Origin: the human T2T-CHM13v2.0 reference genome, Homo sapiens
DNA: 64,000 nt
Direction: 5' to 3'
Assembly (NCBI GenBank): GCA_009914755.4
Contig: CP068257.2
Coordinates: 8,224,001-8,288,000 of the forward strand
In this document: one piece after another, positions 1 through 64,000 of the stretch
How positions within the stretch are numbered: the stretch's first letter is position 1
Layout of the letters: each line of letters starts with the position of its first letter
The notes under the pieces: generated by a model
What the model was told of the DNA's origin: nothing
Seen by the model: the letters and a program-made list of their open reading frames with translations, nothing else
The model's database searches: none
Program-made: the position numbers and the translations under genes

Positions 1-3000
1 TTTCCTACTATAGGCCTGAAAGTGCTGCAAATATCCGTTTGCAGATACTGCAAAAAGACTGTTTCCACACTGCTCAATCAAAGGAAATGTCCAACTCTGT
101 GAGTTGAATGCACGCATCTCAAAGAGATTACTTATAATGATTCTGTCTGGTTTTGATGTGAAGATATTTGCTTTTCCACCAGTGGCCTCAAACTCTCCAA
201 ATATCCACTTGCAGATTCTACAATAAGAGTGTTTCAAAACTGCTCAATCAAAAGAAAGGTTCAACACTGTGAGATGAATGCACACGTCACAAAGCACTTT
301 CTTAGAATGCTTCTGTCTAGCTTTTATGTGAAGATATTTCCTTTTTCACCATAGGCTGCAAAGCGCTCCAAATATCCCTTTCAGATTCTACAGAAAGAGT
401 ATTTCAAAACTGTTCAATCAAAAGAGAAACTCAACTCTGGTGATGAATGCACGCATCACAAAGCAGTTTCTCATAATGTTTCTGTCTAGTTTTTATGTGA
501 AGATATTTCATTCTCCACTATAGGCCGTAATGCACTCCTAATATCCACTTGCAGATTCTACAAAAAGACTGTTTGCAAACTGCTCAAACAAAAGAAAAGT
601 TCAACTCTGTGAGTTGAATGAGCACATCACAAAGAAGTTTCTCAGAATGCTTCTGTCTAGTTTTTATGTGAATATATTTCCTTTTCCACTATAGGCCGTC
701 ATGCGCTCCAAATATCCACTTGCAGATTCTACAAAAAGACTGTTTCCAAACTGCTCAATCAAAAGAAAAGCTCAACTCTGTGAGTTGAATGAGCACATCA
801 CAAAGAAGTTTCTCAGAATGCTTCTATCTAGTTTTTATGTGAATATATTTCCTTTTCCACCACAGGCCACAAACCCTCCAAATATCCACTTGAAGATTCT
901 ACAAAAAGAGTGCTTCAAAAATACTCAATCAAAAGAAAGGTTCAACTCTTCGAGATGGACGCACACATCACAAAGAAGCTTCTCAGAATGTTTCTGTCTA
1001 GTTTTTTTGTGAAGATATTTCCTTTTCCACTGAAGTCCTCAAGTCTCTCCAACTATCTACTTTCAGAATCTCCAAAAAGAGTGTTTTAAATCTGCTGTAC
1101 CAAAGAAAGTTTCATGTCTGAGATATGACTGCATACAACACAGAGAACTTTCTCAAAGTGCTTCTGTTTATTTTTCTTATGAAGATATTTCCTTTTCCAC
1201 TATGGGCCACAGAGCGCTCCAAATATCCACTGGCAGATTCTACAAAAAGAGTGTTTCAAAACTGCTCAATCAATAGAAAGTTTGAAGTCTGTGAGATGAA
1301 TGTGCACATCACAAAGGAGTTTCTAAGAATGCTTCCATCTGAATTTTATGTGAGGATATTTCCTTTTTCACCATAGGCCTCAATACACTCCAAATATCCA
1401 TTTACAGATAATACAAATGACTGTATCCAAACTGCTCAATCAAAAGAAAGTTCAACTGTGCATGATGAATGCACACATCACAAGGGTGTTTCTCAGAAAG
1501 ATTTTGTCTTGTTTTTAGGTGAAGATATTTCTTATTTCCCCAGAGGCCTCAATGGGCTCTCAAATATTCCCTTTCATATTCTACTAAATGACTGTATCGA
1601 AGCTGCTCAATCAAAAGACGGGTTTAACAGTGTGAGACGAAAATACACCTTCCTAGGAAGTTTCTCAGAATTCTTCTTTCTAGTTTTTTATGTGAAGATA
1701 TTTCCTTTTCCACTATAGGCCTCAAAGCGTTCCAAATATCCACTTGCAGATACTACAAATAGAGCGTTTCAAAACTGCTCAATCAAAAGAAATGTTCAAC
1801 TCTGTGAGATGAATGCAGACATCAAAAAGAAGTTTCTCAGAATGCTTCCGCGTTGTTTTTATGTGAAGATATTTCCTTTTCCACCATAGGCCTCAAAGCA
1901 CTGGTAATATCCATTTGCAGATACTACAAAAAGACTGTCCCCAAACTGCTCAATAAAAAGAAAGTTTCAACTCTAGGAGATAAAAGCAAATATCACAAAG
2001 AAGTTTCTCAGAAACTTTCTATCTAGTTTTTATGTGAACGTATTTATTATCACCCCATAGACCTCAATCGGCTCACAAGTATCCTTCTGCAGATTGTAAA
2101 AAACTACTGTTTCCAAACCGCTCAATCACAGGAAAGGTTTAACTCTGTGAAATGAATGCATCCATCACAGAGAAGTTTCTCAGAATGCTTCCGTCTCGTT
2201 TCCATGTGAAGAAGATTCCTTTTCCACCATATTCCTCATGCGCTCCAAATAAACACTTGCAGATTCCGCTAAAAGAGTGTTTCAAAACTGCTCAATCAAA
2301 AGAAAGGTTCTAGTCGGTGAGATGAATGCACACATCACAAAGAGGTTTCTATGAATGCTTCTGTCTGATTTATATTGAAGATATATCCTTTTTCACCGTA
2401 GGCCTCAGAGTGCTTAAAATATCCATTTGCAGATAGTAGAAAAGACGGTTTCCAAACTGCTCAATCAAAGTAAAGTTCAACTCAGTGAGATGAATGCACA
2501 CATCACCAAGACGTTTCTGAGAAAGATTCTGTCTCGTTTTTATGTGAAGATATTTCCTGTTTCCCCAGAGGCATCAATGGGCTCACAAATATTCCTTTGC
2601 ATATTCTACAAAATGACTGTTTAGAAGGTGCTCAATCAAAAAAAAAGTTCAACAGTGTGAGATGAATGCGCCCATTCAAAGGAAGTTTCTCAGAATTCTT
2701 CTATCTAGTTTTTATGTGAAGATATTTCCTTTTTCACTATAGGCCACAAAGTGCTCCAAATATCCACTTGCAGACTCTACAAAACGAGTGTATCCACACT
2801 GCTCAATCAAAAGAAAATTTCAACTGTGTGAGATGAATGCACACATCAAAATAAATTTCTCCAAAACTTCTGCCTACTTTTTATGGGAAGATATTTCGTT
2901 TTTCAACGTAGGCCAAAAGCACTCCAAATATCAATTTGCAGATTCTACAAAAAGACTGTTTCCAAACTGCTCAATCAACAGAAAGTTTCAACCCGGTGAG

Positions 3001-3915
3001 TAGAAGTCACACATGACAAAATAGTTTCTCAGAAAGTATCTGTCTAGTTTTTATGTGAAGATATTTCCTATCACCCCAGAAGCCTCAATGGGCTCACAAA
3101 TATTCCTTTGCAGATTCTACAAAACGACAGTTTCAAAACTGCTGAATCAAAAGAAAGGTTCAACTCTGTGAGATGAATGCACAGATCACAAATAAGTTTC
3201 TCAGAATGCTGCTGTCTAGTTTTTATGGGAAGAGATTTCCTTTTCCACCATAGGCCTCAAAGCTCTCCAAATAGCCATTTGCAGATACTGTAAAAAGACT
3301 GTTTCCAAACTGCTGAATCAAAAGAAAGGTTGAACTCCATGAGTTGAATGCACACGTCACAAAGAAGTTTCTCAGAATGCTTCTGACTAGTTTTTATGTG
3401 AAGATATTTTCTTTTCCACCATAGGCCTCAAAGCGCTGAAAATATCCACTTGAAGATTCTACAGAAAGAGAGTTTCAAAACTGCTCAAACAAAAGAAAGA
3501 TTCAACTCTGTGAGATGAATGCACACATCACAAAGAAGTTTCTCAGAATGCTTCTGTCTAGTTTTATGTAAAGATATTTCCTTTTCTACTATAGGCCACA
3601 AAGCATTCCAAATATCAACTTGCAGATTCTGCAGAAAGAGTTTTTCAAAGCTGCTCAATCAAAAGAAAAGTTCAACTCTTTGAGATGAATGCACACATCA
3701 TGAAGTTCCTCAGAATGCTTCTATTTTTATGTGAAGATATATCCTTTTCTACCATAGACCACAAAACTCTCCAAATATCCCCTTGCAGTTTCTACTAAAA
3801 GAGTGTTTCCAAACTGCTCAATCAAAAGAAAGTTTCAACTCTGTGAGATGAATGCACACATCATTAAGAAGTTTCTCAGTAATTTTCTGTCTAGTTTTTA
3901 TGTGAAGATATTTCC
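1..3915. repeat. HOR copy 1 (phase set arbitrarily at the window start)
   Basis: Bases 1-180 differ from 3916-4095 at about 1 position in 180. Confidence 0.85.
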
Positions 3916-6900
3916 TTTCCTACTATAGGCCTGAAAGTGCTGCAAATATCCGTTTGCAGATACTGCAAAAAGACTGTTTCCACACTGCTCAATCAAAGGA
4001 AATGTCCAACTCTGTGAGTTGAATGCACGCATCTCAAAGAGATTACTTATAATGATTCTGTCTAGTTTTGATGTGAAGATATTTGCTTTTCCACCAGTGG
4101 CCTCAAACTCTCCAAATATCCACTTGCAGATTCTACAATAAGAGTGTTTCAAAACTGCTCAATCAAAAGAAAGGTTCAACACTGTGAGATGAATGCACAC
4201 GTCACAAAGCACTTTCTTAGAATGCTTCTGTCTAGCTTTTATGTGAAGATATTTCCTTTTTCACCATAGGCTGCAAAGCGCTCCAAATATCCCTTTCAGA
4301 TTCTACAGAAAGAGTGTTTCAAAACTGTTCAATCAAAAGAGAAACTCAACACTGGTGATGAATGCACGCATCACAAAGCAGTTTCTCATAATGTTTCTGT
4401 CTAGTTTTTATGTGAAGATATTTCATTCTCCACTATAGGCCGTAATGCACTCCTAATATCCACTTGCAGATTCTACAAAAAGACTGTTTGCAAACTGCTC
4501 AAACAAAAGAAAAGTTCAACTCTGTGAGTTGAATGAGCACATCACAAAGAAGTTTCTCAGAATGCTTCTGTCTAGTTTTTATGTGAATATATTTCCTTTT
4601 CCACTATAGGCCGTCATGCGCTCCAAATATCCACTTGCAGATTCTACAAAAAGACTGTTTCCAAACTGCTCAATCAAAAGAAAAGCTCAACTCTGTGAGG
4701 TGAATGAGCACATCCCAAAGAAGTTCCTCAGAATGCTTCTATCTAGTTTTTATGTGAATATATTTGCTTTTCCACCACAGGCCACAAACCCTCCAAATAT
4801 CCACTTGAAGATTCTACAAAAAGAGTGCCTCAAAAATGCGCAATCAAAAGAAAGGTTCAACTCTTCGAGATGGACGCACACATCACAAAGAAGCTTCTCA
4901 GAATGTTTCTGTCTAGTTTTTTTGTAAAGATATTTCCTTTTCCACCGTAGTCCTCAAGTCTCTCCAAATATCTACTTTCAGAATCTCCAAAAAGAGTGTT
5001 TTAAAACTGCTGTACCAAAGAAAGTTTCATGTCGGAGATATGACTGCATACAACACAGAGAACTTTCTCAAAGTGCTTCTGTTTATTTTTCTTATGAAGA
5101 TATTTCCTTTTCCACTATGGGCCACAGAGTGCTCCAAATATCCACTGGCAGATTCTACAAAAAGGGTGTTTCAAAACTGCTCAATCAATAGAAAGTTTGA
5201 AGTCTGTGAGATGAATGTACACATCACAAAGGAGTTTCTAAGAATGCTTCCATCTGAATTTTATGTGAGGATATTTCCTTTTTCACCATAGGCCTCAGTA
5301 CACTCCAAATATCCATTTACAGATAATACAAATGACTGTATCCAAACTGCTCAATCAAAAGAAAGTTCAACTGTGTATGATGAATGCACACATCACAAGG
5401 GTGTTTCTCAGAAAGATTTTGTGTAGTTTTTAGGTGAAGATATTTCTTATTTCCCCAGAGGCCTCAATGGGCTCTCAAATATTCCCTTTCATATTCTACT
5501 AAATGACTGTATCGAAGCTGCTCAATCAAAAGACGGGTTTAACAGTGTGAGACGAAAATACACCTTCCTAGGAAGTTTCTCAGAATTCTTATTTCTAGTT
5601 TTTTATGTGAAGATATTTCCTTTTCCACTATAGGCCTCAAAGCGTTCCAAATATCCACTTGCAGAAACTACAAATAGAGCTTCTCAAAACTGCTCAATCA
5701 AAAGAAAGGTTCAACACTGTGAGATGAATGCAGATATCAAAAAGAAGTTTCTCAGAATGCTTCCGCGTTGTTTTTATGTGAAGATATTTCCTTTTCCACC
5801 ATAGGCCTCAAAGCACTGGTAATATCCATTTGCAGATACTACAAAAAGACTGTCCCCAAACTGCTCAATAAAAAGAAAGTTTCAACTCTAGGAGATAAAA
5901 GCAAATATCACAAAGAAGTTTCTCAGAAACTTTCTATCTAGTTTTTATGTGAACGTATTTATTATCACCCCATAGACCTCAATCGGCTCACAAGTATCCT
6001 TCTGCAGATTGTAAAAAACTACTGTTTCCAAACTGCTCAATCACAGGAAAGGTTTAACTCTGTGAAATGAATGCATCCATCACAGAGAAGTTTCTCAGAA
6101 TGCTTCCGTCTCGTTTCCATGTGAAGAAGATTCCTTTTCCACCATATTCCTCATGCGCTCCAAATAAACACTTGCAGATTCCGCTAAAAGAGTGTTTCAA
6201 AACTGCTCAATCAAAAGAAAGGTTCTAGTCGGTGAGATGAATGCCCACATCACAAAGAGGTTTCTATGAATGCTTCTGTCTGATTTATATTGAAGATATT
6301 TCCTTTTTCACCGTAGGCCTCAGAGTGCTTAAAATATCCATTTGCAGATAGTAGAAAAGACGGTTTCCAAACTGCTCAATCAAAGTAAAGTTCAACTCAG
6401 TGAGATGAATGCACACATCACCAAGACGTTTCTGAGAAAGATTCTGTCTCGTTTTTATGTGAAGATATTTCCTGTTTCCCCAGAGGCATCAATGGGCTCA
6501 CAAATATTCCTTTGCATATTCTACAAAATGACTGTTTAGAAGGTGCTCAATCAAAAAAAAAGTTCAACAGTGTGAGATGAATGCGCCCATTCAAAGGAAG
6601 TTTCTCAGAATTCTTCTATCTAGTTTTTATGTGAAGATATTTCCTTTTTCACTATAGGCCACAAAGTGCTCCAAATATCCACTTGCAGACTCTACAAAAC
6701 GAGTGTATCCACACTGCTCAATCAAAAGAAAATTTCAACTGTGTGAGATGAATGCACACATCAAAATAAATTTCTCCAAAACTTCTGCCTACTTTTTATG
6801 GGAAGATATTTCGTTTTTCAACGTAGGCCAAAAGCACTCCAAATATCAATTTGCAGATTCTACAAAAAGACTGTTTCCAAACTGCTCAATCAACAGAAAG

Positions 6901-7830
6901 TTTCAACCCGGTGAGTAGAAGTCACACATGACAAAATAGTTTCTCAGAAAGTATCTGTCTAGTTTTTATGTGAAGATATTTCCTATCACCCCAGAAGCCT
7001 CAATGGGCTCACAAATATTCCTTTGCAGATTCTACAAAACGACAGTTTCAAAACTGCTGAATCAAAAGAAAGGTTCAACTCTGTGAGATGAATGCACAGA
7101 TCACAAATAAGTTTCTCAGAATGCTGCTGTCTAGTTTTTATGGGAAGAGATTTCCTTTTCCACCATAGGCCTCAAAGCTCTCCAAATAGCCATTTGCAGA
7201 TACTGTAAAAAGACTGTTTCCAAACTGCTGAATCAAAAGAAAGGTTGAACTCCATGAGTTGAATGCACACGTCACAAAGAAGTTTCTCAGAATGCTTCTG
7301 TCTAGTTTTTATGGGAAGATATTTTCTTTTCCACCATAGGCCTCAAAGCGCTGAAAATATCCACTTGAAGATTCTACAGAAAGAGAGTTTCAAAACTGCT
7401 CAAACAAAAGAAAGATTCAACTCTGTGAGATGAATGCACACATCACAAAGAAGTTTCTCAGAATGCTTCTGTCTAGTTTTATGTAAAGATATTTCCTTTT
7501 CTACTATAGGCCACAAAGCACTCCAAATATCAACTTGCAGATTCTGCAGAAAGAGTTTTTCAAAGCTGCTCAATCAAAAGAAAAGTTCAACTCTTTGAGA
7601 TGAATGCACACATCATGAAGTTCCTCAGAATGCTTCTATTTTTATGTGAAGATATATCCTTTTCTACCATAGACCACAAAACGCTCCAAATATCCCCTTG
7701 CAGTTTCTACTAAAAGAGTGTTTCCAAACGGCTCAATCAAAAGAAAGTTTCAACTCTGTGAGATAAATGCACACATCATTAAGAAGTTTCTCAGTAATTT
7801 TCTGTCTAGTTTTTATGTGAAGATATTTCC
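3916..7830. repeat. HOR copy 2
   Basis: 3,915-bp offset from copy 1. Anchors 3898/7813 and 4616/8531 recur. Confidence 0.85.
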
Positions 7831-10800
7831 TTTCCTACTATAGGCCTGAAAGTGCTGCAAATATCCGTTTGCAGATACTGCAAAAAGACTGTTTCCACAC
7901 TGCTCAATCAAAGGAAATGTCCAACTCTGTGAGTTGAATGCACGCATCACAGAGAGATTATTTCTAATGATTCTGTCTAGTTTTGATGTGAAGATATTTG
8001 CTTTTCCACCAGTGGCCTCAAACTCTCCAAATATCCACTTGCAGATTCTACAATAAGAGTGTTTCAAAACTGCTCAATCAAAGAAAGGTTCAACACTGTG
8101 AGATGAATGCACACGTCACAAAGCACTTTCTTAGAATGCTTCTGTCTAGCTTTTATGTGAAGATATTTCCTTTTTCACCATAGGCTGCAAAGCGCTCCAA
8201 ATATCCCTTTCAGATTCTACAGAAAGAGTGTTTCAAAACTGTTCAATCAAAAGAGAAACTCAACTCTGGTGATGAATGCACGCATCACAAAGCAGTTTCT
8301 CATAATGTTTCTGTCTAGTTTTTATGTGAAGATATTTCATTCTCCACTATAGGCCGTAATGCACTCCTAATATCCACTTGCAGATTCTACAAAAAGACTG
8401 TTTGCAAACTGCTCAAACAAAAGAAAAGTTCAACTCTGTGAGTTGAATGAGCACATCACAAAGAAGTTTCTCAGAATGCTTCTGTCTAGTTTTTATGTGA
8501 ATATATTTCCTTTTCCACTATAGGCCGTCATGCGCTCCAAATATCCACTTGCAGATTCTACAAAAAGACTGTTTCCAAGCTGCTCAATCAAAAGAAAAGC
8601 TCAACTCTGTTAGTTGAATGAGCACATCCCAAAGAAGTTCCTCAGAGTGCTTCTATCTAGTTTTTATGTGAATATATTTGCTTTTCCACCACAGGCCACA
8701 AACCCTCCAAATATCCACTTGAAGATTCTACAAAAAGAGTGCCTCAAAAATGCGCAATCAAAACAAAGGTTCAACTCTTCGAGATGGACGCACACAACAC
8801 AAAGAAGCTTCTCAGAATGTTTCTGTCTGGTTTTTTTGTGAAGATATTTCCTTTTCCACCGTAGTCCTCAAGTCTCTCCAAATATCTACTTTCAGAATCT
8901 CCAAAAAGAGTGTTTTAAAACTGCTGTACCAAAGAAAGTTTCATGTCGGAGATATGACTGCATACAACACAGAGAACTTTCTCAAAGTGCTTCTGTTTAT
9001 TTTTCTTATGAAGATATTTCCTTTTCCACTATGGGCCACAGAGTGCTCCAAATATCCACTGGCAGATTCTACAAAAAGGGTGTTTCAAAACTGCTCAATC
9101 AATAGAAAGTTTGAAGTCTGTGAGATGAATGTACACATCACAAAGGAGTTTCTAAGAATGCTTCCATCTGAATTTTATGTGAGGATATTTCCTTTTTCAC
9201 CATAGGCCTCAGTACACTCCAAATATCCATTTACAGATAATACAAATGACTGTATCCAAACTGCTCAATCAAAAGAAAGTTCAACTCTGTATGATGAATG
9301 CACACATCACAAGGGTGTTTCTCAGAAAGATTTTGTCTAGTTTTTAGGTGAAGATATTTCTTATTTCCCCAGAGGCCTCAATGGGCTCTCAAATATTCCC
9401 TTTCATATTCTACTAAATGACTGTATCGAAGCTGCTCAATCAAAAGACGGGTTTAACAGTGTGAGACGAAAATACACCTTCCTAGGAAGTTTCTCAGAAT
9501 TCTTCTTTCTAGTTTTTTATGTGAAGATATTTCCTTTTCCACTATAGGCCTCAAAGCGTTCCAAATATCCAATTGCAGATACTACAAATAGAGCGTTTCA
9601 AAACTGCTCAATCAAAAGAAAGGTTCAACTCTGTGAGATGAATGCAGACATCAAAAAGAAGTTTCTCAGCATGCTTCCGCCTTGTTTTTATGTGAAGATA
9701 TTTCCTTTTCCACCATAGGTCTCAAAGCACTGGTAATATCCATTTGCAGATACTACAAAAAGACTGTCCCCAAACTGCTCAATAAAAAGAAAGTTTCAAC
9801 TCTAGGAGTTAAAAGCAAATATCACAAAGAAGTTTCTCAGAAACTTTCTATCTAGTTTTTATGTGAACGTATTTCTTATCACCCCATAGACCTCAATCGG
9901 CTCACAAGTATCCTTCTGCAGATTGTAAAAAACTACTGTTTCCAAACTGCTCAATCTCAGGAAAGGTTTAACTTTGTGAGATGAATGCATCCATCACAGA
10001 GAAGTTTCTCAGAATGCTTCTGTCTCGTTTCCATGTGAAGAAGATTCCTTTTCCACCATATTCCTCATGCGCTCCAAATAAACACTTGCAGATTCCGCTA
10101 AAAGAGTGTTTCAAAACTGCTCAATCAAAAGAAAGGTTCTAGTCGGTGAGATGAATGCACACATCACAAAGAGGTTTCTATGAATGCTTCTGTCTGATTT
10201 ATATTGAAGATATATCCTTTTTCACCGTAGGCCTCAGAGTGCTTAAAATATCCATTTGCAGATAGTAGAAAAGACGGTTTCCAAACTGCTCAATCAAAGT
10301 AAAGTTCAACTCAGTGAGATGAATGCACACATCACCAAGACGTTTCTGAGAAAGATTCTGTCTCGTTTTTATGTGAAGATATTTCCTGTTTCCCCAGAGG
10401 CATCAATGAGCTCACAAATATTCCTTTGCATATTCTACAAAATGACTGTTTAGAAGGTGCTCAATCAAAAAAAAAGTTCAACAGTGTGAGATGAATGCGC
10501 CCATTCAAAGGAAGTTTCTCAGAATTCTTCTATCTAGTTTTTATGTGAAGATATTTCCTTTTTCACTATAGGCCACAAAGTGCTCCAAATATCCACTTGC
10601 AGACTCTACAAAACGAGTGTATCCACACTGCTCAATCAAAAGAAAATTTCAACTGTGTGAGATGAATGCACACATCAAAATAAATTTCTCCAAAACTTCT
10701 GCCTACTTTTTATGGGAAGATATTTCGTTTTTCAACGTAGGCCAAAAGCACTCCAAATATCAATTTGCAGATTCTACAAAAAGACTGTTTCCAAACTGCT

Positions 10801-11744
10801 CAATCAACAGAAAGTTTCAACCCAGTGAGTAGAAGTCACACATGACAAAATAGTTTCTCAGAAAGTATCTGTCTAGTTTTTATGTGAAGATATTTCCTAT
10901 CACCCCAGAAGCCTCAATGGGCTCACAAATATTCCTTTGCAGATTCTACAAAACGACAGTTTCAAAACTGCTGAATCAAAAGAAAGGTTCAACTCTGTGA
11001 GATGAATGCACAGATCACAAATAAGTTTCTCAGAATGCTGCTGTCTAGTTTTTATGGGAAGAGATTTCCTTTTCCACCATAGGCCTCAAAGCTCTCCAAA
11101 TAGCCATTTGCAGATACTGTAAAAAGACTGTTTCCAAACTGCTGAATCAAAAGAAAGGTTGAACTCCATGAGTTGAATGCACACGTCACAAAGAAGTTTC
11201 TCAGAATGCTTCTGACTAGTTTTTATGTGAAGATATTTTCTTTTCCACCATAGGCCTCAAAGCGCTGAAAATATCCACTTGAAGATTCTACAGAAAGAGA
11301 GTTTCAAAACTGCTCAAACAAAAGAAAGATTCAACTCTGTGAGATGAATGCACACATCACAAAGAAGTTTCTCAGAATGCTTCTGTCTAGTTTTATGTAA
11401 AGATATTTCCTTTTCTACTCTAGGCCACAAAGCACTCCAAATATCAACTTGCAGATTCTGCAGAAAGAGTTTTTCAAAGCTGCTCAATCAAAAGAAAAGT
11501 TCAACACTTTGAGATGAATGCACACATCATGAAGTTCCTCAGAATGCTTCTATTTTTATGTGAAGATATATCCTTTTCTACCATAGACCACAAAACGCTC
11601 CAAATATCCCCTTGCAGTTTCTACTAAAAGAGTGTTTCCAAACGGCTCAATCAAAAGAAAGTTTCAACTCTGTGAGATGAATGCACACATCATTAAGAAG
11701 TTTCTCAGTAATTTTCTGTCTAGTTTTTATGTGAAGATATTTCC
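7831..11744. repeat. HOR copy 3
   Basis: Minus-frame ORF anchors at 7813 and 11727 are 3,914 bp apart. Confidence 0.85.
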
Positions 11745-14700
11745 TTTCCTACTATAGGCCTGAAAGTGCTGCAAATATCCGTTTGCAGATACTGCAAAAA
11801 GACTGTTTCCACACTGCTCAATCAAAGGAAATGTCCAACTCTGTGAGTTGAATGCATGCATCTCAAAGAGATTACTTATAATGATTCTGACTAGTTTTGA
11901 TGTGAAGATATTTGCTTTTCCACCAGTGGCCTCAAACTCTCCAAATATCCACTTGCAGATTCTACAATAAGAGTGTTTCAAAACTGCTCAATCAAAAGAA
12001 AGGTTCAACACTGTGAGATGAATGCACACGTCACAAAGCACTTTCTTAAAATGCTTCTGTCTAGCTTTTATGTGAAGATATTTCCTTTTTCACCATAGGC
12101 TGCAAAGCGCTCCAAATATCCCTTTCAGATTCTACAGAAAGAGAGTTTCAAAACTGTTCAATCAAAAGAGAAACTCAACTCTGGTGATGAATGCACGCAT
12201 CACAAAGCAGTTTCTCATAATATTTCTGTCTAGTTTTTATGTGAAGATATTTCATTCTCCACTATAGGCCGTAATGCACTCCTAATATCCACTTGCAGAT
12301 TCTACAAAAAGACTGTTTGCAAACTGCTCAAACAAAAGAAAAGTTCAACTCTGTGAGTTGAATGAGCACATCACAAAGAAGTTTCTCAGAATGCTTCTGT
12401 CTAGTTTTTATGTGAATATATTTCCTTTTCCACTATAGGCCGTCATGCGCTCCAAATATCCACTTGCAGATTCTACAAAAAGACTGTTTCCAAACTGCTC
12501 AGTCAAAAGAAAAGCTCAAATCTGTGAGTTGAATGAGCACATCCCAAAGAAGTTCTTCAGAATGCTTCTATCTAGTTTTTATGTGAATATATTTGCTTTT
12601 CCACCACAGGCCACAAACCCTCCAAATATCCACTTGAAGATTCTACAAAAAGAGTGCTTCAAAAATGCGCAATCAAAAGAAAGGTTCAACTCTTCGAGAT
12701 GGACGCACACATCACAAAGAAGCTTCCCAGAATGTTTCTGTCTAGTTTTATTGTGAAGATATTTCCTTTTCCACCGTAGTCCTCAAGTCTCTCCAAATAT
12801 CTACTTTCAGAATCTCCAAAAAGAGTGTTTTAAAACTGCTGTACCAAAGAAAGTTTCATGTCTGAGATATGACTGCATACAACACAGAGAACTTTCTCAA
12901 AGTGCTTCTGTTTATTTTTCTTATGAAGATATTTCCTTTTCCACTATGGGCCACAGAGTGCTCCAAATATCCACTGGCAGATTCTACAAAAAGGGTGTTT
13001 CAAAACTGCTCAATCAATAGAAAGTTTGAAGTCTGTGAGATGAATGTACACATCACAAAGGAGTTTCTAAGAATGCTTCCATCTGAATTTTATGTGAGGA
13101 TATTTCCTTTTTCACCATAGGCCTCAGTACACTCCAAATATCCATTTACAGATAATACAAATGACTGTATCCAAACTGCTCAATCAAAAGAAAGTTCAAC
13201 TCTGTATGATGAATGCACACATCACAAGGGTGTTTCTCAGAAAGATTTTGTCTAGTTTTTAGGTGAAGATATTTCTTATTTCCCCAGAGGCCTCAATGGG
13301 CTCTCAAATATTCCCTTTCATATTCTACTAAATGACTGTATCGAAGCTGCTCAATCAAAAGACGGGTTTAACAGTGTGAGACGAAAATACACCTTCCTAG
13401 GAAGTTTCTCAGAATTCTTCTTTCTAGTTTTTTATGTGAAGATATTTCCTTTTCCACTATAGGCCTCAAAGCGTTCCAAATATCCACTTGCAGATACTAC
13501 AAATAGAGCGTTTCAAAACTGCTCAATCAAAAGAAAGGTTCAACTCTGTGAGATGAATGCAGACATCAAAAAAACTTTCTCAGAATGCTTCCGCCTTGTT
13601 TTTATGTGAAGATATTTCCTTTTTCACCATAGGCCTCAAAGCACTGGTAATATCCATTTGCAGATACTACAAAAAGACTGTTCCCAAACTGCTCAATAAA
13701 AAGAAATTTTCAACTCTATGAGATAAAAGCTAATATCACAAAGAAGTTTCTCAGAAACTTTCTATCTAGTTTTTATGTGAACATATTTCTTATCACCCCA
13801 TAGACCTCAATCGGCTCACAAGTATCCTTCTGCAGATTGTAAAAAACTACTGTTTCCAAACCGCTCAATCACAGGAAAGGTTTAACTCTGTGAAATGAAT
13901 GCATCCATCACAGAGAAGTTTCTCAGAATGCTTCCGTCTCGTTTTCATGTGAAGAAGATTCCTTTTCCACCATATTCCTCATGCGCTCCAAATAAACACT
14001 TGCAGATTCCGCTAAAAGAGTGTTTCAAAACTGCTCAATCAAAAGAAAGGTTCTAGTCGGTGAGATGAATGCACACATCCCAAAGAAGTTTCTATGAATG
14101 CTTCTGTCTGATTTATATTGAAGATATTTCCTTTTTCACCGTAGGCCTCAGAGTGCTTAAAATATCCATTTGCAGATACTAGAAAAGACTGTTTCCAAAC
14201 TGCTCAATCAAAGTAAAGTTCAACTCAGTGAGATGAATGCACACATCACCAAGACGTCTCTGAGAAAGATTCTGTCTCGTTTTTATGTGAAGATATTTCC
14301 TGTTTCCCCAGAGGCATCAATGGGCTCACAAATATTCCTTTGCATATTCTACAAAATGACTGTTTAGAAGGTGCTCAATCAAAAAAAAAGTTCAACAGTG
14401 TGAGATGAATGCGCCCATTCAAAGGAAGTTTCTCAGAATTCTTCTATCTAGTTTTTATGTGAAGATATTTCCTTTTTCACTATAGGCCACAAAGTGCTCC
14501 AAATATCCACTTGCAGACTCTACAAAACGAGTGTATCCACACTGCACAATCAAAAGAATATTTCAACTGTGTGAGATGAATGCACACATCTAAATAAATT
14601 TCTCCAAAACTTCTGCCTACTTTTTATGGGAAGATATTTCGTTTTTCAACGTAGGCCAAAAGCACTCCAAATATCAATTTGCAGATTCTACAAAAAGACT

Positions 14701-15657
14701 GTTTCCAAACTGCTCAATCAAGAGAAAGTTTCAACCCAGTGAGTAGAAGTCACACATGACAAAATAGTTTCTCAGAAAGTATCTGTCTAGTTTTTATGTG
14801 AAGATATTTCCTATCACCCCAGAAGCCTCAATGGTCTCACAAATATTCCTTTGCAGATTCTACAAAACGACAGTTTCAAAACTGCTGAATCAAAAGAAAG
14901 GTTCAACTCTGTGAGATTAATGCACAGATCACAAATAAGTTTCTCAGAATGCTGCTGTCTAGTTTTTATCGGAAGAGATTTCCTTTTCCACCATAGGCCT
15001 CAAAGCTCTCCAAATAGCCATTTGCAGATACTGTAAAAAGACTGTTTCCAAACTGCTGAATCAAAAGAAAGGTTGAACTCCATGAGTTGAATGCACACGT
15101 CACAAAGAAGTTTCTCAGAATGCTTCTGACTAGTTTTTATGTGAAGATATTTTCTTTTCCACCGTAGGCCTCAAAGCGCTGAAAATATCCACTTGAAGAT
15201 TCTACCAAAAGAGAGTTTCAAAACTGCTCAAACAAAAGAAAGATTGAACTCTGTGAGATGAATGCACACATCACAAAGAAGTTTCTCAGAATGCTTCTGT
15301 CTAGTTTTATGTAAAGATATTTCCTTTTCTACTATAGGCCACAAAGCACTCCAAATATCAACTTGCAGATTCTGCAGAAAGAGTTTTTCAAAGCTGCTCA
15401 ATCAAAAGAAAAGTTCAACTCTTTGAGATGAATGCACACATCATGAAGTTCCTCAGAATGCTTCTATTTTTATGTGAAGATATATCCTTTTCTACCATAG
15501 ACCACAAAACGCTCCAAATATCCCCTTGCAGTTTCTACTAAAAGAGTGTTTCCAAACGGCTCAATCAAAAGAAGTTTCAACTCTGTGAGATGAATGCACA
15601 CATCATTAAGAAGTTTCTCAGTAATTTTCTGTCTAGTTTTTATGTGAAGATATTTCC
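11745..15657. repeat. HOR copy 4
   Basis: Anchors at 11727 and 15640 are 3,913 bp apart. Confidence 0.85.
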
Positions 15658-18600
15658 TTTCCTACTATAGGCCTGAAAGTGCTCCAAATATCCGTTAGCA
15701 GATACTGCAAAAAGACTGTTTCCAAACTGCTCAATCAAAGGAAATGTCCAACTCTGTGAGTTGAATGCACGCATCTCAAAGAGATTACTTATAATGATTC
15801 TGTCTAGTTTTGATGTGAAGATATTTGCTTTTCCACCAGTGGCCTCAAACTCTCCAAATATCCACTTGCAGATTCTACAATAAGAGTGTTTCAAAACTGC
15901 TCAATCAAAAGAAAGGTTCAACACTGTGAGATGAATGCACACGTCACAAAGCACTTTCTTAGAATGCTTCTGTCTAGCTTATATGTGAAGATATTTCTTT
16001 TTCACCATAGGCTGCAAAGCGCTCCAAATATCCCTTTCAGATTCTACAGAAAGAGTGTTTCAAAACTGTTCAATCAAAAGAGAAATTCAACTCTGGTGAT
16101 GAATGCACGCATCACAAAGCAGTTTCTCATAATGTTTCTGTCTAGTTTTTATGTGAAGATATTTCATTTTCCACTATAGGCCGTAATGCACTCCTAATAT
16201 CCACTTGCAGATTCTACAGAAAGACTGTTTGCAAACTGCTCAAACAAAAGAAAAGTTCAACTCTGTGAGTTGAATGAGCACATCACAAAGAAGTTTCTCA
16301 GAATGCTTCTGTCTAGTTTTTATGTGAATATATTTCCTTTTCTACTACAGGCCGTAATGCGCTCCAAATATCCACCTGCAGATTCTACAAAAAGACAGTT
16401 TCCAAACTGCTCAATCAAAAGAAAAGTTCAACTCTGTGAGTTGAATGAGCACATCACAAAGAAGTTTCTCAGAATGCTTCTATCTAGTTTTTATGTGAAT
16501 ATATTTCCTTTTCCACCACAGGCCAAAAACACTCCAAATATCCACTTGAAGATTCTACAAAAAGAGTGCTTCAAAAATGCTCAATCAAAAGAAAGGTTCA
16601 ACTCTTTGAGATGGATGCACACATCACAAAGAAGCTTCTCAGAATGTTCCTGTCTAGTTTTTTTGTGAAGATATTTCCTTTTCCACCGTAGTCCTCAAGT
16701 CTCTCCAAATATCTACTTTCAGAATCTCCAAAAAGAGTGTTTTAAAACTGCTGTACCAAAGACATTTTCATGTCTGAGATATGACTGCATACAACACAGA
16801 GAAGTTTCTCAAAGTGCTTCTGTTTATTTTTTTTATGAAGATATTTCCTTTTCCACTATTGGCCACAGAGCGCTCCAAATATCCACTGGCAGATTCTACA
16901 AAAAGAGTGTTTCAAAACTGCTCAATCAATAGAAAGTTTGAAGTCTGTGAGATGAATGCACACATCACAAAGGAGTTTCTAAGAATGCTTCCATCTGAAT
17001 TTTATGTGAGGATATTTCCTTTTTCACCATAGGCCTCAATACACTCCAAATATCCATTTACAGATAATACAAATGACTGTATCCAAACTGCTCAATCAAA
17101 AGAAAGTTCAACTGTGTATGATGAATGCACACATCACAAGGGTGTTTCTCAGAAAGTTTTTGCCTAGCTTTTAGGTGAAGATATTTCTTATTTCCCCAGA
17201 GGTCTCAATGGGCTCTCAAATATTCCCTTTCATATTCTACTAAATGACTGTATCGAAGCTGCTCAATCAAAAGACGGGTTTAACACTGTGAGACGAAAAT
17301 ACACCTTCCTAGGAAGTTTCTCAGAATTCTTCTTTCTAGTTTTTTATGTGAAGATATTTCCTTTTCCACTATAGGCCTCAAAGCGTTCCAAATATCCACT
17401 TGCAGAAACTACAAATAGAGCGTTTCAGAACTGCTCAATCAAAAGAAAGGTTCAACTCTGTGAGATGAATGCAGACATCAAAAAGAAGTTTCTCAGAATG
17501 CTTCTGCCTTGTTTTTATGTGAAGATATTTCCTTTTTCACCATAGGCCTCAAAGCACTGGTAATATCCATTTGCAGATACTACAAAAAGACTGTTCCCAA
17601 ACTGCTCAATAAAAAGAAAGTTTCAACTCTATGAGATAAAAGCAAATATCACAAAGAAGTTTCTCAGAAACTTTCTATCTAGTTTTTATGTGAACATATT
17701 TCTTATCACCCCATAGACCTCAATCGGCTCACAAGTATCCTTCTGCAGATTGTAAAAAACTACTGTTTCCAAACCGCTCAATCACAGGAAAGGTTTAACT
17801 CTGTGAAATGAATGCATCCATCACAGAGAAGTTTCTCAGAATGCTTCCGTCTCGTTTTTATGTGAAGAAGATTCCTTTTCCACCATATTCCTCATGCGCT
17901 CCAAAGAAACACTTGCAGATTCCGCTAAAAGAGTGTTTCAAAACTGCTCAATCAAAAGACAGGTTCTAGTCGGTGAGATGAATGCACACATCACAAAGAC
18001 GTTTCTATGAATGCTTCTGTCTGATTTATATTGAAGATATTTCCTTTTTCACCGTAGGCCTCAGAGTGCTTAAAATATCCATTTGCAGATACTAGAAAAG
18101 ACTGTTTCCAAACTGCTCAATCAAAATAAAGTTCAACTCAGTGAGATGAATGCACACATCACCAAGACGATTCTGACAAAGATTCTGTCTCGTTTTTATG
18201 TGAAGATATTTCCTGTTTCCCCAGAGGCATCAATGGGCTCACAAATATTCCTTTGCATATTCTACAAAATGACTGTTTAGAAGGTGCTGAATCAAAAAAA
18301 AAGTTCAACAGTGTGAGATGAATGCGCCCATTCAACGGAAGTTTCTCAGAATTCTTCTATCTAGTTTTTATGTGAAGATATTTCCTTTTTCACTATAGGC
18401 CAGAAAGTGCTCCAAATATCCACTTGCAGACTCTACAAAACGAGTGTATCCACACTGCTCAATCAAAAGAAAATTTCAACTGTGTGAGATGAATGCACAC
18501 ATCAAAATAAATTTCTCCAAAACTTCTGCCTACTTTTTATGGGAAGATATTTCGTTTTTCAACGTAGGCCAGAAGCACTCCAAATATCAATTTGCAGATT

Positions 18601-21275
18601 CTACAAAAAGACTGTTTCCAAACTGCTCAATCAAGAGAAAGTTTCAACCTGGTGAGTAGAAGTCACACATGACAAAATAGTTTCTCAGAAAGTATCTGTC
18701 TAGTTTTTATGTGAAGATATTTCCTATCACCCCAGAAGCCTCAATGGGCTCACAAATATTCCTTTGCAGATTCTACAAAACGACAGTTTCAAAACTGCTG
18801 AATCAAAAGAAAGGTTCAACTCTGTGAGATGAATGCACAGATCACAAATAAGTTTCTCAGAATGCTGCTGTCTAGTTTTTATGGGAAGATATTTCCTTTC
18901 CCACCATAGGCCTCAAAGCTCTCCAAATAGCCATTTGCAGATACTGTAAAAAGACTGTTTCCAAACTGCTGTATCAAAAGAAAGGTTGAACTCCATGAGT
19001 TGAATGCACACGTCACAAAGAAGTTTCTCAGAATGCTTCTGACTAGTTTTTATGTGAAGATATTTCCTTTTCCACTATAGGCCTCAAAGCGTTCCAAATA
19101 TCCACTTGCAGAAACTACAAATAGAGCGTTTCAGAACTGCTCAATCAAAAGAAAGGTTCAACTCTGTGAGATGAATGCAGACATCAAAAAGAAGTTTCTC
19201 AGAATGCTTCTGCCTTGTTTTTATGTGAAGATATTTCCTTTTTCACCATAGGCCTCAAAGCACTGGTAATATCCATTTGCAGATACTACAAAAAGACTGT
19301 TCCCAAACTGCTCAATAAAAAGAAAGTTTCAACTCTATGAGATAAAAGCAAATATCACAAAGAAGTTTCTCAGAAACTTTCTATCTAGTTTTTATGTGAA
19401 CATATTTCTTATCACCCCATAGACCTCAATCGGCTCACAAGTATCCTTCTGCAGATTGTAAAAAACTACTGTTTCCAAACCGCTCAATCACAGGAAAGGT
19501 TTAACTCTGTGAAATGAATGCATCCATCACAGAGAAGTTTCTCAGAATGCTTCCGTCTCGTTTTTATGTGAAGAAGATTCCTTTTCCACCATATTCCTCA
19601 TGCGCTCCAAAGAAACACTTGCAGATTCCGCTAAAAGAGTGTTTCAAAACTGCTCAATCAAAAGACAGGTTCTAGTCGGTGAGATGAATGCACACATCAC
19701 AAAGACGTTTCTATGAATGCTTCTGTCTGATTTATATTGAAGATATTTCCTTTTTCACCGTAGGCCTCAGAGTGCTTAAAATATCCATTTGCAGATACTA
19801 GAAAAGACTGTTTCCAAACTGCTCAATCAAAATAAAGTTCAACTCAGTGAGATGAATGCACACATCACCAAGACGATTCTGACAAAGATTCTGTCTCGTT
19901 TTTATGTGAAGATATTTCCTGTTTCCCCAGAGGCATCAATGGGCTCACAAATATTCCTTTGCATATTCTACAAAATGACTGTTTAGAAGGTGCTGAATCA
20001 AAAAAAAAGTTCAACAGTGTGAGATGAATGCGCCCATTCAACGGAAGTTTCTCAGAATTCTTCTATCTAGTTTTTATGTGAAGATATTTCCTTTTTCACT
20101 ATAGGCCAGAAAGTGCTCCAAATATCCACTTGCAGACTCTACAAAACGAGTGTATCCACACTGCTCAATCAAAAGAAAATTTCAACTGTGTGAGATGAAT
20201 GCACACATCAAAATAAATTTCTCCAAAACTTCTGCCTACTTTTTATGGGAAGATATTTCGTTTTTCAACGTAGGCCAGAAGCACTCCAAATATCAATTTG
20301 CAGATTCTACAAAAAGACTGTTTCCAAACTGCTCAATCAAGAGAAAGTTTCAACCTGGTGAGTAGAAGTCACACATGACAAAATAGTTTCTCAGAAAGTA
20401 TCTGTCTAGTTTTTATGTGAAGATATTTCCTATCACCCCAGAAGCCTCAATGGGCTCACAAATATTCCTTTGCAGATTCTACAAAACGACAGTTTCAAAA
20501 CTGCTGAATCAAAAGAAAGGTTCAACTCTGTGAGATGAATGCACAGATCACAAATAAGTTTCTCAGAATGCTGCTTTCTAGTTTTTATGGGAAGATATTT
20601 CCTTTCCCACCATAGGCCTCAAAGCTCTCCAAATAGCCATTTGCAGATACTGTAAAAAGACTGTTTCCAAACTGCTGTATCAAAAGAAAGGTTGAACTCC
20701 ATGAGTTGAATGCACACGTCACAAAGAAGTTTCTCAGAATGCTTCTGACTAGTTTTTATGTGAAGATATTTTCTTTTCCACAGTAGGCCTCAAAGCGCTG
20801 AAAATATCCACTTGAAGATTCTACAAATGAGAGTTTCAAAACTGCTCAAACAAAAGAAAGATTCAACTCTGTGAGATGAATGCACACATCACAAAGAAGT
20901 TTCTCAGAATGCTTCTGTCTAGTTTTATGTAAAGATATTTCCTTTTCTACTATAGGCCACAAAGCACTCCAAATATCAACTTGCAGATTCTGCAGAAAGA
21001 GTTTTTCAAAGCTGCTCAATCAAAAGAAAAGTTCAACTCTTTGAGATGAATGCACACATCAGGAAGTTCCTCAGAATGCTTCTATTTTTATGTGAAGATA
21101 TAGCCTTTTCTACCATAGACGACAAAACGCTCCAAATATCCCCTTGCAGTTTCTACTAAAAGAGTGTTTCCAAACTGCTCAATCAAAAGAAGTTTCAACT
21201 CTGTGAGATGAATGCACTCATCAATAAGAAGTTTCTCAGTAATTTTCTGTCTAGTTTTTATGTGAAGATATTTCC
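15658..21275. repeat. HOR copy 5, an expanded variant of 5,618 bp. It contains a 1,706-bp (10-monomer) internal tandem duplication.
   Basis: Anchors at 15640 and 21258 are 5,618 bp apart, which is 3,912 plus 1,706. ORFs at 18083/18444 recur identically at 19789/20150. At about 19050 the sequence jumps from HOR coordinate about 3390 back to about 1690. Confidence 0.85.
19051..20756. repeat. Second copy of the 10-monomer intra-HOR tandem duplication. The first copy is at about 17345-19050.
   Basis: Near-identical 1,706-bp blocks. Identical 65-aa and 71-aa ORF translations occur at 18083/19789 and 18444/20150. Confidence 0.8.
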
Positions 21276-24200
21276 TTTCCTACTATAGGCCTGAAAGTGC
21301 TCCAAATATCCGTTTGCAGATACTGCAAAAAGACTGTTTCCAAACTGCTCAATCAAAGGAAATGTCCAAATCTGTGAGTTGAATGCACGCATCTCAAAGA
21401 GATTACTCATAATGATTCTGTCTAGTTTTGATGTGAAGATATTTGCTTTTCCACCAGTGGCCTCAAACTCTCCAAATATCCACTTGCAGATTCTACAATA
21501 AGAGTGTTTCAAAACTGCTCAATCAAAAGAAAGGTTCAACACTGTGAGATGAATGCACACGTCACAAAGCACTTTCTTAGAATGCTTCTGTCTAGCTTTT
21601 ATGTGAAGATATTTCCTTTTTCACCATAGGCTGCAAAGCGCTCCAAATATCCCTTTCAGATTCTACAGAAAGAGTGTTTCAAAACTGTTCAATCAAAAGA
21701 GAAACTCAACTCTGGTGATGAATGCACGCATCACAAAGCAGTTTCTCATAATGTTTCTGTCTAGTTTTTATGTGAAGATATTTCATTTTCCACTATAGGC
21801 CGTAATGCACTCCTAATATCCACTTGCAGATTCTACAGAAAGACTGTTTGCAAACTGCTCAAACAAAAGAAAAGTTCAGCTCTGTGAGTTGAATGAGCAC
21901 ATCACAAAGAAGTTTCTCAGAATGCTTCTGTCTAGTTTTTATGTGAATATATTTCCTTTTCCACTATAGGCCGTAATGCGCTCCAAATATCCACCTGCAG
22001 ATTCTACAAAAAGACCGTTTCCAAAGTGCTCAATCAAAAGAAAAGTTCAACTCTGTGAGTTGAATGAGCACATCACAAAGAAGTTTCTCACAATGCTTCT
22101 ATCTAGTTTTTATGTGAATATATTCCCTTTTCCACCACAGGCCACAAACACTCCAAATATCCACTTGAAGATTCTACAAAAAGAGTGCTTCAAAAATGCT
22201 CAATCAAAAGAAAGGTTCAACTCTTTGAGATGGATGCACACATCACAAAGAAGCTTCTCAGAATGTTCCTGTCTAGTTTTTTTGTGAAGATATTTCCTTT
22301 TCCACCGTAGTCCTCAAGTCTCTCCAAATATCTACTTTCAGCATCTCCAAAAAGAGTGTTTTAAAACTGCTGTACCAAAGAAAGTTTCGTGTCTGAGATA
22401 TGACTGCATACAACACAGAGAAGTTTCTCAAAGTGCTTCTGTTTATTTTTTTTATGAAGATATTTCCTTTTCCACTATGGGCCACAGAGCGCTCCAAATA
22501 TTCACTGGCAGATTCTACAAAAAGAGTGTTTCAAAACTGCTCAATCAATAGAAAGTTTGAAGTCTGTGAGATGAATGCACACATCACAAAGGAGTTTCTA
22601 AGAATGCTTCCATCTGAATTTTATGTGAGGATATTTCCTTTTTCACCATAGGCCTCAATACACTCCAAATATCCATTTACAGATAATACAAATGACTGTA
22701 TCCAAACTGCTCAATCAAAAGAAAGTTCAACTGTGTATGATGAATGCACACATCACAAGGGTGTTTCTCAGAAAGTTTTTGTCTAGCTTTTAGGTGAAGA
22801 TATTTCTTATTTCCCCAGAGGTCTCAATGGGCTCTCAAATATTCCCTTTCATATTCTACTAAATGACTGTATCGAAGCTGCTCAATCAAAAGACGGGTTT
22901 AACAGTGTGAGACGAAAATACACCTTCCTAGGAAGTTTCTCAGAATTCTTCTGTCTAGTTTTTTATGTGAAGATATTTCCTTTTCCACTATAGGCCTCAA
23001 AGCGTTCCAAATATCCACTTGCAGATACTACAAATAGAGCGTTTCAAAACTGCTCAATCAAAAGAAAGGTTCAACTCTGTGAGATGAATGCAGACATCAA
23101 AAAGAAGTTTCTCAGAATGCTTCTGCCTTGTTTTTATGTGAAGATATTTCCTTTTTCACCATAGGCCTCAAAGCACTGGTAATATCCATTTGGAGATACT
23201 ACAAAAAGACTGTTCCCAAACTGCTCAATAAAAAGAAAGTTTCAACTCTATGAGATAAAAGCAAATATCACAAAGAAGTTTCTCAGAAAATTTCTATCTA
23301 GTTTTTATGTGAACATATTTCTTATCACCCCATAGACCTCAATCGGCTCACAAGTATCCTTCTGCAGATTGTAAAAAACTACTGTTTCCAAACCGCTCAA
23401 TCACAGGAAAGGTTTAACTCTGTGAAATGAATGCATCCATCACAGAGAAGTTTCTAAGAATGCTTCCGTCTCGTTTTTATGTGAAGAAGATTCCTTTTCC
23501 ACCATATTCCTCATGCGCTCCAAAGAAACACTTGCAGATTCCGCTAAAAGAGTGTTTCAAAACTGCTCAATCAAAAGAAAGGTTCTAGTCGGTGAGATGA
23601 ATGCACACATCACAAAGACGTTTCTATGAATGCTTCTGTCTGATTTATATTGAAGATATTTCCTTTTTCACCGTAGGCCTCAGAGTGCTTAAAATATCCA
23701 TTTGCAGATACTAGAAAAGACTGTTTCCAAACTGCTCAATCAAAATAAAGTTCAACTCAGTGAGATGAATGCACACATCACCAAGACGTTTCTGAGAAAG
23801 ATTCTGTCTCGTTTTTATGTGAAGATATTTCCTGTTTCCCCAGAGGCATCAATGGGCTCACAAATATTCCTTTGCATATTCTACAAAATGACTGTTTAGA
23901 AGGTGCTCAATCAAAAAAAAAGTTCAACAGTGTGAGATGAATGCGCCCATTCAACGGAAGTTTCTCAGAATTCTTCTATCTAGTTTTTATGTGAAGATAT
24001 TTCCTTTTTCACTATAGGCCACAAAGTGCTCCAAATATCCACTTGCAGACTCTACAAAACGAGTGTATCCACACTGCTCAATCAAAAGAAAATTTCAACT
24101 GTGTGAGATGAATGCACACATCAAAATAAATTTCTCCAAAACTTCTGCCTACTTTTTATGGGAAGATATTTCGTTTTTCAACGTAGGCCAAAAGCACTCC

Positions 24201-25188
24201 AAATATCAATTTGCAGATTCTACAAAAAGACTGTTTCCAAACTGCTCAATCAAGAGAAAGTTTCAACCTGGTGAGTAGAAGTCACACATGACAAAATAGT
24301 TTCTCAGAAAGTATCTGTCTAGTTTTTATGTGAAGATATTTCCTATCACCCCAGAAGCCTCAATGGGCTCACAAATATTCCTTTGCAGATTCTACAAAAC
24401 GACAGTTTCAAAACTGCTGAATCAAAAGAAAGGTTCAACTCTGTGAGATGAATGCACAGATCACAAATAAGTTTCTCAAAATGCTGCTGTCTAGTTTTTA
24501 TGGGAAGATATTTCCTTTCCCACCATAGGCCTCAAAGCTCTCCAAATAGCCATTTGCAGATACTGTAAAAAGACTGTTTCCAAACTGCTGTATCAAAAGA
24601 AAGGTTGAACTCCATGAGTTGAATGCACACGTCACAAAGAAGTTTCTCAGAATGCTTCTGACTAGTTTTTATGTGAAGATATTTTCTTTTCCACAGTAGG
24701 CCTCAAAGCGCTGAAAATATCCACTTGAAGATTCTACAAATGAGAGTTTCAAAACTGCTCAAACAAAAGAAAGATTCAACTCTGTGAGATGAATGCACAC
24801 ATCACAAAGAAGTTTCTCAGAATGCTTCTGTCTAGTTTTATGTAAAGATATTTCCTTTTCTACTATAGGCCACAAAGCACTCCAAATATCAACTTGCAGA
24901 TTCTGCAGAAAGAGTTTTTCAAAGCTGCTCAATCAAAAGAAAAGTTCAACTCTTTGAGATGAATGTACACATCAGGAAGTTCCTCAGAATGCTTCTATTT
25001 TTATGTGAAGATATAGCCTTTTCTACCATAGACCACAAAACGCTCCAAATATCCCCTTGCAGTTTCTACTAAAAGAGTGTTTCCAAACTGCTCAATCAAA
25101 AGAAGTTTCAACTCTGTGAGATGAATGCACTCATCAATAAGAAGTTTTTCAGTAATTTTCTGTCTAGTTTTTATGTGAAGATATTTCC
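21276..25188. repeat. HOR copy 6 (canonical length)
   Basis: Anchors at 21258 and 25171 are 3,913 bp apart. Confidence 0.85.
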
Positions 25189-28100
25189 TTTCCTACTATA
25201 GGCCTGAAAGTGCTCCAAATATCCGTTTGCAGATACTGCAAAAAGACTGTTTCCAAACTGCTCAATCAAAGGAAATGTCCAACTCTGTGAGTTGAATGCA
25301 CGCATCTCAAAGAGATTACTCATAATGATTCTGTCTAGTTTTGATGTGAAGATATTTGCTTTTCCACCAGTGGCCTCAAACTCTCCAAATATCCACTTGC
25401 AGATTCTACAATAAGAGTGTTTCAAAACTGCTCAATCAAAAGAAAGGTTCAACACTGTGAGATGAATGCACACGTCACAAAGCACTTTCTTAGAATGCTT
25501 CTGTCTAGCTTTTATTTGAAGATATTTCCTTTTTCACCATAGGCTGCAAAGCGCTCCAAATATCCCTTTCAGATTCTACAGAGAGAGTGTTTCAAAACTG
25601 TTCAATCAAAAGAGAAATTCAACTCTGGTGATGAATGCACGCATCACAGAGCAGTTTCTCATAATGTTTCTGTCTATTTTTTATGTGAAGTTATTTCATT
25701 TTCCACTATAGGCCGTAATGCACTCCTAATATCCACTTGCAGATTCTACAAAAAGACTGTTTGCAAACTGCTCAAACAAAAGAAAAGTTCAACTCTGTGA
25801 GTTGAATGAGCACATCACAAAGAAGTTTCTCAGAATGCTTCTGTCTAGTTTTTATGTGAATATATTTCCTTTTCCACTATAGGCCGTAATGTGCTCCAAA
25901 TATCCACCTGCAGATTCTACAAAAAGACTGTTTCCAAAGTGCTCAATCAAAAGAAAAGTTCAACTCTGTGAGATGAATGAGCACATCACAAAGAAGCTTC
26001 TCAGAATGTTTCTGTCTAGTTTTTTTGTGGAGATATTTCCTTTTCCACCGTAGTCCTCAAGTCTCTCCAAATACCTACTTTCAGAATCTCCAAAAAGAGT
26101 GTTTTAAAACTGCTGTACCAAAGAAAGTTTCATGTCTGAGTTATGACTGCATACAACACAGAGAAGTTTCTCAAAGTGCTTCTGTTTATTTTTTTTATGA
26201 AGATATTTCCTTTTCCACTATTGGCCACAGAGCGCTCCAAATATCCACTGGCAGATTCTACAAAAAGAGTGTTTCAAAACTGCTCAATCAATAGAAAGTT
26301 TGAAGTCTGTGAGATGAATGCACACATCACAAAGGAGTTTCTAAGAATGCTTCCATCTGAATTTTATGTGAGGATATTTCCTTTTTCACCATAGGCCTCA
26401 GTACACTCCAAATATCCATTTACAGATAATACAAATGACTGTATCCAAACTGCTCAATCAAAAGAAAGTTCAACTGTGTATGATGAATGCACAAATCACA
26501 ATGGTGTTTCTCAGAAAGTTTTTGTCTAGTTTTTAGGTGAAGATATTTCTTATTTCCCCAGAGGCCTCAATGGGCTCTCAAATATTCCCTTTCATATTCT
26601 ACTAAATGACTGTATCGAAGCTGCTCAATCAAAAGACGGGTTTAACAGTGTGAGACGAAAATACACCTTCCTAGGATGTTTCTCAGAATTCTTCTTTCTA
26701 GTTTTTTATGTGAAGATATTTCCTTTTCCACTATAGGCCTCAAAGCGTTCCAAATATCCACTTGCAGATACTACAAATAGAGCGTTTCAAAACTGCTCAA
26801 TCAAAAGAAAGGTTCAACTCTGCGAGATGAATGCAGACATCAAAAAGAAGTTTCTCAGAATGCTTCTGCCTTGTTTTTATGTGAAGATATTTCCTTTTTC
26901 AAAATAGGCCTCAAAGCACTGGTAATATCCATTTGCAGATACTACAAAAAGACTGTTCCCAAACTGCTCAATAAAAAGAAAGTTTCAACTCTAGCAGATA
27001 AAAGCAAATATCACAAAGAAGTTTCTCAGAAACTTTCTATCTATTTTTTATGTGAACATATTTCTTATCACCCCATAGACCTCAATCGGCTCACAAGTAT
27101 CCTTCTGTAGATTATGAAAAACTACTGTTTCCAAACCGCTCAATCACAGGAAAGGTTTAACTCTGTGAAATGAATGCATCCATCACAGAGAAGTTTCTCA
27201 GAATGCTTCCGTCTCGTTTTTATGTGAAGAAGATTCCTTTTCCACCATATTCCTCATGCGCTCCAAATAAACACTTGCAGATTCCGCTAAAAGAGTGTTT
27301 CAAAACTGCTCAATCAAAAGAAAGGTTCTAGTCGGTGAGATGAATGTACACATCCCAAAGAAGTTTCTATGAATGCTTCTGTCTGATTTATATTGAAGAT
27401 ATTTCCTTTTTCACCGTAGGCCTCAGAGTGCTTAAAATATCCATTTGCAGATACTAGAAAAGACTGTTTCCAAACTGCTCAATCAAAATAAAGTTCAACT
27501 CAGTGAGATGAATGCACACATCACCAAGACGTTTCTGAGAAAGATTCTGTCTCGTTTTTATGTGAAGATATTTCCTGTTTCCCCAGAGGCATCAATGGGC
27601 TCACAAATATTCCTTTGCATATTCTACAAAATGACTGTTTAGAAGGTGCTCAATCAAAAAAAAAGTTCAACAGTGTGAGATGAATGCGCCCATTCAAAGG
27701 AAGTTTCTCAGAATTCTTCTATCTAGTTTTTATGTGAAGATATTTCCTTTTTCACTATAGGCCACAAAGTGCTCCAAATATCCACTTGCAGACTCTGCAA
27801 AACGAGTGTATCCACACTGCTCAATCAAAAGAAAATTTCAACTGTGTGAGATGAATGCACACATCAAAATAAATTTCTCCAAAACTTCTGCCTACTTTTT
27901 ATGGGAAGATATTTCGTTTTTCAACGTAGGCCAAAAGCACTCCAAATATCAATTTGCAGATTCTACAAAAAGACTGTTTCCAAACTGCTCAATCAAGAGA
28001 AAGTTTCAACCCGGTGAGTAGAAGTCACACATGACAAAATAGTTTCTCAGAAAGTATCTGTCTAGTTTTTATGTGAAGATATTTCCTATCACCCCAGAAG

Positions 28101-28550
28101 CCTCAATGGGCTCACAAATATTCCTTTGCAGATTCTACAAAACGACAGTTTCAAAACTGCTGAATCAAGAGAAAGGTTCAACTCTGTGAGATGAATGCGC
28201 AGATCACAAATAAGTTTCTCAGAATGCTGCTGTCTAGTTTTTATGGGAAGATATTTCCTTTTCCACCATAGGCCTCAAAGCTCTCCAAATATCCATCTGC
28301 AGATACTGTAAAAAGACTGTTTCCAAACTGCTGAATCAAAAGAAAGGTTGAACTCCATGAGTTGAATGCACACGTCACAAAGAAGTTTCTCAGAATGCTT
28401 CTGACTAGTTTTTATGTGTAGATATTTTCTTTTCCACCATAGGCCTCAAAGCGCTGAAAATATCCACTTGAAGATTCTACAGAAAGAGAGTTTCAAAACT
28501 GGTCAAACAAAAGAATGATTCAACTCTGTGAGATGAATGCACACTTCACA
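25189..28550. repeat. HOR copy 7, a shortened variant. It lacks one monomer (junction about 25990-26000) and its last monomers fall within the 4-monomer copy 7/8 junction deletion at about 28548-28556.
   Basis: Anchors 22400 and 26143 are 3,743 bp apart, which is 3,914 minus 171. At about 25996 the first half of one monomer is fused in register to the second half of the next-but-one monomer. At about 28550 the sequence jumps from HOR coordinate about 3540 to about 290 of the next unit. Confidence 0.75.
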
Positions 28551-29500
28551 AAGCACTTTCTTAGAATGCTTCTGTCTAGCTTTTATTTGAAGATATTTCC
28601 TTTTTCACCATAGGCTGCAAAGCACTCCAAATATCCCTTTCAGATTCTACAGAGAGAGTGTTTCAAAACTGTTCAATCAAAAGAGAAATTCAACTCTGGT
28701 GATGAATGCACGCATCACAGAGCAGTTTCTCATAATGTTTCTGTCTATTTTTTATGTGAAGTTATTTCATTTTCCACTATAGGCCGTAATGCACTCCTAA
28801 TATCCACTTGCAGATTCTACAAAAAGACTGTTTGCAAACTGCTCAAACAAAAGAAAAGTTCAACTCTGTGAGTTGAATGAGCACATCACAAAGAAGTTTC
28901 TCAGAATGCTTCTGTCTAGTTTTTATGTGAATATATTTCCTTTTCCACTATAGGCCGTAATGCGCTCCAAATATCCACCTGCAGATTCTACAAAAAGACT
29001 GTTTCCAAACTGCTCAATCAAAAGAAAAGTTCAACTCTGTGAGATGAATGAGCACATCACAAAGAAGTTTCTCAGAATGCTTCTATCTAGTTTTTATGTG
29101 AATATATTTCCTTTTCCACCACAGGCCACAAACACTCCAAATATCCACTTGAAGATTCTACAAAAAGAGTGCTTCAAAAATGCTCAATCAAAAGAAAGGT
29201 TCAACTCTTTGAGATGGATGCACACATCACAAAGAAGCTTCTCAGAATGTTTCTGTCTAGTTTTTTTGTGAAGATATTTCCTTTTCCACCGTAGTCCTCA
29301 AGTCTCTCCAAATATCTACTTTCAGAATCTCCAAAAAGAGTGTTTTAAAACTGCTGTACCAAAGAAAGTTTCATGTCTGAGATATGACTGCATACAACAC
29401 AGAGAAGTTTCTCAAAGTGCTTCTGTTTATTTTTTTTATGAAGATATTTCCTTTTCCACTATGGGCCACAGAGCGCTCCAAATATCCACTTGCAGATTCT
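28551..29500. repeat. HOR copy 8. It is 5'-truncated by the junction deletion, and the array terminates at HOR coordinate about 1240.
   Basis: 28960..29271 and 29384.. match copy 6 at 21976.. and 22400... Similarity to the HOR is lost from about 29490-29530 onward. Confidence 0.75.
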
Positions 29501-32500
29501 ACAAAAAGAGTGTTTCAAACCTGCTCAATCAAAAGGAAGATTTTACTCTATGAGATGAATGGACACATCACAGAGAAGTTTCTCAATATGCTTTTGTCTA
29601 GTTTTTATGTTAAGATGTTTCCTTTTCCATTCCATGAAGTAAAGTGATGCAAATATCCATTTGTAGATATTACAAAAAGACTGCTTCCAAACTCCTCGAT
29701 CAAAAGAAAGGTTCAACTCTGTGAGTTGAATGCACACATCACAAAAAATTTTCTCAGAATGCTTCTGTCTAGTTTTTATGTGAAGATATTTCCTTTTCCA
29801 CCATAGGCCTCAAAGCACTCAAAATGTCCGTTTGCAGACACTACAGAAAGACGCTTTCCAAGCAGCTCAATCAAAGGAAATGTTCAGCTCTGTGAATTGA
29901 ATGCACATCACAAAGTAGTTTCCCAGAATGTTTCTTTCCTGTATATATGTGAAGATATTTCCTTTTCCAATATAGGCCTCAAAGCACTCCAAATATCAAC
30001 TTGCAGATTCTGTGAAAAGGGTGTTTCAAACTTCCCAATCACAGGAAATGTTCAACTCTGTGAGATGAATGCACACAACATGAAGAATTTACTCAGAATG
30101 CTTCTGTCTGGTTTTTATTTGAAGATATTTCCTTATCCACTATAGGCCACAAAGCGCTCCATATATCCACTTGCAGATACTACAAAAAGAGTGTTTCCAA
30201 ACTGCTCAATCAAAAGAAAGGTTCAACTCCGTGAGTTGAATGCGCACATAACAAAGAATTTTCTCAGAATGCTTCTGTCTAGTTTTCATGTGAAGATATT
30301 TCCTTTTCCACCACATGCCTCAAAGCGCTCCAAAAATCCACAAGCAGATTCCATAAATAGAGTATTTCAAAACTGCTGAATCAAAAGAAAGTTTCAGCTC
30401 TGTGAGATGAATGCACACTTCACAATGAAGATTCTCAGAATGCTTCTGTCTAGTTTTTATGTGAAGATAATTCCTTTTCCACATTAGGCCTCAAAACTCT
30501 TCAAATATGCCTTGCAGATTCTACAAAAAGAGTGTTTCAAAACTGCTCAATCGAAAGAAAGGTTCAAGTCTGTGAGATGAATGCACATCTCAGAAAGACG
30601 TTTCTCAGAATGCTTCTGTCTAGTTTTTATTTGAAGATTTATCCTTTTCCACAATAGGCTGCAAAGTGCTCCAAATATCCACTTACAGATTCTTCAAAAA
30701 GAGTGTTTCCAGACTGCTCAATCAAAAGAAAGGTTCAACTCTGTTAGTTGAATGCACACATTACAACAAAGTTTATCAGAATGCTTCTGTCTAGTTTTTA
30801 GGTGAATATATTCCCTTTTAAACTGTAGTCTGCAAAGCACTCCAAATATTCACTTGCAGATTCTACAAAAAAAGTGATTCAAAATTGCTCAATCAAAAGA
30901 AGGGTTCAACAGTGTTAGTTGAATGCACACATCACAAAGAAGTTTCTCAGAATGCTTCTGTCTAGTTTTTATGTGAAGATATATCCTTTTCCACCGTAGG
31001 CCCCAAAGCACTCCAAATATCCACTGGTAGAGTCTACAAATGTGCGTTTCAATACTACTCAATCAAAAGAAACGTTCAACTTTGTGAGATGAAAGCACGC
31101 ATCACAAAGTTGTTTCTCAGAATGCTCTGTCTAGTTTTTATGTGAAGATATTTCCTTTTATACCATAGGCCCCAAAGTGTTCCAAATATCCACCTTCAGA
31201 TTCTACAAAAAGTGTGTTTCAAAACTGCTCAACCAAAAGAAAGGTTCAAACCTGTGAGATGAATGCACACATCACAAAGGAGTTTCTCAGAATGCTTCTG
31301 TCTAGTTTTTGTGTGAAGTTATTTCCTTTACCACCATAGGACTGAAAGAGCTCCAAATGTCCACTTGCAGAATCTACAAAAAGAGTGTTTCAAAATTGCT
31401 CAATCAAAATAAAAGTTCAACTCTGTTAGAAGAATGCACACATCACAAAAATTTCACAGAATGCTTCTGTCTATTTTTTATGTGAAGATATTTCCTTTTC
31501 CACTTGAGACTGGAAAGAGCTTCAAATATCCAATTGCAGATTCTGCAAAAGAGTGTTTCAAAACTGCTCAATCAAAGGAAAGGTACAATTCAGTGAACTG
31601 AATGTGCACATCAGAAGGAAGTTTCTTAGAATACCTCTGTGCAGTTATTATGTGAAGATATTTACTTTTCCACCATAGGCCCCAAGGCTCTCCAAATATC
31701 CAATTGCAGATTCAACAAAAAGTGTGTTTCAAAACTGCTCAATCAAAAGAAAGGTTCAACTCTGTGGGAGGAATGCTCACATCACACACAGGTTTCTCAG
31801 AATGCTTCTGTCTTTTTTCTGTGTGAAGATATTTCCTTTTCCACTAGAGGATGCAAAGCGCTCAAAATATCCACTTGCAGATTTTACAAAAGGGTGTTTC
31901 TAAAATGCTAAATCAAAATAGTTTCAAGTCTGTGAGATGAATGCATATATCCCAAAGAAGTTTCTCAGAATGCTTCTGTCTAGTTTTTATGTGAAGATAT
32001 AAAATTTTCCACTATAGGCCACAAAGCGCTTCAAATATCCACTTGCATATTCTTCAAAAAGAGTGTTTCAAAAGTGATGAATCAAAAGAAAAGTTCAACT
32101 GTGTGAGATGAATGCACACATCACAAAGAAGTTTCTCAGAATGCTTCTGTCTAGTTTTATGTGCAGATATTTCCTCTACAATAGGGAACAAAGCACTCCA
32201 AATATCCACTTACAGATTCTACAAAAGCGGTGTTTCAAAACTGCTCAATCAAAACAAAGTTTCAACTCTGTGAGATCATTGCACACATCATAAAGAAGTT
32301 TCTCAGAATGCTTCTGTGTAGTTTTTATGTGAAGATATTTCCTTTTCCACCATAGGCCTCAAAGTGTTCCATATATCTACCTGCAGATTCTAGAAAAAGA
32401 GTGTTTCAAAACTACTTAATCAAAAGAAAGGTTCAACCCAGTGAGATGAATGCACTCGTCACAGAGAAGATTCCCAGAATGCTTCTGTCTAGTTTTTATG

Positions 32501-32989
32501 TGAAGATATTTCCTTTTTCACTATAGGAGGCAAAGCTTTCCAAATATCCAATTGCGGATTCCACAAAAAAAGTGTTCCAAAACTGCTCAATGAAAGGAAA
32601 TGTTGAATTATGTGAGATAAAAGCACACATCATAAAGGAGTTTCTAAGAATGCTTTTGTCTGGTTTTTATGTGAAGATATTTCCTTTTCAACTATAGGCC
32701 TCAAAGCGCTCCAAATATACATTTGCAGATGCTACAAAAAGAATGTTTCCAAACTCCTCAAAGATATGTTCAACTTTGTGAGTTGAATGCACATATCACA
32801 AAGTAGTTTCTCAGAATGCTTCTGTCCAGATTTTATTTGAAGATATTTCCTTTACCAACATAGGCCTCAAAGCTCTCCAAATATCGAATTGCAGATTCCA
32901 CAAAAACAGTGTTTGAATACTGCTCAAACAAAAGAAAGGTTCAACCCTGTGAGATGAATGCATACATCACACAGAAGTTTCTCAGAATG

Positions 32990-35760
32990 CTTCTGTGTAG
33001 TTTTTATGTGAAGATATTTCCTTTACCACCATAAGCCTCAAAGAACTCCAAATATCCACTTACAGATTCTACAAAAAGAGTGCTTCAAAACTGCTCAACC
33101 AAAAGAAAGGTTCAACTCTTTGTGATGAATGCACACATCACAAAGTAATTTTTCAGAATGCTTCTGTCTAGTTTTTATGTGAATATACATCCTTTTCCAC
33201 TATAGGCCACAAAGTGCTCCAAACACCCACTTGCGGATTCTACAAAAAGAGTGTTTTAAACCTCCTCAACAAAAAAGTTTCAACTCTGTGAGGTGAATGC
33301 ACACCTCACAAAGAACATTCTCAGAATGCTTCTCTCTAGTTTTTATGTGAAGATATTTGCTTTTCCACCATAGGCCACAAGGCGCGCCAAGTATCCACTT
33401 GCAGATTTTACAAAAATAGTGTTTCAAAACTGCTCAAACAAAAGAAAGGTTCAACTCTGTGAGTTGAATGCACACATCACAAAGAAGTTTCTCAGAATGC
33501 TGCTGTCTAGCTTTTATCCAAAGTTATTTCCTTTTCCACTATACTCCACAAAGCCCTCTGAATATCCACTTGCAGATTCTACAAAAGAAGTGTTTCAAAA
33601 CTGCACAATCAAAAGAAAGTTTCGACTCTGTGAGTTGTATGCACACATCAGAAAGAAGTTTCTCAGAATGCTTTTGTGTAGTTTTTATGTGAAGATATTT
33701 CCTTTTCCACCATAGGCACCAAAGCTCTCCAAATATCCACTTGCAGATTATACAAAAAGAGGGATTCAAAACTGCTCAATCAAAAGAAAGGTTCAACTCT
33801 GTGAGTTGAAGGCACACATAACAAAACCGTTTCTCAGAATGCTTCTCCATAGTTTTTATATGAAGATATTTCCATTTCCACCATTCTCTCCAAAGTGCTC
33901 CAAATATCCACTTGCAGATTCTATAAAAAGAGTGTTTCAAAACTGCTCAATGAAAAGAAAGTTTCACCTCTGTTAGATGAATGGACACATCACAAAGACG
34001 TTTCTCAGAATGCTTCTGTCTAGTGTTTACGTGAAGATATTTCCTTTTCCACCACACGACTCAAAGCACTCTAAATATGCACTTGCAGATTCTACCAAAA
34101 GAGTGTTTCAAAAATGTTCAATCAAAGGAAAGTTTCAAATCTGTGAGATGTACGCACACATCACAAAGAAGTTTCTCAGAATGCTTCTGCCTTGTTTTTA
34201 TGAGAAGATAATTCTTTTCCACCATAGGCCCCAAAGGGCTCCAAATATCCACCGCAGATCCTACAAAAAGTGTTTAAAAAATGCTAAGTCAATAGAAAGT
34301 TTAAACTCTGTGAGATGTATGCACACATAACAAAGAAGTTTCTCAGAATGCTTCTCTCTAATTTTTATGTGAGGATATTTCCTTCTCCACCATAGGCCTG
34401 AAAGCACTCGAAATATCCCCTGGCAGATCCTAAAAAAAAGAGCGATTCAAAACTGCTCAATCAAAAGAAATTTTCAAATCTGAGATGAATGCGCACATCA
34501 CAAAGAAGTTTCTCAGGGTACTTCTGTCTAGTTTTTATGTGAAGATATTTCCTTTTCCACCATACTCATCAAAGTGTTCCAAATATCCACTTGCACATTC
34601 TACAAAGAGAGTGTTTCAAAACTGCTCAATCAAAAGAATGGTCCAACTATGTGAGATGAATGCACACATCACAAAGAAGTATCTCAGAATGCTTCTGTGT
34701 AGTTTTTATGTGAAGATATTTCCTTTACCACCATAGGCCTCAAAGCGCTCCAAATATCCACTTACAGATTCTCCAAAAAGCGTGTTTCAAAACTGCTCAA
34801 TCAAAAGAAAGGTTGAACTTTTTGAGATGAATGCACACATCAAAAATAAGTTTTTCAGAATGCTTCTGTCTAGTTTTTATGTGAATATACATCCTTTTCC
34901 ACTATAGGCCACAAAATGTTCCAAACACCCGCTTTCAGACTCTACAAAAAGAGTGTTTCAAACCTCCTCAATAAAAAAAGTTAAAACTCTGTGATGTGAA
35001 TGAACACAGCACAAAGAAGATTCTCAGAATACTTCTGTCTAGTTGTTACGTGAATATATTTGCTTTTCCACCATAGGCCGCAAAGTGCACCAAATATCCA
35101 CTTGCAGATTTTACAAAAGCAGTGTTTCAAAACTGCTCAATCAAAAGAAAGTTTCAACTCTGTGAGTTGAATGCACACATCACAAAGAAGTTTCTCAGAA
35201 TGCGTCTGTCTAGCTTTTATGCAAAGTTATTTCCTTTTCCACAATACTCCACAAAGCCCTCTGAGTATCTACTTGCAGATTCTACAAAAAGAGTGTTTCA
35301 AAACTGCATATTCAAAAGAATGGTTCAACTCTGCGAGTTGTATGCACACATCACAAAGAAGTTTCTCAGAGTGCTTTTGTATAGTTTTTATGTGAAGATA
35401 TTTCTTTTCACCAGAGGCCCCAAAATGCTCCAAATATCCACTTGCAGATTTTACAAAAAGAGGGATTCAAAACTGCTCAATCAAAAGAAAGGTTCAACTC
35501 TGTGAGTTGAATGCACACATCACAAAGACGTTTCTCACAATGCTTCTCCATAGTTTTTATATGAAGATATTTCCATTTTCACCATTCTCTCCAAAGCGTT
35601 CCAAATATCCACTTGCAGATTCTACAAAAAGAGTGTTTCAAAACTATTCAATCGAATTAAAGTTTCTTCTCTTTGAGAAGAATGCACATATCACAAAGAA
35701 GTTTCTCAGAATGCTTCTGTGTAGTTTTTATGTGAAGGTATTTCCTTTTACACCATAGGT
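32990..35760. repeat. Relic periodicity of about 1.7 kb (10 monomers) within the monomeric alpha satellite, about 90% identity between repeats
   Basis: 33170-33700 aligns to 34870-35400, and 33977.. aligns to 35507.. (ORFs 33419/35122 and 33468/35171 are homologous) at an offset of about 1,703 bp, with many substitutions. Confidence 0.6.
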
Positions 35761-38700
35761 CAAAAAGGGCTCCAAATATTCACTTGCAGATTCTACATAA
35801 AGAGAGTTTCAAAACTCCTCTATCAAAAGATAGGTACAACGCTGAGTTCAATGCACACATCTCAAAGAAGTTTCTCAGAATGCTTCTGTTTAGTTTTTAT
35901 GTGAAGATATTTCCATTTCTACAATAGGCCTCAAAACGCTCCAAGTATCCACTTGTAGATTTTACTAAAAGAGTGTTTCCAACTGTTCAATCAAAATAAA
36001 TTTACAACTGTGAGATGAATGCACAAGTCACACAGAACTTTCTCATAATGCTTCTGTGTAGTTTTTATGTGAAGATATTTCCTTTTCCACAATGGGCCTC
36101 AAAGTGCTCTATGAGATGAATGCACACGTCAAAAGACATTTCTCAGAATGCTTCTGTGTAGTTTTTATGTGAAGATATTTCCTTTTCCACCATAGGCCAC
36201 AAAGGCCTCCAAATATCCACTTGCAGATTCTACAAAAAGAGAGTTTCAAAATTGCTCAAACAAAAGATAGGTTCAACTCTGTGATCTGAATGCACTCATC
36301 ACAAACAAGCTCTTCAGAATGCTTCTGTGTAGTTTTTATGTGAAGATATTTCCTTTTCCACAATAGGCCTCTAAGCACTACAAATATCCACTTGCAGATT
36401 CTACAAATAGTGGTTTTCAAAACTGCTCAATCAATAGAAATCTTCATCAACGTGTGTTGAACGAACATGTCACAAAGAAGTTTCTCAGAATGCTTCTGTG
36501 TAGCTTTATATGAAGATATTTCCTTTTCCACCATAGGCCTCAGTGCACTCCAAATATCTACTTGCAGATTATACAAAAAGTGTGTTTCAAAATTGCTCAA
36601 TCAAAAGAAAGTTGAACTCTGTGAGATGAATCCACACATTGCAAAGAAGTTTCTCAGAATGCATCTGTGTTGTTTTTATGTGAAGATATTTTCTTTTCCA
36701 CAATAGGCCTCAAGGGGCTCCAAATATCCACTTGCAGATTCTACAAAAAGACTGTTTCAAAACTGCTCAGTGAAAAGAAAGGTTCAACTCTCTGAGATGA
36801 ATGCACACATGACAATGAAGTTTCTCAGAATGCTTCTGTGTAGTTTTTATGGGAAGTTATTTCCTTTTCCACCAGAAGCCACAAAGGGCTCCAAATATCC
36901 ACTTGCAGATTCTACAAAAAGAGAGTTTGAAAACTGTGCAATTAAAAGATAGGTTCAAATTTGTGATTTGAAGGCACACATCAGAAAGAAGTTTCTCAGA
37001 ATGCTTCTGTGTAGATTTTATGTGAAGATATATCCTTTTCCACCATAGGCCTCAATGTGCTCCAAATATCCACTTAGAGATATTACAAAAACAGTGTTTG
37101 AAAACTGCTCAATAAAAAGAAAAGTTCAACTCTGTGAGATGAACACACACATCGCAGAAAGTTTGTCTGAATGTTTCTGTGTTGTTTTCATGTGAATATA
37201 TTTCCTTTTCCACAATAGGCCTCAAAGTGCTCCAAATATCCACTTGCAGATTCTACAAAAAAGAATGTGTCAAAACTGCTCAATCAAAAGCAATGTTCAA
37301 CTCCTTGAGATTAATGTACACATCACAAAAAAGTTTCTCAGAATGCTTCCATGTAGTTTTTATGTGAAGTCATTTCCTTTTCCAACACAGGACTCAAAAG
37401 GCTCCAAATATCCACTTGAAGATTCTACAAAAATAATGTTTCAAAACGCTCAATCAAAAGAAATGTTGAACTCTGTGAAATGAATGCACACATAACCAAG
37501 AAATTTTTTCAGAATGCTTCTGTGTAGCTTTTAAGCGAAGATATTACATTTTCCACCACAGGCTGCAACAGGCTCTAAATATCCACTTGCAGATTCTACA
37601 AAAAGAGATTTTCAAAGCTTCTCAATAAAAAGATAAGTTCAACTCTGTGAGTTGAATGCACACATCACAAAGAAGTTTCTTTGAATGCTTCTGTGTAGTT
37701 TTTATGTGAAGATATTACCTTTTACACCATAGGCCTCAAAGCGCTCCAAATATCCACCTGCAGATTCCAAAAAAAGAGAGTTTCAAAACTGCTTATCAAA
37801 AGACAGGTTCAACTCCGTGAGTTGAATGCACACATCACAAATAAGTTTCTCAGAATGCTTCTGTGTATTTTTTATAGGAAGATATTTCCTTTTCCTCAAT
37901 ATGCCACATAGCACTGCAAATATCCACTTGCAGATCGCACTAAGAGTATTTCCAAACTGCACAGTCAAAAGAAAGGTGAAATGAATGCACATATTGCAAA
38001 AAGTATCTCAGACTCTTTTGTGTAGTTTTTATTTGAAGATATTTTCTTTTCCACAATAGGCCTCAAAGCTCTCCAAAGATCCACTTGCAAATTCTACAAA
38101 AGAGTGTTTCAAAACTGCTCCATCAAAAGAAAGATTCAACTCTGTCAGATGAATGCGCACATCACAAGATAGTTTGTCAGAATGCTTCTGTGTAGTTTTT
38201 ATGTGAAGATATTTCCTCTTCCACCTTAGGCCGCAAAAGGCTCCACATATCCACTTGCAGTTTCTGAAAAAATAATGTTTCCAAACTGGTCAATCAAAAG
38301 AAAGTTTCAACTCTGTGAGTTGAATGCACACATCATAAAGAAGTTTCACAGAATTCTCCTGTGTAGTTTCTATGTGAAGATATTTCCTTTTCCACAATAG
38401 GCCTCAAAGCGTTCCAAGTATCCACTTGCAGATTATACAAAAAGATTGTTTCAAAACTGCTCAATCAAAAGATTGGTTCAACTCTGTGAGAGGAATGCAC
38501 ACATCCCAAATAAGTTTCTCAGAATGTTTCTGTGTAGTTTTTATGTGATAATATTTCCTTTTTCCACCGTAGGCTGCAAAGGGTTACAAATATACACTTG
38601 CAGAGTATCCAATAAGAGAGGTTCGAAAGTGCTCAATCAAAAAATAGGTTGAATTCTGTGAGTTCAATGCACACATCACAAAGAAGTTGCTCAGAATTCT

Positions 38701-41700
38701 ATTGTGTAGTTTTTATGTGAAGATATTTAATTTTGCAAAATAGGCCTCAAAGCACACCAAGTATCCAATGGCAGATTCTACAATAAGAGTGTTTTAAATC
38801 TGTTCAATCAAAAGAAAGGTTCAACTCTGTGAGATGAATACACACATCACAAAGAAGTTTCTCAGAATGCTTCTGTGTAGTTTTTATGTGAAGATATTTC
38901 CTTTTCCAAAATAGGCCTTAAAGCCCCCGAAGTATCCACTTGCAGATTCTACAAAAAGACTCTTTCAACACTGCTCAATCAAAAGAAAGCTTCAACTCTG
39001 TGAGATGAAGGCACACATCACAAATAAGTTTCTCAGAATGCTTCTGGGTAGTTTTTATGTGAAGAAATTTGCTTTTCCAAAATAGGCCCCAAAGCCATCC
39101 AAATATCCACTTTCAGATTCTCCTAAAGGGATTTTCCAAACTGCTCAATCAAAAGAAAGGTTCAACACTGTGAGATGAAAGCACACATAACAAAGAAGTT
39201 TCTCTGAATTCTTCTGTGTAGTTTTTATGTGAAGATATTTCCTTTTCCACCATAGGCCACAAAGGGCTCCAAATATCCACTTGCAGATTTGACAAAAAGA
39301 GAGATTCAAAACTGCTCAATCAAAAGATAGTTTCAACTCTGTGAGTTGAATGCACACATCACAAAGAAGTTTCTCTGAATGCTTTTGCTTAATTTCTATG
39401 TGAAGATATTCCCTTTTCTACCACAGGCATCAAAACGCTCCAAATATCCACTTGAAGATTCTACAAAAAGAGTGTTTCCAATCTGCTCATTCAAAAGAAA
39501 GGTTAAAATCTGTGAGATGAATTCACACATCACAAAGAAGTTTCTCAGAATGCATCTGCGTAGTTTTTATGTGGAGATATTTCCTTTTCTACCTTAGGCC
39601 TCAAAGTGCTCCAAATATCCACTTGCATATGCTACAAAAAGAGTGTTTCAAAACTGCTCAATCAAAACATATGTTCAGCTCTGTGAGATGAAAGCACACA
39701 TCACAAAGACGTTTTTGAGAACGCTTCTGTGTAGTTTTGATGGGAAGATAGTTCCTTTTTCACAATAGGCCTCAAAGCGCTCCAAATATCCAGTTTCAGA
39801 TTCTTCAAAAAGAGTGTTTCAAAACTGCTCAATGAAAAGAAAGATTCAACTCTGTGAGATGAATGCACACATCACAATGTAGTTTCTCAGAATGCTTCTG
39901 TGTAGTTTTTATGTGAAGATATTTCCTTTTCCACAATAGACCTCAAATCTCTCCAAATATCTACTTCCTGATTCTACAAAAAGTGTTTTTCCAAACTTCT
40001 CAATCAAAAGCAACGTTCAACTCTTTGAGATTAATGCACACATCCAAAGAAGTTTCTCAGAATGCTTCTGTGTAGTTTTTATGTGAACATATTTCCTTTT
40101 CCACCATTGGCCACAATCGGCTCCTTATACCCACTTCCAGATTCTACAAAAAGAGAGTGTCAAAACTGCTCAATCAAAAGATCAGTTCAACTCTGTGAGT
40201 TGAATGCAGACATCACAAAGGAGTTTCTCAGAATGTCTCTGTGTAGTTTTTAGGTGAAGATCTTTCATTTTCTACAATAGGCCTAAATGTGCTCCAAGTA
40301 TCCACTTGCAGATTCTACAAAAGGAGTTTTTCAAAACTGCTCAAACAAAAGAAAGGTTCAACTTTGTGAGATGAATGCATACATCCCAGAGAAGTTTCTC
40401 AGAATGCTTCTGTGTAGTTTTTATGTGAATGTATCTCCTGTTTCACCATATGCCGCAAAGGGCTCCAAATAGCAACTTGCAGTTTCTACAAAAAGAGTGT
40501 TTCAAAACTTCTCAATCAAAACAAATTTCAACTCTTTGAGATTAATGCATGACTCACAAAGAAGTTTCTCAGAATGTTTCTGTGTAGTTTCTATCTAAAG
40601 ATATTTCCTTTTCTAATATAGGCTGCAAAGGGCTCCAAATATCCAGTTGCGTATTCTACAAAAACAGTGTTTCAAAACTGCACAATCAAAAGAAAAGTTC
40701 ATCTCTGTGAGATGAAAGCACACATCACAAAGTTTCTCAGAATGCTTCCGTGTAGTTTTTATGTGAAGATATTCTCTTTTCCACAACAGGCTTGAAATCC
40801 CTCCAAGTATCCACTTGCAGATTCTACAAAGAGAGTGTTTCAAAACTGCTCAATCATAAGAAAGGTTCAAATCTATGAGATGAATGCACACATCACAAAG
40901 AAGATTCTCAGAATGCTTCTGTGTAGTATTTGTATCAGGATATTTCCTTTTCCTCCATAGGATACAAAGGGTTTCAAATATCCACTTGCAGATTCTACAA
41001 AAAGAGAAATTCAAAACTGCTCAATCAAAAGATAGGTACAACTCTGTGAGTTGAATGCACACATCACAAAGAAGTTTCTTTGAATGCTTCTTTGTAGTTT
41101 TTATGGGAAGATAAATCCTTTTCCACCATAGGCCTAAAATATCTCCAAATATCCACTTGCAGATTCTACAAAGCCAATGTTTCAAATCTGATCAATCATA
41201 AGATAGGTTAAACTCTGTGAGATGAAAGCGCACATCACAAAAAAGTTTCTCAGAATGCTTCTGTATAGTTTTTATTTGAAGATATTCCCTTTTTCTCCAT
41301 TGGCCACTAAGATCTCCCAATATCCACCTGCAGATTCTACAAAAAGAGAGATTCAAAACTACTCAAGCAAAAGATAAGTTCAATTCTGTGAGTTTAATGC
41401 ATACATAAAAAAGAAGTTTCTCAGAATGCTTCTGTGTAGTTTTTATTTGAAGATATTTCCTTTTCCACCATAGGCTGCAAAGGGCTCAAAATATCCACTT
41501 GCTGATTTTACAAAAAGAGAGATTCAAAACTGCTCAATCAAAAGGTATGTTGAAATCTATGCGTTGAATGCACTCATCACAAGGAAGTTCTCAGAATGCT
41601 TTTGTCTAGTGTTTATGTGAAGATATTTCCTTTTCCACAAAAAGCCTCAAAACGCTCCAAATATCCACTTGCAGATTCTACAAACAGGTTATTTCAAAAC

Positions 41701-42639
41701 TGCTGAATCATAAGATAGGTTCAATTCTGTGAGATGAATACACACATCACAAAGATGTTTCTCTGAATGCTTCTGTGTAGTTTTTATGTGAAGATATTTC
41801 CTTTTCCACAATAGTCCTGAAAGCGCTCCAATTATCTACCTGTAGATTCTACAAAAAGAGTGTTTCAAAACTGCTCAATTATAAGATAGGTTCAACTCTG
41901 TGAGATGAATGCACACATCACAAAGATGTTTCTCAGAATAATTCTGTGTCGTTCTTTTCTGAAGATATTTGCTTTTCCACAGAAGGCCTCAAAGCACTCC
42001 AAATATCTAATTTCAGATTCTACAAAAACAGTGTTTCAAAACTGCTGAATCATAAGATAGGATCAACTCTGTGAGATGAATGTACACATCACAAAGAAGT
42101 TTCTCAGAATGCTTCCTTGTAGTTTTTATTTGAAGATATTTCCTTTTTCTCCATGGGCTGCAGAGGGCTCCAAATATCCACTTGCAGCTTCTACAAAAAG
42201 AGATATTCAAATCTGCTCAATCAAAAGATAAGTTCACCTCTGTGAGTTTAATGCACACATCACAAAGTCGTTTCTCAGAATGCTTCTTTGTAGTGTTTAT
42301 GTGAAGATATTTCCTTTTCCACAATATACCTCAAAGTGCTCCAAATATCCACTTCTAAATTCTCCAAAAGAGTGTGGAAAAACTGCTCATACGAAGGAAA
42401 GTTTCAACTCTGTGAGATGAATGCACACACCACAAAGAAATTTGTCATTTTTCTGTGTGGTTTTTATGTGAAAATATTTCCTTTTCCACATTAGGCCTCA
42501 AAGCGCTCCAAATATCCACTTGCAGCATCTACAAAGCCAGTGTTTCAAATTTGCTCAATCATAAGATAGGTTCAACTCTGTGAGATGAATGCACACATCA
42601 TGAAGAAGTTTCTCAGAATACTTCTGTGTAGTTTTTATG

Positions 42640-45030
42640 TGAAGATGTTTCCTTTTCCAAAATAGGCCTCAAAGCCCACCAAATATCCACTTGCAGATTC
42701 TACAAAAAGAGAGATTCAAAACTGCTCAATCAAAAGATAGGTTAAACTCTGTGACTTGAATTCACACATCACAAACAAGTTTCTCAGAATGCTTATTTGT
42801 AGTTTTTATGTGAAGATATTACCTTTTCCACAATAGGCCTCAAAGCACTCCAAATATCCACTTGCAGATTCTACAAACAGAGTGTTTCAAAACTTCTCAA
42901 TCAAAAGATAGGTTCAACTCTCTGAGTTGAATGCATACATCATAAAGAAGTATCTCAGAATGCTTTTGTGAAGTTTTTACGTGAAGATATTTCCTTTTCC
43001 ACAACAGTCCTGAAAGCCCTCCAAGTATCCACTTGCAGATTCTACAAAGAGAGTGTTTCAAATGTACTCAATCATAAGATATGTTCAAATCTATGAGATG
43101 AATGCACACATCACAAAGAAGTTTCTCAGAATGCTTCTGTGTAGTATTTATTTGAAGATATTTCCTTATCCTCCATTGGCTGCAAAGGGTTTCAAATATC
43201 CACTTGCAGATTCTGCAAACAGAGAAATTCAAAACTGCTCAATCAAAAGATAGGTTCAACTCTATGAGTTGAATGCACACATTGCAAAGAAGTTTCTCAG
43301 AATGCTTCTGTGTAGTTTTTATGGGAAGATATTTCCTTCTCCACAATAGGTCTAAAAGCACTCCAAATATCCACTTGCAGATTCTACAAAAAGAGTGTTT
43401 CAAAAGTTCTCAATCAAAAGAAACTTTCAACTCTGTGGGATGAATGCACACATCACAGAGTTGTTTCTCAGAATGCTTCTGTGTGGTTTTTACGTGAAGA
43501 TATTTGCTTTTCCACAGTAGGCCCCAAAGCGCTCCAAATATCCACTTGCACATTCTGTAAAAACTGTGTTTCAAAACTGCTCAATCAAAAGAAACGTACA
43601 ACTCTGTTAGATGAATACACACAACAAAAAGTAGTTTCTCAGAATAAATCTGTGTAGGTTTATGTGAAGATATTTCCTTTTACACAATAGGCCAAAAAGC
43701 ACTCCAAATATACACCTGAAGATTTTGCAAAGAGACTGTTTCAAAGCTGCTCAGTCATAAGATAGGTTCATCTCTGTGAGATGAATGCACACATCACAAA
43801 GAAGTTTCTCAGAATGCTTCTGTGTAGTTTTTATTTGAAGATATTTCCTTTGCCTCCATGGACTGCAAAGGGCTCCAAATATCCACTTGCAAATCCGAGA
43901 AAAAGAGAGATCCAAAAATGCTCAATTGAAAGATAGGTTCAAGACTGTGAGTTGAATGCACACATCACAAAGAAGTTTCTCAGAATGCTTCTGTGTAGTT
44001 TTTATGTGAAGATGTTTCCTTTTCCAAAATAGGCCTCAAAGCCCACCAAATATCCACTTGCAGATTCTACAAAAAGAGAGATTCAAAACTGCTCAATCAA
44101 AAGATAGGTTAAACTCTGTGACTTGAATTCACACATCACAAAGAAGTTTCTCAGAATGCTTATTTGTAGTTTTTATGTGAAGATATTACCTTTTCCACAA
44201 TAGGCCTCAAAGCACTCCAAATATCCACTTGCAGATTCTACAAACAGAGTGTTTCAAAACTTCTCAATCAAAAGATAGGTTCAACTCTCTGAGTTGAGTG
44301 CATACATCATAAAGAAGTATCTCAGAATGCTTTTGTGAAGTTTTTACGTGAAGATATTCCCTTTTCCACAACAGTCCTGAAAGCCCTCCAAGTATCCACT
44401 TGCAGATTCTACAAAGAGAGTGTTTCAAATGTACTCAATCATAAGATATGTTCAAATCTATGAGATGAATGCACACATCACAAAGAAGTTTCTCAGAATG
44501 CTTCTGTGTAGTATTTATTTGAAGATATTTCCTTATCCTCCATTGGCCGCAAAGGGCTTCAAATATCCACTTGCAGATTCTACAAAGAGAGAAATTCAAA
44601 ACTGCTCAATCAAAAGATAGGTTCAACTCTATGAGTTGAATGCACACATCACAAATAAGTTTCTTTGAATGCTTCTGTGTAGTTTTTATGGGAAGATATT
44701 TCCTTTTCCACAGTAGGTCTAAAAGCGCTCCAAATATCCACTTGCAGATTCTACAAAAAGAGTGTTTCAAAAGTTCTCAATCAAAAGAAACTTTCATCTC
44801 TGTGGGATGAATGCACACATCACAAAGAAGTTTCTTAGAATGCTTCTGTGTAGTTTTTATTTGAAGATATTTCCTTTGCCTCCATGGACCGCAAAGGGCT
44901 CCAAACATCCACTTGCAGGTTCCTGAAAAAGAGAGATCCGAAACTGCTCAATCAAAAGATAGGTTCAAGGCTGTGAGTTGAATGGACACATCACAAAGAA
45001 GTTTCTCAGAAGGCTTCAGTGCAGTTTTTA
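42640..45030. repeat. Recent local tandem duplication in the monomeric layer. An 8-monomer block of about 1,367 bp is repeated, and the second copy lacks 2 monomers.
   Basis: 42640-43460 is near-identical to 44007-44830 (ORFs 43053 and 44420 differ by 1 aa). 43810-43990 matches 44830-45010, so about 342 bp (43470-43810) is absent from copy 2. Confidence 0.7.
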
Positions 45031-48000
45031 TGTGAAGGTATTTCCCTTTCCACCATAAGCCACAAAGGTCTCCAAATATCCACTTGCAGATTCTACAAAA
45101 AGAGTGCTTCAAAACTGCTCAATCAAAAGAAAGTTTTATCTCTGGGAGATGAATGCATACATCATAGGGAAATTTCTCAGAATGCTTCTGTGTAGTTTTT
45201 ATGTGAAGATATTTCCTTTTCCAAAAAGCCTCAAAGCCCACCAAATATCTACTTGCTGATTCTACAAAAAGAGTGTTTGAAGTATGCTGAATTAAAAGAC
45301 AGGTTCAACTCTGTGAGATGAATGCACAAATCACGTAGAAGTTTGTGAGAATGCTTCTGTGTAGTTTCTATTTGAAGATATTTCCTTTTCCTCCATAGAC
45401 CACAAATTGCTCCAAATATCCACTTCCAGATTCTAGAAAAAGAGAGATCCAAAATTGCTCAATCAAAAGAAAGGTTCAAGACTGTGAGTTGAAGACACAA
45501 ACCACAAAGAAGTTTCTCAGAATGCTTCTGTGTAGTTTTTATGTGAAGATATTTCATTTTCCCAATAGGCCTCCAAGCCCACCAAATATCCACCTGCTGA
45601 TTCTACAAAAAGAGTGTGTCAAATCTGCTCAATCAAAAGACAGGTTCAACTCTGGGAGATGAATGCACACATCACAGGGAAGTTTCCCAGAATGCTTCTG
45701 TGTAGTTTATATGTGAAGATATTTCCTTTCCCAAACTAGACCTCAAAGCGCTCCAAATATCCACTTGCAGATTCTACCAAAAGAGTGTTTCAAAACTGCT
45801 CAAAGAAAAGAATGGTTCAACTCTGTGAGATGAATGCACACATCACAAAGAAGTTTCTCAGAATGCTTCTGTGTAGTTTTTATGTGAAGATACTTCCTTT
45901 TCCAAAATAAGCCTAAAAATCCCTCCAAATATCCACTTGCAGATTCTACAAAAAGAGTGTTTCAAAACTGCTCAATCAAAAGAAAAGTTCAAATCTATGT
46001 GATGAATGCACTCATCACAAATTAGTTTCTCAGAATGATTAGTTTCTCAGAATGTTTCACAGTAGTTTTTATGTGAAATTATTTCGTTTTCCACAATAGG
46101 CCTCAAAGCGCTCCAAACATCCTCTTGCAGATTCTACAAAACAGTGTTTCAAAACTCCTCAATCAAAAGAAAGTTTCAACACTGTGAGATGAATGCACAC
46201 ATCACAAAGTAGTTTCTCAGAATGCCTCTGTGTGGTTTTTATGTGAAGATATTTGTTTTTCCACAGTAGGCCTCAAAGGGCTCCAAATATCCACTTGCAG
46301 ATTCTACAAAAACTGTGTTTCAAAACTGCTCAATCAAAAGAAACTGTCAACTCTGTCAAATGAATGCACACATCACAAAGAAGTTTCTCAGAATCCTTCT
46401 GTGTAGTTTTTATGTGAAGATATTTCATTTTCCACAATAGGACACAGAGTGCCCCAGGTATCCACTTTCAGATTCTACAAAGAGAGTGTTTCAAAACTGC
46501 TCAATCATAAGATAGTTTCAACTCTGTGGGATGAATGCACACATCACAAAGAAGTTTCTCAGAATGCTTCTGTGTAGTATTTATTTGAAGATATTTCCTC
46601 TTTCTCCATAGACTACAAAGGTATCCAAATATCCTCTTGCAGATTCTACAAAAAGAGAGATTCAAAACTGATCTATCAAAAGATAGGTTCAACTCTGTGT
46701 GTTGAATGCTCACATGGCAAAGAAGTTTCTCAGAATACTTCTGTGTAGTTTTTATGTGAAGATATTTCCTTTTCCACTATAGTCCTCAAAGTGCTCAAAG
46801 TATCCACTTGCAGATTCTACAGAAAGAGTGTTTCAAAATTGCTCAATCAAAAGAAATGTACAACTCTGTGAGATGAATGCACACATCACAAAGTACTTAC
46901 TCAGAATGCCTCTGCATAGTTTTTATGTGAAAATATTTACTTTTCCACAGTAGGCATCAAGGCGCTCAAAATATCCTCCTGCAGATTTTACAAAAACCGT
47001 GTTTCAAAACTGCTCTACCAAAAGAAAGGTTCACATCTGTGAGATGAATGCACACATCACAAAGAAGATTCTCATAATGCTTCTGTGCAATTTTTATGTG
47101 AAGATGTTACTTTTCCACAGTAGGCCTCAAAGTGCTTCAAATTTCAACTTGAAGATTATACAAAGAGAGTGTTTCAAAACTGCTCAATCATAAGATAGCT
47201 TCAACTCTGTGTGGTGAATGCACACATCAAATGAAGTTACTCAGAATGCTTCTTTATAGTTTTTATGTTATCATATTTACTTGTCCACAATAGGCCTCAA
47301 AGTGCTCCAAATATCCTCTTCCAGATTTTTCAAAAACAGTGTTACAAAAATGCTCTACCAAAAGAAAGGTTCAACACTGTGAGATGAATGCACACAACCA
47401 AAAGAAGATTCTCAGAATGCTTCCGTGTAGTTTTTATTTCATGATACTTCCTTTTCCTCCATAGGCTGAAAAGGGCTTCAAATATCTACTTGCAGATTCG
47501 ACATAAAGAGAGATTCAAAACTACTGAATCAAAAGATAGATTCAACTCTGTGTTATGAATGCACTCATCACAAAGATGTTTCTCAGAATGCTTCTGCATA
47601 GTTTTTATGTGAAGATATTTACTTTTACACCATAAGCTTCAAAACTCTCTAAATATCCACTGCAGATTCTACAGAAAGAATGATCCCAAACAGCTCAAAC
47701 AAAAGAAATGTTCAACTCTGTCAAATGAATGCACACATCACAAAGAACTTCCTCAGAATGCTTCTGTGTAATTTCTACGTGAAGATATTTCATTTTCCAC
47801 AATAGGCCTCAAAGAGCTCCAAATATCCACTTGCAGATTCTAGAAAAAGAATGTGAAAACTGCTCAATCAACAGAAAGGTTCAACTCTGTGAGATGAATG
47901 CATACGTCACAAAGAAGTTTCTCAGAATGTTTCCATGTGTTTTTTTTTTTTGAAGATATTTCCTTTTCCACAATAGGCACCAAAGCGCTCCAGATACCCA

Positions 48001-50306
48001 CTTTCAGATTCTTCCAACAGAGGGTTTCAAAATTGCTCAAAAGATAGGTTCAAGTGTATGAGTTGAATGCACACAACAGCAAAAATTTTCTCAGAATGCT
48101 TCTGTGTAGTTTTTATGTGAAGATACTTCCTTTTCCACCATAGGCCGCAAAGGGCTCCAAATATCCACTTGCAGATTCTACAGAAGGAGAGATTCAAAAC
48201 TACTCATTCAAAGGTAGCTTCAACTCTGTGAGTTGAGTGCACACATCACAAAGAAGTTTCTCAGAATGCTTCTGTGTAGTTTTTATGTGAAGATATTTCC
48301 TTTTGCAATATATGCCGCAAAGGCCTCCAAATACCCATTCCAGACTCTTCAAAAAGAGAGTTTCAAAACTGCTCCATCAAAAGATAGGTTCAACTCCATG
48401 AGATGAATGCACACATCACAAAAAGTTTCTCAGAATGCTTCTGTGTAGTTTTTATGTAATGATATTTTTTTTTCCACCATGGGCCGCAAAGGGCTGCAAA
48501 TATCCACTTCCAGATTCCACAGAAAGAGAGACTCAATACTGCTCAATCAAAAGATAGATTCAACCCTGTGAGTTGAATGACCAGATCACAGAGAAATTTC
48601 TCAGAATGCTTCTGTGTAGTTTTTATGTGAAGATGATATTTCCTTTTCCACTAGAGGCCTCTAAGTGCTACAAATATCAACTTGCACATTCTGCAAAACG
48701 AGTGTTTCCTAACTGTTCAACCAAAAGAAACGTTCAACACTCTGAGGTGAATGCACACATCACAAAGAAGTTTCTCAAAATTCTTCTGTGTAGTTTTTAT
48801 GTGAAGATATTTCCTTTTCCATATTAGGCTGCATAGGGCTCCCAATATCCACTTGCAGATTATTGAAAAAGAGAGTTTCAAAACCGCTTAATCAAAAAAT
48901 ACGTTCAACTCTGTGAATAGAATGAATACATCACAAAGAAGTTTCTCAGAATGCTTGTGTGTACTTTTTATGAGAAGATACTTCCTTTTCCACCATAGGC
49001 CACAAGGGTTTCCTAATATCCACTTGCAGATTCTACAAAAAGAGAGTTTCAAAACTGGTCAACCAAAAGATAGGTTCAACCCTGTGAGTTGAATGCATGC
49101 ACAACAAAGAAGTTTCTCACAATAGTTTTTTGTAGTTTTTATGTGAAGATATTTCCTTTTCCACTGTAAGCCTCAAAGTGCTTCAAATATTAAATTGCAG
49201 ATTCTACAGAAAGAGTGTTTCCAAACTGCTAAAACTAAAGAAAAGTTCAACTCTGTCAGATGAATGCACACATCATGATGAAGTTTCTCAGAATGTTTCT
49301 GTGTAGTTTTTATGTGAAGATATTTCCTTTTCCACAATAGGCCTTAAAGCACTCCAAATATCCATTGAAGATTCTACAAAAAGTGTTTCCAAACTGCTCA
49401 ATCAAAACAAAGGTTCAACTCTGTGAGATGAATGTACACGTCACAAAGAAGTTTCTCAGAATGTTTCTGTGTAGTTTTAAAGTGAAGATATTTCCTTTTA
49501 CACCATAGGCCACAAATGGCTCCAATATCCACTTGCAGGCTCTAGAAAAAGAGAGTTTCAAAACTTCTTGATCAAACGATAGGTTCAACTCTGGAAGGTG
49601 AATGTACACGTCACAAAAAGTTTCCCAGAATGCCTCTGTATTTTTCATGTGACGACATTTCCTTTACCACCATAGGACTCAAAACCCTCCAAATATCCAC
49701 CTACAGATTCTACAAAAAGAGTGTTTCCAAACTGCACAATCAAAAGAAAAGTTCAACTCTGTGTGATGAATGCACACATCACAAAGCAGTTTCTCAGGAT
49801 GCTTCTGTATAGTTTTTATTTGAGGATATTTTCTTTTATACCATAGGCCACAAAGGGCTCCAAATATCCACTTGCAGATTCTACAAAAAGAGAGTTTCAA
49901 GACTGCTGTATCAAAATATAGGTTCAACTCTGTGTGTTGAATACACAAATAACAAAGAAGTTTCTCAGAATGCTTCTGTGAAGTTTTTATGTGAAGATAT
50001 TTCCTTTTCTACAATAGGTCACATAGCGCTCCAAATATCCACTTGCAGATTCTACAGAAACAGTGTTTCAACCTGCACAATCAAAAGAAATATTCAACTC
50101 TGTGAGATGAATGCACACATCACCAAGAAATTTCTCAGAACGCTTCTGTTTAGTTTTTATGTGAAGATGTTTCCTTTTGCACCATAAGCCACAAAGGGCT
50201 CCATATATCCACTTCCAGATTCTACAAAAAGATATTTTCAAAACTGTTCAACCAAAAGATATGTTCAACTCTGACAGTTGAATGCACACACTGCAAAGAA
50301 GTTTCT

Positions 50307-50323
50307 CAGAGTACTGCTGTGTA
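50307..50323. repeat. Putative left target-site duplication of the L1 (cagagtactgctgtgta)
   Basis: This 17-bp alpha-satellite segment sits immediately before the poly(A). It is re-encountered at 56495-56511 (cagtttgcttctgtgta, 13/17 identical) before the monomer continues (gtt.ttatgtgag). Confidence 0.5.
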
Positions 50324-50331
50324 TTTTTTTT
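50324..50331 (-). other. Short poly(A) tail of the L1, seen as a T run on the plus strand
   Basis: A T8 run lies between the alpha-satellite flank (ctgctgtgta) and the L1 3'UTR reverse complement. Confidence 0.7.
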
Positions 50332-50545
50332 AGAATTTATTTTATTTTATTATTATTACACTTTAAGTTTTAGGGTACATGTTCACATTGTGCAGCTTAG
50401 TTACATATGTGTACACGTGACATGTTGGTAGGCTGCACCCATTAACTTGTCATTTAGCATTAGGTATATCTCCGAATGCTATCTCTCCCCCCTCCCCCAC
50501 CCCACATCTCTCCCCAGAGTGTGATGTTCCCCTTCCTGTGTCCAT
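50332..50545 (-). other. L1 3'UTR
   Basis: Lies between the inferred ORF2 stop (extrapolated from the C-terminal fragment at 50772..50954) and the poly(A). The sequence is the reverse complement of the canonical L1 3' end. Confidence 0.6.
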
Positions 50546-53500
50546 GTGTTCTCATTGCTCAATTCCCACCTATGAGTGAGAACATGCAGTGTTGGGTTTT
50601 TTGTCCTTGCGATAGTTTACTGAGAATGGTGATTGCCAATTTCATCCATGTCCCTACAAAGGACACGAACTCATCATTTTATGGCTCCATAGTATTCCAT
50701 GGTGTATATGTGCCACATTTTCTTAATCCACTCTGTTATTGTTGGACATTTGGGTTGGTTCCAAGTCTTTCTTATTGTGAATAGTGCTGCAATAAACTTA
50801 TGTGTGCATGTGTCTTTATAGCAGCATGATTTATAGTCCTTGGGTATATACCCAGTAATGAGATGGCTGGGTCAAATTGTATTTCTAGTTCTACATCCCT
50901 GAGGAATGACCACACTGACTTCCACAATGGTTGAACTAGTTTACAGCCCCACAAAAAGTGTAAAAGTTTTCCTATTTCTCCACATCCTCTCCAACACCTG
51001 TTGTTTCCTGAATTTTAATGATTGCCATTCTAACTGGTGTGAGATGGTATCTCATTGTGGTTTTGATTTGCATTTCTCTGATGGCCAGTTAAGGATGAGC
51101 ATTTTTTCATGAGTTTTTTGGTTGCATAAATGTCTTCTTTTGAGAAGTGTCTGTTCATGTCCTTCGCTCACTTTTTGATGGGGTTGTTTGTTTTTTCTTG
51201 TAAATTTGTTTGAGTTCATTGCAAATTCTGGATATTAGCCCTTTGTCAGATAAGTAGGTTGTGAAAACTTTCTCCCATTTTGTACATTGCCTGTTCACTC
51301 TGATGGTAGTTTCTTTTGCTGTGCAGAAGCTCTTTAGTTTAATTAGATCCCATTTGTCAATTTTGGCTTTTGTTGCCATTGCTTTTGGTGTTTTAGACAT
51401 GAAGTCCTTGCCCATGCCTATGTCCTGAATGGTAATGCCTGTGTTTTCTTCTAGGATTTTTATGGTTTTAGGTCTAACGTTTAAGTTTTTAATCCATCTT
51501 GAATTAATTTTTGTATAAGGTGTAAGGAAGGGATCCAGTTTCAGCTTTCTACATATGGCTAGCCATTTTTCCCAGCTCCATTTATTAAACAGGGAATCCT
51601 TTTCCATTGCTGGTTTTGTTCAGGTTTATCAAACATCAGATAGTTTTAGATATGCAGCGTTATTTCTGAGGGCTCTGTTCTGTTCCATTGATCTATTTCT
51701 CTGTTTTGGTACCAGTACCATGCTGTCTTGGTTACTGTAGCCTTGTAGTATAGTTCGAAGTCAGGGAGCGTGATGCCTCCAGCTTTGTGCTTGTGGCTTA
51801 GGATTGACTTGGTGATGAGGGATCTTTTTTGATTCCATATGAACTTTAAAGTAGTTTTTTCCAATTCTGGGAAGAAAGTCATTGGTAACTTGATGGGGAT
51901 GACATTGAATCTATAAATTACTTTGGGCTGTATGGCCATTTTCACGATATTGATTCTTCCTACCAATGAGCATGGAATGTTCTTCCATTTCTTTGTATCC
52001 TCTTTTATTTCATTGAGGAGTGGTTTGTAGTTCTCCTTGAAGAGGTCATTCACGTCCCTTGTAAGTTGGATTCCTAGGTATTTTATTCTCTTTGAAGCAA
52101 TTGTGAATGGGAGTTCACTCATGGTTTGGCTCTCTGTTTGTCTGTTATTGGTGTATAAGAATGCTTGTGATTTTAGTACATTGATTTTGTATCCTGAGAC
52201 TTTGCTGAAGTTGCTTATCAGCTTAAGGAGATTTTGGGCTGAGACAATGGGGTTTTCTAGATATACAATCATGTCTTCTGCAAACAAGCACAATTTGACT
52301 TCCTCTTTTCCTAATTGAATACCCTTTATTTCCTTCTCGTGCCTAATGGCCCTGGCCAGAAATTCCAACATTATGTTGAATAGGAGTGGTGAGAGAGGGC
52401 ATCCCTGTCTTGTGCCAGTTTCCAAAGGGAATGCTTCCAGTTTTTGCCCATTCAGTATGATATTGGCTGTGGGTCTGTCATAGCTAGCTCTTATTATTTT
52501 GAGATACGTCCCATCAATACCTAATTTATTCAGAGTTTTAAGCATGAAGTGTTGTTGAATTTTGTCAAAGGCCTTTTTTGCATCTATTGAGATAATCAGG
52601 TGGTTTTTGTCTTCGGTTCTGTTTATATGCTGGATTACATTTATTGATTTGCATATATTGAACCAGCCTTGCATCCCAGGGATGAAGCCCACTTGATCAT
52701 GGTGGATAAGCTTTTTGGTATGCTGCTGGATTCTGTTTGCCAGTATTTTATTGAGGATTTTTGCATCAATATTCATCAAGGATATGGGTCTAAAGTTTTG
52801 TTTTTTGGTTGGGCCTCTACCCGGCTTTGGTATCTGGATGATGCTGGCCTCATAAAATGAGTTAGGAAGGATTCCCTCTTCTTCTGTTGATTGGAATAGT
52901 TTCAGAAGGAATGGTACCAGTTCCTCCTTGTGCCTCTGGTAGAATTTGACTGTGAATCCATCTGGTCCTGGACTGTTTTTCGTTGTTAAGCTATTGATTA
53001 TTGCCACAATTTCAGAGCCTCTCATTGGTCTATTCAGAGAGTCAACTTCTTCCTGGTTTAGTCTTGGGAGGGTGTATGTGTCAAGGAATTTATTCATTTC
53101 TTCTTGATTTTGTAGTTTATTTGTGTAGAGGTGTAAGTAGTAGTCTCTAATGGTAGTTCATATTTCTGTGGGATTGATGTTTATACCTGCTTTATGATTT
53201 TTTATTGCATCTATTTGATTGTTCTCTCTTTTCTTCTTTATTAGTCTTGGTAGCAGTCTATCACTTTTGTTGATCTTTTCAAAAAAACAGCTCCTGGATT
53301 CATTAATTTTTCAAGGGTTTTTTGTGTCTCTATTTCTTTCAGTTCTACTCTGATTTTACTTATTTCTTGCCTTCTGCTAGCTTTTGAATATGTTTGCTCT
53401 TGCTTTTCTAGTTCTTTTAATTGTGATGTTAGGGTGTCAATTTTCGATCTTTCCTGCTTTCTCTTGTGGGCATTTAGTGCTATAAATTTCCCTCTACACA

Positions 53501-54373
53501 CTGCTTTGAATGTGTCCCAGAGATTCTGGTATGTTGTGTCTTTGTTCTCGTTGGTTTCAAAGATCATCTTTATTTCTGCCTTCATTTCGTTATGTACCCA
53601 GTAGTCATTCAGGAGCAGGTTGTTCAGTTTCCATGTAGTTGAGTGGTTTTGAGTGAGTTTCTTAATCCTGAGTTCTAGTTTGATTGCACTGTGGTCTGAG
53701 AGACAGTTTGTTATAATTTCTGTTCTTTTACATTTGCTGAGGAGGGCTTTACTTCCAACTATGTGGTCAATTTTGGAATAGGTGCAGTGTGGTGCTGAAA
53801 AAAATGTATATTCTGTCAACTTGGGGTGGAGAGTTCTGTAGATGTCTATTAGATCCTCTGGTGCAGAGCTGAGTTCAATTCCTGGGTATACTTGTTAACT
53901 GTCGCTTTGGTCTGTCTAATATAGACAGTGGGATGTTAAAGTCTCCTATTATTAATGTGTGGGAGTCTAAGTCTCTTTGTAGGTCACTCAGGACTTGCTT
54001 TATGAATCTGGATGCTCCTGTATTGGGTGCCTATATATTTAGGATAGTTAGCTCTTCTTGTTGAATTGATCCCTTTACCATTATGTAATGGCCTTCTTTG
54101 TCTCTTTTGATCTTTGTTGGTTTAAAGTCTGTTTTATCAGAGACTAGGATTGCAACCCCTGCCTTTTTTTATTTTCCATTTACTTGGTAGATCTTACTCC
54201 ATCGTTTTATTTTGAGCCTATGTGTGTCTCTGCACGTGAGATAGGTTTCCTGAATACAGCACACTGATGGGTCTTGACTCTTTATCCAAATTGCCAGTCT
54301 ATGTCTTTAATTGGAGCATTTAGTCCATTTACATTTAGAGTTAATATTGTTATGTGTGATTTTGATCCGTCTT
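50546..54373 (-). pseudogene. L1 ORF2 (endonuclease, reverse transcriptase, Cys-rich domain), pseudogenised. It is split into fragments at 53241..53819, 51646..53097, 51155..51607 and 50772..50954, with no long ORF over the N-terminal endonuclease part.
   Basis: The fragments are collinear with ORF2p but in different frames or separated by stops. The RT active site reads LFAEDMIVY, where the consensus is FADD. Boundaries are extrapolated from fragment positions, to about +/-30 bp. Confidence 0.8.
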
Positions 54374-54436
54374 TATGATGTTAGCTGGTTATTTTGCTCT
54401 TTAGTTGATGTAGTTTCTTACTAGCCACAATGGTCT

Positions 54437-55453
54437 TTACAATTTGGCATGATTTTGCAGTGGCTGGTACTGGTTGTTTCTTTCCATGTTTAGTGCTTCC
54501 TTCAGGAGCTCTTTTAGGGCAGGCCTGGTGGTGACAAAATCTCTCAGCATTTGCTCGTCTGTAAAGTATTTTATTTCTCCTTCACTTCTGAAGCTTAGTT
54601 TGGCTGGATATCAAATTCTGGGTTGAAAATTCTTTTCTTTAAGAATGTTGAATATTGGTCCCCACTCTCTTCTGGCTTGTAGAGTTTCTGCCAAGAGATC
54701 AGCTGTTAGTCTGATGGGCTTCCCTTTGAGGGTAACCTGACCTTTCTCTCTGGCTGACCTTAACATTTTTTCCTTCATTTCAACTTTGGTGAATCTGACA
54801 ATTATGTTTCTTGGAGTTCCTCTTCTCGAGGAGTATCTTTGTGGCATTCTGTGTATTTTCTGAATCTGAATGTTGGCCTGCCTTGCTAGATTGGGGAAGT
54901 TCTCCTGGATAATATCCTGCAGAGTGTTTTCCAACTTAGTTCCAATCTCCACATCACTTTCAGGTACACCAATCAGACATAGATATGGTCTTTTCACATA
55001 GTCCCATATTTCTTGGTGGTTTTGTTAATTTCTTTTTATTCTTTTTTCTCTAAACTTCCCTTCTCACTTCATTTTATTCATTTCATCTTCCATCACTGAT
55101 ACCCTTTCTTCCAGTTGATTGCATTGTCTCCTGAGGCTTCTGCATTCTTCGCGTTGTTCTGGAGCCTTGGCTTTCAGCTCCATCAGCTCCTTTAAGCCCT
55201 TCTCTGTATAGGTTATTCTAGTTATACATTCGTCAAATTTTTTTTCAAAGTTTTTAACTTCTTTGCCTTTGGTTTGAATTTCCTCCTGTAGCTCGGAGTG
55301 GTTTGATCGTCTGAAGCCTTTTTCTCTCAACCTGTCAAAGTCATTCTCTGTCCAGCTTTGTTCCATTGCTGGTGAGGAACTGCATTCCTTTGGAGGAGGA
55401 GAGGCACTTTGTTTTTTAGAGTTTCCAGTTTTTCTACTCTGTTTTTTCCTCAT
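54437..55453 (-). pseudogene. L1 ORF1, pseudogenised. It is split into 55064..55453 (N-terminal coiled-coil part) and 54611..54997 (RRM/CTD part), with a premature stop after ...KNFQPRI.
   Basis: The translations are about 80% identical to L1 ORF1p as remembered. There is a frame break between 54997 and 55064. Confidence 0.8.
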
Positions 55454-56495
55454 CTTTGTGGTTTTATCTACTTTTGGTCTTTGATGATGGTGATGTACAG
55501 TTGGGTTTTTGCTGTGGATGTCCTTTCTGTTTGTTAGTTTTCCTTCTAACAGGTAGACCCTCAGCTGCAGGTCTGTTGGAGTTTGCTAGAGTTCCACTCC
55601 AGATCCTGTTTGCCTGGGTATCAGCAGCGGTGACTGCAGAACAGTGGATTTTCATGAACCACGAATGCTGCTGTCTGATCTTTGCTCTGGAAATTTTGTC
55701 TCAGAGGACTATCCGGCTGTGTGAGGTGTCAGTCTGCCCCTACTGGGTTGTGCCTCTCAGTTAGGCTGTTCATAGTTCAGGGGTCAGGGACCCACTTGAG
55801 GAGGCAGTCTGCCCGTTCTCAGATCTCCAGCTGTGTTCTGGGAGAACCACTGTTCTCTTCAAAGCTGTCAGACAGGGACATTTAAGTCCGCAGAGGTTAC
55901 TGCTGCCTTTTTGTTTGTCTGTGCCCTGCTCTCAGATGTGGAGCCTACAGAGTCATGCAGGCCTCCTAGAGCTGTGGTGGTCTACACCCAGTTCGAGCTT
56001 TCCAGCAGCTTTGTTTACCTAAGAAAGCCTGGGCAATGGAGGTTGCCCCACCACCAGCCTTACTGCCACCTTGTACTTTGATCACAGACTGCTGTGCTAG
56101 CAATCAGTGAGACACTGTGGAGGTAAGACCCTCCGAGCCAGGTGTGGGATATAATATCCTGGTGTGCCATTTTTTAAGCCTGTTTAAAAAGTGCAGTATT
56201 AGTGTGGGAGTGACCTGATTTTCCAGGTGCCATCTGTCGCCCCTTTATTTGATTAGGAAAGGGAACTCCCTGACCACTTCCACTTCCCATGTGAGGAAAC
56301 GCCTCGCTCTGCTTCAGCCCATGCATGGCACCCTGCACCCAGTATCCTGTGCCCACAGTCTGGCACTCCCTAGTGAGATGAACCTGGTATCTCAGATGGA
56401 AATGAAGAAATCACCCATCTTCTGTGTTGCTCATGATAGGAACTGTAGAACAGAGCTGTTCCCATTTGGCCATCTTGACTGCTGCCTCATTTGCC
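55454..56495 (-). promoter_or_regulatory. L1 5'UTR (internal promoter region), about 1.0 kb, consistent with an older L1PA subfamily
   Basis: Lies upstream (on the minus strand) of the ORF1 ATG. The terminal about 40 bp matches the reverse complement of GG..GCCAAGATGGCCGAATAGGAACAGCTC with substitutions. The exact 5' end is uncertain by +/-15 bp. Confidence 0.5.
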
Positions 56496-56511
56496 AGTTT
56501 GCTTCTGTGTA
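56495..56511. repeat. Putative right target-site duplication of the L1
   Basis: See the left TSD. The alphoid monomer resumes in register after this segment. Confidence 0.5.
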
Positions 56512-59500
56512 GTTATTATGTGAGAATATTTCCTTTACTACCATAGGCTGCAAAGGGCTCAAAATATCCACTTGCAGATTCTACAAAAAGAGAGTTTCAA
56601 AACTGCTCAATCAAAAGATAGGTTCAACTCGGTGAGTTGTATGCACACATTCCAAAGAAGTTTCTCTAAATGCTTCTGCATAGTTTTTTTGTGAAGATAT
56701 ATCCATTTCCAACATAGTCCACAAAGTGCTCCAAATATCCACTTGCAGATTCTACAAAATGAGTGTTTCAAAACTGCTCAATCAAAAGAATGGTTCATCA
56801 TTGTGAGATGAAATCACACATCACAAAGAAGTTTCTCAGAATGCTTCTGTGTAGTTCTCATGTGAATATATTTCCTTTTCCACCATAGGCCTCAATATGA
56901 TCCAAACATCCAATTTTAGATACCACAAAAAGAGTGTTTCCAAACTGCTCAATCAAAAGAAAGGTTCAATTCTGTGAGATGAAGGCACACATGACCAAGA
57001 CGTTCCTCAGAATTCTTTTTTGTAGTTTTTATGTGAAGGTATTTCCTTTCCCACTATAGGCTGCAAAGGGCTCCAAATATCCTCCTGCGGATTCTACAAA
57101 AAGAGAGTTTCAAAACTGCTCAATCAAAAGATAGTTTCAACTCTGTGAGTTTAATGCACACTTAACAAAGTTGTTTCTCAGAATGCTTCTGTGTAGTTTT
57201 TATGTGAAGATATTCCCGTTTCCACCATAGGCCTTGAAGCACTCCAAATATCCACTTGCAGATTCTACAAAAATAAAGTTTCGAAACTGCTGAATGAAAA
57301 TAAAGGTTTAACACTGTGAGATGAATGCAAATATTGTACAGAAGTTTTTCAGAATGATTCTGTGCAGTTTTTATGTGAAGGTATTTCCTTTTCCACAATA
57401 GGAATCTAAGAGCTCCAAATATCAACTTGCAGATTCTACATAGAGAGTTTTTCAAAACTGCTCAATCAAAAGAAAAGTTCAATTCTGTGAGATGAATGCA
57501 CACATCCCAAAGAGGTTACTTGGAATGCTTCTGTGTACATTTCATGTGAAGATATTTTCTTTTCAACAATAGGCCTCAAAGCGCTCCAATTATCCACTTG
57601 CAGATTCTACAAAAAGAATGTTTCAAAACTACTAACTGAAAAGAAAGATTCATCTCTGTGAGATGAATGCACACATCACCATGAAGTTTCTCAGAATGAT
57701 TCTGTGCAGTTTTTAGTTGAAGATATTCCCATTTCCACCATAGGCCACAAATGGCCCCAAATATCCACTTGTAGATTCTACAAAAAGATAGTTTCAAAAC
57801 TGTTCAATGAAAAAATAGGTTCAACACCGTGAGTTGAATGCACACATCACAGAGAAGTTTCTCAGAAAGTTTCTGTGTAGTTTTTATGTGAAGATGTTTC
57901 CTTTTACACAATAGACCTCAAAGTGCTCCAAATATTCACTTGCAGATACTTCAAAAAGATTGTTTCAAAACTGCTCAATCAAGAGAAATGTTCATCTCTG
58001 TGAGATGAATGCACACATCACAAAGAAGTTTCTCAGAATACTTCTGTCTGTTTTTTATGTGAAGGCATTTCCTTTTCCACAACAGGCCACAAAAGGCTGT
58101 AAATGTCCACTTGCAGATACTACAAAAAGAGAGTTTCAAAATGGCTTAATCAAAAGATAGGTTCATCTCTGTGAATTGAATGCACACATCACAAAGGAGT
58201 TTCTCAGAATACTTCTGTCTAGTTTTCATGTGAAGGCATTTCCTTTTCCCCCATAGGCATCAAATGGTTCCAAACATACACCTGCAGATACTACAAAAAG
58301 AGAGCTTCAAAACTGCTCATCAAAAGATTAATTCACATCTGTGAGTTGAATGCAAACAACACAAAGAATTTTCTCAGAATGCTTCTGTGTGGTCTTAAGT
58401 TATTTCCTTTTCCACAATAGGCCTCAAAGCGTTCCAAATATGAACTTGCAGATTATCCAACAACAGTGTTTCAATACTGCTCAATCAAAAAAAAAAAGGT
58501 ACAACTCTGTGAGATGAAGGCACACATCACAAAGAAGTTTCTCAGAATGATTCTGTGTAGATTTTATGTGAAGATATTTCGTTTTCCAAAATAGGCCTCA
58601 AAGCCCTCCAAATATCCACATGCAGATTCTACAAAGTGAGTGTTTCAAAACTACTCAATCAAAAGAAAGGTTCAACTCTGTGAGTTGAATACACACATCA
58701 CAAAGAAGTTTCTCAGAATGCTTCCATGTACTTTTTACATAAAGATATTTCCTATTCCACCATAGGCATCAAAGCGCTCCAAATACCCTCTTGCAGAACC
58801 TACAAAAAGAGTGTCACAAAACTGCTCAATCAAAAGAACGTTCAACTCTTTGAGATGAAAGTAGATATCACAAAAATGTTTCTCAGAATGCTTCTGTGTA
58901 GTTTTTATGTGAAATATTTGCTTTTCCAGAGTAGGCCTCAAAGCGCTTCTAATATCCACTTGCAGATTCTGCAAAAACTGTGTTTCATAACTGTGCAACC
59001 AAAAGAAAGTTTCAACTCTGTGAGATGAAAGCACACAATGCAAAGACTCTTCTCAGAATGCTTCTGTGTAGTTTTTATGTGAAGATATTGCCTTTTGGAC
59101 AATAAGCTTCAAAGCGCTCCAAGTAACCTCTTGCAGATTCTACAAAAAGAGTGTTTCAAAACTGCTCAATCAAAAGAGAGGTTCAACTCTGTGAGATGAA
59201 TGCACACATCACAAAGAAGTTTCTCAGACTGCTCCTGTGTAGTTTTTTTTTGAAGATATTTCCGTTTCCACCATAGGCCACAAAGGACTCCAAACATCCA
59301 GTTGCATATTCTACTAAAAGAGATTCAAAACCGCTCAATCTAAAAATAAGTTGAACTCCGTGAGTTGAATGTACACATCTCAAAGAATTTTCTCAGAATG
59401 CTACTGTGTAGTTTTTATGTGAAGATATTTCCTTTTTCAAAACAGGCCTCAAAGACCCCAAATATCCACTTGCAGATTCTACAAAAAGTGTGTTTCAAAA

Positions 59501-62500
59501 CTGCTTGATCAGAAGACATCTACAATCTGTGTGATGAATGTACTCATCTCAAAGTAGTCTCTCAGAATGCTTCTGTGAAATTTTTATGTGAAGATATTTC
59601 CTTTTCCACAATAGGCCTCAAAGCGCTCCAAATATCCACTTTCAGATTCTACAAAAAGAAAGATTCAAAACTGCTCAAACAAACCCTAGGTTAAACTCTG
59701 TGTGTTGAATTCACAATTCACGAAGAAATTTATCAGAATGCTACTGTGTAGTTTTTATTTGAAGATTTTTTTTTGCACAATCTGCATCAAAGTTCTCCAA
59801 ATATCAAAAGGCAGATTCTACAAAAAGAGTGTTTCAAAACTGCTCAATCAAAAGAAAGGATTAACTCTGTGAGATGGATGCACACATCACAAAGAAGTTT
59901 CTCAGAAAGCTTCTGTGTGGTCTTTAAGTGAAGATATTTTCTTTTAAAGAGTAGGCCTCATGCGCTCCAAATATCCACTTGCAGATTCTACAAAAAGAGT
60001 GTTTCAAAACTGCTCAATCATAAAATAGGTTCAAACATGTGAGCTGAACGCACACATCACACAGAAGTTTCTCAGAATGCTTCTGTGTAGTTTTTATGTG
60101 AAGATATTTCCTTTACCACCACAAGCCTCAAAGCACTCCAAATATCCACATGCAGATTCTACAAAAAGAGTGTTTCAAAACTGCTCAATCAAAAGAAAGA
60201 TTCATCTCTGTAAGGTGAATGCACATATCACAATGTAGCTTCTGAGAAGGCTTCAGTGTACCTTTTATGTGAAGATATTTCCTTTTCCACAATGGCCTCA
60301 AACTGCTCCAAATATCCACTTGCACATTCTACAAAAAGAGTATTTCACAACTGCTCAATCATAAGATAGGTTCAACTCTGTGAGATGAATGCACACATCA
60401 CAAAGAAGTTTCTCAGAATGCTTCTGTGTAGGTTTTATTTGAAGACATTTCCTTTCCCACCACAGACCGCAAATTGCTCCAAATATCCACTTGCAGATTC
60501 TATAAAAAAAGAGATTCAAAACTGATCAATCATAAGATAGGTTCAACTCTGTGAGATGTATGCACATTTCACAAAGAAGTTTCTCTGAATTCTTCCGTAT
60601 AGTTTTTATGTGAAGATATTTCCTTTTCCACAATAGGCCTCAAAACGCCCCAAATATCCACTTTCAGATTCTACAACTAGAGTGTTTCAAATCTACTAAA
60701 TCATAAGACAGTTTCAAATCTGTGAGATGAATTCACAAATCACAAATATGTTTATCAGAATACTTCTGTGTAGTTTTCACATTAAGATATTTCATTTTCC
60801 ACAATAGGCCTCAAAGCACTCCAAATATCCACTTGCAGATTCTACAAAAAGATTGTTTCAATACTGCACAATCATAAGACAGGTTCAACTGTGTGAGATG
60901 AATGCAGACATCACAAAGAAGTTTCTCAGAATGCTTCTGTGAAGTTTTTATGTGAAGATATTTGCTTTTCCACAGTAGGCCTCAAAGCACTCCAAATATG
61001 CACTTGAAGATTCTACAAAAACAGTGTTCCAAAACTTTTGAATCATAAGATAGGTTCAACTCTGTGAGTTGAATGCACACATTGCAAAGAAATTCCTCAG
61101 AATGCTTCTGGGTAGTTTTTATTTGAAGATATTTCCTTTTCCTCCATAGGCCACAAAGGGCTCCAAATGTCCACTTGCAGATCCTACAAAAAGTGGGAAT
61201 GAAAACTGCTCAATGAAAAGATATGTTCAACTCTGTGAGTTTAATGCACATATCACCAAGTAGTTTCTCAGAATGCTTCTGTGTAATTTTTATGTGAAGA
61301 TATTACCTTTTTCACAATAGGCAACATGGGCTCCAAATACACACTTGCACTTTCTACAAAAAGAGTGTTTCAAAACTGTTCAATCATAAGATAGGTTCAA
61401 CATTGTGAGATGAAAGCACACATCACAAAGAAGTTTCTCAGAATGCTTCTGTGTAGTTCTCATGTGAAGATATTTCCTTTTCCACCATAGGCCACAAAGT
61501 GATACAAACATCCACTTGTAGATACTACAAAAAGAGTGCTTCCAAACTGCTCAATCAAAAGAAAGGATCAACTCTGTGAGATGAAGGCACACATGACCAA
61601 GACGTTCCTCAGAAATCTTTTTTGTAGTTTTTATGTGAAGGTATTTCCTATTCCACCATAGGCCGAAAAGGGCTCCAAATATCCTCTTGCAGATTCTACA
61701 AAAAGAGAGATTCAAAACTGCTCAATCAAAAGATACTTTCTACTCTGTGAGTTTAATGCACACTTAACAAAGTTGTTTCTCAGAATGCTTCTGTGTAGTT
61801 TTTATGTGAAGATATTCCCATTTCCACTATAGGCCTCGAAGCGCTCCAAATATCCACTTGCAGATTCCACAAAAATAAAGTTTCAAAACTGCTGAGTGAA
61901 AAGAAAGGTTCAACACTGTGAGATGAATGCACATATCGCAAAGAAGTTTCTCCGAATGATTCTGTGCAGTTTTTATGTGAAGATATTTCCTTTTCCACAA
62001 TAGGAATCTAAGCACTCCAAATATCAACTTGCAGATTGTACAGAAAGAGTGTTTCAAAACTGCTCAATGAAAAGAAAGGTTCAACTCTGTGAGATGAATG
62101 CACACATCACCATGAATTTTCTCAGAATGATTCTGTGCAGTTTTTATGTGAAGATATTTCCTTTTCCACAATAGGAATCTAAGCACTCCAAATATCAACT
62201 TGCAGATTGTACAGAAAGAGTGTTTCAAAACTGCTCAATGAAAAGAAAGGTTCAACTCTGTGAGATGAATGCACACATCACCATGAATTTTCTCAGAATG
62301 CTTCTGTGTAGTTTTTAGTTGAAGATATTCCCATTTCCACCATACGCTGCTAATGCCTCCAAATATCCACTTGCAGATTCTACAGAAAGAGAGTTTCAAA
62401 ACTGTTCAATTAAAAGACAGATTCACCTCCGTGAGTTGAATGCACACATCACAGAGAAGTTTCTCAGAAAGCTTCTGTGTAGTTTTTATGTGAAGATATT

Positions 62501-64000
62501 TCCTTTTACACAACAGGCCTCAAAGTGCTCCAAATATTCACTTGCAGATACTTCAAAAAGATTGTTTCAAAACTGCTCAATCAAGAGAAATGTTCATCTC
62601 TGTGAGATGAATGCACACATCACAAAGAAGTTTCTCAGAAAACTTCTTTGTGTTTTTTATGTGAAGGCATTTCCTTTTCCACAATAGGCCACAAAAGACT
62701 CCAAATATCCACTTGCAGATACTATAAAAAGAGAGTTTCAAAGTGGCTCAATCAAAAGATAGGTTCAACTCTGTGAGTTGAATCACATATCACAAAGGAG
62801 TTTCTCAGATTGCTTCTGTGTAGTTTTTATGTGAAGATATTTCCTTTTCCACAATAGGCCTCAAAGCTTTTCAAATATCCACTTGCAGATTAGAAAAAAC
62901 AGTGTTTCAAAACTGTTCAATCCAAAGTTTCAACTCTGTGAGATGAATGCACGTATCCAAAGAAGTTTCTCAGAATGATTCTGTGTAGTTTTTATGTGAA
63001 GATATTTCGTTTTCCAAAATAGGCCACAAAGCCCTCCAAATATCCACTTGCAGATTCTACAAATAGAGTGTTTCAAAACTGCTCAAGCAAAAGAAAGGTT
63101 CAACTGTGTGAGATAATTGCACACATCACAAAGAAGTTTCTCAGAATGCTTCTGTGTAGTTTTAATGTGAATATATTTGTTGTTCAACTGTTGGCCTCAA
63201 AGCGCTCCAAATATCCACTTGCATATTCTACAAATAGAGTGTTTCAAAACTACTCAATCAAAAGAAAGGTTCAACTCTGTGAGTTGAATACACACATCCA
63301 CAGAAGTTTCTCAGAATTCTTATGTGTAATTTTTATGTGAAGATATTTCCTATTCCACTGTAGGCCTCAATGCGCTCCAAATATCCTCTTGCAGATTCTA
63401 CAAAGAGAGTGTAACAAAACTGCTCAATCAAAAGAAAGTTCAGCTCCTTGAGATGAATGCACACATCGCAAATAAGTTTCTCAGAATGCTTCTGTGTAGT
63501 TTTTATGTGAAGATATTTGTTTTTCCAGAGTAGGCCTCAAAGCACTCCTAATATCCACTTGCAGATTCTGCAAAGACTGTGTTTCATAACTTCTCAATCA
63601 AAAGAAAGTTTCAAGTCGGTGAAATGAAAGCACACAACACAAAGACCCTTCTCAGAATGCTTCTGTGTAGTTTTTATGTGAAGATATTTAATTTTAGACA
63701 ATAAGCCTCAAAGCGCTCCAAATAACCACTTGCAGATTCAAAAAAAAAGAGCTTTTCAAAACTGCTCAATCCAAAGAGAGGTTCAACTCTGTGAGATGAA
63801 TGCACACATCCCAAAGAAGTTTCTCAGACTGCTTCTGTGTAGTTTTTTTTTTTAAGATATTTCCGTTTCCACAATAGGCCACAAAGGAATCCAAATATCT
63901 AGTTGCAGAATCTACAAAAAGAGAGATTCAAAACTGCTCGATCAAAAAATAGGTTCAACTCTGTGAGTTGAATGTACACATCACAAAGAATTTTCTGAGA
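56496..64000. repeat. Divergent monomeric alpha satellite (gtgtag-type monomers), continuing past the window end
   Basis: 171-bp alphoid periodicity with low inter-monomer identity. It is the same monomer type as 36-50 kb. Confidence 0.85.
61981..62322. repeat. Recent tandem duplication of a single 171-bp monomer (two essentially identical adjacent monomers)
   Basis: The string ...ccacaataggaatctaagcactccaaatatcaacttgcagattgtacagaaagagtgtttcaaaactgctcaatgaaaagaaaggttcaactctgtgagatgaatgcacacatcaccatgaattttctcagaatg... occurs twice back to back. Confidence 0.7.

What the first reader, a model, noticed from the sequence alone, without database searches (positions are those of the whole stretch)
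1..29500. Homogeneous 23-mer (about 3.9 kb) alpha-satellite HOR with no intact CENP-B boxes, only A-type (pJalpha-like) monomers
HOR copies are about 98-99% identical, which is typical of recently homogenised centromeric arrays. At the monomer position where B-type monomers carry the 17-bp CENP-B box (reverse complement here would be tcccgtttccaacgaag), every monomer I inspected instead reads a pJalpha-like motif such as tttccttttccaccatagg, tttccttttccactatagg, tttcctttttcaccatagg or tttcttatttccccagagg. The closest box-like strings are atttcgtttttcaacgtagg (one monomer per HOR, about 2885, 6800, 10715...) and, outside the array, attcccgtttccaccatagg at about 57200. Both lack the essential CCCG and/or CGAA core. 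Most active human autosomal and X HORs alternate A-type and B-type monomers. Arrays without a B box are characteristic of the Y-centromere type (SF4-like) or of inactive, older pericentromeric HORs. The unit length of about 23 monomers does not match the classical DYZ3 34-mer, so I cannot assign a chromosome.
Basis: partly seen in the sequence, partly recalled or inferred. Interest (0 to 1): 0.55.

Follow-up and report, generated by a model that had tools for sequence, protein, structure and literature searches.

The report
Known chromosome-21 short-arm alpha-satellite array
This is the end of an already catalogued, non-centromeric alpha-satellite higher-order repeat (S4/6C13/14/21H1) on the short arm of human chromosome 21 (near-copies on 13 and 14); its lack of CENP-B boxes is real, but it is what is expected of the old A-type satellite families it is built from.

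Summary
Window 1 to about 29,535 is a 23-monomer, 3,914-bp alpha-satellite higher-order repeat (HOR). Copies are 97.4-99.0% identical and monomers within a unit are about 77% identical. No CENP-B core occurs on either strand anywhere in the 64 kb.

The HOR is already known. Its consensus is colinear with, and 99.45% identical to, the published "23/25mer" HOR of T2T-CHM13 chromosome 21 (Gluncic 2025). The three structural variants at the array end match that paper's description, as do a 5,619-bp spacing between copies and the position of the array end. So does the distance to a full-length L1PA3 insertion listed in the T2T tables.

Altemose et al. name the HOR S4/6C13/14/21H1. They class it as suprachromosomal families 4/6 (both A-type) and state "pseudo", with 1,125 CENP-A reads against 1.57 million for the live chr13/21 array.

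The chromosome it could not assign is 21p, or less likely the 13p or 14p paralogue.

Small corrections: four monomers per unit depart strongly from the pJalpha motif, and the last 16 kb of the array holds rearranged copies.

Verdict: already known, low interest.

The parts
1..29535 (-). Distal end of the S4/6C13/14/21H1 alpha-satellite HOR array. The unit has 23 monomers and 3,914 bp. The window holds about 7.5 units (174 monomers). Monomers are reverse-complemented relative to the canonical alpha-satellite orientation.
   Evidence: Consensus 99.45% identical to the published chr21 consensus.
1..17347 (-). Regular part of the array: one unit truncated by a few bases at the window start, then three full canonical 23-monomer units and the start of the next.
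   Evidence: Monomer label string. Pairwise identity 98.0-99.0%.
17348..20759 (-). Tandem duplication of a 10-monomer block (K to T; 17,348-19,053 and 19,054-20,759). The two copies differ by 1 substitution. This creates a 33-monomer, 5,619-bp local period.
   Evidence: The 5,619 lag appears. It equals the spacing of the chr21 copies at 8,237,753 and 8,243,372 in PMC12385485.
25856..26024 (-). E/F hybrid monomer: an in-register unequal exchange that removed one monomer (published type t18).
   Evidence: Matches 't18 absent' in PMC12385485.
28416..28586 (-). U/B hybrid monomer: an exchange that removed four monomers (V, W, X and the U/B halves; published types t11-t14).
   Evidence: Matches 't11-t14 absent'.
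29439..29608 (-). Junction monomer. It is H-like over its first ~95 columns and then diverges. The boundary between HOR and monomeric satellite is at about 29,535.
6800..6969 (-). Example R monomer (published type t7) carrying the box-like string TTCGTTTTTCAACGTAG. It has 5 mismatches to the CENP-B box and lacks both the TTCG and CGGG cores. There are eight such monomers, starting at 2885, 6800, 10714, 14628, 18541, 20247, 24160 and 27903.
5434..5606 (-). Example of the divergent 172-bp monomer class (J; also M, P and S at 5949, 6459 and 6970, and the corresponding positions in other units). These sit at every third position across I to T. They are probably the SF6 (Ha) component; this is an inference.
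   Evidence: SF6 = 172 bp, A-type.
29536..50329 (-). Monomeric (non-HOR) A-type alpha satellite flanking the array. Mean pairwise identity is 78.8% and there is no periodicity. It corresponds to mon_21_2 of the T2T annotation.
50330..56519 (-). Full-length L1 retrotransposon with decayed ORFs inserted in the monomeric satellite. It corresponds to the annotated L1PA3 (-) of 6,144 bp, which starts 20.8 kb after the HOR end.
   Evidence: AT skew. RVT_1 domain, E = 5.7e-45, on the minus strand. The 3' end and poly(A) run appear as a T-run at ~50,325, and the 5' UTR reverse complement at ~56,490. Altemose Table S15.
56520..64000 (-). Continuation of the monomeric A-type alpha satellite. It includes the best CENP-B-like string in the window (57,214-57,230, 3 mismatches) and a diverged 27-monomer duplication.

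Best explanation
The window covers the last ~29.5 kb of the alpha-satellite HOR array catalogued as S4/6C13/14/21H1, together with its flank. The HOR was earlier reported as a 3.9-kb 23-mer of chromosome 21 and attributed to D21Z3/pTRA-1. The flank is monomeric SF4-type alpha satellite with an L1PA3 insertion. The position corresponds to about T2T-CHM13v2.0 chr21:8.224-8.288 Mb on 21p, roughly 2.7 Mb distal to the active centromere array.

How it arose (inferred). A block of 23 old, A-type monomers was amplified recently by unequal exchange or gene conversion. The monomers are mostly the class also found in the flank, plus four 172-bp monomers of a second class. Hybrid monomers and a near-identical 10-monomer duplication at the array edge are direct traces of that mechanism.

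Function. All its monomers descend from families that predate the B-type monomer, so it has no CENP-B boxes. According to published CENP-A data it is not the kinetochore-forming array; the curators call it a 'pseudocentromere'. Its role is that of inert or heterochromatic satellite and a substrate for exchange among acrocentric short arms, not of a centromere.

What is shown here: sequence identity, structure, absence of boxes, and recombination scars. What is taken from the literature: SF label, CENP-A status, chromosome coordinates. What is inferred: the amplification history.
For: Structure.
- 23-monomer, 3,914-bp unit. Copies are 97.4-99.0% identical and monomers within a unit ~77%.

Match to the published chr21 HOR.
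- The window consensus is colinear with Table S2 of PMC12385485 (order t13 to t23, then t1 to t12). Identity is 99.45% at aligned positions: 21 substitutions in 3,851.
- That paper lists variant copies lacking t10-t22, t18, and t11-t14 plus t20-t23. The window shows exactly these, in the same order.
- Copy starts 8,237,753 and 8,243,372 are 5,619 bp apart. The window's L-monomer starts 13,606 and 19,225 are also 5,619 bp apart.
- The published array end at 8,253,585 projects to window ~29,415. The last HOR monomer ends at 29,435 in my frame, which is offset by 23 bp.

Match to the T2T annotation.
- Altemose Table S1 (v1.0 coordinates): hor_21_1(S4/6C13/14/21H1) at 8,917,707-8,990,511, followed by mon_21_2.
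- Table S15: the first transposable element there is L1PA3 (-) at 9,011,357-9,017,501, which is 20,846 bp after the HOR end. In the window a minus-strand full-length L1 begins at 50,330, about 20.8-20.9 kb after the HOR end.
- Table S3: SF 4/6, 23 monomers, state 'pseudo', CENP-A reads 1,125 against 1,572,599 for S2C13/21H1L.
- Table S4: SF4 and SF6 are A-type.

Boxes.
- No CENP-B core in the whole window.
Against: - I could not align the window to the assemblies themselves. Paralogous arrays exist on chr13 (36 kb) and chr14 (73 kb, inverted). They may share the same edge structure, so the 21p assignment rests on published descriptions of chr21 only.
- Per-monomer classification as Ga or Ha was not possible because no reference consensus was available.
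- The CENP-A status comes from read counts against an hg38 reference model, not from data I analysed.
- The D21Z3/pTRA-1 equivalence is a statement in PMC6718397 about 'one of two 23mers' and is unverified here.
Confidence: 0.94

Rival explanations
1. It is the same HOR family, but the window comes from the chr13 or chr14 paralogue (or from another human haplotype) rather than CHM13 chr21.
For: Altemose Table S1 lists hor_13_1 and hor_14_2 with the same HOR name. Their flanks are near-identical in size: mon_13_2 is 142,950 bp and mon_21_2 is 142,581 bp. The acrocentric short arms share recent segmental duplications (PMC4496801).
Against: The chr21-specific description fits to within a few base pairs: variant order, the 5,619-bp spacing, array end, and L1PA3 distance and strand. 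The chr13 array is only 36 kb. The chr14 array lies in the opposite orientation to its long monomeric flank.
Confidence: 0.12
2. It is an active or latent (epiallele) centromere array of Y-chromosome type that works without CENP-B.
For: Like DYZ3 it is a homogeneous, purely A-type HOR with no CENP-B boxes. Shepelev et al. raise the question whether some such arrays were short-lived centromeres.
Against: The curators' state is 'pseudo', with CENP-A reads of 1,125 against 1.57 million for the live chr13/21 array. The array is only ~73 kb. It is not DYZ3: 23 monomers against 34, and it matches another HOR at 99.45%.
Confidence: 0.02
3. It is an assembly artefact or a synthetic reference-model sequence (such as hg38 GJ211961.2, generated by a Markov process) rather than real long-range sequence.
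For: hg38 represents this HOR by a stochastic model placed on four chromosomes.
Against: The window carries a real array edge with hybrid monomers, a unique monomeric flank and an L1 insertion. All agree with the long-read T2T assembly annotation. Reference models contain no non-HOR satellite.
Confidence: 0.02

Closest known systems
S4/6C13/14/21H1 (T2T-CHM13 HOR catalogue; the '23/25mer HOR' of chr21 in Gluncic et al. 2025; hg38 model GJ211961.2; reportedly D21Z3/pTRA-1)
   Same: 23 monomers and 3,914-3,915 bp. Colinear monomer order and 99.45% consensus identity. The same edge variants, the same flank and the same L1PA3. A-type only.
   Different: Nothing substantive. The window shows only 23-monomer units and edge variants, not the 25-monomer variant units, which lie further into the array.
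DYZ3 / S4CYH1L (active Y-centromere HOR)
   Same: Homogeneous HOR made only of A-type, SF4-type monomers, with no CENP-B boxes.
   Different: DYZ3 is a 34-mer (~5.8 kb), is the live centromere, and has unrelated monomer order. The present array is a 23-mer of mixed SF4/6 and is not CENP-A bound.
S4/6C13/14/21/22H8 (the hg38 '33mer HOR', GJ211955.2)
   Same: An acrocentric SF4/6 pseudocentromere HOR. A 33-monomer period also appears in the window.
   Different: It is a different HOR. Its published monomers are only 71-87% identical to the best-matching monomer of this 23-mer. The window's period 33 is a 23 + 10 monomer duplication. The 33-mer is listed as 'not in CHM13'.
S2C13/21H1L (D13Z1/D21Z1, active chr21 centromere)
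   Same: Alpha-satellite HOR on chromosome 21.
   Different: It is an 11-mer of SF2 with alternating A/B monomers and intact CENP-B boxes (visible in Table S1 of PMC12385485). It has 1.57 million CENP-A reads and lies ~2.7 Mb proximal.

Membership tests
Alpha satellite | Tandem ~171-bp AT-rich monomers homologous to the primate alpha-satellite consensus | tested here: met
   Period 171 over 1-50,329 and 56,500-64,000. 341 monomers, 36-37% GC. The reverse complement matches published alpha-satellite monomers.
Higher-order repeat (HOR) organisation | Multi-monomer unit repeated at >95% identity while monomers within the unit differ by 20-40% | tested here: met
   Units 97.4-99.0% identical. Monomers within a unit average 77.3%. 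The flank from 29.6 kb on fails this test: 78.8% mean identity and no periodicity.
S4/6C13/14/21H1 | 23 specific monomer types in a fixed order, with sequence identity to the master HOR | tested here: met
   Colinear with the published chr21 consensus t1-t23. 99.45% at aligned positions. 23 monomers, as in Table S3 row 43.
S4/6C13/14/21H1 | Genomic context: acrocentric short arm, followed by a monomeric SF4/SF6 layer with L1PA3 insertions | tested here: met
   HOR, then monomeric satellite, then a minus-strand full-length L1 ~20.8 kb later. The annotation gives 20,846 bp. Chr21 versus chr13/14 is not resolved.
Pure A-type families (SF4 Ga / SF6 Ha) | A/B-box region in the A (pJalpha-like) state, with no CENP-B box | tested here: met
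   0 CENP-B cores. All 23 monomers are at least 4 mismatches from the box. 16 of 23 are within 2 mismatches of the pJalpha motif. The motif itself is quoted from my own knowledge of Romanova 1996 and Rosandic 2006.
Pure A-type families (SF4 Ga / SF6 Ha) | Each monomer classifies to the Ga (171 bp) or Ha (172 bp) profile | not testable with these tools
   No Ga/Ha/M1/V1 consensus or HMM was available. Indirect evidence: 19 monomers share the flank's consensus (98%), and 4 form a separate 172-bp class. The published label is SF 4/6.
Active centromere HOR | CENP-A/CENP-C occupancy (kinetochore-forming array) | not testable with these tools
   Literature only: state 'pseudo', 1,125 CENP-A reads against about 0.7-6 million for the live autosomal and X arrays listed.
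DYZ3 (S4CYH1L) | 34-monomer, ~5.8-kb unit of the Y centromere | tested here: not met
   The unit is 23 monomers and 3,914 bp and matches a different catalogued HOR.
AB-type new families (SF1-3) or SF5 | Presence of B-type monomers (J2, D1, W-type B, R1) with CENP-B boxes or their remnants | tested here: not met
   No monomer is nearer than 4 mismatches to the box. No alternation of two box states.

The most novel reading that the evidence does not exclude
Inside the 23-mer, a divergent 172-bp monomer class (J, M, P, S) recurs at every third position across twelve monomers (I-J-K, L-M-N, O-P-Q, R-S-T) and is absent from the 167 flanking monomers. This could mean the unit was built from an older three-monomer repeat that mixed two satellite generations (SF4 and SF6), later expanded fourfold and then captured into the present HOR. 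That nested history does not appear in the papers I read. It would be a small refinement of how 'pseudocentromere' HORs arise on acrocentric short arms.
Probability: 0.3. Interest if true: 0.15.

Novelty: already known. Interest (0 to 1): 0.07.

Why it matters
It matters little beyond correct annotation. The array is one of the catalogued inactive alpha-satellite HORs of the acrocentric short arms, and its lack of CENP-B boxes follows from its SF4/SF6 ancestry.

It remains useful in three ways:
- as a marker for 13p/14p/21p structure and for exchange between those arms;
- as a natural example, with DYZ3, of a homogenised B-box-free HOR;
- as a clean illustration of unequal-exchange scars (hybrid monomers, a 10-monomer duplication differing by one base) at an array edge.

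Tried and rejected
- Simple lag-identity scanning gave blurred peaks because of indels (3,913/3,914/3,915, 5,619, 3,743). Monomer-by-monomer labelling replaced it.
- I tested whether the window's 33-monomer period is the hg38 '33mer HOR'. It is not: that consensus is only 71-87% identical to the best-matching monomers, and the text copy is degraded (5,260 of ~5,630 bp).
- I looked for M1/V1 (Ga/Ha) consensus sequences so as to classify each monomer. The main text and supplements of Shepelev 2009 hold none. The classification of J, M, P and S as SF6 therefore stays an inference.
- Ziccardi et al. 2016 and the Science version of Altemose et al. are not held. I used the bioRxiv version and its tables instead.
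- The repeat finder on the flank returned only the generic 171-bp family and added nothing.
- A weak Pfam hit (DUF4391, below cut-off) on an L1 ORF fragment was ignored.
- I did not scan the bacterial, phage or metagenome collections. They cannot inform a human satellite.
Full report
WHAT IS IN THE WINDOW

The whole 64-kb window is alpha satellite except for one insertion. Tandem Repeats Finder reports a 171-bp array over 1-50,329 and again over 56,500-64,000. GC content is 36-37% throughout, and AT skew changes sharply only between about 50 and 56 kb. A profile built from the window's own monomers finds 341 monomers, all in one orientation. That orientation is the reverse complement of the conventional alpha-satellite strand, because published monomers match the window only after reverse-complementing.

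THE HIGHER-ORDER REPEAT

Clustering the monomers at about 94% identity gives a perfectly ordered 23-letter string that repeats from the window start to about 29.5 kb. After that, every monomer is unique.

- The strongest self-similarity lag is 3,914 bp.
- Unit starts are at 2, 3902, 7817, 11731, 15644, 21262 and 25175.
- Full units are 97.4-99.0% identical pairwise, and neighbouring units 98.4-99.0%.
- The 23 monomers of one unit are on average 77.3% identical, range 63-92%.

The array is not uniform at its end:

- A 10-monomer block (K to T) is duplicated in tandem at 17,348-19,053 and 19,054-20,759. The copies differ by a single substitution.
- One unit has an E/F hybrid monomer (25,856-26,024), which removes one monomer.
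- The last unit has a U/B hybrid (28,416-28,586), which removes four monomers.
- The array stops inside an H monomer at about 29,535.

These are classical unequal-exchange scars.

CENP-B AND pJALPHA

The essential core nTTCGnnnnAnnCGGGn has no match on either strand in the entire window. The full 17-bp box has no match at 2 or fewer mismatches. It has a single match at 3 mismatches (57,214-57,230, outside the HOR), which keeps CGGG but lacks TTCG.

Within the HOR the closest monomer is 4 mismatches away. That distance is simply the separation between the A-type and B-type box states.

The pJalpha motif TTCCTTTTYCACCRTAG, which I quote from my own knowledge of the literature, is exact in 6 of the 23 monomers. 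It is within 2 mismatches in 16 of 23. It is 3-6 mismatches away in monomers J, M, P and S. So 'no B-type monomer' is confirmed, but 'all pJalpha-like' is somewhat generous.

IDENTIFICATION

A full-text search for '23mer' with 'alpha satellite' led to two papers on chromosome 21.

The supplement of Gluncic et al. 2025 (PMC12385485, Table S2) prints the 23 consensus monomers of the '23/25mer HOR' of T2T-CHM13 chr21, 8,180,952-8,253,585.

- Each published monomer maps to one window monomer, in the same cyclic order.
- The window's HOR consensus is 99.45% identical at aligned positions: 21 substitutions in 3,851. There are 64 extra window bases, which look like characters lost in the PDF text.

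The paper states that the array ends with five variant copies. The second lacks t10-t22, the fourth lacks t18, and the fifth lacks t11-t14 plus t20-t23. Translated into my labels, these are exactly the 10-monomer block, the E/F hybrid, and the U/B hybrid with truncation after G, in the same order.

The paper also names copies starting at 8,237,753 and 8,243,372, which are 5,619 bp apart. The corresponding window monomers start at 13,606 and 19,225, also 5,619 bp apart. Projecting from these, window position 1 is about chr21:8,224,171, and the published array end (8,253,585) falls at window ~29,415. This is within a few bases of the last HOR monomer once the 23-bp frame offset is allowed for.

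THE OFFICIAL CATALOGUE ENTRY

Altemose et al. (bioRxiv 10.1101/2021.07.12.452052), Table S3 row 43, lists the following:

- name S4/6C13/14/21H1, on chr13/14/21;
- SF 4/6, 23 monomers;
- master copy hg38 chr13:16,062,740-16,066,654 (3,915 bp), reference model GJ211961.2;
- state 'pseudo', 1,125 CENP-A reads, rated homogeneous and modern.

The live chr13/21 array has 1,572,599 CENP-A reads.

Their Table S1 (v1.0 coordinates) places hor_21_1(S4/6C13/14/21H1) at chr21:8,917,707-8,990,511, followed by mon_21_2. Table S15 lists the first transposon in mon_21_2 as L1PA3, minus strand, 9,011,357-9,017,501 (6,144 bp). That is 20,846 bp after the HOR end.

In the window, the non-satellite block at 50,330-56,519 is a full-length L1 on the minus strand:

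- a reverse-transcriptase domain, E = 5.7e-45;
- the 3' end with its poly(A) read as a T-run at ~50,325;
- the 5' UTR read in reverse at ~56,490.

It begins about 20.8-20.9 kb after the HOR end. Every independent landmark therefore agrees.

Paralogous arrays exist on chr13 and chr14. Without the assemblies I cannot formally exclude them, so I give chr21 about 0.85.

WHY THERE ARE NO CENP-B BOXES

Table S4 of Altemose et al. lists SF4 (monomer class Ga, 171 bp) and SF6 (Ha, 172+171 bp) as A-type only. B-type monomers first appear in SF5. Shepelev et al. 2009 say the same for M1/SF4 and V1/SF6. Shepelev et al. 2015 already reported SF4+ HORs in the 13/14/21/22 group and interpreted them as recently amplified 'pseudocentromeres'.

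The window fits this picture.

- The flanking 167 monomers form a single-class, aperiodic layer with 78.8% mean identity.
- The consensus of that layer is 98% identical to the consensus of 19 of the 23 HOR monomers.
- The other four monomers (J, M, P, S) are 172 bp long, form their own class (79-84% identical to one another, apart from M with J or P at 71-73%), and have no counterpart in the flank.

I infer that these four are the 'SF6' part of the 4/6 label. I could not test this because no reference consensus was available.

MECHANISM

Shown here:

- near-identical multi-monomer units;
- hybrid monomers whose breakpoints are in register;
- a 1.7-kb duplication differing at one base;
- an abrupt junction with older monomeric satellite.

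Inferred: a 23-monomer stretch of old A-type satellite was amplified and is kept homogeneous by unequal crossing-over or gene conversion on the acrocentric short arm.

From the literature: it does not recruit CENP-A, and the active chr21 centromere is the SF2 11-mer about 2.7 Mb proximal, whose monomers carry intact CENP-B boxes (visible in Table S1 of PMC12385485).

VERDICT

- The feature is already known and annotated, and the absence of CENP-B boxes is expected for its family. Interest is low.
- The only mildly new detail is the every-third-monomer placement of the divergent class inside the unit, which hints at an older trimeric precursor.

Noticed in passing
window 5265-7312 (monomers I to T of each unit; e.g. 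J 5434, M 5949, P 6459, S 6970): A divergent 172-bp monomer class recurs at every third position over twelve monomers (four trimers). It carries a box region such as TTCCTGTTTCCCCAGAG and the string CAATGGGCTC. It is absent from all 167 flank monomers. This suggests an older 3-monomer repeat nested in the 23-mer, probably the SF6 (Ha) component.
   Followed up: partly
window 4412-4753 (monomers D and E): Adjacent monomers D and E are 92% identical, far above the 77% average within the unit. This points to a monomer duplication that predates the HOR amplification.
   Followed up: no
window 50330-56519: A full-length L1 on the minus strand with broken ORFs (RVT_1 domain present), inserted in the monomeric satellite. 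It matches the L1PA3 listed in the T2T interspersed-repeat table. Its age class sets a minimum age for the monomeric flank, while the HOR part of the window has no transposon.
   Followed up: yes
window 42639-43492 and 44006-44860: A local duplication in the monomeric flank at a lag of 8 monomers (1,367 bp). Three monomers are 99.4% identical and two more are 94-95% identical.
   Followed up: partly
window ~56690-59250 and ~61290-63850: A diverged duplication at a lag of 27 monomers (~4.6 kb), 87-96% identical monomer by monomer, running to the window end. TRF's two 27-bp micro-repeats at 57,270 and 61,872 are the same feature in both copies. It may be the edge of a divergent (dead) HOR or of a segmental duplication.
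   Followed up: partly
window 36069-36168 and 46021-46054: A monomer with an internal deletion of ~70 bp (two partial profile hits), and a perfect 17-bp tandem duplication (ATTAGTTTCTCAGAATG x2) inside a flank monomer.
   Followed up: no
window 57214-57230: The best CENP-B-box-like string in the window is TCCCGTTTCCACCATAG on the + strand (3 mismatches). It keeps the CGGG half but lacks TTCG. It is a single A-type monomer with a T-to-C and T-to-G change, not a B-type monomer.
   Followed up: yes

What the first reader, a model, noticed from the sequence alone, without database searches (positions are those of the whole stretch)
29440..29900. Sharp edge of the homogeneous HOR array and transition into divergent monomeric alpha satellite
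Up to about 29490 the sequence is more than 98% identical to other HOR copies. Within about 50 bp (gtgtttcaaacctgctcaatcaaaaggaagattttactctatgagatgaatggacacatcacagag...) it becomes an unrelated divergent monomer, and no 3.9-kb periodicity reappears for the remaining 34 kb. The array ends mid-unit, at HOR coordinate about 1240. HOR-to-monomeric junctions are the boundaries of the active-type centromere core and are informative about array evolution. They are also where assemblies often collapse or break.
Basis: seen in the sequence. Interest (0 to 1): 0.55.

Follow-up and report, generated by a model that had tools for sequence, protein, structure and literature searches.

The report
Edge of inactive chr21p alpha-satellite array
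The sharp edge is real, but it is the already published end of a small, inactive 23-monomer alpha-satellite repeat array on the short arm of human chromosome 21, not a boundary of the working centromere, so it is ordinary.

Summary
Observation confirmed. A 23-monomer (3,914 bp) alpha-satellite HOR runs from window position 1 to about 29,480. Copies are about 98.7% alike. The HOR ends inside a single 171-bp monomer: diagnostic bases place the switch between 29,472 and 29,490. The remaining 34 kb has no 23-monomer periodicity.

Interpretation only partly right. The HOR monomers match the published T2T-CHM13 chr21 "23/25mer" consensus. The window shows the same terminal variant copies. Four published coordinates map onto monomer ends with one offset, so the window is very probably chr21:8,224,001-8,288,000, and the edge is that array's published end (8,253,585).

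This array is about 73 kb, lies about 2.7 Mb from the active 340-kb 11-mer array, has no CENP-B box, and consists only of A-type monomers. Literature classes it SF4+. It is an inactive "pseudocentromere", not an active-type core.

The flank also has local duplications and a full-length L1. The junction is an in-register hybrid monomer, best explained by homologous exchange within the conserved part of the monomer.

Already known; low interest.

The parts
1..29471 (-). Homogeneous 23-monomer (3,914 bp) alpha-satellite HOR array. This is the right-hand ~29 kb of the chr21p 23/25-mer array. Monomers are reverse-complemented relative to the usual alpha orientation.
   Evidence: Lag spectrum. Monomer classes. 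93-100% identity to the published t1-t23 consensus, minus strand, in order.
17324..20736 (-). Tandem duplication of 10 monomers (t23, t1-t9), at 17,324-19,030 and 19,031-20,736. It produces the single 33-monomer unit (lag 5,619 between flanking monomers).
   Evidence: In-register junction at about 19,030. It matches the published variant copy lacking t10-t22 and the published copy starts that lie 5,619 bp apart.
25833..26173 (-). Site of the t18 deletion: a t17 monomer joined in register to t19.
   Evidence: It matches the published variant lacking t18.
28393..28563 (-). Hybrid t10/t14 monomer marking an in-register 4-monomer deletion (t11-t14).
   Evidence: Alignment. It matches the published last variant lacking t11-t14.
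28564..29414 (-). Terminal partial HOR unit, t15-t19.
29415..29585 (-). Terminal hybrid monomer, in the published monomer phase. The t20 sequence extends to 29,471 and flank-type sequence begins at 29,491. The full 171-bp length and the phase are kept.
   Evidence: Its end, 29,585, equals the published array end 8,253,585 minus 8,224,000.
29472..29490 (.). Breakpoint interval of the HOR/monomeric junction. It lies in the conserved CGCTCCAAATATCCACT stretch of the monomer.
   Evidence: Diagnostic-site analysis. Alignment.
29491..50323 (-). Divergent A-type monomeric alpha satellite. Pairwise identity is about 80%; the median best match is 88%. Two local duplications are present: 33,010-33,861 with 34,712-35,562, and 42,641-43,495 with 44,008-44,862.
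50324..56488 (-). Full-length antisense L1 retrotransposon inserted in the monomeric flank. Its ORFs are broken.
   Evidence: Composition shift. Poly-T at the left end and L1 5' end at the right end. RVT_1 domain, E = 5.7e-45.
56489..64000 (-). Divergent alpha satellite with an old 27-monomer-lag duplication (56,864-59,251 with 61,466-63,852, 84-96% identical).

Best explanation
The feature is the true right-hand end of a small, inactive (pseudocentromeric) 23/25-monomer alpha-satellite HOR array on the short arm of human chromosome 21. The array lies at T2T-CHM13 chr21:8,180,952-8,253,585, and the window is very probably 8,224,001-8,288,000.

The array is built only of A-type monomers and is classed SF4+ in the literature. 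It abuts an unrelated, older-looking layer of divergent A-type monomeric alpha satellite that carries an L1.

Shown:
- The join is a single in-register hybrid monomer: t20 sequence up to 29,471 and flank-type sequence from 29,491.
- The three rearrangements in the last 14 kb of the array have the same anatomy.

Inferred:
- The edge was made by homologous (unequal) exchange, or template switching, between two non-allelic monomers within their conserved core. This is the same process that made the three nearby rearrangements.
- Homogenisation is weaker at the array end, so variants accumulate there.

The feature has no role in kinetochore positioning.
For: Identity of the locus:
- All 23 published consensus monomers hit the window in order at 93-100% (the consensus is).
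- The window's variant copies (10-monomer duplication, t18 missing, t11-t14 missing, end before t20-t23) are exactly the five published terminal variants.
- Published coordinates 8,233,839, 8,237,753, 8,243,372 and 8,253,585 map to monomer ends at 9,839, 13,753, 19,372 and 29,585 with a single offset of 8,224,000.

Inactive status:
- The active chr21 array is the 340-kb 11-mer at 10.96-11.30 Mb.
- There are no CENP-B boxes, and 340 of 340 monomers are A-type.
- The 3.9-kb model and the hg38 chr21 ~7.99-Mb BAC clones are classed SF4+.

Junction anatomy:
- One switch point lies in 29,472-29,490, and the monomer length and phase are preserved.
- The three internal junctions are in-register hybrids of the same kind.
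- Identity to the consensus falls from 99.4% to 98.4% towards the edge.

Different layers:
- The flank is not collinear with the HOR.
- The HOR-specific monomer class t2/t5/t8/t22 is absent from the flank. Its motif TCAATGGGCTC occurs 21 times in the HOR and 0 times in the flank.
Against: - The exchange mechanism is inferred from anatomy only. No parental sequences of the event are available.
- SF4+ status comes from the literature, not from a classification run here.
- The two sources name the 3.9-kb HOR differently: pTRA-1/D21Z3, pTRA-2/D21Z5.
- CENP-A occupancy and read support were not examined.
- Identification of the window rests on coordinate and structure congruence with a paper, not on direct alignment to the assembly.
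Confidence: 0.85

Rival explanations
1. One reading: the junction is the boundary of the active-type centromere core HOR array with its monomeric flank.
For: HOR copies are homogeneous (about 98.7%) and change abruptly to monomeric alpha satellite. This is the pattern seen at the edges of live arrays.
Against: - The array is about 73 kb with 19 copies, and lies about 2.7 Mb from the 340-kb active 11-mer array.
- There is no CENP-B box and no B-type monomer.
- The literature classes the family as SF4+. It describes small homogeneous HOR arrays as pseudocentromeres or inactive arrays.
Confidence: 0.03
2. Assembly artefact: a collapse or false join at about 29.48 kb truncates an array that really continues.
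For: - Satellite array edges are error-prone.
- The last partial unit is 98-100% identical to earlier copies.
- Metagenome scans found no independent copy of the junction. This is uninformative, because those collections are not human.
Against: - The clone-based hg38 has the same array with nearly the same size: 74,877 bp and 20 copies, against 72.6 kb and 19 copies.
- BAC CT476838 carries the HOR over only 1-69 kb of its 129 kb, so a clone sequence also crosses an array edge.
- The junction is a clean in-register hybrid, like three internal junctions that an independent analysis of CHM13 also reports.
- The variant units near the edge are distinctive enough to anchor long reads.
Confidence: 0.04
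3. In-situ birth boundary: the HOR arose by amplification of 23 local monomers, and the junction is the original limit of that amplification. On this reading the flank continues the ancestral sequence.
For: - Both sides are A-type alpha satellite in the same orientation and phase.
- The literature views such arrays as recent amplifications of dead alpha satellite.
Against: - The flank monomers after the junction do not follow t20-t21-t22. Only 1 of 165 consecutive steps is collinear.
- The best 4-monomer diagonal scores 0.081, below the shuffled mean of 0.095.
- The t2/t5/t8/t22 monomer class is absent from all 166 flank monomers.
Confidence: 0.06
4. Non-homologous insertion or segmental-duplication breakpoint: a pre-formed HOR block was transposed into a monomeric array, for example by acrocentric short-arm exchange, and 29.48 kb is the insertion end.
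For: - HOR and flank are compositionally unrelated layers.
- The same HOR family is reported on chromosomes 13, 14 and 21.
Against: - The join preserves monomer length and phase exactly. It lies in the most conserved 19 bp of the monomer.
- That is expected for homology-driven exchange and unlikely for a random end join.
Confidence: 0.08

Closest known systems
T2T-CHM13 chr21 23/25-mer alpha-satellite HOR array, 8,180,952-8,253,585 (Gluncic et al. 2025, PMC12385485); hg38 counterpart 'reverse 23mer' at chr21:7,970,290 (PMC6718397)
   Same: It is the same locus. The window shows the same 23 monomer types, the same reverse orientation, the same 3,914/5,619-bp spacings, the same five terminal variant copies and the same end coordinate.
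   Different: Nothing differs. Beyond the parts of that paper read here, this report adds the base-level breakpoint (29,472-29,490), the in-register hybrid nature of all four junctions, and the non-collinearity of the flank.
SF4+ pseudocentromeric HORs of the acrocentric short arms: 3.9-kb HOR, reference model GJ212124/GJ211961, D21Z5/pTRA-2, BACs FP236243 and CT476838 (Shepelev et al. 2015, PMC4496801)
   Same: A 3.9-kb unit at hg38 chr21 ~7.99 Mb, with 98.3% inter-copy identity. It is homogeneous, low in copy number, A-type only, and lies outside the live array.
   Different: SF class was not recomputed here. Another paper attributes a chr21 23-mer to D21Z3/pTRA-1, so the probe name is unsettled.
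Abrupt HOR-to-monomeric junctions and layered flanks of live centromeres, e.g. DXZ1 on Xp (Schueler et al. 2001, from my own knowledge); the layer model in PMC2729386 and PMC9549924
   Same: A homogeneous HOR abuts divergent monomeric alpha satellite. The flank is pJalpha-type, carries L1 insertions, and homogeneity decays towards the array edge.
   Different: Here the HOR is not the live SF1-3 core. It is a small inactive array of an old family, 2.7 Mb from the active array.
Clusters of alpha satellite on chr21p (Ziccardi et al. 2016, Chromosome Res 24:421; cited; its content is recalled from memory and was not read here)
   Same: It describes isolated alpha-satellite clusters dispersed over several Mb of 21p, some containing HORs.
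   Different: The paper is not held in the library, so the correspondence of this window to one of its clusters (Mp1-Mp5) was not checked.

Membership tests
Alpha-satellite higher-order repeat (HOR) array | Tandem ~171-bp monomers | tested here: met
   340 monomers, mostly 165-171 bp, all in one orientation.
Alpha-satellite higher-order repeat (HOR) array | A multi-monomer unit repeated with about 95% or higher identity between copies, while monomers within a unit differ by 20-40% | tested here: met
   23-monomer unit. Inter-copy identity is 98.7%; within-unit identity is 77.5%.
T2T-CHM13 chr21 23/25-mer array (this exact locus) | Monomers match the published t1-t23 consensus, in order | tested here: met
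   All 23 types match at 93-100% in ascending order on the minus strand. The consensus text is a machine-read PDF, which lowers the apparent identity.
T2T-CHM13 chr21 23/25-mer array (this exact locus) | Published terminal variant structure and coordinates | tested here: met
   Variants lacking t10-t22, t18, and t11-t14 plus t20-t23 are reproduced. Four published coordinates fit one offset of 8,224,000.
Active (live) centromere core HOR, SF1-3 | B-type monomers with CENP-B boxes alternating with A-type monomers | tested here: not met
   0 strict CENP-B boxes on either strand. 340 of 340 monomers are closer to the A-type site.
Active (live) centromere core HOR, SF1-3 | The largest HOR array of the chromosome, which binds kinetochore proteins | tested here: not met
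   Size and position come from the literature: about 73 kb at 8.18-8.25 Mb, against the active 340-kb 11-mer at 10.96-11.30 Mb. CENP-A binding itself is not testable with these tools.
Pseudocentromere / inactive homogeneous HOR of an old family (SF4+) | A small homogeneous HOR array outside the live array | tested here: met
   Homogeneity. Size and location from the matched published coordinates. Definition.
Pseudocentromere / inactive homogeneous HOR of an old family (SF4+) | Monomers assigned to SF4+ classes by comparison with reference monomer classes | not tested
   No reference class consensus was available. The SF4+ label is taken from PMC4496801 for the 3.9-kb model and the chr21 BAC clones. 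A-type-only composition is consistent with it.
Monomeric (non-HOR) alpha-satellite layer | No higher-order periodicity; monomers 70-90% alike | tested here: met
   Pairwise identity is 80% and the median best match is 88%. There is no 23-monomer lag. The exceptions are three local segmental duplications at lags of 8, 10 and 27 monomers.
Monomeric (non-HOR) alpha-satellite layer | Tolerates old L1 insertions, which are rare in HOR arrays | tested here: met
   A full-length L1 with broken ORFs lies at 50,324-56,488 in the flank. There is none in the HOR. The general pattern is stated.

The most novel reading that the evidence does not exclude
The most novel reading not excluded is that this end of the array is an actively recombining zone peculiar to acrocentric short arms. 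The evidence would be the cluster of four in-register exchange junctions in the last 14 kb, including the terminal HOR/monomeric hybrid. On this reading the hybrid junction is either polymorphic among haplotypes or shared with the chr13/14 paralogous arrays. That would make it a marker of inter-chromosomal exchange rather than a fixed layer boundary.
Probability: 0.12. Interest if true: 0.3.

Novelty: already known. Interest (0 to 1): 0.1.

Why it matters
It matters little. The array, its variant copies and its end coordinate are already published for this assembly. Abrupt HOR-to-monomeric junctions are a textbook feature of primate centromeric regions.

The useful outcome is a correction: this is an inactive short-arm array, not the centromere core. 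A base-level description of the junction as an in-register hybrid monomer is added. That fits homology-driven exchange as the process that trims and reshapes array ends.

Tried and rejected
- Collinearity of the flank with the HOR, to test in-situ origin. Best-position increments gave 1 of 165, and normalised 4-monomer diagonals fell below the shuffled null. Rejected.
- CENP-B boxes, strict and fuzzy, on both strands. None found.
- Independent copies of the junction. Two exact-match scans of metagenome contigs with 84-nt and 66-nt junction probes found nothing. This was expected, since those collections are not human, and it is uninformative.
- The hg38 '33mer HOR' as the source of the window's 33-monomer unit. 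Its published consensus belongs to a separate hg38 array at 10.86 Mb with a 5,639-bp unit. The window's 33-monomer unit is simply a 10-monomer duplication within the 23-mer.
- Reading Ziccardi et al. 2016 and the journal version of Altemose et al. 2022. Neither is held; the bioRxiv version of the latter was used instead.
- Recomputing the suprachromosomal family. No reference monomer-class consensus was found in the supplements examined.
- The protein, RNA-family, phage, plasmid and bacterial tools are irrelevant to a primate satellite. Only one Pfam scan was run, on the L1.
Full report
**What is in the window**

Tandem Repeats Finder reports 171-bp repeats over 1-50,329 and 56,500-64,000. A profile search splits the window into 340 alpha-satellite monomers, all in one orientation. 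That orientation is the reverse complement of the conventional one. A 6.2-kb block at about 50.3-56.5 kb has a different base composition. It is not alpha satellite.

**Checking the observation**

- Shared 24-mers pile up at lags of 3,913-3,915 bp and their multiples.
- In 500-bp bins, 73-100% of 20-mers recur at long range up to 29,500. Beyond that, only 12-57% recur in most flank bins; a few bins inside a local duplication reach 73-92%.
- Clustering the monomers gives a 23-monomer unit.
- Corresponding monomers of canonical copies are 98.7% identical on average. Monomers within one unit are 77.5% identical.
- 100-bp windows at 29,251-29,450 are 98-99% identical to earlier copies. The following windows fall to 90%, 82%, 69% and 57%.
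- I aligned the junction monomer (29,440-29,610) with the seven copies of HOR position 7. It is identical up to 29,490, has scattered differences at 29,491-29,536, and differs densely from 29,540.
- I then used only sites where position 7 differs from the flank majority. The monomer has the HOR state at 29,460, 29,468 and 29,471, and a non-HOR state at 12 of 13 sites from 29,491 on. The switch therefore lies in 29,472-29,490.
- The 84-nt junction sequence is unique in the window.
- The flank shows no excess at lags of 22-24 monomers.

The array is not regular up to its edge. After four canonical units come the following:
- A 33-monomer unit. It is a tandem duplication of 10 monomers, at 17,324-19,030 and 19,031-20,736.
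- One canonical unit.
- A unit lacking one monomer.
- A jump that deletes four monomers, at a hybrid monomer at 28,393-28,563.
- A last partial unit of five monomers.

Each of these junctions keeps the monomer phase. Identity to the position consensus drifts from 99.4% to 98.4% towards the edge.

The flank is essentially monomeric. Pairwise identity is 80% and the median best match is 88%. It still contains three local duplications:
- 42,641-43,495 with 44,008-44,862: 8-monomer lag, 94-99% identical.
- 33,010-33,861 with 34,712-35,562: 10-monomer lag, about 92% identical.
- 56,864-59,251 with 61,466-63,852: 27-monomer lag, 84-96% identical.

**Where the window comes from**

A literature search for 23-monomer HORs led to Gluncic et al. 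2025 (PMC12385485). That paper describes a '23/25mer' array at T2T-CHM13 chr21:8,180,952-8,253,585.

- Its supplementary consensus monomers t1-t23 hit the window's HOR monomers at 93-100%. They are in ascending order on the minus strand.
- The paper says the last five copies are variants lacking t10-t22, t18, and t11-t14 plus t20-t23. That is exactly the structure found here.
- It names copies at 8,237,753 and 8,243,372. These are 5,619 bp apart, the lag seen in the window.
- With one offset of 8,224,000, the published positions 8,233,839, 8,237,753, 8,243,372 and 8,253,585 fall on monomer ends at 9,839, 13,753, 19,372 and 29,585.

I conclude that the window is chr21:8,224,001-8,288,000 of T2T-CHM13. 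The feature is then the published end of that array. This is an inference from congruence, not a direct alignment.

**Why it is not the centromere core**

- The same paper places the major 11-mer array at 10,963,339-11,302,559.
- Altemose et al. give the chr21 active array as 340 kb.
- The present array is about 73 kb and lies about 2.7 Mb away on the short arm.
- The window contains no CENP-B box on either strand, and all 340 monomers carry the A-type site. From established knowledge of alpha-satellite families, live SF1-3 arrays combine A-type and B-type monomers. The review read notes CENP-B boxes in live arrays and pJalpha sites in the monomeric flanks.
- Shepelev et al. 2015 class the 88,022-bp, 3.9-kb-unit reference model (GJ212124/GJ211961) as SF4+. 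They name BACs FP236243 (hg38 chr21:7,997,247-8,001,000) and CT476838 as its genomic representatives.
- Gluncic et al. 2019 list the hg38 counterpart at chr21:7,970,290, with 20 copies and 74,877 bp.
- In the field's terms, a small homogeneous HOR array of this kind is a pseudocentromere, an inactive array.
- The probe name is inconsistent between sources: pTRA-1/D21Z3, pTRA-2/D21Z5.

**How the junction probably arose**

The flank does not continue the HOR.
- Only 1 of 165 consecutive flank steps is collinear with the unit.
- The best 4-monomer diagonal is below the shuffled expectation.
- The distinctive t2/t5/t8/t22 monomer class is absent from all 166 flank monomers. Its motif TCAATGGGCTC occurs 21 times in the HOR and never in the flank.

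So the two sides are different layers, not an amplified segment next to its parent.

The join nevertheless preserves the 171-bp length and the phase. It lies in the conserved CGCTCCAAATATCCACT stretch. This is the same anatomy as the three internal rearrangements.

I infer a homologous exchange or template switch between non-allelic monomers. The inference is not shown directly. Such events appear to accumulate at the array end, where homogenisation is weaker.

**Misassembly**

Reads are not available here, and the metagenome scans were empty. Three points argue against a gross collapse:
- An independent clone-based assembly has nearly the same array length.
- A BAC carries the HOR over only part of its length.
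- An independent analysis of the assembly reports the same variant structure.

**Verdict**

The 'active core' framing is wrong. The feature is already described. Interest is low.

Noticed in passing
window 50,324-56,488 (minus strand): A full-length (~6.16 kb) antisense L1 lies in the monomeric flank. It has a poly-T run at its left end and the L1 5'-UTR start at its right end. There is an RVT_1 domain in 51,646-53,097, and the ORFs are broken. The flanking alpha sequence shows only a degenerate possible target-site duplication.
   Followed up: partly
window 42,641-43,495 and 44,008-44,862: A recent local duplication of five monomers at an 8-monomer (1,367 bp) lag. Three monomers are 99.4% identical, inside otherwise 80%-identical monomeric satellite.
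   Followed up: partly
window 56,864-59,251 and 61,466-63,852: An old duplication at a 27-monomer (4,602 bp) lag, 84-96% identical. It runs to the window end, so it may be part of a divergent HOR that continues beyond the window.
   Followed up: partly
window 33,010-33,861 and 34,712-35,562: A duplication at a 10-monomer (~1,702 bp) lag, about 92% identical.
   Followed up: partly
window 36,071-36,170 and 46,021-46,054: A truncated monomer about 100 bp long with an internal ~70-bp deletion; Tandem Repeats Finder sees a 100-bp period at 36,011-36,204. Separately, a perfect 17-bp tandem duplication (ATTAGTTTCTCAGAATG x2) makes a 189-bp monomer.
   Followed up: no
window 474-815 and the same position in every HOR unit (t16, t17): Two adjacent HOR monomers are 91-94% identical to each other, far above the 77.5% unit average. 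This suggests the 23-mer grew from a 22-mer by a single-monomer duplication.
   Followed up: no
literature (PMC6718397 versus PMC4496801): The 3.9-kb chr21 HOR is attributed to D21Z3/pTRA-1 in one paper and to D21Z5/pTRA-2 (X55367, GJ212124) in another. The probe identity of this array is unsettled in the sources read.
   Followed up: partly
window 1,181-29,490, HOR position 7 copies: Copies fall into two variant types. For example, C...A at two sites in the copies at 1,181, 16,837, 22,456 and 26,199, against T...G at 5,096, 9,010 and 12,925. The HOR part of the terminal hybrid monomer is 100% identical to the copy at 1,181, not to its nearest neighbours.
   Followed up: no
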